Assembly (NCBI RefSeq): GCF_963921235.1
Contig: NC_086097.1
Span: 42,904,001 to 42,968,000 of the forward strand
Length of the DNA stretch: 64,000 nucleotides
Source of the DNA: Mobula hypostoma
Taxonomy: Eukaryota
Direction of reading: 5' to 3'
Shown: positions 1-64,000 of the stretch, piece by piece
How positions within the stretch are numbered: the first letter of the stretch is position 1
Layout: every line of letters begins with the position of its first letter
Made by a program: the position numbers and the translations under genes
Notes under the pieces: model-generated
Database searches by the model: none
What the model was told of the DNA's origin: nothing
What the model saw: only the letters and a program-made list of their open reading frames with translations

Positions 1-593
1 GATCCATCTTTCATAGTCATATTAACACCCTTTCCTCTATCACTGTCAAAACTTTCCCTCTCTCGCCATAAATGAATGTCCTCTCGTACTTGACATTTCT
101 ACCCTGGGAAAGTTTGCCTATCCTATCCATGCCTCTCATAATTTTAAACTGTTATCAGGTCTCCCCTCAGCATCCAACATTCCAGCAAAAATGTTTGCCT
201 AAGCTTTTCTTATAGTTCATAACCACTAAACATGGCAGCATCCTGATAAAATCTCTTTGGCACCCTTTCCAAAGCCTCCACAACCTTTCTTAGGCAACTG
301 CAATTGTACAGTCCCTGGGGATCAAGGATGACTTGCTGCCAATCTGGTTTTGAGTGCAAGAACTTAATGAGTTTCAGACCTTACCAAAACTATGCTCTCT
401 TCCACAAAAAGCACAACTTGGCTGACAGGAAGTTGCATTGACATGTGAGGCATTGAAGGCATCCAATTCATTCAGAAACATAATGTGTCTATACACAGCA
501 ACACACAAAAAGTGCTGGAGGGACTCAGCAGGTCAGACATCTATGGAAAGGGTAAACTGTTTACATTTCAGACCAAGACAAACAAATAAATAA

Positions 594-640
594 GTATATA
601 CATATACATACACACATATATATACATACATATATATCAT
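594..640. repeat. (AT)/(AC) compound microsatellite
   Basis: tatatacatatacatacacacatatatatacatacatatatat. Confidence 0.85.
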
Positions 641-2399
641 TAAATATATAAAACAAAGCGCAAAAAAATCAAATAGTGATTCAGTGATCATGGACTATTC
701 AGAAATCTTAGTGGTCTACAAGGGGAAAAGAGCATTCCTAAAACATGGACTGTCTTCAGGTTCCTATACTACCTATGTGGGCATGTCCTGGCTGGTAGGG
801 GTACTTTTAGATGCTGCATTTGAGTTTTCTTTTGACCTCAGTGCTGAGACTCTTAATCATGATGGAGTTTACAACCCTCTGCAACTTTTACCAATCCTGT
901 GCATTGGCCCCTCCATACCAGATGGTGATGCAACCAGTTAGAATGTTCTCTACAGTACAGCTTCTGCAATGACAGGGCTAGGTTGGAAGCATTTGGGGAA
1001 TCATTGGGAATGCAGAAAATGTTGGAAATCCACCCAAAATAACGACCTGAATGTAACTGGGACCTCAGTTCAGGGAGACATTGGTTCGCTTAAGTATTTT
1101 TCCAATGCCTTGAGATCAGTCTCAGAAGCATATGGGGAGTGATTATTGCTCAGCAGACAAGTCTCTTTGCAGATCTGAGATCACAACCAACTTTGTTAAC
1201 ACAGCATTCAACCATCTTGTTCTTCCAAGCCAAACCTCAATTTAAATCTGCTTCTATATTCTGACTGTCCATAAAGAACCCAAAATTCTAGGTCCCCAAA
1301 TTAACTTCCAAGTGTTGAAATTCCTGTGTACGTTTTTATTCTGCCGCACATTGCTCAGTTTAACCCTACACAACTACAAGGGGGTGAAAATCTAATAAAT
1401 CGCACTGAGGAATCTGGGTTCAAATTTAATTTAATTCAAACCATCATATTGAGGCCTGTTTGGAGACAAAACATTTAAAAACAAAAAGGAACTCAATAGG
1501 CCAGGTAGCATCTCTGGAGGTAAAGGGATGCTTGACATCCCAAGTCAAAATCCTGCACCAAAATAGACTTGTAAGTATCGTTACCAGGCCACGACTAGTT
1601 GAGAAATAATTCAGAGCCTTAAATGAAACTTTACCTCATCTCTCATTTCCAGAATGCAGTTTAGAAAACAATAGTGGTGTTGGGTAGGACTGCCCTAACG
1701 ATTAGACAGCTCGAGATCAAGATGGTAGTGCAAAGCACTCAGCATGTAATGACTATAGTGACACTGTACAAGTGCTTCTACAGAAAGCAGGAAGAAAAAG
1801 GGAACTGAAGAGGCCAGTTGAGAGACTGAGGGTAATTCAGAAGCAGATAGGGAATTACTAAGAAAGATTAAGATGCACGAAACAAGGGGACAAAGGTTTA
1901 CACTTCTAAGATCACAAATGCAGAAGAATATATTTCCATTCTTTTAGAATGCTTTTTGGACTATGACATGGAATAACTCAAAATTCTACTTGCGTCCTCA
2001 TACCAAACCAAAGATGCAAATGTGTAAGATCCTAAACTTCAGGTCTATATTTTAAATCTAAGCTCAACACCAAGGTTTCTGCCAGAATAATACACAACTT
2101 AGATCAGTCTGTCACCCTTATCGATAATGCTTGGACTGTTTTTAAAACACACACCACTCCATTTCACCAACCAATGTGCTTCTAAATTTCCAAGTTGCAT
2201 ATGAGTAGCAAAAGCAGCCTAGAACAAATGCTGATCACACATCCAATATATTTAGTGCTATGAAAGACAGGTCTCAGCACTAACAAGAAGGAACTTTATT
2301 TACAAAATCGGAGCATTACAGAACGTTTGCTTGTCAGATCATCACAGCTGAGTACGCCAGAGTCCTTTTTCCTCATTGCAGTCTTGCTCCATTCGTAAT

Positions 2400-2408
2400 T
2401 TAGTCCAA
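2400..2408 (-). CDS. RPS29: RPS29 exon 3 coding part (LD*)
   Basis: Acceptor ttctttttgtAG then TTG GAC TAA; joined CDS 62+100+9=171 nt = 56 aa; AATAAA on the minus strand at 2295-2300. Confidence 0.95.
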   Translation of the reverse strand: MD

Positions 2409-2640
2409 CTACAAAAAGAAAACATAAGATTAAGCATTTTAATTGCAAAAGCATTTACATCACAGACATTTACAGCATTCACTGTACATAGACATGAACA
2501 GTGACTCACTCGGTCCTGACAGTGTACTGAAATAGCCATCAGTGCAGGAATCGAAGTGACAACTGTTCTATAAGACGGATAAAATCCAAAAACCATTTCC
2601 CATAGAAGTAGGAGTCTTGAAATAGTTTATACCCCACTTA

Positions 2641-3015
<375 letters not shown>

Positions 3016-3104
3016 TTAGGCTTCATCTGCTCATTCCTAATACCACGGATGCCGCTACCCCATGGCCCGGGTACCGAGATACACCACAGTGATGGAATAC
3101 GCAC

Positions 3105-3166
3105 CAGGAGCGGGAGCCCTGTCCGAATTTTCGGGGGTGAGACCAGTAGAGCTGCTGGTGGCCCAT
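3105..3166 (-). CDS. RPS29: 40S ribosomal protein S29, coding exon 1 ([20 protein letters not shown] + TG)
   Basis: Reverse complement translates to the RPS29 N-terminus; ATG at 3166-3164; GT donor at 3104-3103. Confidence 0.98.
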
Positions 3167-3186
3167 GTCGGCGCGGCGGTGGATCC

Positions 3187-3201
3187 AAAAGAGAGAGAGA
3201 G
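3187..3201 (-). promoter_or_regulatory. 5' terminal oligopyrimidine (TOP) tract / TSS of RPS29
   Basis: Minus strand CTCTCTCTCTCTTTT about 20 nt upstream of the ATG, typical of ribosomal protein mRNAs; lies in a CpG island of about 2.7-3.3 kb. Confidence 0.85.
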
Positions 3202-3251
3202 TAGGCCGCGCACGCGCTCTTCAACCCCTTCCCAGCGGCCCCGGCGCTCTC

Positions 3252-3290
3252 ATTTGAATATCACGTTAATTAGCATGCGCCGTGACGTAA
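3252..3290. promoter_or_regulatory. RPS29 upstream promoter motifs: octamer-like ATTTGAAT and ATTAGCAT, CRE/ATF-like TGACGTAA
   Basis: Motifs at 3252-3259, 3269-3276 and 3283-3290. Confidence 0.5.
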
Positions 3291-4349
3291 CGCAGGACAA
3301 CTTCAACCCACTGTTGTGTTCCTGCAATGTCCTCTTTCGCTACTCCACCCCCGCTGGTCTGCTTTGTTGGTATTGGCATGGGCATCGCCTTACAAAAAAT
3401 TTCCATACAGCACGGTAGTACACAATGCAATTGAAATCCTGAGATAGATTCTGCAGATGCTGAAAATCTTGAGTAACACACAAAATGTTGGAGGAACTCA
3501 GCATCTATGAAGGGAAATGTCCTGTTGAAGGGCCTCAGCTGGAAACATTGACTCTTTCCAGATGCAGAGGACCCCAAGTTCTGTTCATCTCTTTCCTCCT
3601 TTGAGGAGACCCTTAAAAATGACATACTACCCTCATATATAATCCCGATGTGAAATGTTACTTGATAATGTATATGAACTGCCTTGGAATGATTCACTGC
3701 ATTAAAAGAGCTAATTAAATGCAAAACTGGATGATGGAAATCTGACATAAAAGCAGAAAATGCCAGAAATAATAATCAGGTCAAGTAGCATGCAAGGAGG
3801 TTTTCAAGTCAAAGATCTAATCTGGAAGTTACTTTGAAATTATATATGTTTCTCTAAAAAGGAGACATTCATGCTTTTATTTTTTTCCTGGCTAATGATA
3901 TAATCATCCTTCTAAATGATTTAAAAGAGTATTGTATTTTGGGTGACTGGACAGTATCTCTTGCAGAGGGGAATGTTGACTTAAACATTCAACCAGTAAG
4001 CTAGTGTGTGGAGAGGTTTATTGGGGTTGCTAGCCAAGGTTTCTGCGGGGTTGTAGCTGTACCATCATTATGTGCCAAGTTGTATGACGGGGGTAATCAT
4101 GGTCTTGACCATGACTGTCCGTGGCAGCTGTACCAGGGGTTTTATCGTGACCTGAAACAACTGACCAGAGACCACTTCTTCCAACACGTCCTTTCACAGC
4201 ATCTAAGTGACACTGCCCAGCACCCAAGTAATGGGACACTTCAGCTGACTGGGTGAACTGTCATGGCCAGGACCATGTTATTTCATTATTGAGTTAGTTT
4301 GCATTAGTTGAAATTTAGTTGATGGTTTCTTTTAAGCCAAGGAGTTAAT

Positions 4350-5100
4350 ACAAAACAGACACAAGCCGTTTGGCCTAACGCGTTCCTGCCAACCAAGGTG
4401 CCTTCATGAGCTAGTTCCATTTGCCTACAATTGGCCTGTATCCCTCTAAACCTGTCCTTTCCTTGAACATGTCTCAACATCTTTTAATTGTTGTAATTAT
4501 ACTCACACCTACCACTTTCTCTGGCTGCTCGTTGCATTTACCCGCCGCCATCTGTGTGAAAAACCTGCCTCTCAGGTCCCTTTTGCCTCTTACATTAATC
4601 CTATGCCCTCAAGTTTTAGACTCCCCTAATCTGTCAAAAAAAATTCCTTGTGATTTTATAAATTTTATTAAGTCACCCCTTGACTTCCTTCATTCCAGGG
4701 AATATAGTACCAACCTATCTAGTCTCTCTTCATCTCAAGCTTGCCAATCCCAGCAAAATCCTTATGAATCTATTGTGCACCTGCTCTCACTTAAACACTT
4801 CCTCCCTACAGTATAGCAACTGGAATTGTACACAATATTCCAGGTGTGCCCCACCTCACCATCTACAGCTGTAATATGATGTCCCAAACCTTGCACTCAA
4901 TATCCCATCAGATAAAAGCAAGCATGTCCTGTGCCTTCTTCACAACTTTGCCTACATGTGTCACCCCCTTTCAGGGAACTGATATGTGCGTGTACCCACT
5001 ACATCTTCAACAATATTCCTCAGTGTCCTCATTAGGTAAGCTCTGCCCAGGTTTATCTTCCCAAGATCCATAATTTCACATTTGTCTAAGATAAATGTCA
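4350..5100 (-). mobile_element. Old CR1-type LINE 3' fragment (approximate limits)
   Basis: Degenerate reverse-strand similarity to the 3' ORF2/UTR of the CR1 at 51.4-55.7 kb. Confidence 0.6.
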
Positions 5101-5176
5101 TCTGCTTTTCCTTACAACACACATCAAAGTTGCTGGTGAACGCAGCAGGCCAGGCAGCATCTGTAGGAAGAGGTGC

Positions 5177-5212
5177 AGTCGACGTTTCAGGCTAAGACCC
5201 TTCGTCAGGACT
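5177..5212 (-). ncRNA. Minimal type-I hammerhead ribozyme motif
   Basis: Reverse complement AGTC CTGACGA AGGGTCTTAGCCT GAAA CGTC GACT; intact core with stem I AGTC/GACT. Confidence 0.8.
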
Positions 5213-5505
5213 AACTGAAGGAAGAGTGAGTAAGGGATTTGAAAGTTGGAGGGGGAGGGGGAGATCCAAAATGATAGGAGAAGACAGGAGGGGGAGGGAT
5301 AGAGCCAAGAGCTGGACAGGTGATTGGCAAAAGGGGATACGAGAGGATCATGAGACAGGAGGTCCGGGAAGAAAGACAAGGGGGGGGGACCCAGAGGATG
5401 GGCAAGAGGTATATTCAGAGGGACAGAGGGAGAAAAAGGAGAGTGAGAGAAAGAATGTGTGCATAAAAATAAGTAACGGGTGGGGTACGAGGGGGATGTG
5501 GGGCC

Positions 5506-6863
5506 TTAGTGGAAGTTAGAGAAGTCGATGTTCATGCCATCAGGTTGGAGGCTACCCAGACGGAATATAAGGTGTTGTTCCTCCAACCTGAGTGTAGCTT
5601 CATCTTTACAGTAGAGGAGGCCGTGGATAGATATGTCAGAATGGGAATGGGATGTGGAATTAAAATGTGTGGCCACTGGGAGATCCTGCTTTCTCTGGCG
5701 GACAGAGCGTAGATGTTCAGCAAAGCGGTCTCCCAGTCTGCGTCGGGTCTCACCAATATATAAAAGTCCACATCGGGAGCACCGGACGCAGTATATCACC
5801 CCAGTCGACTCACAGGTGAAGTGTTGCCTCACCTGGAAGGACTGTTTGGGGCCCTGAATGGTGGTGAGGGAGGAAGTGTAAGGGCATGTATAGCACTTGT
5901 TCCGCTCACACGGATAAGTGCCAGGAGGGAGATCATTGGGGAGGGATGGAGGGGACGAATGGACAAGGGAGTTGCGTAGGGAGTGATCCCTGCGGAATGC
6001 AGAGGGGGGGGAGGGAAAGATGTGCTTAGTGGTGGGATCCCGTTGGAGGTGGCGGAAGTTACGGAGAATAATATGTTGGACCCGGAAGCTGGTGGGGTGG
6101 TAGATGAGGACCGGGGGAACCCTATTCCTAGTGGGGTGGCGGGAGGATGGAGTGAGAGCAGATGTACGTGAAATGGGGGAGATGCGTTTAAGAGCAGAGT
6201 TGATAGTGGAGGAAGGGAACCCCCTTTCTTTAAAAAAGGAAGACATCTCCCTCGTCCTAGATTGAAAAGCCTCATCCTAAGAGCAGATGCGGCGGAGATG
6301 AAGGAATTGCGAGAAGGGGAAGGCGTTTTTGCAAGAGACAGGGTGAGAAGAGGAATAGTCCAGAAGCTGTGAGAGTCAGTAGGCTTATAGTAGACATCAG
6401 TGGATAAGCTGTCTCCAGAGACAGAGACAGAAAGATCTAGAAAGGGGAGGGAGGTGTTGGAAATGGACCAGGTAAACTTGAGGGCAGGGTGAAAGTTGGA
6501 GGCAAAGTTAATAAAGTCAACGAGTTCTGCATGCGTGCAGGAAGCAGCGCCAATGCAGTCGTCGATGTAGTGAAGGAAAAGTGGGGGACAGATACCAGAA
6601 TAGGCACGGAACATAGATTGTTCCACAAACCCAACAAAAAGGCAGGCATAGCTAGGACCCATACGGGTGCCCATAGCTACACCTTTAGTTTGGAGGAAGT
6701 GGGAGGAGCCAAAGGAGAAATTATTAAGAGTAAGGACTAATTCCGCTAGACGGAGCAGAGTGGTGGTAGAGGGGAACTGATTAGGTCTGGAATCCAAAAA
6801 GAAGCATAGAGCTTTGAGACCATCCTGATGGGGGATGGAAGTATATAAGGACTGGACATCCAT
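5506..6863 (-). pseudogene. Penelope-like RT-thumb-GIY-YIG ORF, 5'-truncated and disrupted
   Basis: ORF tracks 5829..6863 and 5506..6246; frameshift near 6360 and premature TAG near 6278. Confidence 0.9.
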
Positions 6864-7859
6864 GGTGAAAATAAAGCGGTGGGGGCCAGGGAAATAAAAT
6901 CATCGAAAAGTCTGTATGCTCTCACTCCATCCTCCCGCCACCCCACTAGGAATAGGGTTCCCCTGGTCCTCACCTACCATCCCACCAGCCTCCGGGTCCA
7001 ACATATTATTCTCCGTAACTTCCGCCACCTCCAACGGGATCCCACCACTAAGCACATCTTTCCCTCCCCCCCCCTGCATTCCGCAGGGATCGCTCCCTTC
7101 GCAACTCCCTTGTCCATTCGTCCCCCCCATCCCTCCCCACTGATCTCCCTCCTGGCACTTATCCTTGTAAGCGGAACAAGTGCTACACATACCCTTACAC
7201 TTCCTCCCTTACCACCATTCAGGGCCCCAAACAGTCCTTCCAGGTGAGGCAACACTTCACCTGTGAGTCAACTGGGGTGATATACTGCGTCCGGTGCTCC
7301 CGATGTGGCCTTTTATATATTGGCGAGACCCGACGCAGACTGGGAGACCACTTTGCTGAACATCTACGCTCTGTCCGCCAGAGAAAGCAGGATCTCCCAG
7401 TGGCCACACATTTTAATTCCACATCCCATTCCCATTCTGACATGTCTATCCACGACCTCCTCTACTGTAAAGATGAAGCCACACTCAGGTTGGAGGAACA
7501 ACACCTTATATTCCGTCTGGGTAGCCTCCAACCTGATGGCATGAACATCGACTTCTCTAACTTCTGCTAAGGCCCCACCTCCCCCTCGTACCCCATCTGT
7601 TACTTATTTTTATGCACACATTCTTTCTCTCACTCTCCTTTTGCTCCCTCTGTCCCTCTGAATATACCTCTTGCCCATCCTCTGGGTCCCCCCCCCCCTT
7701 GTCTTTCTTCCCGGACCTCCTGTCCCATGATCCTCTCGTATCCCCTTTTACCTATCACCTGTCCAGCTCTTGGCTCTATCCCTCCCCCTCCTGTCTTCTC
7801 CTATCATCTTGGATCTCCCCCTCCAACTTTCAAATCCCTTACTCACTCTTCCTTCAGTT

Positions 7860-7895
7860 GGTCCTGACGAAGGGTCTTGGCCTGAAACGTCGACT
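7860..7895 (+). ncRNA. Minimal type-I hammerhead ribozyme motif (predicted cleavage after C7891)
   Basis: GGTC CTGACGA AGGGTCTTGGCCT GAAA CGTC GACT. Confidence 0.8.
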
Positions 7896-8136
7896 GCACC
7901 TCTTCCTACAGATGCTGCCTGGCCTGCTGCGTTCACCAGCAACTTTGATGTGTGTTGCTTAAATTTCCAGCATCTGCAGAATTCCTGTTGTCTGCTTTTC
8001 CTTAGTTCACTTTCCTACTTGATTGAGATCTTGATTGTAAACTTTGACAGCTTTCATCACTGTCCATTGTACCATCAATCTTGGTAAACATCCACAGATT
8101 TAGGAATCAAAATTCAAAGTAACTTTATTATCCAAG

Positions 8137-8328
8137 CAACACACATAAAATAACACAGATAAATAATCCCTTACTCACTCTTCCTTCAGTTAGTCCTGAC
8201 GAAGGGTCTCGGCCTGAAACGTCGACTGCACCTCTTCCTAGAGATGCTGCCTGGCCTGCTGCGTTCACCAGCAACTTTGATGTGTGTTGCTTGAATTTCC
8301 AGCATCTGCAGAATTCCTGTTGTTTGCG
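8137..8328 (+). mobile_element. 192-bp non-autonomous Penelope-derived mini-element carrying a hammerhead
   Basis: 13-bp TSD TTTATTATCCAAG at 8124-8136 and 8329-8341; same CAACACACAT left end and GAATTCCTGTTG right end as the large element. Confidence 0.9.
8192..8227 (+). ncRNA. Minimal type-I hammerhead ribozyme motif (predicted cleavage after C8223)
   Basis: AGTC CTGACGA AGGGTCTCGGCCT GAAA CGTC GACT. Confidence 0.8.
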
Positions 8329-8438
8329 TTTATTATCCAAGTATGTATATGTCACCATATACTACCTTGCGATTGAATTTCTTGCAAGCGTTCACAGTGA
8401 ATAGAAAGAAACACAATAGAATCAATGAAAAACCACAG

Positions 8439-9930
8439 AAGCTGCAGGACCAGACGGCATCCCAGGGCAGGTACTCAGGATGTGCACAGCACAACCGGCA
8501 GGTATGTTTACAGATATTTTTAACCTCTCCCTCTCCCAGTGTAGAGTGCCCTCCTGCTTCAAAACATCCACCATTGACACTGTACCTAAAAAGACCAAGG
8601 TAACATGCCCAAACGACAGGCGTCCTGTCACACTCACCTCAATAATAAGCCAATGCTTTGAGAGGCTGGTCAAGGACTACATCTGCAGCTTGCTACCACC
8701 CACACTGGACCCCCTACAATTTGTCTACTGACACAACTGATCAACAGATGATGCAAAGCCACAGCTCTACACACCATCTTTACACATATGGAGAAGAAGG
8801 ATGCTTATGTGAGAATGCTGTTCTTGGACTACAGTTCAGCATTCAACACCATAATTCCCTCCAGGCTCGACAAGAAGCTCAGAGACCTCAGCCTTCACCC
8901 TGCCTTGTGCAGCTGGATCCTGGAATTCCTGTCAGATCACTAACAGGTGGTAAGAGTGGGCTCCCTCACCTCTACCCCTCTGACCCTCAACACAGGTGCC
9001 CCTCAGGGCTGTGTCCTAAGCCCCCTCCTTTACTCTCTGTATACCCATGACTGTGTCGCCACCCACAGCTCCAATCTCCTAATTAAATTTGCTGACGACA
9101 CTACACTGATTGGCCTAATCTCAAATGATAATAAGGCAGCCTACAGAGAAGAAGTCATCACCCTGACACATTGGTATCAAGAAAACAACCCCTCCCTCAA
9201 TGTCACAAAAACAAAGGAGCTGGTTGTGGATTACAGGAGGAATGGAAACAGCCTAACCCCTATTGACAACAATGAATATGAATCTGGGGTTGAGAAGGTG
9301 AACAGCTTCAAGTTCCTTGGCATAAACATCACTGAGGATCTCACGTGGTCTGTGCACACCGGCTGTGTGGTGAAAAAGGCACAACAGCACCTCTTTCACC
9401 TCAGACAGTTGAAGAAGTTTGGTATGGGCCCCCAAATCCTAAGAACTTTCTACAGGGGCACAATTGAGAGCATCCTGACTGGCTGCATCACTGCCTGGTA
9501 TGGGAACTATACTCCCCTCAATCGCAGGACTCTGCAGAGAGTGGTGTGGACAGCCCAACCCATCTGTAGTTGTGAACTTCCCACTGTTCAGGACATTTAC
9601 AAAGACAGGTGTGTAAAAAGTGCCTGAAGAATCATCGGGACATGAGTCACCCCAACCACAAACTGTTCCAGCTGCTACCATCCAGGAAGCGGTACCACAG
9701 CATAAAAGCCAGGACCAACAGGCTCTGGGACAGCTTCTTCCACCAGGCCGTCATACTGATTAATTCTTGCTGATACAATTGTACTTCTTTGTTATATTGA
9801 CTGTCCTGTTGTGCATACTATTTATTATAAATTACCATAAATTACATTTAGACGGAGACGTAACGTAAAGATCTTTACTACTCATGTATATGAAGGATGT
9901 AAGTAATAAATTCAATTCAGTTCAGTTCAA
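8439..9930 (+). mobile_element. Rex1/Babar-clade LINE, 5'-truncated RT, nested in an older minus-strand Rex-like element (~8105-10500)
   Basis: RPVTLTS..CFERL, LDPLQF, GAPQGCVLSPLLYSLYT, KFADDTT; AATAAA followed by a (TTCAA/TTCAG)n tail. Confidence 0.85.
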
Positions 9931-10881
9931 CAAGATTGACAAAAACCAATGTGCAAAAGACAACAAACAGTGCAAGTACAAAAAGAAAAAACAAAGAAAA
10001 TAATAATAATAATAAATAAGCAATAAAAGTCATAAACATGAGGTGAAGATTTTCCTTAGAAGTGAGTCCATAAGTTATAGGAATAGTTCAGGATGGAGTG
10101 ATTGAAGTTGGGTGGTTATCCCCCCGGTTCAAGAGCCTGATGGCTGAGGGGTAATGGCTGTTCCTAAACCTGGTGGTGTGGGTCCTGGGGCTCCTGTACC
10201 TGCTTCCTGATCGCAGCAGCAAGAAGCAAACACGGCCTGTGTGGTGGGGGTCCCTGATGATGGATGTTGCTTTCCTGCAACAATGCTCCCTGTAGATCTG
10301 CTCAATGGAATGGCGGGCTTTACCCATGATGAGCTGGCCGTATCCACTACTTTTTTATCGGCTTTTCCTTTCAAGGGCATGTTTCCATACCAGGCCATGC
10401 TGAAACCTGTCAGTATACTCCCCAGCATATATCTATGGAAGTTTGTTTAAGTTTTATATGACACGCCGAAGCTTTGCAAACTTCTAAGGAAGCAGCACTG
10501 CAGACTGTAACATCAAAACGGCGAGTTTGTCTCCCTCTTCGTTGTTGAAGGAGTGACATTCCTCTCTCCCTTCTCAGTGAGAGAGCCTGAAGGATGTTGA
10601 ACAGTTGGGATAAACAGTATTTGTTGATGTACTGTAGACCATGGTCTCCCTTTGGGGCTTTGCTATTATTTGCATGGTGGGTGGTGAGGAGTGCTGATGC
10701 TTTCTGCTGGAATAAGTGGAGGGAAGGGGAGGGTTGATGCTGCTTATTGCTGCTTGTGCATGGAGGGCGGGGGGCAGGGGGCTTTGGGGTTCTTACATTT
10801 TTTTCTGTCATTCATTCTTTGGGGGTTTTTTGTCTGTTTCGAGGATGTCTGCAGCAAGTCAGGATTTCAGGTTGTATACCA

Positions 10882-11620
10882 CAGTGGTCCCCAACCACCG
10901 GGCCGTAAGGAAACGATATGATTTGGCGATATGAAACGATATGAGTCAGCTGCACCTGTCACGCACTGTTGAACTTGAACATAGGGTTGTCAACTGTCCC
11001 GTATTAGCCAGGACATCCCGTATATTGGGCTAAATTGGTTTGTCCCATACGGGATGGCCCTTGTCCCGTATTTCCCCCACTAAGGTACAGCGTTCCTATG
11101 AAACTGTTCGTCAGCCAAAATGGCGTAAAGCGAAGAAGCAATTACCATTAATTTATATGGGAAATTTTTTTGAGTGTTCCCAGACCCAAAAAATAACCTA
11201 ACAAATCATACCAAATAACACATAGAACCTAAAATAACACCAACATATAGTAAAAGCAGGAATGATATGATAAATACACAGCCTATATAAAGTAGAAATA
11301 ATGTATGTACAGTGTAGTTTCACTTAACAGAACCAGGAAGATAAAGCCAAAACTGATTATTAGAAAAAATCGGCACGTACACGCATGCACACTTCATGTA
11401 TGCGCACGTCACACATGCGCACACAGGTGCCCGCGCAAGACTCCATGGTCATGGTAGTCTTTCTCGGGGTAAACACAAGTGTCCCGTATCTGACTGCTAC
11501 TTTTGTCCCTCATTTGGGAGTGAGAAAGTTGGCAACTCTACTTGAGCACCCCCCCCCCACCCCGTCGGCCGCTCCGCAAGAATACTGTCAATATTAAACC
11601 AGTCCGCGGTGCAAAACAGT
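10882..11620. mobile_element. hAT (Charlie-like) MITE interrupted by a second hAT-type MITE
   Basis: CAGTGGTCCCCAAC terminus; an uninterrupted sibling copy lies at 26367-26576. Confidence 0.75.
10982..11540. mobile_element. Nested non-autonomous hAT-type DNA transposon
   Basis: TIRs TAGGGTTGTCAAC / GTTGGCAACTCTA; 8-bp TSD CTTGAACA (10974-10981) / CTTGAGCA (11541-11548). Confidence 0.85.
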
Positions 11621-12119
11621 TTAACATATACATTCTATGATGTTAAGTGGAACCATCGAAAGTCAAGGTGATGCCATGTTTTCTTTGCAAATTCTCATAC
11701 AAATTGATAAGTAGCAGAGGAACTAGCACCAATCCCTGCAGAATACCACTGGTTCGCCATTACCACCTTCCACCAGTCCAATTTTGTATCCAACTGGCCA
11801 GCTCACCCTGACCATCTCAGTTTCCAGATCAATCTACCATGTGGGGACTTGGTCAATATTAATTAATTAATTAACCAATAATTAATTAATGGTTTCCATG
11901 GAGAATGAAAGGTAGCAAAAAGACGAGTTTAACTTGCAGATTTTCCATGCCTAAAAAAAGTCAGCCACCAGAGAGCGCTGAAACTTCTGGAACTGAAATA
12001 TATACATAAAATAATCTTTGATTGATCTGGGCAATTATACTCTGTTCTCCTCTCCACGGAATCTGCCTGTCATTGAGCTCCTTCAATATCATATTTACAA
12101 GAGCCTGTATTTTCCTTTT

Positions 12120-12670
12120 GTTTCCGGCTACTGTTGGTGGAACAGGCGCCAGTCACCCCGAGGCCCCAGTTCCGGGGCCCATTATGACTCCACAGCGCCG
12201 CCTCTGGCTCCAGCTAGATCGCACCTTGTGTGAGCAGGGCGCCCCCGCGCCGCCGCACTCGGTGGTTGCTATTGGTGAGGATTTGCGCCAATCAGCTGCC
12301 CGGATAGGAGGAGAGCCAGACGCGGGCTACCTGAAACTGGTCGCTGGTGTACGGTGGTCCGGCCCGACCCGGGTTGGTCATTGTTGGGGCTTCTCACTCG
12401 AGGCGACCTTTTTTTATTATTTAAAACGGTAAGTATATCTCAATTGTAGACATTCGGGGCGAATGGGTCGTGAGCTCGGCCCCTGGGCGATTAAATTCAG
12501 TGGGGCCGGGTGGGGGGGGGGGGTTGTCATCGCTCTCCCTTATGTGTTGGGTCCGTTCAAGGCCTGCAGGTCTCCGTGACGGGCTACAGATTTTGTTTGA
12601 AATCTTCGTGTACTTTTACTACGCCACCGGTTTTCTTCCCACGTCTTGGAGATGCTCCTCCCGCGCCTAA
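12120..12670 (+). promoter_or_regulatory. Orphan CpG-island promoter with putative non-coding first exon ending at 12428
   Basis: CpG-rich, no TE features; CCAAT boxes at 12271 (reverse) and 12288; GCGCCAAT NF-Y/E2F-like composite; strong donor ACG|GTAAGT at 12428/12429. Confidence 0.7.
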
Positions 12671-14019
12671 CAAAATAACAATAAAAACAAGATTAGCTAC
12701 TCGGGAAGTCGGATAACATCAGAGAGGAGAGAAACAGTTGAACTTTTGAGTCATTGACTATATTGCAAAAGTGAGAAGGCTTGCAGATACTCTCTTACTC
12801 CCTGACCTACTGAGTATATCCAATACTGCCTTTACTTCAGATTTCCTGTTTCTGGAGTTATGTAATTATTGCCTCAAGTATGTTTCTTCATTGTTTTTGG
12901 CAATTGGACATTTGCTGATTCAAGCATTTATTATTCATTCTCAATTGTCTTCAAAGATGGCAGTAAACCTTGAACTGCTGAAGCTTTTTGGATAAAAGTA
13001 TTCCCACAGTGTTTGGGGGGGGGGGGTTCCTTCAGCTGGATTATAATAGTAAACAAATAGTATATTTTCAAGTCAGGATGATATGTAGCTTGGAGAAGAA
13101 AATAAAGATTTTCTCAAGTACTTGTTTTCCTTGTCCTTCATGATGGTAGATTTTGTGAGCTTGGAAGTGTTGTATACACTATTAGATATAGGAGCAGAAT
13201 TAGGCCAGTTGGCTGAAATAAGCCTTCCATCCACCATCGAACTATACTGACTATCAAATACTTTGCTATGCTATCACTTACCTGAATTTGATCCGCAGCC
13301 TCTGGTTATAGAATAGCTTGGCGATAGAAATACTTGCATGGATAGTAGTTAACTGTCAGAGTACCAACTTCAATTGGACAGTTTACCACATTCCAACCAC
13401 AGTCAGGGTTTCTACTGAGGAGAAAAGTTTCCCAACCAGTCCAATCTCTCCTCATAACTGATATGTGTGATTCCAGGAAACATCCTGGTGAATCTCTAAT
13501 GCAATCACTTTCTTCCCTGAGCTGATGACCACAACTGTACACAGTTCTCCAGCTGTGGCCTAACCAAAGTTTTGAAAAATTGTGCCATTACCTCCCTTTA
13601 CTGGTACTCAGTGTTCTGGATAATGCTGTCTACTTTGTGGGTTCTTGGACTTCTCCATCGAGATCTCACTGTTCATCAGTATTCTTGAGGACTTTGCCAT
13701 TTATTGAATATGTCCTACCCTGATCATTCAGATGGTCCTCTGACAACATTTAAATACTATTTACACAAGTAAATCATTCCTTTCAATAATTAGCTAGAAA
13801 TTCTTTGGTTATGAGGTAGCTTATGGTAACAGGGCAGCAATAATCTTAGTGCGAAGGGGCAAGCCAGATTGCTGTCCTGTAGCTTGAATAACAAGATGTT
13901 TATGTGATCATTGAAGGTGAACATTTTTGCCTTGACAAAAAGATGCCCCATCAAGTACTTTAGTGATAGGAACTGAAAAATGCTGGTCAAACAGCATTCG
14001 TGGAAAGGCAAACCAACAA

Positions 14020-14580
14020 CTCATCGTGGCCTGGATGGTGAGGGTCCTTGATAATGGATGCTACTTTCCTATGTAGATGTGCTCAATGCTGGGGAGGGCT
14101 TCACCTGTGATGGACAGGGCCGTATCCACTACTTTTGTAGGCTCTTCATTCAAGGGCATTGGTGTTTCCATACCTGGCCGTGAAGCAGCCAGTCAATATA
14201 CTCTCCACCACACATCTGTAAAAGTTTGTCAAAGTCTTGGATGGCATGCTGAATCTTCGTAAACTTCTAAGGAAGTAGAGGCACTGCCATGCTTTCTTTG
14301 CATTTGCAATTGCACTTGCGTGCTGGGCCTAGGACAGGTCCTCTGAAGTGCTAACGCCGACGAATTTGAAGTTGCTGATCCTCCCCACCTCTGATGAGGT
14401 CTGGCTCATGGACCTCTAGTCTCCTCCTCCTGAAGTCAATAGTCAGCTCCTTGGCCTGCTGACATTGAGAGAGAGGTTGTTGTCCTGGCACCATTCAGCC
14501 AAATTTTCAAGCTTCCTCCTATATGTTGATTTGGCCAAGCCCAGAGTGTTGTCAGCAAATTTAAATATGGCATTGGAGCT
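14020..14580 (-). mobile_element. Rex1/Babar-like LINE 3' fragment (approximate)
   Basis: Similar to 10090-10500 (gccgtatccactacttt..., ttcaagggcat...). Confidence 0.65.
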
Positions 14581-16888
14581 TTAATCATCTTCACCTTGTC
14601 CTTGTTCTGTCAAGGATGAATTGGCGTGCACTGCAGATCCTTGTGTTCCTCTAGACATGAATATTCTATCAGTTGTTGACCTGATGAAAGTCATAAGCTT
14701 ATTGCAACCAAATTTGTTAATATTTTTGGCACAGCAAGTAGAGCCTTTGTTTCATGAACTCCAGAGGCCTGGGCTCGGTCCTATTGTCCAATATTGTCTA
14801 TGTGAAGTTTACACATTTTCCCTGAGACTGTATGTGCTCCCTCCATACGATCCTGTTTCTTCTCCAAAGGTGTGTGAGCTGGTAGCTGAGTTGATTCCTG
14901 TACATTGCTACTAGTGTGTAGAATCTGAGGGGAATATGAGGAAAATAAAATAAGATTGGTGTGAATGGGTGCTGTTGATTAATGGGTGATCAGTGGGGCC
15001 AAAGTACCTATGTGATTCAACAGAAGAAAGCAGGTTTTGAGAAGGTATTATATATGCTGGGTGGGGTGGAGATACGTCTCTGCCAAAGGAGGTCTAAGGC
15101 ATTCCTTCAGGTCATAGCCTGAAGGTCACCTGCGAGCAAGGAATAACACCTGCTTAGTCCCCTCTAATCAGGGTCATTTGAAGCCACTGAGAAAGTGGTG
15201 GATGGTCATATGAGCAGCTGGTGCATATCACAAGTCCTGGTGATGTGGCCACTGACGCCAGGCAGACAGTCTCTGAAGTGTATCGATAATGGCTGAGGTC
15301 AACCGTCTCGAAAGAATCTGCCCAGAAGAAAGCAAACCATTTCTGTAGAAAAAATTACCAAGAGCAATCATGGTCACGGGACCATGATCGCCTATGTCAT
15401 ATGACATGGTATATAATGATAATATATGTCTACAAGTTAAATGTATGGATGAAATGTGGCAAATGAAGTACAATGTGAGTACAGTAGTTACAAAATTTTG
15501 GTAAAATATATAGAAAAACAGGATGTTTATATGGAGACACTGCACAATGCAGCTGTACAGAGGAGTCTGGTGTCCTCATACAGGGAGTTAATAACAATGA
15601 ATTAAAATAGAATACTGCAAAAGGATGGGAGCCTACAACTAAGGAATTCGGGCTGTAACTATGGAGCGTAAGTGAGACAACAGCTAGAGTACCGTGTGCA
15701 ACCTTGCCCTCCTTATTTAAGGATAAATGTACTTTCTTTGGAGAAGATTTGCAAAATCAGCTCCTGGGATGAAAGATTGTTTTGTGTAAGACTGGATGAT
15801 GTGCAAGTTTTGGAAAGGGCGCAGAAGAGGTTTAGCAGGATGTTGCCTGGATTAGAGGATATGGGCTTTAAGAATAGATTGGACAAACTTGCACTGTTTT
15901 CTCTGGTGTGTTGGAGGCTGAGGGGAGACCTGAGAGAAGTTTATAAAATTATGAGAGGCAGATAAATGGTGGATAGTCTTTGTTCCCATGGTAAGAATAT
16001 CAAATACAGGAGGGTGTATATTTAACATTAGAGAGAGAGAAAGTATAAGGAAGATTGCAGCACAGGTCTTTTTTAGTTAACACAGAGTGGTAGGTGCCTG
16101 GAGTGGACTTGAGGGGATGCACTGGAAGCAGGTATGACAATGGCCTTGTAGATACAGGAGCCTTGGGCCCCGCATCACCAGGTTCAGAAGCAGTCATTAC
16201 CTTTCAAACATCAGATTCCTGAGCCAACATGGATGACTTCACTCACTTCAGCACTGAGCCGATTCCACAACCTATGGACTCACGCTCATGAAGTGCACAA
16301 CTCATGCTATTGGTGTTATTTACTTATTTTTGGGTTTGCGTGGTTTGCCTTTTGCACATTAGTTGTTTGACAGTCTTTGTATGTAGTTTTTCATTGATTC
16401 TATTGTATTTCTTGTGAAGGTCTGTAAGAAAATGAATCTGAGAAGTATATAGTGATATTTACATATTTGATAATTTACTTTGAACTTTGGCATTTTTTTA
16501 GATCGACACATCAAAGTTCAAAATAAAATTTATTATCAGAGTACATTCATGTCACCACATTCAACCCTGAGATTCTTTTTTCTGCTTCAGGCATCAAAAG
16601 CAGTATATTTAAGAAAAAACTGGTACAATTCTACAGCCTGTTGGGAATCTCCAATGTACACCAGTGCCATCTTTACGTCATCAATATGTAGGGAATGGAG
16701 TGATTATACATCATGTCCAGCCAAGAGAGCAACACAGATATCATGGGCTGAGGATCTGTTCCTATGTGGTGCTGTTCTATGTTCCAAGATCTTTACCCAG
16801 GCTTCTCTACCCAGAGAGTTTTGGAGGCTGGATTATTGAATATGTTCAAGGCTGTGATAGGCAGATCTTTGATCTACGGGAAGAACTA

Positions 16889-18470
16889 CAGTTGCAAGAA
16901 AAAGTTGGCGAATCCTTTGCAATTAACCTGGATTTCTCCATTAATTACTCAAAATGTGGTCTGATCTTCATCTAAGTCACAATAATCGACAAACACAATC
17001 TGCCTAAACTAAATAACTGTACTTTTCGTGTCTTTATTGAACACATTGTTTAATCATTCACAGTCCAGGCTGGAAAAAGTATGTGAACCCTTGTATTTAA
17101 TAAATGGTTGAACCTCCTTTAGCAGCAATAACCACCACCAAACATTTCCTGTAGCTCCTGATCAGACTTGCACAATGGTGAGGAGGAATTTTAGACCGTT
17201 CCTCCATACAAAACTGTTTCAGTTCAACAATATTTCTTGGATACCTTGCATGAACAGCCCTCTTTAGGTCATGCCATAGCATCTCAATTGGACAAAGGTC
17301 TGGACTCTGACTTGGTCATTCCAAAACACGAATCTTCTTTTTAAACCATTCTGTTGTTGATTTACTCTTGTGTTTCAGATCATTGTCTTGTTGCATCAAC
17401 CACCTTCTATTAAGTTTCAGGCGATGGACTGCTACCCTGGCATTCTCCTGTAAAATATCTTGATACAATTTTGAATTCATTGTTCCCTCAATGATTGCAA
17501 GTTGTCCAGGCCCTGAGGCAGTAAAGCAGCCCCAAACCATGATGCTCCTTCACAGTTGGGATGAGGTGTTGGTGTGCAGTGCTCTTTTTTCCTCCAAACA
17601 TATCAGTGTGCATTGCTACCAAAAAGATCAACTTTTGCTTCATCTGACCACAGAACGTTGTACCAGAAGCGTTGTGGAACATCCAGGTGGTCTATTGCAA
17701 ACTTGAGACGTGCAGCAATGTTTTGTTTTAGAGAGCAGTGGCTTCCTCCGTGGTATCTTTCCATGAACACCATTCTTGTTCAGGGTTTTTTTCTTATAGT
17801 GGACACATGCCCAAAGACATTAGCAAGTTTTAGAGATTTCTGCAGCTCTTTTGCTGTTACCCTTGGGTTCTTTTTCATTTCTTTCAGCATTGCACGTTGT
17901 GCTCTTGGTGTGATGTAGGATGGCGACTCCTAGTGAGAGTAGCAACGGTACTGAGTTTCTTCCATTTGTAGACAATTTCTCACACTGTTGAGTGATGAAC
18001 ACTCAGGTCAAATGCTTTGTAGCCTTTTCCAGCTTCATGCATCACTATAATTCTTCTTAAGGTCCTCTGAGAGTTGTTTTGATTGAAGCATGGTGCACAT
18101 AAACAGATCTCTCTTGAGAAGAACAGGCTCTTTCAGTAACCTGACTTTGTGTGTTTTTTTTAATATAGAGCATGGCACCTCTACAACCCTCGCCTCCAAT
18201 CTCATCTCATTGACTGGAACACCTGACTCCAAATAGCTTTTGTAGAAGCCATTAACCCAGAGGTTCACATTTTTTTGAAAGTAGACCGTGATTGTTTAAA
18301 TGGTGTACTCGGTATTGACAAGAAGAAGTACAATTGTTTGTGTGTCATTAGTTTAGGCAGATTATGTTTGTCTGTTATTGTGACTTATGAAGATCAGACC
18401 ACATGTTATGAGTAATTAATGGAGGAAGCCAGGTAATTGCAAAGGGTTCACAAACCTTTTCTTGGAACTG
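16889..18470 (-). mobile_element. Tc1/mariner DNA transposon (IR/DR type), full length, degraded transposase
   Basis: TA flanks at 16887-88 and 18471-72; long TIRs starting CAGTTGCAAGAAAA / ending TTTTCTTGGAACTG; transposase motifs MVWGCF, QQDND.KH, LWHDLKRAV..AAKGGST. Confidence 0.93.
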
Positions 18471-18999
18471 TACATAGACTACGTTTCTTACGTACTTGTA
18501 CTTTCCCTTTTTTTTAAAGGTATTGCTATCTTGTTGATCCAATATTCTGCTCTCCTCCTCTGGAAAGTGTCAACTATTAGAACCAGACTCGCATCGTCAC
18601 ATTTATTGTCATTTGTCAATCTCTTAATACATTATAATCTTCATCGACAGACATAAGCAGTGGTGAAGTTGGCTGGTGGAGGTAATTGATTTGTCTAGAG
18701 CAAATGTTAATAGGAGGTCAGTGAGAATGGGGGAGAATTTTTGAAAAATGCTGAAACTGAGATATCGCAGATAATGGAAATCTGAAACGGATCAGAGAAT
18801 GATGAAAATATTCAGGCAGTCAGGCAGGAACAATGGAGAAAGGAAAACCCTGAATTAATGTTACAGATCAATAGCTTTTCATCAGAACTTGCCAGTTCTA
18901 GAACAAGCCAGAAAGACAGTTATCTAAAATAATTGAATTCGTTGTCAAGTTTGGGAGCTGTAAGGTGCATCATCGAAAGGTGAGATGTTGTGTGTAGGG

Positions 19000-20100
19000 T
19001 GTCACGTACCCCGTGACGGGAATAAAGAACCAGCAGAGATGGAAAACACTTTGGAGTCCAGTATTGCTATTAACTAATAATATTTATTAGTAACTGTGCA
19101 ATACAGTAATATAAACGTAGTTAAATCAAACAGGTTAGCAATGATTATATATAGGTAAGTATATCAGTAAGTGTGGAAATATATATGAAAAACCAAGCTT
19201 CAAGTCTGGGGTAAAAAGATACAGTCTTACGATGATGAGTAAAGTTCAGTTCAGACTTCAAACTGCTTTGCAATAAACTTGTAGAGTTAAGCATCTTTAG
19301 TTGCAATTTAACTAAAGGAACTTTATTGAGAGATTTGGAAGAGTGGACCACCACCAATGCATTCACTAAATAGGGCTGCTTATCACCAAGCCTGTGACAA
19401 AGTCCATTCCAGGTATTGAGTTGAGTAGTGATGGAGAGAGAGAGAGAGATTTGAATCTTCAATTGAGCTGACGCCGTCGATCTTCTCGTTGTCCTCCGAA
19501 ATCCTTCAGAAGTCACCAACTGTGACCACAACAAAGGGGACCGGTTTTCTGTGGTGGAGCTGTCAACCCAGGCAAAGGTTGGACACATGGACAACTCCCC
19601 ACCGGTCAATCCCTTTTCTCACTGCAAGAGCAACAGATCGATCCTCCAAAAACCCACTTTTTCTGCAGGCACAACTAAGCTCATTCAGTGTCCAAAACGT
19701 GTGTCTGAGGTCTAAATCATTTGACCTATTTATCTCACCGTACTGGATACCAGCTGTCATTCAAATAACTCCTCCTCCTCTTCTCTGTGTAAGAAATGCA
19801 CAAGCAGTCGAATGTCCTTGAGAAGTATAAACACGCTGCTGGAAAATCATAACATCGATTGTCCATCAAATAACGCTGCCTTCGGTCACCATAGCAACTT
19901 ACGAGCTGCTCAGTGCCATCTCCGACTCAGCAGAAATCCAAAAGTTAGCCAGTTCTTTCTCGTGCCTTAAAGTCCAAAAGTTAGTCTTCGTCTCTCTCTT
20001 TCTTTCTCTCACTCTCTTAAACAACATGTCGGTGTTAAATATCTCTCTCTCTCTCTTTTCAAAAGCACCGTTCATAGGGGTAATTCAGGACCCCATCACA
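19000..20100. mobile_element. Solo LTR (TGT...ACA), 1101 bp
   Basis: Termini TGTCAC / ATCACA; 4-bp TSD AGGG at 18996-18999 and 20101-20104; no coding capacity. Confidence 0.8.
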
Positions 20101-20594
20101 AGGGGTTCATTGGTCATTGTCCTGCCAGGTACATTGCAACACTCAAAACTCAATATTGAATTCAGTGATTCCAAATAACAGACCTTTTCATTTTGTATCA
20201 GATCTGGTCAGTAATCTGTGATGCTGTCTGTTTTTTCTACGTTACCTGATTTGCTTCCAGTATTTTACAATTTTATTTTAGGTTTCCAGCATCGGTTTCA
20301 GATTTGCCTCATCAATAATGGAAATGGGAGGTGTGTTTTGGCATCCCCTGGAATGAACTTTGTCATGGGCTCGGTGATAAGCTGCCCTATTTAGTGAATG
20401 TATTGGTGGTGGTTCACTCTTCCAAATCTCTCAATAAAGTTCCTTTAGTTAAATTGCAACTAAAGATGCTTAACTCTACAAGTTTATTGCAAAGCAGTTT
20501 GAAGTTTTACTGAAGTGTTGCTCGTTATTGGCTACATAGCTCCTGCAAGCTGCATGTGCTAACTTCCTTATGGTGCTTTTGCACTGAGGGTCTC

Positions 20595-20790
20595 TAGGTG
20601 TCTTCCCCACGGGATGTGTTGGTTTTCCCCTGGTTTCCTCCCATAGTCCAAAGATGGTACCAGGTATGTTAATTGGTCCTTGCAAAATTGTCTCATGATT
20701 AGGTTAGGGTTAATTGGGGTTTTGGGGTTGCTGGGACAGCGTGGCTCGGTGCTGGAAAGGTCTCCTTTGCTGTATCACTAAATAAATAAA
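20595..20790 (+). mobile_element. V-SINE (HE1-like), 5'-truncated
   Basis: GGTTTCCTCCCATAGTCCAAAGA V-domain-like core; (TAAA)n tail. Confidence 0.75.
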
Positions 20791-22199
20791 ATCAGAATTT
20801 TGAATGAACTCATTTAATTAATGGTAAAATTCCTGAGACATGTATAAAGTCTGTTGTGAAGTATTTCCATGTTTGTAACAGATTTTTTCCAAACAGTGGA
20901 TCTTGTTAAAAGTTTTGAGCTACAGAGGAGATTTAGATGGTGCCTACACAATTTTGTATATATCAGTGAACAAATGCATAGAAACTGGTGCAATAAGAAC
21001 TTGCATTTGTATGTCTTCTGTTTTTTGGCTGACAGTCTTTGCACCACACCGGAAGTTTTGCATTTCTGTGTCCGTTGGCTAGTGTGTATCACAAAGACAC
21101 ATTTTATATCGAGAAAAATTAAAAAAAATTCTGTTAACACTACTTGTCGTTATTTATTAATGTTAGGTTCTTCAGAACCTCAGCTGAGGTAAATCTTTAC
21201 TATTAAAGGAATGGAACACTTTATAAATTATTGTCCCATTGCAAAAATTGTTAGCGTTTACATTGAATCGTCCTCAAAATTTAATAGAATTATATTTGAG
21301 AATACTTGGGCGTTTTTCTATCAAATAATAACAAGAAAAAGCGCTTTCATGTGGTAGTAATAAACTAGGGGATTGACGCGGGCTACATGAATGCCACAAA
21401 ACTATCTTTTCCACTCTGAAATATGCTTATTAGTTACAAGCACCTCGCTGCGATTTGTTTTCGGCTTGTGACGATACTGATTTGCATAATGTGCAGAACA
21501 CGGCGAACGTGACCGAGTATCGTTCACAATGTTCTCTGGTACAAGACTGGCCTCTTCGATTTGAGCTTTTATTGTACCCTCGTGGTTGTATCCTACGTGC
21601 CACGGCGGCGTTTCCTCATGGCGGTTCCGGCGTGTAAATAGTATCTGAAAGATAGTACATTGCATGTGGACAGTCAAGTCTTGTTTAATCCATTCTCTGC
21701 GAACCATTGTAAACTTTAGTAATCAATAACTAAATAAGGGACTTATGAAAAAAATCGTTAGCGAGGATTAATAGATTAAAATCACGTTTCTAGTGCTGTC
21801 AAAACTATAGCAACATACAAGTACAATAGAGTGTGTATTTTTATTGGAGATTAGGAATGACACTTCCTGGAATATGGGTACGTTTGACAGAATGAAGCAA
21901 GTGACCTTTGTCCCAGTTGGCGTTTTTTTACAGAGCTTTGTAAAGCTTTGGTCCCTTTACAAGATTATTTTAAACAATTTTCATAGTTTATTGAAATGAA
22001 CTTCAATCCGTAGTTTCCCTCTTCTCTAAATATTCTCCCTCCCCACAGTAGATTTGATCCCCGAATTTCCCGTGTTTTTTTTACATAAATTCCTCCACCA
22101 TTCACTCCTGTTCCCTCCAGGATGTACGCTTGCTTTCCCCTCTCTCCGGCCGGGGGTGTCTTTCTCGGCCTGTGTTATCTAGTTCTCCCTCTTGACCGC

Positions 22200-22340
22200 T
22201 GTAATTTTCAATGACCCACAGCCGTATTCGGTTGATTGGCGCGGAGGGGAGGGAAGGGGGCGTTTTCTCCATTGTGTGCCACGATCTAAGCTCCCATCGG
22301 AGTCGGCTTTAACCGCGGAATCAGCCAATCGGGAATGAAA
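22200..22340 (+). promoter_or_regulatory. LRR1-proximal CpG-rich promoter
   Basis: ATTGGCGC (22235-22242), G-rich Sp-like tract, CCAAT at about 22325. Confidence 0.6.
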
Positions 22341-22454
22341 ATATCTGCATTCATACTAGCAACTTGTTTATGTGCTAGGCGTCCAAGGGAATGCTGTATT
22401 CTCCAGTAGTCCAGAATTATGTCTACAGTGAGCGATCATTTTATTACAGATACT

Positions 22455-22643
22455 ATGAAACTCCAGTGTGAAGTGGAAGTCATCAATCGGATGCTCCCAA
22501 CCTTCGGTATGAGGAACAGAGGGAAGGGCAACCGAGCAGTTCTGTCAATAGGAAAGCACCATGATCGGGGCATCAAAAACAACTCGGCAACCATTCAACT
22601 CTTGATTTGTACAATAAAAGACAAATCGGGCTGTAAATATAAG
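22455..22643 (+). CDS. LRR1: Leucine-rich repeat protein 1 (CRL2 substrate receptor), coding exon 1
   Basis: MKLQCEVEVINRMLPTFGMRNRGKGNRAVLSIG...KDKSGCKYK; donor AAG|GTGCGT. Confidence 0.93.
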
Positions 22644-22721
22644 GTGCGTGTATTCTTATATAACTTATCATATTAACTTTATAAAGCCTAGAATATATTT
22701 TTAATGAATATCTCCTTGCAG

Positions 22722-22820
22722 CTGAAAGAAAATATAGAACAGTTTTTCACTAAATTCGTGGACGAGGGAAAAGCTACCATCAGACTCAAGGAGCCAGCAG
22801 TGGATGTCTGTCTAAATAAG
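22722..22820 (+). CDS. LRR1: LRR1 coding exon 2
   Basis: LKENIEQFFTKFVDEGKATIRLKEPAVDVCLNK, 99 nt, AG/GT bounded. Confidence 0.95.
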
Positions 22821-25355
22821 GTATAAAGTGGCATTTTCTCACATCTCAGTTTTAAAAGTTAAACCTGTTTGTGTTGTTAACATTGAAATGATTCATTATT
22901 ATTCATTATTACCCACACACTAAGGTTTTGCTGTGATTAATGTAGTAACTATGATAGCAGCTTTTTTTCTGCTCAGATCAGCAAGATGGAAGTTAGAGCA
23001 CAACTTCAATGAAACTTGTGTGTGGTTATAATGGTCCTATGCTATTTTGGACAAACCAAGCACAAATTGTATCAGCATTTTGCAAAACACCCCTGTTCAG
23101 TCTGCAAGGATGACTAAGCTCCCAGTTGCCTAACACTTTTTATCTTCTATTCCGTTCCCATTCTGGTCTCTCTTACAGTGTCCCAGTAAAGCCCATTATG
23201 AGCCTGAAAAAAAGTATTGATTCTTTGACTTGGCACATTACAACCCTTAGAATTATATTCAATAATTTCAGATAACCAGCCTTTTTGTTCAGTCAGGTCA
23301 TTTAACTCTTTATTGATTCTGACTGACCTGTTGAATATTTCCAACATTCCTTTTAATTAGTTTTGCAGCAACTGCAGAGTTTCTCTCACTACAGTATTTT
23401 TTTTATTCTTTCCTCTGATCATTTTAATTTCCTTCTATTTATATCTCTTCCAGACAAATCAGCAGTACTTTAAAAAGCCTTTGTCAGCCTTTCTCAGCTA
23501 ACACCACCATCACATGTCAGTCTTCCTCTCTTGGTCTCCATCCTCTTAGAGACATTCCCTTTGTTCTCTCCATTGCCATGACCCCCAACCCACCCACCCA
23601 TCCACCACCACCACTTCTCTGTAACTTAAAACACACTTGAATTCAACTTCGTCCCAACAGAGAAATTGCTGTATATCCAGCATTTTTTTTTCGCCTTTAT
23701 TTAAGAAACTTTGCAAGTTACCAGTTCATTTATTCGGTTCACAGAACTATCAATGTGCATATTTGTCTTGAATAGTCAAGGATCAATGCTCATATCACAT
23801 TTATTGCCAGGAGCTTATATTTCTCAGTTCTGGCACTGTTTTAATATGTTCCCATAGTGTTCTGTAACGAGGCCAGTTTCTTGAAAGTTCTTAATTGCAG
23901 CCTCTACGCAGTCAAAATGTATGTCAAAAACAAACTTTTTCAGTTTATGCAGAACAATCTCCAACAAAATATGTTTACCTTGTCCTTTCTGATCATCTGG
24001 TTTCTAACTGTATCAGCTACATAGTTTTCACCCATTATTCAAATACTTCCAGGAATTTCTTCAAAATTCTTATGATCTTCTTTGATGTTAAGATCCATAA
24101 TGAGCACTTCACCTTTCCTTCCAGTCTTTTCCTTGTTTGTGGTGGAGATTCAGATAATGTGCTCTGCACTTTGTAGTTTCCTTCCTACGCCATTCCAGCT
24201 GTCTACCTCTACCCCATTTCAAAACGTGCCTCCCATCTTCATTTTGATGCCTTCAGCTGCTTTACAAATTTCAAATTACACACAAGGTGCTGTATAAATG
24301 TCATCATTCAGGAGGAGCATGCTTTCTTCCTTAAGTTGAAATACCATAGTTTCAAGACCCGTTCCGGGGACTGAGGGCATAACCCAGGCTAACACCTCAA
24401 TGTTTTGAGGGAGTGCTGCATGATCAGAAGTGATATCAAACTGAATCCACTGATTGGCAGATGTATTGATCTTTTTTGAGTTATTTGGGGGAAAAACAGA
24501 CTCTCTGAAACAATGTTTATTATCATATAACTTTTGTGAAACCTGACTGTGGCGTTTCTTATGTTGGAACATTGGCTACATTTCAAAATACTTCTCTCGC
24601 ATTAAAAATTGAAGATGAGCTAATTTGATCAAAACAGATAAGTTCCTGAGGGGTTTTGACAAAGTGTTTGTGATGAGCATGCTGCTTCTTGTGTAAGTTC
24701 CTAGAAGTAGGGGTTGCCAATTTAAAGACAAATGTGATGATGTTTTCAAAAAATTAGAGGCTTATGAGTCTTAAGGATTTTCTCCATTGAAGGTATCCTA
24801 AGACTCTAAGCCATGGCTTCTTGAAGAGTTAAGCAGATACTTGATAAAGAGGGCAAAAGGTTACTGGAGCAGGTTGGAACATGGAGATGGGATTATAGTC
24901 AGATTGGATGTGATTTTGTTGAGTAGCCTTGATTGGCATTCTTCTGCTCTTAATTCGTATGTAAATCCTTTGTCGTTTAAGGAATTGTCTTTCTTAAAAT
25001 TTCAATTTCAGGCAACTTTGTTTAGCTGTATATACTAAAGAATACAGTCGATGGTAAGTGCAGGAAGTTAGTTCTGATTTTGAAGGTAGACAGTATAATC
25101 AGGGAAAATCTGTTTAACTTTTAATAGTTTGACATCATGTACTCTATTTAAATGTAAGCAACGTTTTACATGACGTTAATCAATTACAACATATGTGCAC
25201 TTGTCTGTATATTTGTAGCTATTTGAATAACCTTTGTTTCATGGAAGTCACTTTGTTATATTTGCAGAACTTAAATGAAATAAAAAATTAGCTGAGTATT
25301 GTGAGACAACGGAATGTTTTTGTGTCCCAGGATGTAAAGTCACTTAACTCCATAT

Positions 25356-26598
25356 ATTCAGTGGTTTCCTCCCTGGCCACATTACTAGGTATACCTGTAT
25401 GCCTCATTAATGCAAATATCTAATCAGCCAATCATGTGGCAGCAACTGAATACATAAAAGCATGCAGACGTGGTGAAAAGGATCAGTTGTTGTTCAGACC
25501 AAACATCAGAATGGGAAGAAATGTGATTTTCACCATGGAATGATTGTTGGTGCCAGATGGGGTGGTTTGAGTATCTCAGAAACTGTTGATCTCCTGGGAT
25601 TTTCTCACACAGCATTCTCTAGAGAATGGTGCAAAAATCCAAATAATATCTAGTGAGCAGCAGTTCTTTGGGTGAAAACACCTTGTTAATGAGAGAGGTC
25701 AGGAAGGAACGGCCAGAGTAGTTCAGGGTGACAGGAAGGGGACAGTAGGCCCTCTGTTGATCTGGGTCGACCATGAATGTTGTATCCTATGCAAGCCAGC
25801 ATAGTCCGACATGAAGAGCAAGCTGTTGCCCATGTAACAGGCTGCCCTCCGCACACAACTGTTAAAACTAAAGGGACAGCTGAGACCAATCAGTTTGACA
25901 CCAGCAACAGCGCAGGAGTTGCCAGTCAACATTGAACTCAATGTAGGATTGCCTTAGGCATACCAGCTCCGGATTTCCTTCCCCATGAGTGGGTATAGAT
26001 GCAAGGCAACAGAAGTTTGAGACCAGAGTTTTCGTTCTCCTAGATAAGCTGCCAACCATGGCTGATGAGCCCCATCTGCCTGAAATGAAAGGTCTTAAAG
26101 TGCCAGTAATCCACCTCTTCCCCTTCTGTCAGTAGAAATGGCCCTGCCAGGCATAGTAGATAAGCCACATGTAGTTGTCAGAGGCTATTTGAGATGCACG
26201 CCATTGGGAGCATTTAATGGCTTATCTCCATTAATCCCCCCCCGCCCCCCCGGGCTGTGTCAACCTTAAGGAACCAGAAGGCAACAGTAACCCAAACAAA
26301 CATGCATTACAATAATGGTGTGCAGAAGAACCATGAGCTTACCAGAGGCCACCTTATTAGGTACAGCAGTGGTACCCAACCACCAGGCCACGGCCCGATA
26401 CCGGGCCACAAGGAAACGATATGATTTGGCTATATGAAACAATACAAGTCAGCTGCACATTTCCTCACTTCCTGTCACGCACTGTTGAACTTGAACACCC
26501 CCCCCCCACCCCCTTTGGCCGGTCTGCAAAAATATTGTCAATATTAAACCGGTCCGTGGCCTGGTGGTTGGGTGCCTAATAAAGTGCACACTGAGTAT
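25356..26598. mobile_element. Non-autonomous Tc1-like element with nested retro-fragment (~25740-26275) and hAT MITE (26367-26576)
   Basis: TCAGTGG..CCAC.TTA.TAGGTA-type termini (right end TAATAAAGTGCACACTGAG); MITE has inverted ends GGTACCCAACCACCAGGCCACGG / CCGTGGCCTGGTGGTTGGGTGCC. Confidence 0.65.
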
Positions 26599-27099
26599 AT
26601 TTCATTGAAAGGAGAATTGTGAAGGCAGTATTTTGAAGCAGTTCCAAATTGTTTAAAAGTGACAAGCATATGCGTGGGTTAAAGATTTATCTCTAATAAA
26701 AATTTGCTAAAGGATAAAGTGGAAGGATTCAGAAAGGTGAAAAGAAGTTAATACTGGGAAGAGTTTAAAGAAGGTAGACATACTTTATAGAGGAGAAATC
26801 CATCAGTTAAAAGTGAACTAACTATAACTATGTTCCTGAATAAAGAGAGCAAGACACATAAAATGCTGGAGGAACTTGGCAGGACAGGTGATATCTCTGA
26901 AGAAGAATAAGCAGACAACAGAAGTGCTGCCTGACCTACTGAGTTCCTCCAGCATTTTGTATTTGTTGCTCTGGATTTCCAGCAACTGCAGAATGTATTG
27001 GGTCCTAAAAATAAAGTTGCACTGTATAGAATCTAGAAAGTAAAAAGTAAATTTCAAGTCATATAAGTCAGTGATAATAAATCTGATTATAATTCTGAG

Positions 27100-27950
27100 C
27101 TGAGTGAGCCAGTTGATGTGATATGTTTAGAATCTCAGAAGAACTCTTAAGTTGCAACATTATAAAGTCATCATCGTGTTCAGAAGTATGTGATTTATAT
27201 CAATGGGGGAACCAAGTGTAATATACCCAAGTTTGCTGATGATATAAAACTAGGTTGTACTAGGATGCACAAAGGTTTTATGGGGATATAATGAATGGGC
27301 AAGTGCATGGCAGACATAATATGTGGGAAATAAGAGGTCATCCACTTTAGTAGCAAAATAGAAAATAGTGATATTGAATTTGAGGGACCTGGGTGTATAT
27401 CAATTACCAATTAGATTATGTGTAAGGACAACAAGCACTTAGGAAAACAAATGGTATGAATTCAAGGGTAGAGGTGTCTTGCTACATGTCTATACCTACA
27501 AAGGGCTCTGGTCAGATCGCATCTAACATATTTTACACAGGTGTGGTTTCCCTAACTAAGCAAGGTTATAATTGTAATAGAGGAGGGAGGTGCAATGAAG
27601 GTTCACCAGATTGATTTGTGAGATGGAGGATTTGTTAATCAAGGAGAGACTAAATAGACTGTGCCCATGCACTTAAAGAAGAGTGAGTGATGATTTCATG
27701 AAAATGTAAAAAAAAATTCTCAAGAGGCTTGTTAAGGTAATCGGAGTAAATATTTCTCCCTACTGAGGTGGGGGGGGAGGTGTCGCAGTTTCAAAATAAT
27801 GGGCTGACTATTCAGTTCACAGGAGAAGAAGAAACTTTTTCAACCAGAGGGTGGTGAATCTTTAGAATTCTCTATCCAAGAGGATTGTGCTGTAGTATAT
27901 TCAAGGCCAAAATCAATAGACTTTTGGATATTAAGGGAATCAAAGCCTTC
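27100..27950 (+). mobile_element. Old CR1 RT fragments
   Basis: Degenerate KFADD (aagtttgctgatgat) and CAGAGGGTGGTGAATCT 3' motif. Confidence 0.65.
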
Positions 27951-28139
27951 ATGACTGATCTTTCCCATTAAAAGATGGGTGGTCTTTAACTGTTTGCCAA
28001 CTTATGGTGTATTGGTACAATATTTGTAAAACTACAAATGTAGAGGGGTTCTATTAAATTGCATAAATGTATTTCTCAGACAAATGCGCATGTGCGTGTG
28101 TGTTTGCACGCGTGTGTGTGTCTGCCTCTTGGTGCTTCG

Positions 28140-29309
28140 TCATAGTCATACTTTATTGATCTCAGGGGAAATTGGTTTTCGTTACGGTTGCACCATAAAT
28201 AATAAATAGTAATAGAACCATAAATAGTTAAATAGTAATATGTAAATTATGCCAGTAAATTATGAAATAAGTCCAGGACCAGCCTATTGGCTCCGGGTGT
28301 CTGACCCTCCAAGGGAGGAGTTGTAAAGTTTGATGGCCACAGGCAGGAATGACTTCCTATGACGCTCTGTATTGCATCTCGGTGGAATGAGTCTCTGGCT
28401 GAATGTACTCCTGTGCCCACCCAGTACGTTATGTAGTGGATGGGAGACATTGACCAAGATGGCATGCAACTTGGACAGCATCCTCTTTTTAGACACCACC
28501 GTGAGAGAGTCCAGTTCCATCCCCACAACATCACTGGCCTTTCAAATAAGTTTGTTGATTCTGTTGGTGTCTGCCACCCTCAGCCTGCTGCCCCAGCACA
28601 CAACAGCAAACGTGATAGCACTGGCCACCACAGACTCGTAGAACATCCTCAGCATCGTCCGGCAGATGTTAAAGGACCTCAGTCTCCTCAGGAAATAGAG
28701 ACAGCTCTGTCCCTTCTTGTAGACAGCCTCAGTGTTCTTTGACCAGTCCAGTTTATTGTCAATTCATATCCCCAGGTATTTGTAATCCTCCACCATGTCC
28801 ACACTGACCCCCTGGATGGAAACAGGGGTCACCGGTACCTTAGCTCTCCTCAGGTCTACCACCGGCTCCTTAGTCTTTTTCACAAATTAGCTGAGATAAT
28901 TCTGCTCACACCATGTGACGAAGTTTCCTACCGTAGCCCTGTACTCAGCCTCATCTCCCTTGCTGATGCATCCAACTAGGGCAGAGTCATCAGAAAACTT
29001 CTGAAGATGACAAGACTCTGTGCAGTAGTTGAAGTCCGAAGTGTAGACGGTGAAGAGAAAGGGAGACAAGACAGTCCCCTGTGGTGCCCCAGTGCTGCTG
29101 ATCACTCTGTCGGACACACAGTGTTGCAAGCACACGTACTGTGGTCTGCCAGTCAGGTAATCAAGAATCCATGATACCAGGGAAGCATCCACCTGCATCG
29201 CTGTCAGCTTCTCCCCCAGCAGAGCAGGGTGGATGGTGTTGAACACACTGGAGAAGTCAAAAAACATGACCCTCACAGTGCTCGCTGGCTTGTCCAGGTG
29301 GGCGTTCAT
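28140..29309 (-). mobile_element. Rex1/Babar-clade LINE, 5'-truncated
   Basis: VRVMFFDFSSVFNTI, GAPQGTVLSPFLF, QKFSDDSA; C-terminal HPLH..RCNTERHRKSFLP. Confidence 0.9.
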
Positions 29310-31807
29310 TTTGATAATTCTGTGTTTTCATATGTAATTGTTCAAACAAATTTAAAAATAAGTAGTGCTGCTTATTTGCATACAACTGGAACGCTCCTCC
29401 TCCAGTAAAGTCAAAATGAACTTGGGTGCTGTACCTAAGTTATTCATAGAATGTTAGGAAATGAGATTAGGGGAGGATAAATCAACTACTTGTGAGAAGC
29501 AGAGAAAGAAGGGTTATAGTAATTGGACTGTAGAGGTATCTATTTTGATTCACAGAGACTGAAGATACATGGCAATCATGTCTATGCTGATAATTCCTAT
29601 TATTGTAATAAATGTCAAAAAGAAATATCTTATTTGCTATTTCAAAATAGTCACATAAACTGCTCATGTACAGTCTTAATCCAGTTTTACTACTGCACCG
29701 TGATAAAAATCAGCTCAGGTATTCAATACCTACTACTTTAACAATGGCGGTTGAACTGGACTTGAAATAGCACTTTTAATTCTGTCTTGAACAGTATGAA
29801 AGTAAAGAATGAGACACAAGATACTACAGTTGCAGGAATCTGGAGCAAAAAATAAGCTGCTGGAGGAACTTAGCAGTTTGAGCAGCATCTTTTTTTGGGG
29901 GTGGGGCGCGGGTGAGGGATGTAACAAATCATTGACTTTTTGGTCAAGACCCTGCATCGGGACTGAGGTGACTAGGTTGGGATTGGTGTGGAGTGCTGAG
30001 CGTTCAGACGGGATGAAGTGAGTGGAGAAGTTGAGGCAGTTGGTGTGATGGCAGTTAGAAATGAAAAGCTCGACAGATGTGGTGCTCAAAAGAAAGGGGA
30101 GTGTTGGAGATCTGAAAAAGAGCTTTCAGTGAGGGGAGAGGAAAAGAGCACCATTTTGCTGCACAGTAGAGTGGGCAAACATGACAGGCCCAGGATTCAT
30201 CATGCTGGGGCACAAGAGTACAAAAGTAAGACCTTGGCAGATGATTAACCACTCGGCATCAAAAGCGGGGGAGGTCAGGTGGGGTGATGAAGACCTGACA
30301 GGCAATGGGGCAAAGCCTAGGTCCAGAAGCAAGAGACTAATGGGAAGGGAGGGTGAGATGGGGGGAAGGGGAGGGTTAGGGGAAGAAGAGAGAGGAGCGG
30401 TGCTGCAGGTAGGATACTAGGTGGGGGGAGGGCAAGGGGCCCATGGTGAGAATCGTGGCATGGGAAAAGGGAGTAAGATCCAGTGGAGTTGTGAGCCTGG
30501 AACTGAGCAAGCTTTTGAGCCTTCTGAGCTGATACGGCAGAGGTTGCAGAAGAATTTCAGACCCTGGTACATCTGAGATGGTGGAGCATGGGATGTGGAG
30601 GGAAAACTGTGGGGAGAAGTGATGAATTGCATGGACGTACCTGAGAGCCTGGCTGGGGGAAAATCCAGGAAAGCGAGGTCCCAGGGCTGCTGGAGGGAAA
30701 CAAAGGAATGTCGGAGTATGGGATGTAAAGGGAAAACTGGGGAGAAGTGATGAGTTGAATGCACATACTTGAGATCCTAGCTGGGGGAAAAACTGCAAAA
30801 AATAGAAATAGAGCTCGAAGCTTGCAGAACAAGATGGCGATGAAGACAAGTCCTAATGAAAGTTGTGGCTGTAGTAATGAATTTTAATAAGAATGTCTGA
30901 AGAGCAGGGGCAGCAGTGAGAGGGAGTTGGAAAACTGCTGTTGAAGAGATGTAGAAAATCTCTTCAAAATCAGCATGTCTTGAGACTTTGCAGTGAAGTT
31001 GCAAAAGTGAAAGGCAGATGATGGAATCTGGAGCATGACCAAATAACAGGAGGATTCCTGATGCAGAGTCTCAACAAGTAATGTTGAAAATTCTGCCCCA
31101 CCTTCCCAATTACCCTACTGAAGATCATGTCCTACCAGCAGTTTGATTTTTATTTTGAAAATCAAAGTCAGTTGACCTTGGGTGATTTGGATTTCAATAC
31201 CTTGGGTTGACATTTTTTTTGGCTTGAATGTGTTAAGTATCTTAAGTACTTGTAATGAGGAAAGGTTGAACTATTCCACTATAGCTTCCACTTTTACATG
31301 TACAGCTTTACAGGAAGTACATTTCAACAAGGAATGTTATATAGATTGGTTATACCTCTCTATCTCCTTCCGATAATCCACTATCCCATTGTTGAGAAAT
31401 CCCAGTCGTTTAATATCTGGTTCACTGGGCCCCTGTTCCTATTGAGATAGAGTTATAACCCATCTATACAACATTCCTTGCTGGAATGGACTTCCTGTAT
31501 GCTATTTTTAAAGACAATTTCAAAAATATTATTCCGATAATTGGAAAATTTGCCTATCCTGCTCAGCAAAGCGAAGGTGCCAGAAAATGAACCCTAATAC
31601 AAGTATTGACACTCAAATGACATACATGTTTCAGTAATGTTAAAATCTGATTCCATTCTGTTTTCTGGGGAATAATTACTTGATGGAGCATAGTTCGGAA
31701 TGGTAAAACAAATGTCTTATCAATAAATCAAAGTTAATATTTTTAAAATAGAACTTAATTGTAAACAATGAACAAATATTTCATAAACTGTTTTCTTTTG
31801 TTAACAG

Positions 31808-32535
31808 GCAGATGTGAATAATTTGAGGAATTTCCTTTCAGCTTTAAGGCTGGCTCACCGAGGTAGTGAAATAGACACTATATCACTGTCCAACCTGGCT
31901 CCAGTGAAAACCTCTGAAGTCGAAAAACCAAAAACCAAAATGGTAATAACATCAAGAAAGGATTATCCTATTACTACAAATTTTCCATACTCTCTAGAAC
32001 TTCTGCAGGTTTCCTTCTGCAAACTGGCACGTGTGGATATGCGAATGCTTTGCCTACGAAGACTACGGAAACTGGATCTCAGTAATAACCACATACGCAA
32101 ACTTCCAGCTACCATTGGAGACCTTACTTGCCTATCTGTGCTTGTTTTGCATAATAACTACCTGGAAACATTCAGCGTTGGATTGTGTAATTCCACTTTG
32201 CAAAAATCTCTGCAATTTTTGGACTTGAGCCACAACCATTTACGAGCTCTCCCTCTTCAGTTCTGTCAACTGCAAGAACTCGTTCATCTAAAGCTCGACG
32301 ATAATGAGTTAGTCCAACTTCCTTACAGGATAGGACGGCTAACTAAACTACGCTTCCTTACAGCAGCACGCAACAAGTTGCCTTATCTTCCATGTGATTT
32401 CCAGTTGCTATGCCTTGAGAATGTGGATCTATTTGGAAATCCCTTTGAACACCCCAACCCCCTTATTCCAACAATCCATTTGCAGATTCCAATGACTCTA
32501 TTAGAATCTGCAGCAAGAGCAACAATAAATTACAG
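31808..32535 (+). CDS. LRR1: LRR1 coding exon 3 (LRR array)
   Basis: ADVNNLRNFLSALRLAHRG... with LxxLxLxxN repeats; acceptor ttaacAG, donor TACAG|GTAAAA. Confidence 0.96.
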
Positions 32536-33007
32536 GTAAAAGATCTTAACTTTTCTTAAAATTATGATTATTAATGAGTTTTCTGTAGTTTAGCAGCAAT
32601 GTGAGATGGTCAATTGAGCATATTTAAAGTTACTTTCAAGAGATAATTAGTATATAGATCTAACTGCATTTCACACCTCCCACCATCCCGCAATTTTTCT
32701 TATTTCTGTTTGTCAAAACCCAAGGGTTCTAGACCAACTGCAATATCACACTAAATGAGATTTACCTGAACCTTCCTTTTCAATAGTCTTGACTAATCAA
32801 ACTGTTGTAGTTTAGTAAGTTCATCCAAATTAGGGGGGGTAATGCTTTACGTTAGAACCTCTTTGTTTTCTCCTTTCTCCCAAGGTGAATGCGATGTGGC
32901 AACAACCTAATGACATTGATAGGGGAACTATAAATTCAAATTCATGGTTTGGATGAGCCTCTAATCTTCAAATGATACCTAGATGCCTCAAAAAGATTAG
33001 AGTTTTT

Positions 33008-36000
33008 CTTTCTTTCTCAATATTTTTATTAATTTCTTACATAAAAGAATACAGAGTACAGTAGGATATATAATATATATCGATACAATATATTGAAATC
33101 ACAGATAAAGTGTAATTACCCCATATCCATATAAAATTAAATTTAAACATAATATTGAAAAGAGATAATTTTATTATACAAAAAATCTAAACCCACTACC
33201 AGAAAAAAAAGCTGTTAGGCTTTTAAAAAAAAAAGGAAGAAATCCTTAACATAGAGTAAAACATATTATTAGCCAACATACGTGTTTAATAGCAAATTAA
33301 AGATTTTGAAAATAATTCAAAAATGGTCCCCACAATATTAAAAAATCTTGTCTATGTTCAGAAATTGAACAGTGAATCTTCTCTAAATTAAACATGACGT
33401 AACATCATGTAACCAATGAGTATGAGTAGGTGGAGTGGGATCTTCCACTTTAGCAACAATGTCCTCCTGGCTATGAGAGAAATAAAGGCCAAAATACGCA
33501 GATCATGTGTCTCCAAAATAATATCATTTCCTCCAACAATACCAAATAAGGCAGTCAAAGGATTAGGTTTAAACTTTACTTTAAAAAGCACCGAAAAAGT
33601 TTGAAATACTTCCTTCCAATATTTTTCAAGACTCAGACAAGTCCAAAACATATGGATTAGTGAAGCTTCTCTATTATTACACCTATCACAAAAGGGAGAT
33701 ATAGCCAAATAAAATGATATCTTTAGACATATGGGCCCTATGAACCACTTTAAATTGTAGAAGGGAATGACGGGCATATAACGATGCGGTATTAACTAAT
33801 TTAAAAATTTCATTCCAAGTGTCCTCAGAAATTGAAATCTGTAAGTCTTGTTCCCAAAGATTTTTAATTTTATCTAAATGAATATTTCTCATTCCCAACA
33901 ACATACCATAAATATTAGATATAGATGCATTATGGAAGGGTTTCAAATTAAAAATTATATCAAGTAAATTTTTATCTAGACTTTTAGGAAATGTATGTAC
34001 TTGAGAACGCAAAAAATCTCTAATTTGTAAATATCGAGAAAAATGAGTTCTTGGTAGGCTATACTTAACTGACAGTTGTTCAAATGAAGAGATACTGCCT
34101 CCAACAAACAAATCATGAAAACATTTAATACCCAATCTATGCCACTCTTTAAAAACTACATCAGACATAGAAGGTTTTAAAAAAAAATAGAAAAAATGGG
34201 ACTGATAAGTGAAAAACTCAATAAACCAAAACATTTTCTAAATTGTACCCAGATCCTTAAAGTGTGTTTAACTACAAAATTATCAGTTAAATTACTTAAA
34301 GATAAAGGAATTGAGGATTTGAGAAGAGGAATGATAGAGAATTTATTAACAGAGTTAGCTTCTAAAGAAACCCAGACCAGACAGTCCTCTCGATTAATAT
34401 AATATAACCAAAACGTAAGATTCGGTATATTGACCGCCCAGTAATAAAACCTAAAATTGGGTAAGGCTAAACCTCCATTCTTTTTAGCTTTTTGAAGATG
34501 AATTTTATTTAATCGAGAGATTTTATTTTTCCATATGTAAGAATATATAATAGAATTCAAAGAATCAAAGAAGGATTTCGGGATGAAAACAGGTATGGCC
34601 TGAAATAAATATAAAAATTTAGGCAAAATATTCATTTTAATGGAATTGATACGGCCAATTAACGATAAAGAGAGGGGTGACCAATTTGAAAGTGCCTTCT
34701 TAACATAATTCAGAAGTGTAAAAAAAATTTTCTTTAAAAGGGAATTTATAATTCCTAGTAATTGTTGCGCCTAAGTAAGTAAATTGATTTCTTACTATTT
34801 TAAAAGGAAGGTTAATATTAACTAATACCAAATTATTCAAAGGAAAATGTTCACTCTTATGAAAGTTAAGTTTATATCCAGAAAACTGACCAAAGCAGGA
34901 AAGTAAAGAAAGTAGAGAAGGTAAAGAAGACTCCATATTAGAAATGTAGAGCAAAAGGTTATCAACATAAAGTGAAACTTTGTGGGTAATATCCTTCCTT
35001 AAAATGCCAGTGATATCATTAGATTCCTGGAAAGCAATAGCTAAAGGTTCTAAGACCAAATCAAAAAGCAAAGGACTCAAAGGACAACCTTGTCTAGTTC
35101 CACAATAAAGTTTAAATGGTTTAGCGTACTGACGGTTAGTAAGAACCTGAGCGGAGGGAGATAAGTAAAATAATTTAATCCATTGAATAAAATCGGGCCC
35201 AAAGTTAAATTTTTCTGAAGTTTTAAATAAATAATTACATTCAACCCGATCAAAGGCTTTCTCAGCATCTAAGGATATCACACATTCTGAAATCTCTTTA
35301 GAAGGAGAATAAATAACATTCAATAAATGACGAATATTAAAGTGGGAGTATTGATTTTTGATAAATCTAGTCTGATCATCAGAGATAATAGATGGCAAAA
35401 TATTTTCAATCCTACGAGCCAGAAGTTTAGATAAAATTTTAGTATCAACATTAAGTAAGGAATTAGGTCTGTAAGAACAGCATTCAATTGGGTCCTTATT
35501 CTTTTTAAGAATAAGTTAAATAGAGGCTTCATAAAAAGATTGTGGCAACTTGCCTAATTTAAAAGAGTCAGAAAGGACTGAATATAAACGAGGTATAAGC
35601 AAAGAGGAAAAAGCTTAATAAAACTCTCCAGAAAATCCATCAGGACCCGGAGCCTTCCCCGAGTGCAAAGAGTGAAAAACATCGGCAATTTCCTCATAAG
35701 AAATTGGTTGATCCAACAATTTTCGAATATCATGAGAAAGTGTAGGAATGTTTAATCGATCTAAAAAATTATTCATTAATTATCTTTAGGAGGATCAGAA
35801 TTATAAAGTTTAGAGTAGAATTCTCTAAAAGCATTGTTTATTTCTAAATGATCAGATGTTTTATCACTATTAGCTTTACAAATTTCTTTAATTTGACATT
35901 TAACTAAAAGGTCTTTAACTGGTTAGCTAATAGTTTACCTGTTTTATCTCCATGAACATAAAACTGACTTTTATCTTTTAAAAGTTGCATTTCAATTGGA

Positions 36001-38529
36001 CAAATTAAGAGCAGATCGTATTTAGTTTTAATTTCAACATGTCTTTTATATAAAACAGGATCTGGAGCCAAAGCATATTTTTGGTCTAATTGTTTCAACT
36101 GATTGGCTAATTCAATTCTCTCCTTTATTAGCTTCTTTTCTTAACACTTGCAGTAAAAGAAATAATTTGTCCTCTAATATAAGCCTTAAAAGCAACCCAT
36201 AAAATAAGACTAGGAGGCTCTTCTAGCATATTCTCTTCATAAAAAAATAATTTGTCTCTCCAAAAATTTTTAAAATCTTTATCTGATAAAGTTGGATTAA
36301 AACACCATAATCTGTTTATTTGGGAGATACCCGGAAGATTTAAAGATAAAAACACAGGAGCATGATCTGAAACAGCAATTTCTTTATTTTCACAAGATCG
36401 AACTAATGGAATCAGTTGGCTATCAACAAAAAAAAATAATCCTGGAATATGTATGATGAACATGAGAAAAAAAAATGAGTACTCTTTATCTGTTGGATGC
36501 AAAAAAAATGCCAAACATCAACAATATCACATTTCATTAGAAAAGATTGAATAAAGGAGGCAGATCTACTACAAGTCAATCGTTTAGAAGAAGGATGATC
36601 TATAACAGGATCTAAACAACAGTTGAAGTCTCCTCCTAAAACCAAAGAATATAAATTTAAATCTGGTAAAAGCAAAAAAAAGTTCAAAAAAAGCCTGGAT
36701 CATCTATATTCGGGGCATACAAATTAGCAAATACCATTAATTTATTATCTAATTTCCCTGAGACTATAACAAAATGTCCATTGGTATCAGACACTACATT
36801 ATGTTGAACGAAAGAAACTGAATTGTCTATAAGAATCGAAACTCCTCTTGGAATGGAAAGATAAACCCTTCCAACGGCTGAAAAGACGTAAATTATCACA
36901 TTTACAAACGTGTTTCTTGTAAAAAAAAATTGAGACATTCAATTTCTTAATATAATTAATACATTTCACAGGATGGTTTAATCCTTTCACATTAAAACTA
37001 AGTAAATTAAAAATATGGTCCATTTTAAATATTGCTTAAAGGAGATGTGTGAATAAAAACCACTGCAATATATATTAAATCCAAACAATGAGCTTTAAGA
37101 AAAAGTAACCAAGGAACAAATGAAGCTAAGAGAGCCAAACAGCTGATAGAAAAAAAGAAAACCACCCCCCCATCCCCGCCCAAAGAGAGAAAATTGACCA
37201 AAGGGCAGTCGACAGCTAAACCTACCATTTCCTCCCAAAACAATCTACTGGCTGAGCTCCAAAAAAAAATTTTCAAGGCAAAAATGCATTCCAGCAAGAC
37301 ACAACAAAAAAAGAGCAAAATTAAACATTTTTTTAAAAAACCTCATTAAAATTATAGTATAAAAATATTAGAAAGAAATATGAAAGTTCAGATCATATTA
37401 ACTTAGGAAGTATTAACTCAAAGAAAACTTACTAATACTAAATCCTTAATTTTCTAAACAAGGAAATAGAAGTACAAAAAAAAATTAGAAGGTATACCAA
37501 AAGTAGTAAAAACAATTGTTTATAAAAGAAAGTAATGAACAGTTAGACTGCTGATTTCTAAAACAAAAGGATCTATCAGGCAGATGCAACATAAGTTTGT
37601 GTGAAGAATCATTGAACAGTTAAACTTCTGAGATTGATTCGGCACTCAAGAAAACCTGCACCTCTTTGGTGGAACGGAACCATCTCGGAGAGCCATTTTT
37701 CAAAAAGATTCTAGATGAGCGGGGTAATGAAGTGAGGGCTTAAAACCTTTATTATACAGATCAGACATGATTTTTTAAAACTTGAAGCGTTCATTCAACA
37801 CCTCAGGAGAAAAATCTTCCACATTTCTGAACTTCTGGTCTTCATAATCAATCATACCTTTCCAATGAGAGTCACGAATTAAAAGTTCCTTTGTTTGAAA
37901 GTCGTGAAGACAAATTATCACTGAACGGGGTTGTCCTCTCAGTGGAGGTCTAGGTACAGGCAATCTGTGAGGTCGGACTATTTTAGGTGGAGATTTTAAA
38001 ATATTTGGAAATAATTTAGCCAAAAGGTTTGCAAAAAATTCCGAAAGCTGATTGCCCTCCAATGACTCTTTAAAACCCAGAATATGTAGATTTTTTCTTC
38101 TGTTTCTGTTTTCTAAGTTGGTAATCTTCTGTCTTAATGTTTCGTTAACCTTTAACTGTTTATCACAGATCTGTTCCAGGTCGTCAGTCTTCGTGTCGAA
38201 CATCGTCAAAGTGTCTTCGTTCTCTTTTATCTGTTTATCGTGTTCACTTAAAAGTGTTTTAAATAGAATCCAATTTTCCATCCATCCGTTTAAATTCAGT
38301 GCTGAGTTGCTGGAACTCCTCCGAAAGTTCATTTTTATGCTTCCGAAGTGTCACTATAACAGATTCCAAAGTTACAGGAGGGTCCTCTTTTTTAGTAGCT
38401 TTAGCACGACTCATCATAAACCAATATTGCGTTTAAAAGTAAGTTTTCAAAACAAGCTAGAAGCAGTAAATTAAAGAGAGTAGGAGCGCATATAAAAACA
38501 CTGCTACTCCATCAGCCAGTAGGATCTCT
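33008..38529 (-). mobile_element. Near full-length L1-clade LINE in LRR1 intron 3 (ORF1 ~37.6-38.35 kb; ORF2 ~33.35-37.02 kb, disrupted)
   Basis: EN SFNVKGLN, GGDFN, SDHAP; RT SLDAEKAFDRV, GTRQGCPLSPLLF; C-terminal CDRC..HMFWTC; ORF1 LENRNRRKNL; TSD GATTAGAG(T/C)TTTT at 32995-33007 and 38530-38542. Confidence 0.93.
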
Positions 38530-38784
38530 GATTAGAGCTTTTAAAATTTCACAGCATAAAGTAATGCAACAAATCAAGCTATTAATACTCTGCATCTTGC
38601 ATAAAATCTAGTATCAGACAGAAATTAATGTATTACCTTTGCATTGTCATTTATTTCCATCACCTAAATGGTCTGGAATAGCTTTTGAGTACATTGTTGT
38701 TTAAAGGCTGCTTAAGTTGCATCCTGAATCATGCATAGATTCATTCAGTTCTAACTAAATGTTTTTTCTTTGCTTTTTCTAAAG

Positions 38785-39037
38785 AATTGTGTACGGGCCA
38801 CATATCCTTCCAGCTCACCTGTGTCAAGATCTGGATTTGATTAAAGGATGCCTTTGCAGAAGACCTTGTCTGAACTCTTTCATTCAAATTGTTGTAAATC
38901 TGAATTTACATCAGGTGTCCCATACGGTGGTCCTGGTGGACAATATGGGTGGTACTGAAGCCCCAATTCTCTACTATTTCTGTTCTTTAACTTGTTACTC
39001 ACAGTTCCTTGATAAGTATCAACAACGTAACAGATAG
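38785..39037 (+). CDS. LRR1: LRR1 coding exon 4 (C-terminus)
   Basis: R-IVYGPHILPAHLCQDLD...VSHTVVLVDNMGGTEAPILYYFCSLTCY; phases join to 1269 nt = 422 aa; AATAAA at 39592. Confidence 0.95.
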
Positions 39038-40114
39038 TCATGAAATGTTCAAGTTAAATGGTAAGCTGTGGAATATTCTGCCAACATTAATTTTTGACCA
39101 TTTTAAGCAATGCAGAAACTTGATGTACATGTTAGCTGTTTTTCTAAAATATCCAGCTTTGGTACATACTACTTTGGTGAGTGAAGCTGACCAAAATGTA
39201 CATTTTAAGAACATTATAGCAAGGTTTTGGACTACAAAACTGAAATCAGTATTTTTGGGACAAAGCCATTATCTTGAAAAGTTCTATATTTTAGGTATTG
39301 AGTTAAAATTATCTTTAGCTGTTTGGCTACTATATTTTGTATGTACTCTGTGGAAGATTTTTGATAGGAAAACTTGCATTAGTAAACAAAGCAATTTAAG
39401 TAGACCTTGAGACTGGACTAAGTCATAGATAATTAAACTTTATAAAAAATTGCACAGCAGTATTCTGTGTAGAGATCACTGTTTTCGTTTTGCAATTCGT
39501 AAACCTAAAATACAGTATATGCATCTTTTTATTGAGAAGACAAATGTTTAATGAATTTCTTCCATTGTATGTGGCATTTTCATTTATATTTAATAAAAAA
39601 GTTATCATGTTCACTAAAATATACCAGACCAGTATTGTTAAAATATGCATTCTTGGAAATGTTATTCTATAACAAATTTTCACCTTTATTTTAACAAAAT
39701 AATCTTGCATTTTACTATTTGTAAATCTAGTTCCAAAATCTAAAGCGTTTTGTATCTTTAATTTCAAGCAAGACTTGTGGTTTACAAGGTAAATAATTTG
39801 TGAGATGCTGATGTGTGACCCCCTTCCTTCTTTGCAATGCATCAATGCTGCAAACCTTACCCCGATCCTGGATGTGAGAGTTTTCAGCCAAAGGTTACAT
39901 AACCAAGGTACTACATCCTGTCCAAAAAAAACATTGACATTGAACCACATAGGATACCAAAAGGCATGTGGCCAAAAGCTCAGTCAGAGGTGAGTTTTAA
40001 GGTGTAACTTGAATGGAAGATGGAGGGATATGCAAACAAGGAAGAAAATTTTAAAATCAAAAACTCAAATTTGAGTTGCTTAACCAGGAATCAGTTTAAA
40101 GTCAGCAAGAAAGA

Positions 40115-40420
40115 GACCATCCCCTTTTCTTTCTCCTTGGGCCTCTTGTCCCATGATCCTCTCATATCCCTTTTGCCAATCAACTGTCCAGCTCTTGGCT
40201 CCATCCCTCTCAGTCCTGTCTTCTATCATTTCAGATCTCCCCCTCCTCCTCCTACTTTCAAATCTCTTACTAACTCTTCTTTCAGTTAGTCCTGACGAAG
40301 GGTCTCAGCCCGAAACATCGACTGTACCTCTTCCTAGAGATGCTGCCTGGCCTGCTGCGTTCACCAGCAACTTTTATGTATGTTGCTTGAAATTCCAGCA
40401 TCTGCAGATTTCCTCGTGTA
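40115..40420 (+). mobile_element. Penelope-like 3' end fragment with hammerhead motif at 40288-40323
   Basis: Highly similar to 7700-7990; AGTC CTGACGA AGGGTCTCAGCCC GAAA CATC GACT (stem III G>A). Confidence 0.85.
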
Positions 40421-40939
40421 TCCACAAATGGTACATGGTACACACAAGAATACAGCATAGTATCTTGTCATGCAAAATGCTCTCCATTTGTCTTGATTTG
40501 TCACCTACATAGCCACAGTTTATGGAAAAAGAGAGTCTGAAGGCAGAGGAAGATTGTTCTGAATGTCGAGAAGTTTCATATATAGTTGTTTAGTGCCCTG
40601 ACTCTAAATGGATGTTCTAAACAAAGTGCAGGTGACATGTATAACATGTAGAGGTGCTTGGAAGTTTAACTAAATACATTAAAGACACGACACGAAATAT
40701 TGATAACTAAAATTAAGTCGGACAGCATGGAAAAAAGTATTTTCGACAATTTATAAACAAACATTGCAACAAACGCATCTGTTAAAAACGAGGTATACAA
40801 TTAATGTCAGCCCTCTATTTCTCGCTGGCTCTATTGCCCATTGAGTATTTCGAGCATTTTCTGTTTAACGTAGAGTCCTGGTAGCTTATGGTTGAAACAG
40901 CGTTATTTAAGGAGCTTTCAGCCACTCAGCAAACCAAAT

Positions 40940-41480
40940 GCGGCCATGACATTGCTTCCCTGTAGCGCCAACGTCATAAAGTAGAGACCCACTAATGTGA
41001 GGTGCGACGCTCTCGGGAAGAGAGAAGCGCCAGCGAGTGACAGATGAGTCGATCAATCACGGCTGGACTTGTGTTCCGCTGCGCACCAATCAGCACGGAG
41101 AGGCGACAGGAGGAGGCAGGCGGTCTCCGGGGAGCTGGATGAGCAGAGGCGGGCGCGGGGCCGTTGCCCGCAGGATGCTGGTGTCGGTGTGAATGTGAGG
41201 AGGGGCGAAGGACGGTACGGATTCGGCCGCTGAGAGTGGGTGGGCGGCACCGCGGGCCGGCTCCCCGCTCTCCCCGGATCGGATATTGCGCTGCGGAGGG
41301 TGGCGAGCGGGAGGGAGTGCCGGTCGCCTCCCGTCCTTGGCTGGAAATGATCCGGAGCGCGGCCGGCACCGCACCGCGGCCGTGCCTTTATTAATTGGAA
41401 GCTGCCCGGTGCCGCCAGCGATATCACCCCGTGTTTTGGTCTGTTTCAGTCAGGAGAAGGGCGCCGCCAGCTCGCCGGAC
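40940..41480 (+). promoter_or_regulatory. MGAT2 CpG-island promoter and 5' UTR
   Basis: CpG-rich; CCAACGTCA at 40968-40976; CCAAT at 41086; GC boxes. Confidence 0.75.
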
Positions 41481-41483
41481 AAC

Positions 41484-42788
41484 ATGAGGTTCCGCATCTA
41501 CAAGAGGAAAGTCCTGGTGCTGGCGCTCGTCGTGCTGGTGGCCGCCTTCGGCTTCTGGACGAGCGGCAAGCAGAGGAAACCGGAGGCATTTCCGAGGGAC
41601 GCCGAGACACCGCGTTCACCGCGAGTTGGCGACGGGAAGGTGAGCCGGAAAGTTTCCAACGAGTCTCAGCCGGGTAGGTTGGAGAGGCCGGAGATCGACA
41701 ACCTGACGCTGGGTTACCGAGGGATCGTCTACCAATTAAACTTCGATCAGGTTGTCAGAAACCGGGAGAGCATAAGGACACGTCCTCCCGACGACGTGGT
41801 GGTGGTGATCCAAGTGCACAACAGGCCAGAATACCTGCAGTTACTCGTGAACTCGCTCAGAAAAGTCAAAGGCATAGAAAATGTCTTGTTAATATTTAGC
41901 CATGACTTCTGGTCGCCGCAGATCAACCAGATTGTGGCCAGCATCGATTTTTGTCAAGTACTACAAATATTTTTTCCGTTCAGTATCCAGTTGTATCCTA
42001 ACGAATTCCCAGGGCACGATCCCAAGGACTGTCCACGTGACATAAGCAAGGCGGATGCTTTCAAATTGGGCTGTATCAATGCTGAGTATCCAGATTCATT
42101 TGGCCATTATAGAGAGTCCAAATTCTGTCAAACCAAACACCACTGGTGGTGGAAGTTGCATTTTGTTTGGGAGAAAGTCAAGGTTTTGGAAAATCATAAG
42201 GGTCTAGTGCTGTTCATTGAAGAGGACCACTATCTGTCACCTGATTTTTATCATGTTCTGAAAAATATGTGGAGTCTGAAAGCTGAAAATTGTCCTGACT
42301 GTGACATACTGTCTCTTGGGGCATATATGCGAGTTAGTAATTTTGGAGATAAAACAAATAAAGTTGAGGTGAAAACCTGGCGATCAACGGAGCATAACAT
42401 GGGCATGGCTATGACCAGAGAGACCTATCAAAAATTAATACAGTGCACAGATACTTTTTGCAAATATGATGACTATAACTGGGATTGGACATTACAGCAT
42501 TTAACAGTGTCCTGTTTGCCTCAATATTGGAAAGTTATGGTTTGTGAAGCTCCTCGGATTTACCATGCTGGTGATTGTGGTATGCATCACAAGAAAGTGT
42601 GCATGCCATCTGTTGAAGTTTCTAAAATAGACAAAATTATAAGTAGTAATATGCAGCACTTATTTCCAGAAACAATGACAATAAGCAAAGTGTATCCATC
42701 GGGTGCAATTACTCCACACGTGAAAAATGGAGGCTGGGGAGATATAAGGGACCATGAATTGTGTGCAAGCTATCGCCGTCTGCAGTAA
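41484..42788 (+). CDS. MGAT2: Alpha-1,6-mannosylglycoprotein 2-beta-N-acetylglucosaminyltransferase (GnT-II), 434 aa
   Basis: MRFRIYKRKV + TM anchor; QVHNRPEYL, TKHHWWWKLHFVW, EEDH, YDDYNWDW, NGGWGDIRDHELC; uninterrupted CDS; AATAAA at 44071. Confidence 0.98.
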   Translation: MRFRIYKRKVLVLALVVLVAAFGFWTSGKQRKPEAFPRDAETPRSPRVGDGKVSRKVSNESQPGRLERPEIDNLTLGYRGIVYQLNFDQVVRNRESIRTRPPDDVVVVIQVHNRPEYLQLLVNSLRKVKGIENVLLIFSHDFWSPQINQIVASIDFCQVLQIFFPFSIQLYPNEFPGHDPKDCPRDISKADAFKLGCINAEYPDSFGHYRESKFCQTKHHWWWKLHFVWEKVKVLENHKGLVLFIEEDHYLSPDFYHVLKNMWSLKAENCPDCDILSLGAYMRVSNFGDKTNKVEVKTWRSTEHNMGMAMTRETYQKLIQCTDTFCKYDDYNWDWTLQHLTVSCLPQYWKVMVCEAPRIYHAGDCGMHHKKVCMPSVEVSKIDKIISSNMQHLFPETMTISKVYPSGAITPHVKNGGWGDIRDHELCASYRRLQ

Positions 42789-45700
42789 TTATGTAATAAA
42801 TTTTATGCCATATCATGAGTTCAGTAGTTTAGTTTTCTGCTGTTGCAAGAACAGAAGCAGTGTTATACAATCTTTGAACTTAAACCCTAAGAAAATGACT
42901 ATTCCAATGACATTTTTCCTCCCAAAAAAAGATGTGGTCCTGAAATTTATGGACCACAGAAGGGCTAGGTTTGACCTAGCCTCTGGATTAATTTCTCTCA
43001 GTAAGGGATGTTGCAATTGGTTTCATTATCCATCAAGTAGGAAAGAGGGAAAAATCAACCAAGGTTCCAATGTTTGACTGGTGTTAGTAACCACACTGAA
43101 AAACAGTGCTGGATGAAACCTGGGAGTCTGGTCCCCAGTCAGATGTATCTTTTTTGGCATTTGCCATTAGGTCCCAAGAATAAGGTGCTGGAAGAATGCT
43201 GGTACATCAGCATTTTGATGCCTTTACAAAAGAATAGCAAAAAGAAAAGGTTTTTTTTGCCTTTTAAAGAACTCAAGCACTTTCAGCAGGTTACCATTCT
43301 TTGTACAGTATGTATTCTGGTAACTGAGAAGGAGAAAATGCAACTTTGATGGCAAAAGTCAAACCTGCTCGTTTTATGTCATTTAGTTAAGGCTCACTTT
43401 TCATTGTTTGATTTAATTTACAGGTGATACTTGTTCAAAATCAGCATTGTCACACTGTTCTTATAATGTATTTACATTAAGAAAACTTTTAAATATGCCT
43501 TAATGTGTGATACTGTGGTGAGATTAATCTTAATTTTATTATCCAGGTTATTTTTGAAACAAGTGGCAGAACTGTAACTGAAAATACTTTATACAGTTCA
43601 AAATACTCACTCCTTAAAATACCCAGAGATCCAAAATCAAAATCTGCAGCTATGTTAGTGGATATTTTGCCAAAATGGAATTGGTATGAAGACTTAATCA
43701 ATTCACCACGAGAGTATGTATGAAATTGTAGTAAAGGGAAAACACCTTCAATGAATGGCTATGTGAAAATGTCACTCATTCATTAGTACACTATATCGAA
43801 ATCTTAGTCACGATACTGTTCAGTTCTTTGCTTTGAACACAAATCTGTAACTGATACTACAGTGAAATGTTTTTGTTCCTTTGTTGGTGATGGTATTCCA
43901 AAAAAAACCAGCATGCCTTTTCCCTGTGATTGCATTTATTAGGGTTCATCTGACTTGACAGATGGTGCTTCACTGCAGTTTGAGATACTGCTGACCCCCT
44001 GAAACTGCTCATTTTTTAAAAGCAAATGCCTTGGTTAAATTTTTTTGCTTTTCATTGTACGGCCTCCTAAAATAAAAAGAACAATACAATTCTTTTTGTG
44101 AACTGGAAGAGATGTAATGAGTCAAACATTGTTCTAAAAGTTATCTGTACTTTAATTTCAGTTTCAAATTATATGACTTTTGTTTAAAACAAGCTATTTT
44201 ACTTTCCTATATGTCAATCACCTCCATACAATCTGCTTTTCATTAATGAGGTGGGAGGATAGTGGTGACGACCATAAGACATAGAGCAGAATTAGGCTAC
44301 TTGGCCCATCAAGTCTTCTCCACAAGACAGTTAAGTTTGATCCTAATGTTCCATTCTTGCTATATTGCCCGGAAGGGGAATGTCCTTTTTACAGTGACCA
44401 TGCTCAGCAAAATTTCTTATTCAGACAAAACCTTGTGAAAAATGAAGATGATGATCTTTTCCCCTTGGGAACAGATTACTCCATCCTTTTACTTTACAGA
44501 GGGAAGGGTCGACCTCCCGGGAAAATCACTGGAAAAATTCAAGTGACACAATGTGGTCATGTTGTCGGCTGAGTCTAAATAGTGTAAAACTGTCATTTCG
44601 ATGAGTGGTCCTTCCCCCAGCCCCCCACCACCACTAACAATCTCCTCTGTTAAACCCTTACTCCTGCTCCAAATTCTAACTCTCATCCCTGCAATTCCAG
44701 TTTCAAGGTTCAGGATTAATATCATGCCCTGTATACAAGTGTAAGGAGAACAACATAATTGTTAGTCTGGATCTGATGCAACACAAAAATACACACAGGA
44801 TAAAAAACAATAATAATAAGAACATGATAAATATAAATACATAAGATAGCTTATATATGTGGATTAATTGTATTTCCATAAAGTGACACTAGGTTGTACT
44901 TGTGTGACTGACTGGAAATAATAAAGTAGTGGTGGAGTTAGTAAGTGGAGATGTTGATCAGCCTTACTTCTTGGGGAAAGTAACTATTTTTGAGTCTGGT
45001 GGTCCTGGCTTACGGGAGTCTCTCTGTGTGGCTGTCTCCCATGAGATGATGTCAGTGCTGCACCGTTCAGTGCTTGGCTTCCATGGAAATGAAATATAGA
45101 ACTTAGAAATCTACAGCACATTACAGGCCCTTCGGCCCACGATGTTGTGCTGACCATGTAACCTATTCTAGAAACTGCCTAGAATTTCCCTACAGCATAG
45201 CCCTCTATTTTTCTAAGCTCCATGTACCTATCTAAGAATCTCTTAAAAGACTCTATTGCATCTGCCTCTACCACTGTGACTAGCAGTGCGTTCCATGCAC
45301 CACCACTCTCTGTGTGAAAAACTTACCTCTGACCTCCCCCTTGTACCTACTTCCAAGCGCCTTAAAACTATGCCCCCTCGTGTTAGCCATTGGTCAATGG
45401 TTCTCTTTTTTCCTCTTTCAAATCTGTAAAGTTGCCTCATTCTTCAAAACGTCTCCCATAAATCTTCCACTGATGTGCGCTTTTGAGCATAGTAGATGTA
45501 AAGGAGTTTAGTCTTGTTAAGGATGCTTGTGAACACACGTAATTTAGCAATGATTGCTGAGTTAACTCACATATGAAAATGTGAAATATGGACGGAACAG
45601 CTGTCAGCATTCACAGATTTAGTGAGAAGGGAAAACTGACAAATATTAACAAAGAGGCACTGTGGATTCTGTTTTTCTTCACTGTTTTAAATAAATTCCT

Positions 45701-47579
45701 TCTCCTTGTTCCTCTCCAAAGACATTGGAACTAAGTTATATAGCACTGGAAAATTTTGCAATGCCATTTCTTTATGCTTTTAGTATTTGGGCAAGCCTTA
45801 GCTTGCTGCAGATTGTCTTAACAGACTCCCATGGGACCACTTTTGAGTGACTTGATAGTTCAAGCCACCTTTATGCAGATTACAGTTTACCTGCTCCTCT
45901 TAAAGGGGTGGTGTAGTCAAGCTGAATGAAGTAGTGGGAGTGGAAATCATTCCAAAGTTGGTCACAGTTTCCAGAAGTGCTGTTAGGATAGAAGCAACAG
46001 CTACACTGCAGTGCTCTGATACAATAGAAACCTTGGGCAATGATGGGAGAAGGTTTTGCATTCAGACTACAGTAGCTGAAGCAGCAGAAAAAAGAGGCAG
46101 TGGCTGTGGAAATAAGCATAAGGACGGGAGTGCCACAGAATGTTCGATGACATGTTCCAATTGCAACAGTAGTTTCACGCACTTCATAAGCAACTGTATC
46201 AAGTCACTAATAAGCCTTTTAAATGTCCCACCAGATACATGAATTATACCAAGCTTTACATCTATATCCCACACGGTGTGTTCACTGCCAAGTCAAAAGG
46301 ATGAATGTTCGTCATGGTTGCTCCTATGGTCAAATCCAAGACAAATGGCAGACATGAGACCATTGATAATGACGGTGCTCAGACCTAATCCTCCTCCCTT
46401 AGTCTCAACTCTTCACAGCATAATCACATCTGATTTATAAGATACAGGTGATACAAACATGCATCTTTCACTGCTCCCAACTCAAATCTGTAATTTGTCT
46501 CAGCATAAACATAATCTTGTGGCTTTCTCCTTTTAGAAAAATAACAATGGGAACCTTCAGGAATAAGGAATTGCTATTGTCTTCATTTTAAAGTGTGGTA
46601 CCATATCTTTTCTGATAGCTCCACCAGTAGAGAACCTCCTCACCCCTCGCTTTATCAACTGTACCTCTTGGCTCTTCACTTCCTCAGTTGCCAGAATGAG
46701 TTAAACCAGCATAGGTGTTTCAGCAGAGTACGTCTCCACCTGCGATCACCATTTAAGATACTGACAATGTGCCGCGAGGTTAATTAGTCTCTTTTTCATT
46801 TGGAATAGAGGCTCAAAATGGAGAGCCTAGCTGTCATATGCATAATGAACACATTAATAACTCCTTCACATCTGATGCCAACAAGCTACTGTGAATTATT
46901 CATACTTTGTAGTATCAGGAACTTGTATTGTTTGAAAAGCCACATGCTTTTTGCTGCCTGCTGTTTCCTGCCAAGGAAGAAAATGATAAATTCTGCTCTT
47001 CTGAAGTAAATTGCATTTGTGAACTCTAAGCCACAAAATGTTGTAAATATTCCCTGGAAAGAGACAGAAACATTAAAGTTGGTATGATTCTGGTCCTGCG
47101 CAACAGTAGTGGCTGTAGCACGTGGTGCATTTCTGTTGTGATTTTCTGAATAAATTGAAACCTTATGATTTCCCTTTGCTGTGGTGCATGAAAGATAATT
47201 GATTCATGAAGACCTTTTGTAAATAGGGCCTGAGGGTTCTTCTCAATATTTCCCTGATTCTACTCAGTAGGTCTTGGTCATACTGGGCTGTCATGCTGAA
47301 CGCCTTTGAAAATGGTCACCAGAGGTTTAGGTTGGATACACAATACTTACTTCTACAACACTACATTTAAATACCACAAAATCAGATAGTATTGTAATTT
47401 AATATTCTAGAAGTCAATCAACAATAAACAAGCAATACATTGATGGTCTTTTTAAATAGTGCAAAGAAAGAATTTTCCTTTTGCTATCCATTGATCCTCT
47501 GCATGTCTTGTACATGTGCGCCTGCAGTTTTGGGGGAAATTCTTCTCCAACACAATTATGTTTTCTTTCTGCAGTGTGG

Positions 47580-48090
47580 TGATCAGAATTCCTGGTGGCC
47601 AAACATTTTAATTTTGATTCCCATTCCTGTCCATGTCGATCCATGGCCTCCTCTTGTCCCAAGATGTAGCCTCAGCATGGAGGAACACCTTATATTCTGT
47701 CAGGGTACCCTCCAACCTGATGGTACGAATATTGATTTCTCCTTCCGATGAACAAAATCCCGCCCCCCCCCCATTCTGTACCATGACTTTTCACTTCTTC
47801 TGACCTGCCTATTACTTCCTCCTGGGTTCCCCACCCCCTTCCCTTTCTCCTACAGTTCACTCTCCTCTCCTATCAGCTTCTTTCTTCTCCATCCCCTGAC
47901 CTTTCTCGCCCACCTATCACCTTCCTGCTCGCCTCTATCCCCACACCCACCTTTTTATTCTGGCATTTCCCCCTTTCTTCTCAGCCCTGAAGAAGGGTCT
48001 TGGCCTGAAATGTCGACTTTTTTTTTCATTTCTGTAGATGCTGCCCGACCTGCTGAGTTCCTGCAGCATTTTGTGGGTGTTGCTTCAGAA
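47580..48090 (+). mobile_element. Older Penelope-like 3' fragment (GIY-YIG C-terminus + hammerhead motif at 47983-48018)
   Basis: MEEHLIFCQGTLQPDGTNIDFS; AGCC CTGAAGA AGGGTCTTGGCCT GAAA TGTC GACT. Confidence 0.85.
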
Positions 48091-48689
48091 TACAACATGC
48101 CAGCTTTAGTGTGCAACTTTCCAGCTCTTGCATTCTATGATTTTTTTTAAAGAGGAAAGCATTTTTAAACTTAGTGATCTGTACTGCTACCTTTAAACGA
48201 TTTATGGATATATATTCAGAGGTTCTCCACACCACACAATATCTTACTATGTACATGGTATTCCCTCACCTTATTGCAGTTCTTGAAATGCATTACTTAA
48301 CACTTGTCTGGATCGGATTTCATTTGCCGTTTTTCTGTCCATCTCACCAGCCTACTTATGCCGCCCTGAAGCATTTAATGCTTTCATCACCAGTACCACA
48401 CAGCTAAATGTTATAAAATGTGCGGACTTTTTTAAAATCATGTACCATATGTTTAAGTCAATATCATCAATACAAGTAAGTTTATCCCAGCTATTTCTCA
48501 TTGTTCCTTTTTAAAAAACAGAATGAATACAGCACTGAAACATGTTTCTTTGGCTCAAGAGAGATGCCCATCTAAGCTTGACCCTTTTGCCTGCGTTTGG
48601 CCCTTGTGCTTCTAAACTTTTCCTATTCATGTACTTTTCCAAGTATCTTTTAAATGTTATTGTACCTGCCTCAATCACTTTTTATATAC

Positions 48690-49200
48690 AGAGCACAAGA
48701 CATAGGAACAGAATTAGGCCATTCAGCCCATTCCATCATGACTGATCCCAGATCCCACTCAACCCCATACACCTGCCTTCTCGCCATATCTTCTGATGCC
48801 CTGACCGATCAGTGAATGATCAACTTCTGCCTTAAATATATGCTCAGACTTGGCATCCACCGCAGTCTGTGGCAGAGCATTCCACAGATTTACTACTCTG
48901 CCAAAAAAAATTCCTCTTTACCTCTGTTCTAAAGAGTTGCCCCTCAATTTTGAGGCTGTGCCCTCTAGTTCTGGATATCCCCACCATAGGAAACATCCTC
49001 TCCACATCCACCCTATCTAGTCCTTTCAACATTCAGTAAGTTTCAATGAGATCCACCCCCCCCCCCCGTCTTCTCCCAAATTCAAATGAGTACAGGGCCA
49101 AAGCTGCCAAAAAGTCCCCATATGTTAACCCCTTCATTCCTGGAATCATCCTCATGAATCTCCTATGGACTATCTCCAATGACAACACATCCTTTCTGAA
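48690..49200 (-). mobile_element. CR1 LINE 3' fragment
   Basis: MLKGLDRVDVERMFPMVG.SRTRGHSLKI. Confidence 0.85.
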
Positions 49201-50274
49201 GAAGTTGCTCTTCAGGTCTCTTAAATCTTTGCCCTGTCACCTTAAACCTATAGCCTCTAATTAGAATTATGCCCTCCAATTAAAATTGTCCTCTCATAAA
49301 GACAGAAAAGAGCCTTACCCACTTGCTCCATCTCTCAGCAAGCATTTCCTTTTCGACCTCTGAAAGAACCCTCCTTAATTGTCCACCTGCTTTTTATATA
49401 ATTATAAACATCTTTGATTTTACTCACTAGTATTTTTGGACTTCTGTAAATAAAATCTCAAATTAAATAACCTAATATTTTAATTATTTACATGGCTTGA
49501 AGTTGTGATTTTTTAAAAAATCCAAATCTGTACAAGTCATTCAGTAGTCTACCGTTTATCAAGAACAACTGATTTCATATAGTTCCAGGAATGTGTCATA
49601 AACTTGGTTATTGTTGAATCTCTCCCAAATAATTTTAGCTGACAGAAGCATGGCATAAAAAGTAAAATGGATTTTTTTTGTTGAAATAGTTTATTTTTGG
49701 CTTTTAGATGATACTTTGATTAATTTCTGATCACAATTATTTGATTGAATCACTAATTAAATGTTTTTAAAATAATTGAATGTTTACAAATTGTGACTAA
49801 GATGCAGTGATAGTTTGGCCTAATTTCTAAGCTGTTAAACTAGAGGTGCTATTAAAGATGGCATTAGTATGTACAAGCTCTAAGTACAGCTGCTATCAGT
49901 AAAATTAACTTAAGCTACACCTTTCAGTCTCTTCCTGCAGGATTCCATAATCAGACGTAAGCACGATACTATGAATTGTATTTAAAGGGAACGTTAAAGA
50001 GGAAGCTTTAAAAGGGATTCTATAGCTGTGAAACAGCAGGAACCAAAAAGTGTAAGTTCTGATTCTGTGGTGCAGTAGAATTTGATTGGAAAGTAGAAGA
50101 TTCCAAAGATAGGTAGGGTCAGTATTTAAAGATAATTTTGTTTTTTTTTTTCCGAACTCTGCGTTAAATAATAGGAAGACATAAAGCTACGTAAATTTTG
50201 TCTGTGATAGCTTATTGAGGCCATTGGATTCATAGATAAAGATGAATAGTACAATCATCTTAAGTGAAAATAAA

Positions 50275-50500
50275 AGAACTCTACTCAGATAGTGGAAAAG
50301 AGTAAACAGTTGACATTTCGAGGTAAGATCCTTCATCAGTCCTGATGAAGGGTCTTGGCCTGAAACGTCGACCATTTACTCTTTTCCATAAATACTGCCT
50401 GGCCTGCTGAGTTCCTCCAGCATTTTGTGTGTTCCTCTAAATCGTTTACTGTTCCTCTTTTCACAGATGTTGTCTAACTTACTAAGTTGTTTCAGCTCTT
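50275..50500. mobile_element. Fold-back Penelope-derived mini-element with back-to-back hammerhead motifs
   Basis: Palindromic centre CCTTCATCAG-TC-CTGATGAAGG (50330-50351); plus copy intact at 50338-50373, minus copy degenerate at 50308-50339. Confidence 0.75.
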
Positions 50501-51742
50501 TGTTTTTATTTCATCTTAATTAATTTGTAACTTATAGTGTTACAAATGATTTTTCATATTAATTCTGAACATCTTTACTCTTTGATTTCAGTGAAGAATT
50601 CTGGATAATTCTCTGTAAAACTGACATTTCCCAGCCTCAACCTTCAATCTTTTTCAGACTTCTATTTTATTTTCCTCTTACTTTTGAAAACTATTAGCCC
50701 TACATTGGTTGGAATTGTTACATGACCAGATCTCTTTCAAGTCATCCTTAAGAATGAGAATGTAATTTGTTGTTACAATTTCATAAAGCATTTCTAACTT
50801 TACATTTATTTGCTTAAAATTTCATTTATCACTTTTCTCATTTAAATATTTTGTCATTCCTGAGCTCCTGAGTTGCCCCTCTAGTTTACTTCACATCTTC
50901 CTTCAGAATCATCAATTCACAACACGGATATGCTGATTCAAAAATGATTCTAAATTAACTTTGGCCTTAAACATAAAAAATCCTTATTAAATATAGGTAA
51001 TTGATGATACAACATTGAAGATTCTTCTTAGTATCTCGTTCATCATTTAGGAAGGACATGTTTTTGATTTTCACTGCTGACTACTCATACTTGAGGAAAA
51101 TCTTATTTATGTTTCATCAGGTTGGCAATATTTCCCCTTTTCCCTCTCATTGTACATATAATATGTTCCCGTTTCCTGATAACAAGAGTGATTATACTTC
51201 AGAAGTTTCTTGATTCATTGTAGAGTATTTTGGGTTATTGAGGAATAAAAGGCTCCACGTACATTAGTGCTGCACTCAGAAAATTCCTTTTGGAATCTTA
51301 TGCACCTAATGGCTCTCTTTTGGATCAGGACTACAGAGCGTCGTGGGAGCTGAATTCTGAAGGAAGGCAGTTTTTTTTTTAAAAACTTCGAGTGCAAGAA
51401 GGGTGAGACTGCGCAGGCGCATGACATCAACAGGACCACGCGGAGAGTTTAGAAAGGAGACCACCCTATACAGCGGGCAGTGGAGTGAGTGGTAGCAGAG
51501 TGTAGGGCTTTGGCTTCAACGGGTTTCGGCGGTAAATGGGAAGAGGCAAGAGCGAAGAGCCAACTCTTTTTTTTTCTCCCCACCCCCCCCCACCCTTTTG
51601 CGAATTGGCCCAGACAGACAGGAACAGCAGGGCTCTCACAGCTAACGGTACGAGCTAACGGTTTAAAAAGTTCGTCCGTTTGGCGAGGTAAGTGGGTGAG
51701 TAGACTTATTTTTCCTGCTTCATTCCTTTAGAGTTAGATAGC

Positions 51743-52665
51743 ATGCCTGCAGGGTTAGTGCTTTGTTCAGGGTGTCAGATATGGGAATCCTGGGAGATCC
51801 TGATCGCCACATCTGCGCCAGGTGCACTGAGTTACAGCTCCTCAGAGACCGTGTTAGGGATCTGGAGCTGCAGCTTGATGACCTACTGCTTATCAGGGAA
51901 AGTGAAGAGGTGATAGACAGGAGCTACAGGGAGGTAGTCATCCCTTGGCTACAAGGGTCAGAAAACTGGGTCACTGTCAAGAGAGGGAAGGGAAGTGCCC
52001 GGATAGTGGAGAGCACACCTGTGGCTGTTCCCCTCAGCAACAAGTATCTTCTTCTGGATGCTGTTGAGGGAAATGACCTGACAGGGCACGCCCACGGTGA
52101 CCGGGTCTCTGGCACTGAGCCTGGTGCTGTTGTGCAGGAGAGAAGGAGGGAGAAGAGGAATGCAGTAGTCGTAGGGGATTCCATAGTCAGGGGAATGGAC
52201 AGAAGATTCTGTGAGCCTGATAGAGATACCCGCATGGTGTGTTGCCTCCCAGGTGCCAGGGTACGGGATGTCTCGGATCGGGTCCTGAATATTCTGAAGG
52301 GGGAGGGTGAGCAGCCAATTGTCTTGGTACATGTTGGTACCAATGACATAGATAGGACAAAGGAGGAGGTCCTGAAGAGAGATTTCCAGGAGTTAGGAAG
52401 GAAGCTGAGCAGGACCTCCAGGGTAGTAATCTCGGGATTGCTACCTGTGCCACGTACTAGCGAGGGCAAGAATAGTAGGATCAGGCAGCTGAATGCGTGG
52501 CTGAGAGACTGGGGCAGGGGGCAGGGCTTCAGATTCTTGGATAATTGGGATCTCTTCTGGGGGAAGTATGACCTGTTCAGAATGGACAGGTTACACCTGA
52601 ACCCAAAGGGGACCAATATCCTGGCGGGAAAGTTTAATAGAGCTGTTAGGGAGGGTTTAAACTAA
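51743..52665 (+). pseudogene. CR1 ORF1 (zinc finger, coiled coil, SGNH/GDSL esterase); frameshift near the N-terminus
   Basis: MPAGLVLCSGC in one frame, HICARC...VVVGDSIVRG...LPGA...HVGTND...DRLHLN in another. Confidence 0.88.
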
Positions 52666-52733
52666 TTTGGCAGGGGGATGGGAACCGGAATGACAGAGCG
52701 GAGGAAGGGGAAAACAGAAATAAATCTAAGATA

Positions 52734-55639
52734 GTGAGCAGTAAAGATGTCAGGAAAGACAGGCAGGTGATGGGGCAAATTTGTAGCCGTTGGGATGAGT
52801 TGCAGTGCAATAAAGTTGCAGAGAAATCAAAGCGAAAAGTATCAAGTACTGGTCTTAAGGTGTTGTACTTAAATGCACGCAGCAGAAGGAATAAGGTGGA
52901 TGATCTTGTCGTACAGCTACAGATTGGCAGGTATGATATTGTGGCCATCACTGAGACCTGGCTAAAGGATGCGTGTCTCTGGGAGCTGAACATCCAAGGA
53001 TACACGGTGTATCGGAAGGATAGGAAGGTAGGCAGAGGGGGAGGCGTGGCTTTATTGGTAAGAAGTGATATTAAATCATTAGAAAGAGGTGATATAGGAT
53101 CAGAAGGTGCAGAATCTTTATGGGTTGAGCTAAGAAATAGCAGGGGTAAAAGGACCCTGATGGCAGTTATTTATAGGCCTCCAAACAGCTGCAGTGATGT
53201 GGACTACAAATTACAACTGGAAATAGAAAAGGCTTGTCGGAAGGGCAGTGTTATGATAATTGTGGGGGATCTTAACATGTGAGTGAATTGGGAAAATCAG
53301 GTCGGCACTGGATCTCAAGAGAGAGAATTTGTAGAATGTCTGCGAGATGGCTTTTTAGAACAGCTTGTTGTTGAGCCCACTAGGGGATTGGCTGTACTGG
53401 ATTGAGTATTGTGTAATGAACCGGAGGTGATTAGAGAGATTGAGGTGAAGGAACCCTTAGGAGGCAGTGATCATAACATGATTGAGTTCACTGTGAAATT
53501 TGAAAAAGAGAAGCTGAAATCTGATGTGTCAGTATTTCAGTGGAGTAAAGGAAATTACAGTGGCATGAGAGAGGAACTGGCCAAAGTTGACTGGAAAGGG
53601 ACGCTGGCAGGAAGGATGGCAGAGCAGCAGTCGCTGGAGTTTATGCGAGAAGTGAGGAAGGTGCAAGATAAAAAAGAAGAAATTTTCGAGTGGAAAAAGG
53701 ATGCAACCGTGGTTGACAAGAGAAGTCAAAGCCAAAGTTAAAGCAAAGGAGAGGGCATACAAGGAAGCAAAAATTAGTGGGAAGACAGAGGATTGGGAAG
53801 TTTTTAAAACCTTACAAAAGGAAACTAAGAAGGTCATTGAGGGAAAAGATTAACTATGAAAGGAAGCTGGTAAATAATATCAAAGAGGGTACTAAAAGCT
53901 TTTTCAAGTATATAAAGAGTAAAAGACAGGTGAGAGTAGATATAGAACTGATAGAAAATGATGCTGGAGAAATTGTAATGGGAGATAAGGAGATGGCAGA
54001 GGAACTGAACGAGTATTTTGCATCAGTCTTCACTGAGGAAGACATCAGCAATATACCGGACACTCAAGGGTGGCAGGGAAGAGAAGTGTGCACAGTCACA
54101 ATTACGACAGAGAAAGTACTCAGGAAGCTGAATAGTCTAAAGGTAGATAAATATCCTGGACCAGATGGAATGCACCTGCGTGTTCTGAAGGAAGTAGCTG
54201 TGGAGATTGCGGAGGCATTAGCGATGATCTTTCAAACGTCGATAGATTCTGGTATGGTTCCGGAGGACTGGAAGATTGCAAATGTCACTCCGCTATTTAA
54301 GAAGGGGGCAAGGAAGCAAAAAGGAAATTATAGACCTGTTAGCTTGACATCGGTGGTTGGGAAGTTGTTGGAGTCGATTGTCAAGGATGAGGTTACAGAG
54401 TACCTGAAGGCATATGACAAGATAGGCAGAATTCAGCATGGATTCCTTAAAGGAAAATCCTGCCTGACAAACCTATTACAATTTTTTGAGGAAATTACCA
54501 GTAGGCTAGACAAGGGAGATGTAGTGGATGTTGTGTATTTGGATTTTCAGAAGGCCTTTGACAAGGTGCCACACATAAGGCTACTTAACAAGATAAGAGC
54601 CCATGGAATTAAGGGAAAGTTACATACGTGGATAGAGAGTTGGCTGATTGGCAGAAAACAGAGAGTGGGAATAAAGGGATCCTATTCTGGTTGGCTGCCA
54701 GTTACCAGTGGTGTTCCACAGGGGTCCGTGTTGGGGCCACTTCTTTTTACATTGTACATCAATGATTTGGATTATGGAATAGATGACTTTGTGGTTAAGT
54801 TTGCTAATGATACGAAGATAGGTGGAGGGGCCGGTAGTGCTGAGGAAACGGAGAGTCTGCAGAGGGATTTGGATAGATTGGAAGAATGGGCAGAGAAGTG
54901 GCAAATGAAGTACAAGGTTGGAAAGTGTATGGTTATGCACTTTGGCAGAAAAAATAAACGGGCAGACTATTATTTAAATGGGGAAAGAATTCAAAGTTCA
55001 GAGATGCAACGGGGCTTGGGAGTCCTCATACAGGATACCCTTAAAGTTAACCTCCAGGCTGAGTCAGTAGTGAAGAAGGCAAATGCAATGTTGGCATTCA
55101 TTTCTAGAGGAAAAGAGTATAGGAGCAGGGATGTGATGTTGAGGCTCTATAAGGCACTGGTGAGACCTCGCTTGGAGTACTGTGGGCAGTTTTGGTCTCC
55201 TTATTTAAGAAAGGATGTGCTGACGTTGGAGAGGGTACAGAGAAGATTCACTAGAATGATTCCGGGAATGAGAGGGTTAACATATGAGGAACGTTTGTCC
55301 GCTTTTGGACTGTATTCCTTGGAGTTTAGAAGAATGAGGGGAGACCTCATAGAAACATTTCGAATATTGAAAGGCATGGACAGAGTGGATATGGCAAAGT
55401 TGATTCCCATGATGGGGGAGTCTAGTACGAGAGGGCATGACTTAAGGATTGAAGGGCGCCCATTCAGAACAGAAATGAGAAGAAATTTTTTTAGTCAGAG
55501 GGTGGTGAATCTATGGAATTTGTTGCCACGGGCAGCAGTGGAGGCCAAGTCATTGGGTGTATTTAAGGCAGAGATTGATAGGTATCTGAGTAGCCAGGGC
55601 ATCAAAGGTTATGGTGAGAAGGCGGGGGAGTGGGACTAA
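52734..55639 (+). pseudogene. CR1 ORF2 (endonuclease + reverse transcriptase), disrupted
   Basis: Stops and frameshifts at 53.28-53.84 kb; RT open to 55639 but catalytic FADD reads FAND. Confidence 0.9.
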
Positions 55640-57719
55640 ATGGGAGAATGGATCAGCTCATAATAAAATGGTGGAGCAGACTCAATGGGCCAAATGGCCG
55701 ACTTCTGCTCCTTTGTCTTATGATCTTATGAACATCGAACCTTTAAGGTCTTCTTTTCATTTGAGATACTACTTCCAGGTATAAATGTACCCTGTAAGCT
55801 GAGTGTTACTATGAAGCCGCAATTGAAAAGTTTCTGAAGAACCCAATACAGTGACAATTTGCTAGATGATTACGATACTAAATGTTTCACTATTTCACAT
55901 AATAACAGAGATTAGACTGGGAAAGAGAATAGAAGAGCTGAAATTGGGATGCCTTTAACAATGTTTGGTAAAATGTTGTCTGGCATGATTCCAAGTCATT
56001 TCAATAAGTCAGTAAACACCATTACCATTGTTCTGTCAAGTCCATTACCAAGACGACAACAGTCCTGGCTTCATGGGTGTAATCTTGATTTTGTGTAGCA
56101 CTGGTTATGAATCTAAAAGCTATTTCACATCTCTTTCATTAAGGTGATTGTTTAATCTCCCTGACTGTGCTAAAATCTAAACTTTTTTATAAAGCCAGGA
56201 GTGAGAACTGGCACCATACTTTCAATTTATTATGGTATTCTATTGCTCCTACTGAAAATAAATTATTATGTAGTTTTGCCATTTAGTGATAGTGTGGAGA
56301 GTAAAATACAGTTATGAGAATGCATTAGGAGAAAAATATTAGATTTATGCAGCTACAGCGAGCTAGGTAAATCTGATCCAGATTCCGGATCTGACCCGAA
56401 ATCAAGCATGAGATTATGTATTCTACAAATACTTATATCTGGATGAGGACAGGATCAGGTATGGCTTCAATCTCCCTCTAATTAATTGCTAAGAATTATT
56501 ATTGGATCATAAACATGAAAGCTGACCACTAGGACAAGTGATGTGGGGGCAGGGTTTCAGATTTCTGGACCATTGGGATCTCTTCTGGGGTATGGATGAC
56601 CAGTACAAAAAGAACAAGTTACACCTGAACCCAAGATGGACCAATATCCTCAGGGGCAGGTTTGCTAGAGCTATTGGGCAGGGCTTAATCTAAATTGGCC
56701 CAGAGGATGGGAACTGGAATGATTGGGCAGTTGGTATACAAGTCGATGCAGTGTGTAGTGAGACTAGGAGGAAGAGTAAGCAGATGTTAGGGCAAAATTG
56801 CAGTCAGTGGGATGAGTTGAAGTGTAACAATTTGACTACATTGACAAGGGTGACAAATACAGGACTGAAAGTGTTATATTTGGATGTATAATGAATAAGC
56901 TAGAGGATCTTGCAGCGCTGTTCGACATTGGCAGGTATCTTGTGGGCATCACTGAGATGTGGCTAAAAGAAGATCATAGTTGGGAGCTTAGCATCAAAGG
57001 ATACACCTTGTATTAGAAGGACAGACAAGTAGACTGGGGTGGCTGTGTTCATAAAAAAATGAAATCAAATCCTTAGAGAGAGGTGACATAGGATCGGAAG
57101 CTGCAGAATCCTTGTGAGTATAGTTAAGAAACTGCAAGGAAAAAAGACCCCGATGGGAGATATGTACAGGCCCCTGAAAGATAGCCACAATGTGGGATAT
57201 AAATTTCGATGGGATATAGCAAAGGCATGTAAAAAGGGCAATGTTACAATAGTCATGGGGGAATTTCAAAATGCAGGTAGATTGGGAAAATCAGGTTGGT
57301 GCTGGATCCCAAGAGAGGGAATTTGTAGAATGCGTATAATATGGCTTTTTAGAGTACCTTGTGGTTGAGCTCACTAGGGGAAAGGCAATTCCCAATTGGA
57401 TGTAGTATAATGAACCAGATTTGATTAGGGAGTTTAAAGTAAAGGGACCCTTAGGAGGTAGTGATCATAATATGATAGATTTCACCCCGCAGTTTGAGAG
57501 GGACACTTGCAAGGATGACGGCAGAACAGCAATGGCTGGAGTTTCTGAGGGCAATTTAGAGGGATAGATACATCCCATAGATGAAGTATTCTAAAGGGAA
57601 GATGAGACAATCATGGCTGACAAGGGAAGTCAAGACAGCATTAAAGCAAAAAAAAAGAGGGCATATAATATAGCAAAAATCAGAGGGCAGTTTGAAGATT
57701 GGGTAACTTTTAAGAACCC

Positions 57720-59447
57720 AATAGAAGACAACTTGGAGGCAGCATCAGATATACGACAACTCTGGCAGGGTTTGCAAGACATTACTTCCTACAAAGCAAA
57801 CCCCAATAGCATGAATGGCAGCAATGCTTCACTACTGGATAAGCTCAATGCCTTCTATGCCCGCTTTGAAAGGGAGAATATAACTACATCTGTGAAGATC
57901 CCTGTTGCACCTGATGACCCTGTGATCTCTCTCTCAGAGGGAATGTTAAGCTGTCTTTAAAAAGAGTGAACCCTCACAAAGCGGAAAGTCCCGAGTACTT
58001 GGGTAAGGCTCTGAAAACCTGTGCCAACCAAATGGTGGGAGTATTCAAGGACATTTTCAACCTCTCACTGCTACTGGCAGAAGTTCCCACTTGCTTCAAA
58101 AAGGTAACAATTATACCTAAGAAGAATAATGTGAGCTGCCTTAATGACTGTCGCCCAGTAGCACTCACATCTACAGTGATGAAATGCTTTGGGAGGTTGA
58201 TCATGACTAGATGGAACTCCTGCCTCAGTAAGGACCTGGACCCATTGCAATTTGCCTTTTGCCACAATAGGTCAATGGCAGATGCAATCTCAATGGCTTT
58301 CCACACGGCTTTAGACCACCTGGACAACACAAACACCTACGTCAGGATGCTGTTCATTGACTATAGCATTTAATACCATCATTCCCACAATCCTGATTGA
58401 GAAGTTACGGAACCTGGGCCTCTGTACCTCCCTCTGCAATTGGATCCTCGACTCCCTAATCGGAAGACCACAATCTGTGCGGATTGGTGATAACATATCC
58501 TCCTGCTGACGACCAACACTAGTGCACCTCAGGGGTGTGTGCTTAGCCCACTGCTCTACTCTCTCTATACCCATGACTGTGTGGCTAGGCACAGCTCAAG
58601 TACCATCTATAAATCTGCTGATGGTGACGAGAGGGCGTACAGGAGTGAGATATGCCAACTAGTGGAGTGGTGCCACAGCAACAACCTGGCACTCAACATC
58701 AGTAAGATGAAGGAGCAGATTGTGGACTTCAGGAAGGGTAAGACGAAGGAGCACATACCAATCCTTATAGAGGGACTGGAAGTGGAGAGAGTGAGCAGTT
58801 CAAGTTCCTGGGTGTCAAGATCTCTGAAGACCTAACCTGGTCCCAACATATCGATGTAGTTATAAAGAAGGCAAGACAGCGACTGTACTTCATTAGGAGT
58901 TTGAAGACATTTGGTATGCCTACAAATACACTCAACAAGTTCTATAGGTGTACTGTGGAGAGCATTCTGACAGGCTGCATTACAGCCTGGTATGGGGGGG
59001 TGCTACTGCACAGGACCAAAAGAAGCTGAGAGTTGTAAATTTATTCAGCTCCATCTTGGGTGCTAGCCTACAAAGTACCCAGGACATCTTCAAGGAGCAG
59101 TGTCTCAGAAAGGCAGAGTCCATTATTACGGACCTCCAGCACCCAGGGCATGCCCTTTTCTCACTGTTACCATCAGGTAGGAGGTCAGAAGCCTGAAGCC
59201 ACACACTTCTTCCCCTCTGCCATCTGATTTCTAAATGGTCACTGAAGCCTTGAACACTACCTCACTTTTTTAATATATATTATTTGTTTTTGCACAATTT
59301 TTAATCTATTCAATATACTTATACTGTAATAGATTTACTTATTTATTATTTTTTTCTCTTCTATATTATGTATTGCATTGAACTGCTGCTATTAAGTTAA
59401 CAAATCTCGCAACGCATGCCGGTGATAATAAACCTGATTCTGATTCT
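57720..59447 (+). mobile_element. Rex1/Babar-clade LINE nested in CR1
   Basis: [37 protein letters not shown]; AATAAA + (CTGATT)n tail. Confidence 0.88.
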
Positions 59448-60026
59448 AAAAACACTATAAGAGAAAAGATGAAATATGAAGGTAAGCTAGCCAATAATAT
59501 AAAAGAAGACATCAGAATTTTTTTCAGATATATAGAGTAAAGGAGAGGTGAGTGTAGAAATGGAAGATGAACTTAATGTTTTCTGCATCAGTGTTCACTG
59601 TGGAAGACGTTAGTAGTACGCTAGAAATTCAAGAGTGTCAGGGGGAGAAGTGAGTGTTGTTGCTATTACTAAGGAGAAGGTGCTTGGGAAGCTGAAAGGT
59701 CTGAAGGTAGGTAAACCACCAGGACCAAATGGACTACACTCCAGGGCTCTGAAAGAAGTAGTGAAGAGCTTGTAGAGGCATTAGTAATAATCTTTCAAGA
59801 ATCACTAGATTCTGGTATGGTTCCAGAGGACTGGAAAATTGCAGATGTCACTCCACTCTTTGAGAAGGGAGGGTGGCAGAAGAAAGGAAATTTTAGGCCA
59901 GTTAACCTGACTTCAGTGGTTGGGAAGATGTTGGACAACATTATTAAGGATGGGGTTGCAGGGAACTTGGAGGCACATGATAAAATTGGCCAAAGTCAGC
60001 ATGCTTTTCGTAATGGGAAACCACGC

Positions 60027-61250
60027 TGGGGGTGGCATAGTAGCGTAGTGGTTTACAGTGCAGGTGACTCGGGTTCAATTCCTGCTGATGCCTGAAAGGA
60101 GACTCTGCATTCTCCCTTTGACCGCGTGGATTTCCTCTGCATGCTCCAGGTTCTTCCTGCAGTCCAAAGATGTACCGGTAGGTAGATTAGTCGGTCATTG
60201 TAAATTGTCTCGTGATTAGGCTAGGATTAAATCCGGGGTTGCTGGGTGGCATGGCTCTTCTGGCCCTATCCAGGTCAAGTGAAGTCAAGTTGCTTTTTAT
60301 TGTCATTTCAACCATAAACTGCCGGTATAGTACACAGTAAAAACGAAACAACTTTCCTCCAGGACCATGGTGCTACAAGAAACAACACAAAACCACACTA
60401 GACTAAGTGAGACAACACAAGGCTACACTAGACTACGTAAGACAACACAAAAACTACACTAGACTACAGACCTGCACAGGACTACATAAATTGCACAAAA
60501 CAGTGCAGGGCAGTACAATAAATAATAAACAAGACAATAGGCACAGTAGAGGACAAATTACAATATAATAATAAATGATGTAGATGTCAGTCTAGACTCT
60601 GGGTATTAAGGAGTCTGATAGCTTGGGGGAAGAAACTGTTGCAGTCTGGTCGTGAGAGCCTGAATGCTTCGGTACCTTTTGCCAGATGGCAGGAGGGAGA
60701 AGAGTTTGTATGAAGGATGCATAGGGTCCTTCACAATGCTGTTGGCTTTACGGGTGCAGCGTGTGGTGTAAATGTCTGTAATGGCAGGAAGAGAGACCCC
60801 GATGATCTTCTCAGCTGACCTCACTATCTGCTGCAGGTCTTGAGATCTGAGATGGTGCAATTCAAGAACCAGGCAGTGATGCAGCTGCTCGGGATGCTCT
60901 CCATACATCCTCAGTAGAATGAGGTGAGGATGGGGGGGGGGGGCGGGTGTGGGAGATGGACTTTTCTCAGCCTTCACAGAAAGTAGAGACGCTGCTGGGC
61001 TTTCTTGGCTATGGAGCTGGTGTAGAGGGACCAGGTGAGATTCTCCACCAGGTGAAAACCAAGAAATTTGGTGCTCTTAATAATCTCAACGGAGGAGCTG
61101 TCAGTGTTCAGTGGAGAGTGGTCGCTCCGTGCTCTGCTGAAGTCAACAACCATCTCTTTTGTTTTGTTCACATTCAGAGACAGGTTATTGGCTCTGCATC
61201 CACGCTGTATCTCAATAAATAAATAAAAATTATAAATAAAATAAATAATA
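60027..61250 (+). mobile_element. V-SINE (tRNA-derived head) interrupted by a minus-strand Rex1-like fragment (~60272-61197)
   Basis: A-box-like TAGCGTAGTGG, B-box-like GGTTCAATTCC, CAGTCCAAAGATGT core; tail GCTGTATCTCAATAAATAAA resumes at ~61203. Confidence 0.8.
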
Positions 61251-62319
61251 AGGGGAAATCTTGCCTGACAAATCCATTGGAATTCTTTGAAGATATAACA
61301 GGCAGGATAGACAAACAACACAGTTTACTTGGAGTTTCAAAAGCCCTTTGACAAAGCTGCTGAACAAAGTAAGTCTATGGTATTACAGGAAAGATACTAG
61401 CATGGATAGAAGATTGGCTGATTGGCAGGAGGCAAAGAGTTGGAATAGAGGGGGTTTATTCTGTTCAGTTGCCGGTGACAAGTGGTGTTCCACAGGTCTG
61501 GGACTGCTTTTCACTTTTATGTCAATGATTTTGATGATGGAATTAATGGCTTTGTGGCCAAGTATGCAGATGATACAAAGATAGGTGGAGAGGCAGGTAG
61601 TGTTGAGGAAGCAGGGAATCTGTGGAAGTACCTGGACAAAGGCTGAAGAAATGTACAATTTTGAGTTGATAGGAATTCTCCTCAGTAAAAGGCACAGTAC
61701 TACACCTAGTAAAGCTGGTTCAATCCTGATCTCTGGTTCTGTGTAGAGTTTGCACATTTTCCCTGTGATCACATGGGTTTCACTCTGGTTTCCTTTTACA
61801 TGCAAAGATACGTGTGTTGATAGGTTAGTTGCTTGGTGTAAACCTTGGTTCTGCCTGCGTGGATGATGGAATCTGGGATTTGTGTAAATGGGTGCTTGGT
61901 TTGGACTCAGTGGGCCAAAGGACTCATTTTCATGCAGTCTAACTCGACAAACCAGTGGGCATTTGGTAGAAAGATCTTTCACCATCAGATGAAGAATTTT
62001 TTTTTGCTTAGACGTGGCAGGGGTCTGCTGGAAGGACTTTCACTACATTAAAAAGTACTTGGATGGAGCATTACAAGTTGTGACCTACAGAGCCATGGAT
62101 AGGGGGCTGGAAGATGGGATTAAGCTGGGTAGTTATTTCTTATCTAACACAGACAAGATGGGCCAAGTGGTCTCCTTTTGCATCATAAATTTTATGTGAT
62201 TTAAGAAATAAATCTCTAATTCATCCTTCTGAATTTTAAAATAACACACATTACAATTCTAAACAAACTTACATTTTATTGTACAATAACACCATACATT
62301 TATAAATAGAAGTTTTTCT

Positions 62320-62979
62320 TTAATCTAACTGATAAAGTTCAGTATTCTGAAAGGTGAATGCAGAATGTGTTGTATGGTCACAAATAACCTTCACACTTTT
62401 ATCAGCATGATCAATTTCCTCCAGAACTTGGAATGAAGCTGTTCCTTTAACAAACTCTGAATGATTGTCATTCATTTGATCAGCTGGAAGGTCATCTTCA
62501 TCAAGAAACTCATTATCAACGCCCTCCCTTTTTGCACACACAGAACTGGCTGAGGACTCATCATTCACAGATATTGGATCCTCTGCTTGCAGTACACCAA
62601 GCTCTGAGGGTGACTGACTTTCAACTTCAATTTCACTAACAAGCTTATTCCCATCAATGGGATTCATGCAGCCACTTTCAGATACCTGGTCCACTCCAGG
62701 CTTCAAAATTACCCTTGTTCCTTCTGATGAATTGTGTAAATGTACAGAATTATCACAATTCTCTGACAGGATAACCAGTTCATCTTGTTGATTGGATACA
62801 AATTCAACACCATCATCTGACAATGATGGGTCCCTCTCTGCCTTTTTATCACTTGCAATAGATTCAGTCAAGCCCATTTCTTCTCCACGTTGCTGAAGGT
62901 TTGATGGAGTAATGCCAGCTGTACTGTGATTCAGATCACATGCATGAGAGATGATTTCATCCTCCTCTTGCTGCTGAAA
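62320..62979 (-). CDS. DNAAF2: Dynein axonemal assembly factor 2 (Kintoun), terminal exon
   Basis: Acceptor ttttgtAG at 62981-62980; open phase-0 frame of 219 aa ending SVKVICDHTTHSAFTFQNTELYQLD*, resembling the DNAAF2 C-terminus; AATAAA (minus) at 62275-62280; syntenic tail-to-tail with MGAT2. Confidence 0.88.
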   Translation of the reverse strand, partial: FQQQEEDEIISHACDLNHSTAGITPSNLQQRGEEMGLTESIASDKKAERDPSLSDDGVEFVSNQQDELVILSENCDNSVHLHNSSEGTRVILKPGVDQVSESGCMNPIDGNKLVSEIEVESQSPSELGVLQAEDPISVNDESSASSVCAKREGVDNEFLDEDDLPADQMNDNHSEFVKGTASFQVLEEIDHADKSVKVICDHTTHSAFTFQNTELYQLD

Positions 62980-63116
62980 CTACAAAACCAGAATATTTAT
63001 CTGAATTTGTATTTTAAAATAGTAGTTAAACTTGTTTCAAATATCACCACTGATCCATTTCAAATTTACAAGGCACTGTTTTATTGCTGATGAAAGGACA
63101 GATGTAGTATATTTTA

Positions 63117-64000
63117 GTGTACATTCAAGATGAGGTAGTAAATTGGATTAGACATTGGCTTTGCGGGAGAAGCCAGAGAGTGGTAGTAGATGGTTGCTTC
63201 TCTAACCGGAGGCCTGTGTCTAGTGGAGTGCAGCAGGGATTGGCGCTGAGAGCATTGCTGTTTGTCATCTACATCAATGATCTGGATGATAATGTGGCTA
63301 AGTTGAACAGCAAATTGTGGATGACACCAAAACTAGGGGTGCAGTGGACTGTGAGGAAGACTGTCCGAGCTTGCAGTGAGATCTGGACCAGCTGGTAAAA
63401 TGGGCTGATAAATGACAGATGGAATTTAGTGCAGACAAGAGTGAGGTGTTGCAATTCCATAGGACCAAGTAGGGTAGGTCTTACATAGTGAATGGTAAGG
63501 CACTGACGACTCCTATAGAACAAAGGGGTCTGGGAATACAGCTCCATAATTTAGTAAGGTGGCATCACAGGTTGAAAGGGTTGTAAAGAAAGCTTCTAGC
63601 ACATTGGCCTTCACAACTCAAAGTAGTGATAACAGGAGATGAGATGTTATGTTATATTGAAGTTGTATAAGACATTGTTGAGGCCTTATTTGGAGTATTG
63701 TGTGTAGTTTTGGTCACCTACCTACATGATGTAAATAAAGTTGAAAGAGAGTGCAGAGAAAATTTACAAGGCTGTTCATTGGACTGGAGGCCTGAGTCAT
63801 ATGGAATGATTCAATAGGTTAGGGCTTTATTTCCTTGGAACGTAGAAGATTGAGGAGATACTTGATAGAAGTAATGCAAAATTATGAGGGGTACAGATAG
63901 GGTAAATATAAGCAGGCTTTTTCCACTGAGGTTGGGTGGGACTACAATTAGAGGTCATAGGTTAGGAATGAAAGATGAAAAGTTTAAGGAGAACATGAGG
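63117..64000 (+). mobile_element. CR1 RT fragment in DNAAF2 intron
   Basis: WIRHWLCGRSQRVVVDG..LFVIYINDLD; degenerate downstream CR1 motifs. Confidence 0.85.

What the first reader, a model, noticed from the sequence alone, without database searches (positions are those of the whole stretch)
5177..50373. Family of minimal hammerhead ribozymes carried by a Penelope-like element and its derivatives
Seen: the motif AGTC-CTGA(C/T/A)GA-A-GGGTCTYRGCCY-GAAA-CGTC-GACT recurs at 5177-5212(-), 7860-7895, 8192-8227, 40288-40323, 47983-48018 and 50338-50373, with decayed relics near 3520, 29940 and 31050. It has the full hammerhead core (CUGANGA, GAAA, GUC cleavage triplet), stem I AGTC/GACT and a G-C-rich stem II. 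There appears to be an extra A between A9 and G10.1, and stem III is loop-less and palindromic (ACGT). Position 7 varies (C/U/A) as expected for the non-conserved core base. Established: Penelope-like elements carry minimal type-I hammerheads that are thought to cleave as dimers. Inference: this genome holds a very high copy number of ribozyme-bearing repeats (six clear copies in 64 kb).
Basis: partly seen in the sequence, partly recalled or inferred. Interest (0 to 1): 0.85.

Follow-up and report, generated by a model that had tools for sequence, protein, structure and literature searches.

The report
Penelope retrotransposon minimal hammerhead copies
The repeated motif is the minimal hammerhead ribozyme that Penelope-like retrotransposons are already known to carry near their ends, scattered here by ordinary truncated insertions, so it is real but an expected feature of a known kind of element.

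Summary
All six motifs are at the stated coordinates, with none expected by chance.

They are minimal type-I hammerheads with no helix III. They lie about 290 nt downstream of the GIY-YIG endonuclease of a Penelope-like element (PLE), on the coding strand. The element's two alternative 3' ends are 66 and 99 nt further on.

- **Intactness:** four copies pass a general min-HHR descriptor (5177-, 7860, 8192, 50338). Two have disabling substitutions (40288, 47983).
- **The "extra A":** this, the loop-less palindromic ACGU and the 4-5 bp helix I are published hallmarks of PLE hammerheads (PMC4209133), not anomalies.
- **The "derivatives":** these are 5'-truncated PLE copies. A 2,876-bp tail-out inverted pair has a 14-bp TSD and a 192-bp insertion has a 13-bp TSD. 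Both architectures are published (PMC8557442, PMC11167929).
- **The 332-nt spacing:** it comes from two independent insertions, not a retrozyme.
- **Conservation:** across three PLE lineages the 36-nt hammerhead is 89-92% identical, against 26-29% upstream of it. No two-sided covariation was found.
- **Not tested:** cleavage, since no usable RNA data were available.

Earlier notes show the scan has flagged the same motif many times elsewhere in this genome. Verdict: a new member of a known kind, of low interest.

The parts
5115..6916 (-). Left arm of one composite PLE insertion. It is a 5'-truncated PLE copy with the RT C-terminal half, the GIY-YIG EN, the hammerhead and the short 3' end (ending ...GTGTGTTG, no tail).
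   Evidence: Inverted-repeat arms 5115-6160 and 6917-7957 are 96-99% complementary. Pfam and translations support the ORFs. A 14-bp TSD flanks the composite.
5829..6863 (-). PLE reverse-transcriptase fragment with a YIDD motif, frameshifted relative to the EN ORF.
   Evidence: RVT_1 is weak (E 0.004). Translation. The nearest Atlas clusters carry RVT_1/HTH_animal/GIY-YIG, score 0.98.
5506..6246 (-). ORF with the PLE C-terminal GIY-YIG endonuclease: Cys-rich motif, then GVIY...LYIG...R...E.
   Evidence: GIY-YIG scores 21.6 bits against a cut-off of 22.6. Motifs are visible in the translation. Atlas GIY-YIG clusters score 0.96.
5177..5212 (-). Intact minimal hammerhead, 294 nt downstream of the EN stop. 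Its cleavage site is 66 nt from the element's end.
6917..7990 (+). Right arm of the same composite insertion. It is an inverted, shorter 5'-truncated PLE copy with the EN (7244-7570), the hammerhead and the long 3' end carrying the optional tail (about 7958-7990).
7860..7895 (+). Intact minimal hammerhead. Its helix I begins with G/U where the genome-wide consensus has A-U.
   Evidence: Position 7860 reads A in 94% of laid contig depth.
5101..5114 (.). Left copy of the 14-bp target-site duplication TCTGCTTTTCCTTA. The right copy is at 7991-8004.
8137..8328 (+). Independent 192-bp PLE insertion. A short inverted piece of the 3' module (8137 to about 8164) is followed by a direct copy that starts 27 nt upstream of the hammerhead and ends with the tail. 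The 13-bp TSD TTTATTATCCAAG lies at 8124-8136 and 8329-8341.
8192..8227 (+). Intact minimal hammerhead, identical to the genome-wide family consensus.
40121..40414 (+). 5'-truncated copy of the same PLE family (85-93% identity) with the tail. No TSD was found.
40288..40323 (+). Hammerhead with G10.1-C11.1 but a broken helix III palindrome (ACAU).
47595..48105 (+). 3' part of an older, different PLE lineage. It has a GIY-YIG coding remnant (47595-47741, 75% identical to 5519-5676), a hammerhead and the 3' module.
47983..48018 (+). Hammerhead with N7 = A, one helix I mismatch, and AUGU in place of ACGU.
50264..50510 (.). Third lineage: a head-to-head foldback of two hammerhead-bearing ends. The decayed one is at 50308-50343(-) and the intact one at 50338-50373(+). 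A candidate 9-bp TSD lies at 50255/50511.
50338..50373 (+). Intact minimal hammerhead with N7 = U and a 3-bp helix I.
3518..3553 (+). Decayed hammerhead relic with 9 mismatches, head-to-head with a 3'-module fragment at 3450-3510(-).
29829..29967 (-). Decayed hammerhead plus 3'-module relic.
   Evidence: nhmmer E 1.2e-7. Sequence.
7908..7957 (+). Second conserved block of the PLE 3' module, downstream of the hammerhead and a variable linker of about 16-20 nt. It is the most abundant part of the element in genomic contigs. It ends at the short 3' terminus and is inferred to hold the site where reverse transcription starts.
   Evidence: Alignment. 67-71% identity between lineages. Depth peaks there. 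Analogy to PMC11167929.

Best explanation
These are copies of the minimal, helix-III-less type-I hammerhead that canonical endonuclease-bearing Penelope-like elements (PLEs) carry in their terminal (pLTR) region.

**Layout on the RNA (shown).** On the PLE sense RNA the motif reads: helix I 5' strand AGUC, core CUGANGA, one unpaired A, a 4-bp helix II (G/U, G-C, G-C, U/G) with a tetraloop, GAAA, then CG, UC, the cut, and helix I 3' strand GACU. It lies about 290 nt after the endonuclease stop codon. The two alternative 3' ends of insertions lie 66 and 99 nt after the predicted cut.

**How the copies spread (shown).** The copies were spread passively by PLE retrotransposition. Most are 5'-truncated, dead-on-arrival insertions. 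Several are tail-out inverted pairs, as expected if both target strands prime cDNA synthesis.

**How the ribozyme would work (inferred from published work on relatives).** A single copy cannot form helix III. The palindromic A15.1-C-G-U16.1 of two copies pair with each other to build a shared helix III. Cleavage after GUC then occurs in multimeric or tandem PLE transcripts, probably helped by the PLE protein. This would trim the element's RNA out of longer transcripts. The dispersed truncated copies are most likely inert passengers.
For: **The motif is real.**
- The motif and coordinates are exact, with no chance matches.
- A sequence-independent min-HHR descriptor finds 4 intact motifs against 0 in 200 shuffles.

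**It belongs to a PLE.**
- RT and GIY-YIG are on the same strand upstream of the motif in two arms and in an older lineage.

**The hammerhead is the most conserved stretch.**
- Between three PLE lineages it is 32-33 of 36 positions identical. The upstream flank is 26-29%, the linker 50-56% and the next block 67-71%.
- N7 is the one core base that differs in all three lineages.

**Variation among genomic copies fits the fold.**
- Among thousands of genomic contigs only 3 of 36 positions vary at 5% or more. All three changes are compatible with the structure: helix I A-U/G-U, loop 2, and 11.1 U/C.
- Contigs of other families diverge exactly at the hammerhead's borders, at 7861 and 7895/7896.

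**The insertion anatomy matches published PLE anatomy.**
- TSDs of 14 and 13 bp, the inverted arrangement, and a tail at one end only all match PMC8557442.
- The geometry matches the Anolis element, where RT start sites lie 85-92 nt past the hammerhead cut and a 30-40 nt tail lies between two start sites (PMC11167929).

**The motif's traits are published.**
- The unpaired base between 9 and 10.1, the palindromic 15.2/16.2 and a helix I of 4-5 bp are listed traits of PLE min-HHRs (PMC4209133).
Against: - No cleavage evidence exists. No RNA-seq of the organism was served, and the runs that hold the sequence look like DNA.
- There is no two-sided covariation in the window's 8 copies, and shuffles match the observed pairing.
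- Within the young family the density of variable sites in the hammerhead is the same as in the flanks, 3 in 36 against 8-9 per 100. Conservation is shown only between lineages.
- The closing pair of helix II is G/U in most copies rather than the canonical G-C.
- Rfam hammerhead models do not match, even at E up to 10.
- Published min-HHRs cleave poorly in vitro (PMC4209133). In Anolis, hammerhead mutants still insert, and no RNA-seq reads end at the cut (PMC11167929).
- No pile-up of 5' junctions at the cut site appeared among the best-supported loose ends.
Confidence: 0.87

Rival explanations
1. The block is conserved for a reason other than RNA self-cleavage. It might be a binding or recognition site for the PLE protein, or part of the pLTR promoter. 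On this reading the hammerhead-like core is an evolutionary leftover with no catalytic role in this lineage.
For: - In Anolis, hammerhead mutants do not affect insertion in vitro, and no reads end at the cut (PMC11167929).
- Min-HHRs cleave weakly in vitro (PMC4209133).
- Helix II here is weak, with two wobble pairs out of four.
- In the main family N7 = C lets GACG pair with CGUC in the predicted monomer fold, which would be an inactive conformer.
Against: - Conservation starts and stops exactly at helix I.
- The invariant positions coincide with the catalytic core, while N7 is free to vary.
- The same core is kept in PLEs from animals to fungi (PMC4209133).
- C3/G8 compensatory mutants restore protein-assisted cleavage in Anolis (PMC11167929).
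Confidence: 0.1
2. The two same-strand hammerheads 332 nt apart (7860 and 8192) form a non-LTR retrozyme, a tandem unit that is excised and circularised as a small RNA.
For: - There are two intact same-strand min-HHRs.
- The spacing falls in the range published for animal retrozymes (PMC7229834; bioRxiv 10.64898/2026.07.22.740005).
Against: - Tandem Repeats Finder reports no array there.
- Only 167 nt of the 332 are repeated.
- The second copy is a separate 192-bp insertion with its own 13-bp TSD. The first lies inside an insertion with a different 14-bp TSD.
Confidence: 0.02
3. The resemblance to a hammerhead is a chance feature of an abundant repeat.
For: Rfam models are silent and no covariation was found.
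Against: - All core boxes, both helices, the bulge and the palindrome occur together.
- The descriptor finds 0 hits in 200 shuffles.
- The motif sits in the published position of a PLE.
- It is the best-conserved stretch between three lineages.
Confidence: 0.01

Closest known systems
Minimal hammerheads (min-HHRs) of metazoan Penelope-like elements (Cervera & De la Pena 2014, PMC4209133; dimer cleavage by Lunse, Weinberg & Breaker 2017, as cited in PMC6765202)
   Same: - Type-I topology with no helix III or loop 3.
- Palindromic 15.2/16.2 (CG).
- One unpaired base between A9 and G10.1.
- Helix I of 4-5 bp.
- G10.1 kept.
- Located in the terminal repeat region of an RT + GIY-YIG element.
- Thousands of dispersed, mostly solitary copies, some in opposite-strand pairs.
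   Different: - Helix II is short, at 4 bp with two wobble pairs. The Schistosoma families described have 7-8 bp.
- 11.1 is mostly U, giving G/U instead of the highly conserved G-C. C appears in about 13-21% of contig depth.
Poseidon element PAc of Anolis carolinensis (Frangieh et al. 2024, PMC11167929)
   Same: - A hammerhead shortly upstream of the site where reverse transcription starts.
- Two alternative 3' ends separated by an optional tail of about 30-40 nt.
- Both target strands are used, which fits the tail-out inverted insertions seen here.
   Different: - In PAc the start region is an AC-rich stem-loop inside the start of the ORF. Here the short end lies in a GU-rich run (...GUGUGUUG).
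- No full-length element or ORF start is present in the window.
- Protein-assisted cleavage was shown there and is untested here.
Animal non-LTR retrozymes (Cervera & De la Pena 2020, PMC7229834; Li et al. 2026 preprint)
   Same: They carry type-I hammerheads related to PLE pLTRs and are probably mobilised by PLEs.
   Different: Retrozymes are head-to-tail tandem arrays that give circular RNAs. The copies here are solitary 5'-truncated PLE ends with their own TSDs, and no tandem array is present.

Membership tests
PLE minimal hammerhead (min-HHR) | Catalytic boxes CUGANGA, GAAA and U16.1-H17 in type-I order | tested here: met
   Present in all six copies. A8 and U16.1-C17 are also kept. The relics have lost them.
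PLE minimal hammerhead (min-HHR) | [quoted passage not shown] | tested here: met
   An A is present in all 8 aligned copies. The bulged register pairs 7 of 8 copies at the closing pair, against 5 of 8 for the register without a bulge. The common U-to-C variant at 11.1 fits only the bulged register.
PLE minimal hammerhead (min-HHR) | G10.1-C11.1 closing pair of helix II | tested here: inconclusive
   G10.1 is invariant. 11.1 is U in 5 of 6 copies (a G/U wobble) and C in copy 40288 and in 13-21% of genomic contig depth.
PLE minimal hammerhead (min-HHR) | No helix III hairpin, and palindromic 15.2/16.2 so that two copies can share a helix III | tested here: met
   ACGU in 4 of 6 copies. Copy 40288 has ACAU (broken). 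Copy 47983 has AUGU (wobble only).
PLE minimal hammerhead (min-HHR) | Helix I of about 4-5 bp, open-ended | tested here: met
   4 bp plus a U/G extension in the main family, 3 bp in copy 50338. 84% of cells are paired.
PLE minimal hammerhead (min-HHR) | Compensatory changes in helices across family members | tested here: not met
   No pair shows a change on both sides in the 8 copies. There are only one-sided, wobble-compatible changes, and shuffles do as well. The sample is too small and too similar to decide.
PLE minimal hammerhead (min-HHR) | Self-cleavage after H17, as dimers or with protein help | not testable with these tools
   No RNA-seq raw reads of the organism were served. The laid runs behave like DNA.
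Rfam Hammerhead_1 and other hammerhead covariance models | Match to the curated covariance model | tested here: not met
   No hit at the gathering threshold in the window, and none at E up to 10 in 7600-8500. This is expected, because those models include a helix III hairpin.
Canonical EN+ Penelope-like element | RT followed by a C-terminal GIY-YIG endonuclease on one strand | tested here: met
   Both Pfam scores are below the curated cut-offs, but the motifs are visible. Atlas neighbours carry RVT_1/HTH_animal/GIY-YIG.
Canonical EN+ Penelope-like element | 5'-truncated copies, an adjacent inverted truncated copy, and a 30-40 nt tail at one end only | tested here: met
   Inverted arms 5115-6160 / 6917-7957. 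The tail is only on the right arm. TSDs. These features are described in PMC8557442.
Canonical EN+ Penelope-like element | Direct partial-tandem pLTRs flanking a full-length ORF | tested here: not met
   The window holds no full-length ORF and no direct pLTR pair. All copies are truncated.
Non-LTR retrozyme | Head-to-tail tandem repeats, each with a hammerhead | tested here: not met
   No tandem array. The 332-nt spacing is due to two insertions with different TSDs.

The most novel reading that the evidence does not exclude
This ray PLE lineage may have evolved a gated hammerhead. Three features could keep single copies off until two copies pair or the PLE protein remodels the RNA:
- a weak helix II closed by G10.1/U11.1;
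- N7 = C, which lets G5-G8 pair with C15.2-C17 in the monomer;
- a pyrimidine tract just upstream that is complementary to the 5' half of the core in all three lineages.

In addition, the roughly 100-190 nt hammerhead-plus-3'-module may be the minimal unit that the PLE machinery can mobilise.
Probability: 0.1. Interest if true: 0.5.

Novelty: new member of a known kind. Interest (0 to 1): 0.2.

Why it matters
It adds a cartilaginous-fish example to the known PLE hammerhead class. An earlier, unchecked note of the scan calls the species a devil ray.

The window also gives clean genomic examples of published PLE anatomy:
- a tail-out inverted double insertion with a TSD;
- two alternative 3' ends;
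- extreme 5' truncation.

These fit the both-strand priming and internal initiation shown in vitro for the Anolis element. Beyond annotation, the value is small. The family could serve as a high-copy data set for testing whether PLE hammerheads are under selection, and whether cleavage happens in vivo, which is still open for all metazoan PLEs.

Tried and rejected
- **Rfam.** Searches at the gathering threshold and at E up to 10 around two copies gave no hammerhead hit. The only hit was a spurious PrrB/RsmZ match on the opposite strand.
- **Metagenome scans.** The strict motif gave nothing. A looser one gave 8 microbial contigs with no helix I and no 3' module, so these are chance matches. No outside copies were gained for covariation.
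- **Sequencing runs.**
  - The 'RNA?' runs that hold the sequence carry thousands of contigs at huge summed depth, and one is flagged as probably DNA.
  - Restricting to RNA-Seq libraries left only a wastewater metagenome.
  - Transcription, cleavage ends and circular joints could therefore not be assessed.
- **Structure of the downstream block.** RNAalifold on the downstream block plus tail from 7 copies predicted no consensus structure.
- **Thermodynamic folding.** Folding of monomers and homodimers gave non-hammerhead minimum-energy folds and stem-II-swapped dimers. Energy models do not capture the hammerhead core, so this was not used as evidence either way.
- **Retrozyme reading.** Rejected for the 332-nt pair.
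- **Excess conservation within the young family.** Rejected. The density of variable sites is the same inside and outside the hammerhead.

Full report
**Observation.**
- The degenerate motif occurs six times at exactly the coordinates given. None is expected in 100 dinucleotide-preserving shuffles. The 36-nt units were recovered again by a fuzzy search, which found nothing in shuffled sequence.
- I wrote a general min-HHR descriptor that does not fix the helix II sequence. It requires CUGANGA, an optional one-base bulge, helix II of at least 3 bp, GAAA, a self-complementary 15.2/16.2, U-H, and helix I of at least 3 bp.
- The descriptor finds four intact motifs: 5177-5212(-), 7860-7895, 8192-8227 and 50338-50373. 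It finds none in 200 shuffles.
- The copies at 40288 and 47983 fail it. The first has ACAU where the palindrome ACGU should be. The second has AUGU and a helix I mismatch.
- A profile search confirms the relics near 3520 and 29940. It gives only a weak match near 31050. It adds an inverted decayed partner at 50308-50343(-), a relic at 1488-1555(-) and a copy truncated inside stem II at 495-579(-).

**What carries the motif.**
- On the minus strand, upstream of the 5177 copy, lie an RT fragment with YIDD (5829-6863) and a GIY-YIG endonuclease (5506-6246). The endonuclease has the Cys-rich motif and GVIY...LYIG.
- Both Pfam scores are just under the curated cut-offs. The nearest Atlas clusters nevertheless carry RVT_1, HTH_animal and GIY-YIG together.
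- An RT followed by a C-terminal GIY-YIG endonuclease is the defining architecture of canonical PLEs (PMC8557442).
- A second endonuclease ORF on the plus strand (7244-7570) precedes the 7860 copy.
- The two copies are arms of one inverted repeat, 5115-6160 against 6917-7957, 96-99% complementary.
- The whole 2,876-bp structure (5115-7990) is flanked by a 14-bp target-site duplication.
- The arms point their 3' ends outward. Only the right arm has the extra tail of about 33-42 nt.
- The copy at 8192 belongs to a separate 192-bp insertion (8137-8328) with its own 13-bp duplication. That insertion starts with a short inverted piece ending at the same ...GTGTGTTG terminus as the left arm above.
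- The copy at 40288 lies in a 294-bp 5'-truncated copy of the same family.
- The copy at 47983 lies downstream of a 75%-identical endonuclease remnant of an older lineage.
- The copy at 50338 is one side of a small head-to-head foldback of a third lineage.
- The 'derivatives' are therefore ordinary truncated PLE insertions, not a separate class of element.

**Comparison with published PLE anatomy.**
- Craig et al. describe high 5' truncation, an adjacent inverted truncated copy, and a 30-40 bp tail often present at only one end. They place hammerheads in the pLTRs (PMC8557442).
- Frangieh et al. showed for the Anolis Poseidon element that the protein cuts and extends both DNA strands. Reverse transcription starts at two internal sites 85-92 nt past the hammerhead cut, and the tail is the stretch between those sites (PMC11167929).
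- Here the predicted cut lies 66 nt from the short end and 99 nt from the long end.
- The tail-out inverted insertions with TSDs are what both-strand priming would leave. This is my inference; the enzyme's behaviour in this species is not shown.

**The motif itself.**
[quoted passage not shown] They also report a helix I of 4-5 bp (PMC4209133).
- The bulged register is favoured here. With it the closing pair forms in 7 of 8 copies, against 5 of 8 without a bulge.
- The only common variant in that part of the motif among genomic contigs is U-to-C at 11.1, at 13-21% of depth. That change turns G/U into G-C, whereas it would break an A-U pair in the other register.
- The departure from the published consensus is that 11.1 is mostly U. 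Helix II is also only 4 bp, with two wobbles.

**Conservation.**
- Between the three lineages the 36-nt hammerhead is 32-33 of 36 positions identical. The 34 nt upstream are at random level (26-29%), the linker at 50-56%, the next block at 67-71% and the tail at 21-37%.
- N7 is C, A or U in the three lineages.
- I laid the contigs of two genome-skim-like runs on 7760-8000 at 85% likeness or more. This gave 7,524 and 4,326 contigs.
- Only three of the 36 hammerhead positions vary at 5% or more: helix I A/G (A-U or G/U), loop 2, and 11.1. Contigs of other families break away exactly at 7861 and at 7895/7896, which are the borders of helix I.
- Two cautions apply. Within this young family the density of variable sites is no lower in the hammerhead than in the flanks. 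No pair shows a two-sided compensatory change in the window's copies, and shuffles pair as well as the observed alignment.
- The case for selection therefore rests on between-lineage conservation and on the literature, not on covariation found here.

**Copy number.** Runs of two coded organisms hold about half of the sampled words of 7600-8400. Up to 18,377 contigs lie on 1.4 kb. Summed depth is highest on the block downstream of the hammerhead, lower on the hammerhead and much lower upstream. This profile is expected for 5'-truncated retroelements sharing a 3' module. Summed contig depth is not a copy number.

**Function.**
- Nothing here tests cleavage. No RNA-seq of the organism was served, and the runs laid behave like DNA.
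- Published work shows low activity of min-HHRs in vitro, only as dimers or with an added helix III (PMC4209133).
- Dimer cleavage is reported by Lunse et al., as cited in PMC6765202. That paper itself is not held in the library.
- Protein-assisted cleavage with C3/G8 rescue was shown in Anolis. There the hammerhead mutants still inserted, and no RNA-seq reads ended at the cut (PMC11167929).
- My best reading is a dimer- and/or protein-dependent processing ribozyme of PLE transcripts. The dispersed truncated copies would be inert.
- The main rival, at about 0.1, is that the block is kept for another reason in this lineage.

**The 332-nt pair.** The two intact same-strand hammerheads at 7860 and 8192 are not a retrozyme. 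No tandem array is reported. Only 167 nt are repeated. The two copies belong to insertions with different TSDs. A read-through transcript could still bring two intact copies together, but that would be incidental.

**Earlier notes of the scan.**
- Notes on this genome flag the same motif many times on other DNA. They include a note on tail-out palindromic insertions with 14-15 bp TSDs, which agrees with what I found independently.
- Notes on this window cover the 332-nt pair and the 192-bp unit with a 13-bp TSD.
- One follow-up note calls the organism a devil ray. I did not test that.

**Verdict.** This is a new member of a well-described kind. Interest is low.

Noticed in passing
window 7848-7874, 47966-47997, 50326-50352: In all three PLE lineages a pyrimidine-rich tract just upstream of helix I (…CCUUC(A/U)…CAG) is complementary to the 5' half of the core (CUGANGAAGG). 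In the 50338 copy it is a perfect 10-bp palindrome arm. It is predicted to form a hairpin that would sequester the core in two of the three lineages. This could be a competing 'off' structure or a trace of head-to-head junctions.
   Followed up: partly
window 5177-5212(-), 7860-7895, 8192-8227: In the main family N7 = C makes G5-A6-C7-G8 complementary to C15.2-G16.2-U16.1-C17. The predicted minimum-energy monomer pairs them, which would be an inactive fold.
   Followed up: no
window 3450-3564, 26848-26994, 50264-50510, 8137-8328, 5115-7990: Five PLE insertions in one window are head-to-head (tail-out) inverted pairs with arms truncated at different points. Two have clear TSDs of 13-14 bp. This fits both-strand priming.
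   Followed up: partly
window 50442-50495: A decayed second copy of the linker plus downstream block follows the first in tandem after the 50338 hammerhead (nhmmer E 0.26; sequence).
   Followed up: no
window 41286-42788 (+): Intronless MGAT2 (N-acetylglucosaminyltransferase II) ORF, Pfam E 3.5e-162. The damaged hammerhead copy at 40288 lies about 1 kb upstream on the same strand.
   Followed up: no
window 31814-32539 (+): Leucine-rich-repeat coding stretch (LRR_4/LRR_8). It is probably an exon of the LRR1-like neighbour of MGAT2.
   Followed up: no
window 51763-55639 (+); 8947-9627 (+); 34700-35398 (-): Unrelated non-LTR retrotransposon remains. One is a GDSL-esterase-type ORF1 followed by an RT ORF of 620 aa. 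The other two are RT fragments, one with an ALKBH8_N-like match.
   Followed up: no
window 8137-8328: A wastewater RNA-seq metagenome (run X15) holds 36% of the sampled words of the 192-bp unit.
   Followed up: no
window 8149-8273 (-): Sub-threshold Rfam match to PrrB/RsmZ (22.5 bits against a gathering score of 44, E 0.0065) on the strand opposite the hammerhead. I judge it a chance match of GGA-rich repeat sequence.
   Followed up: no
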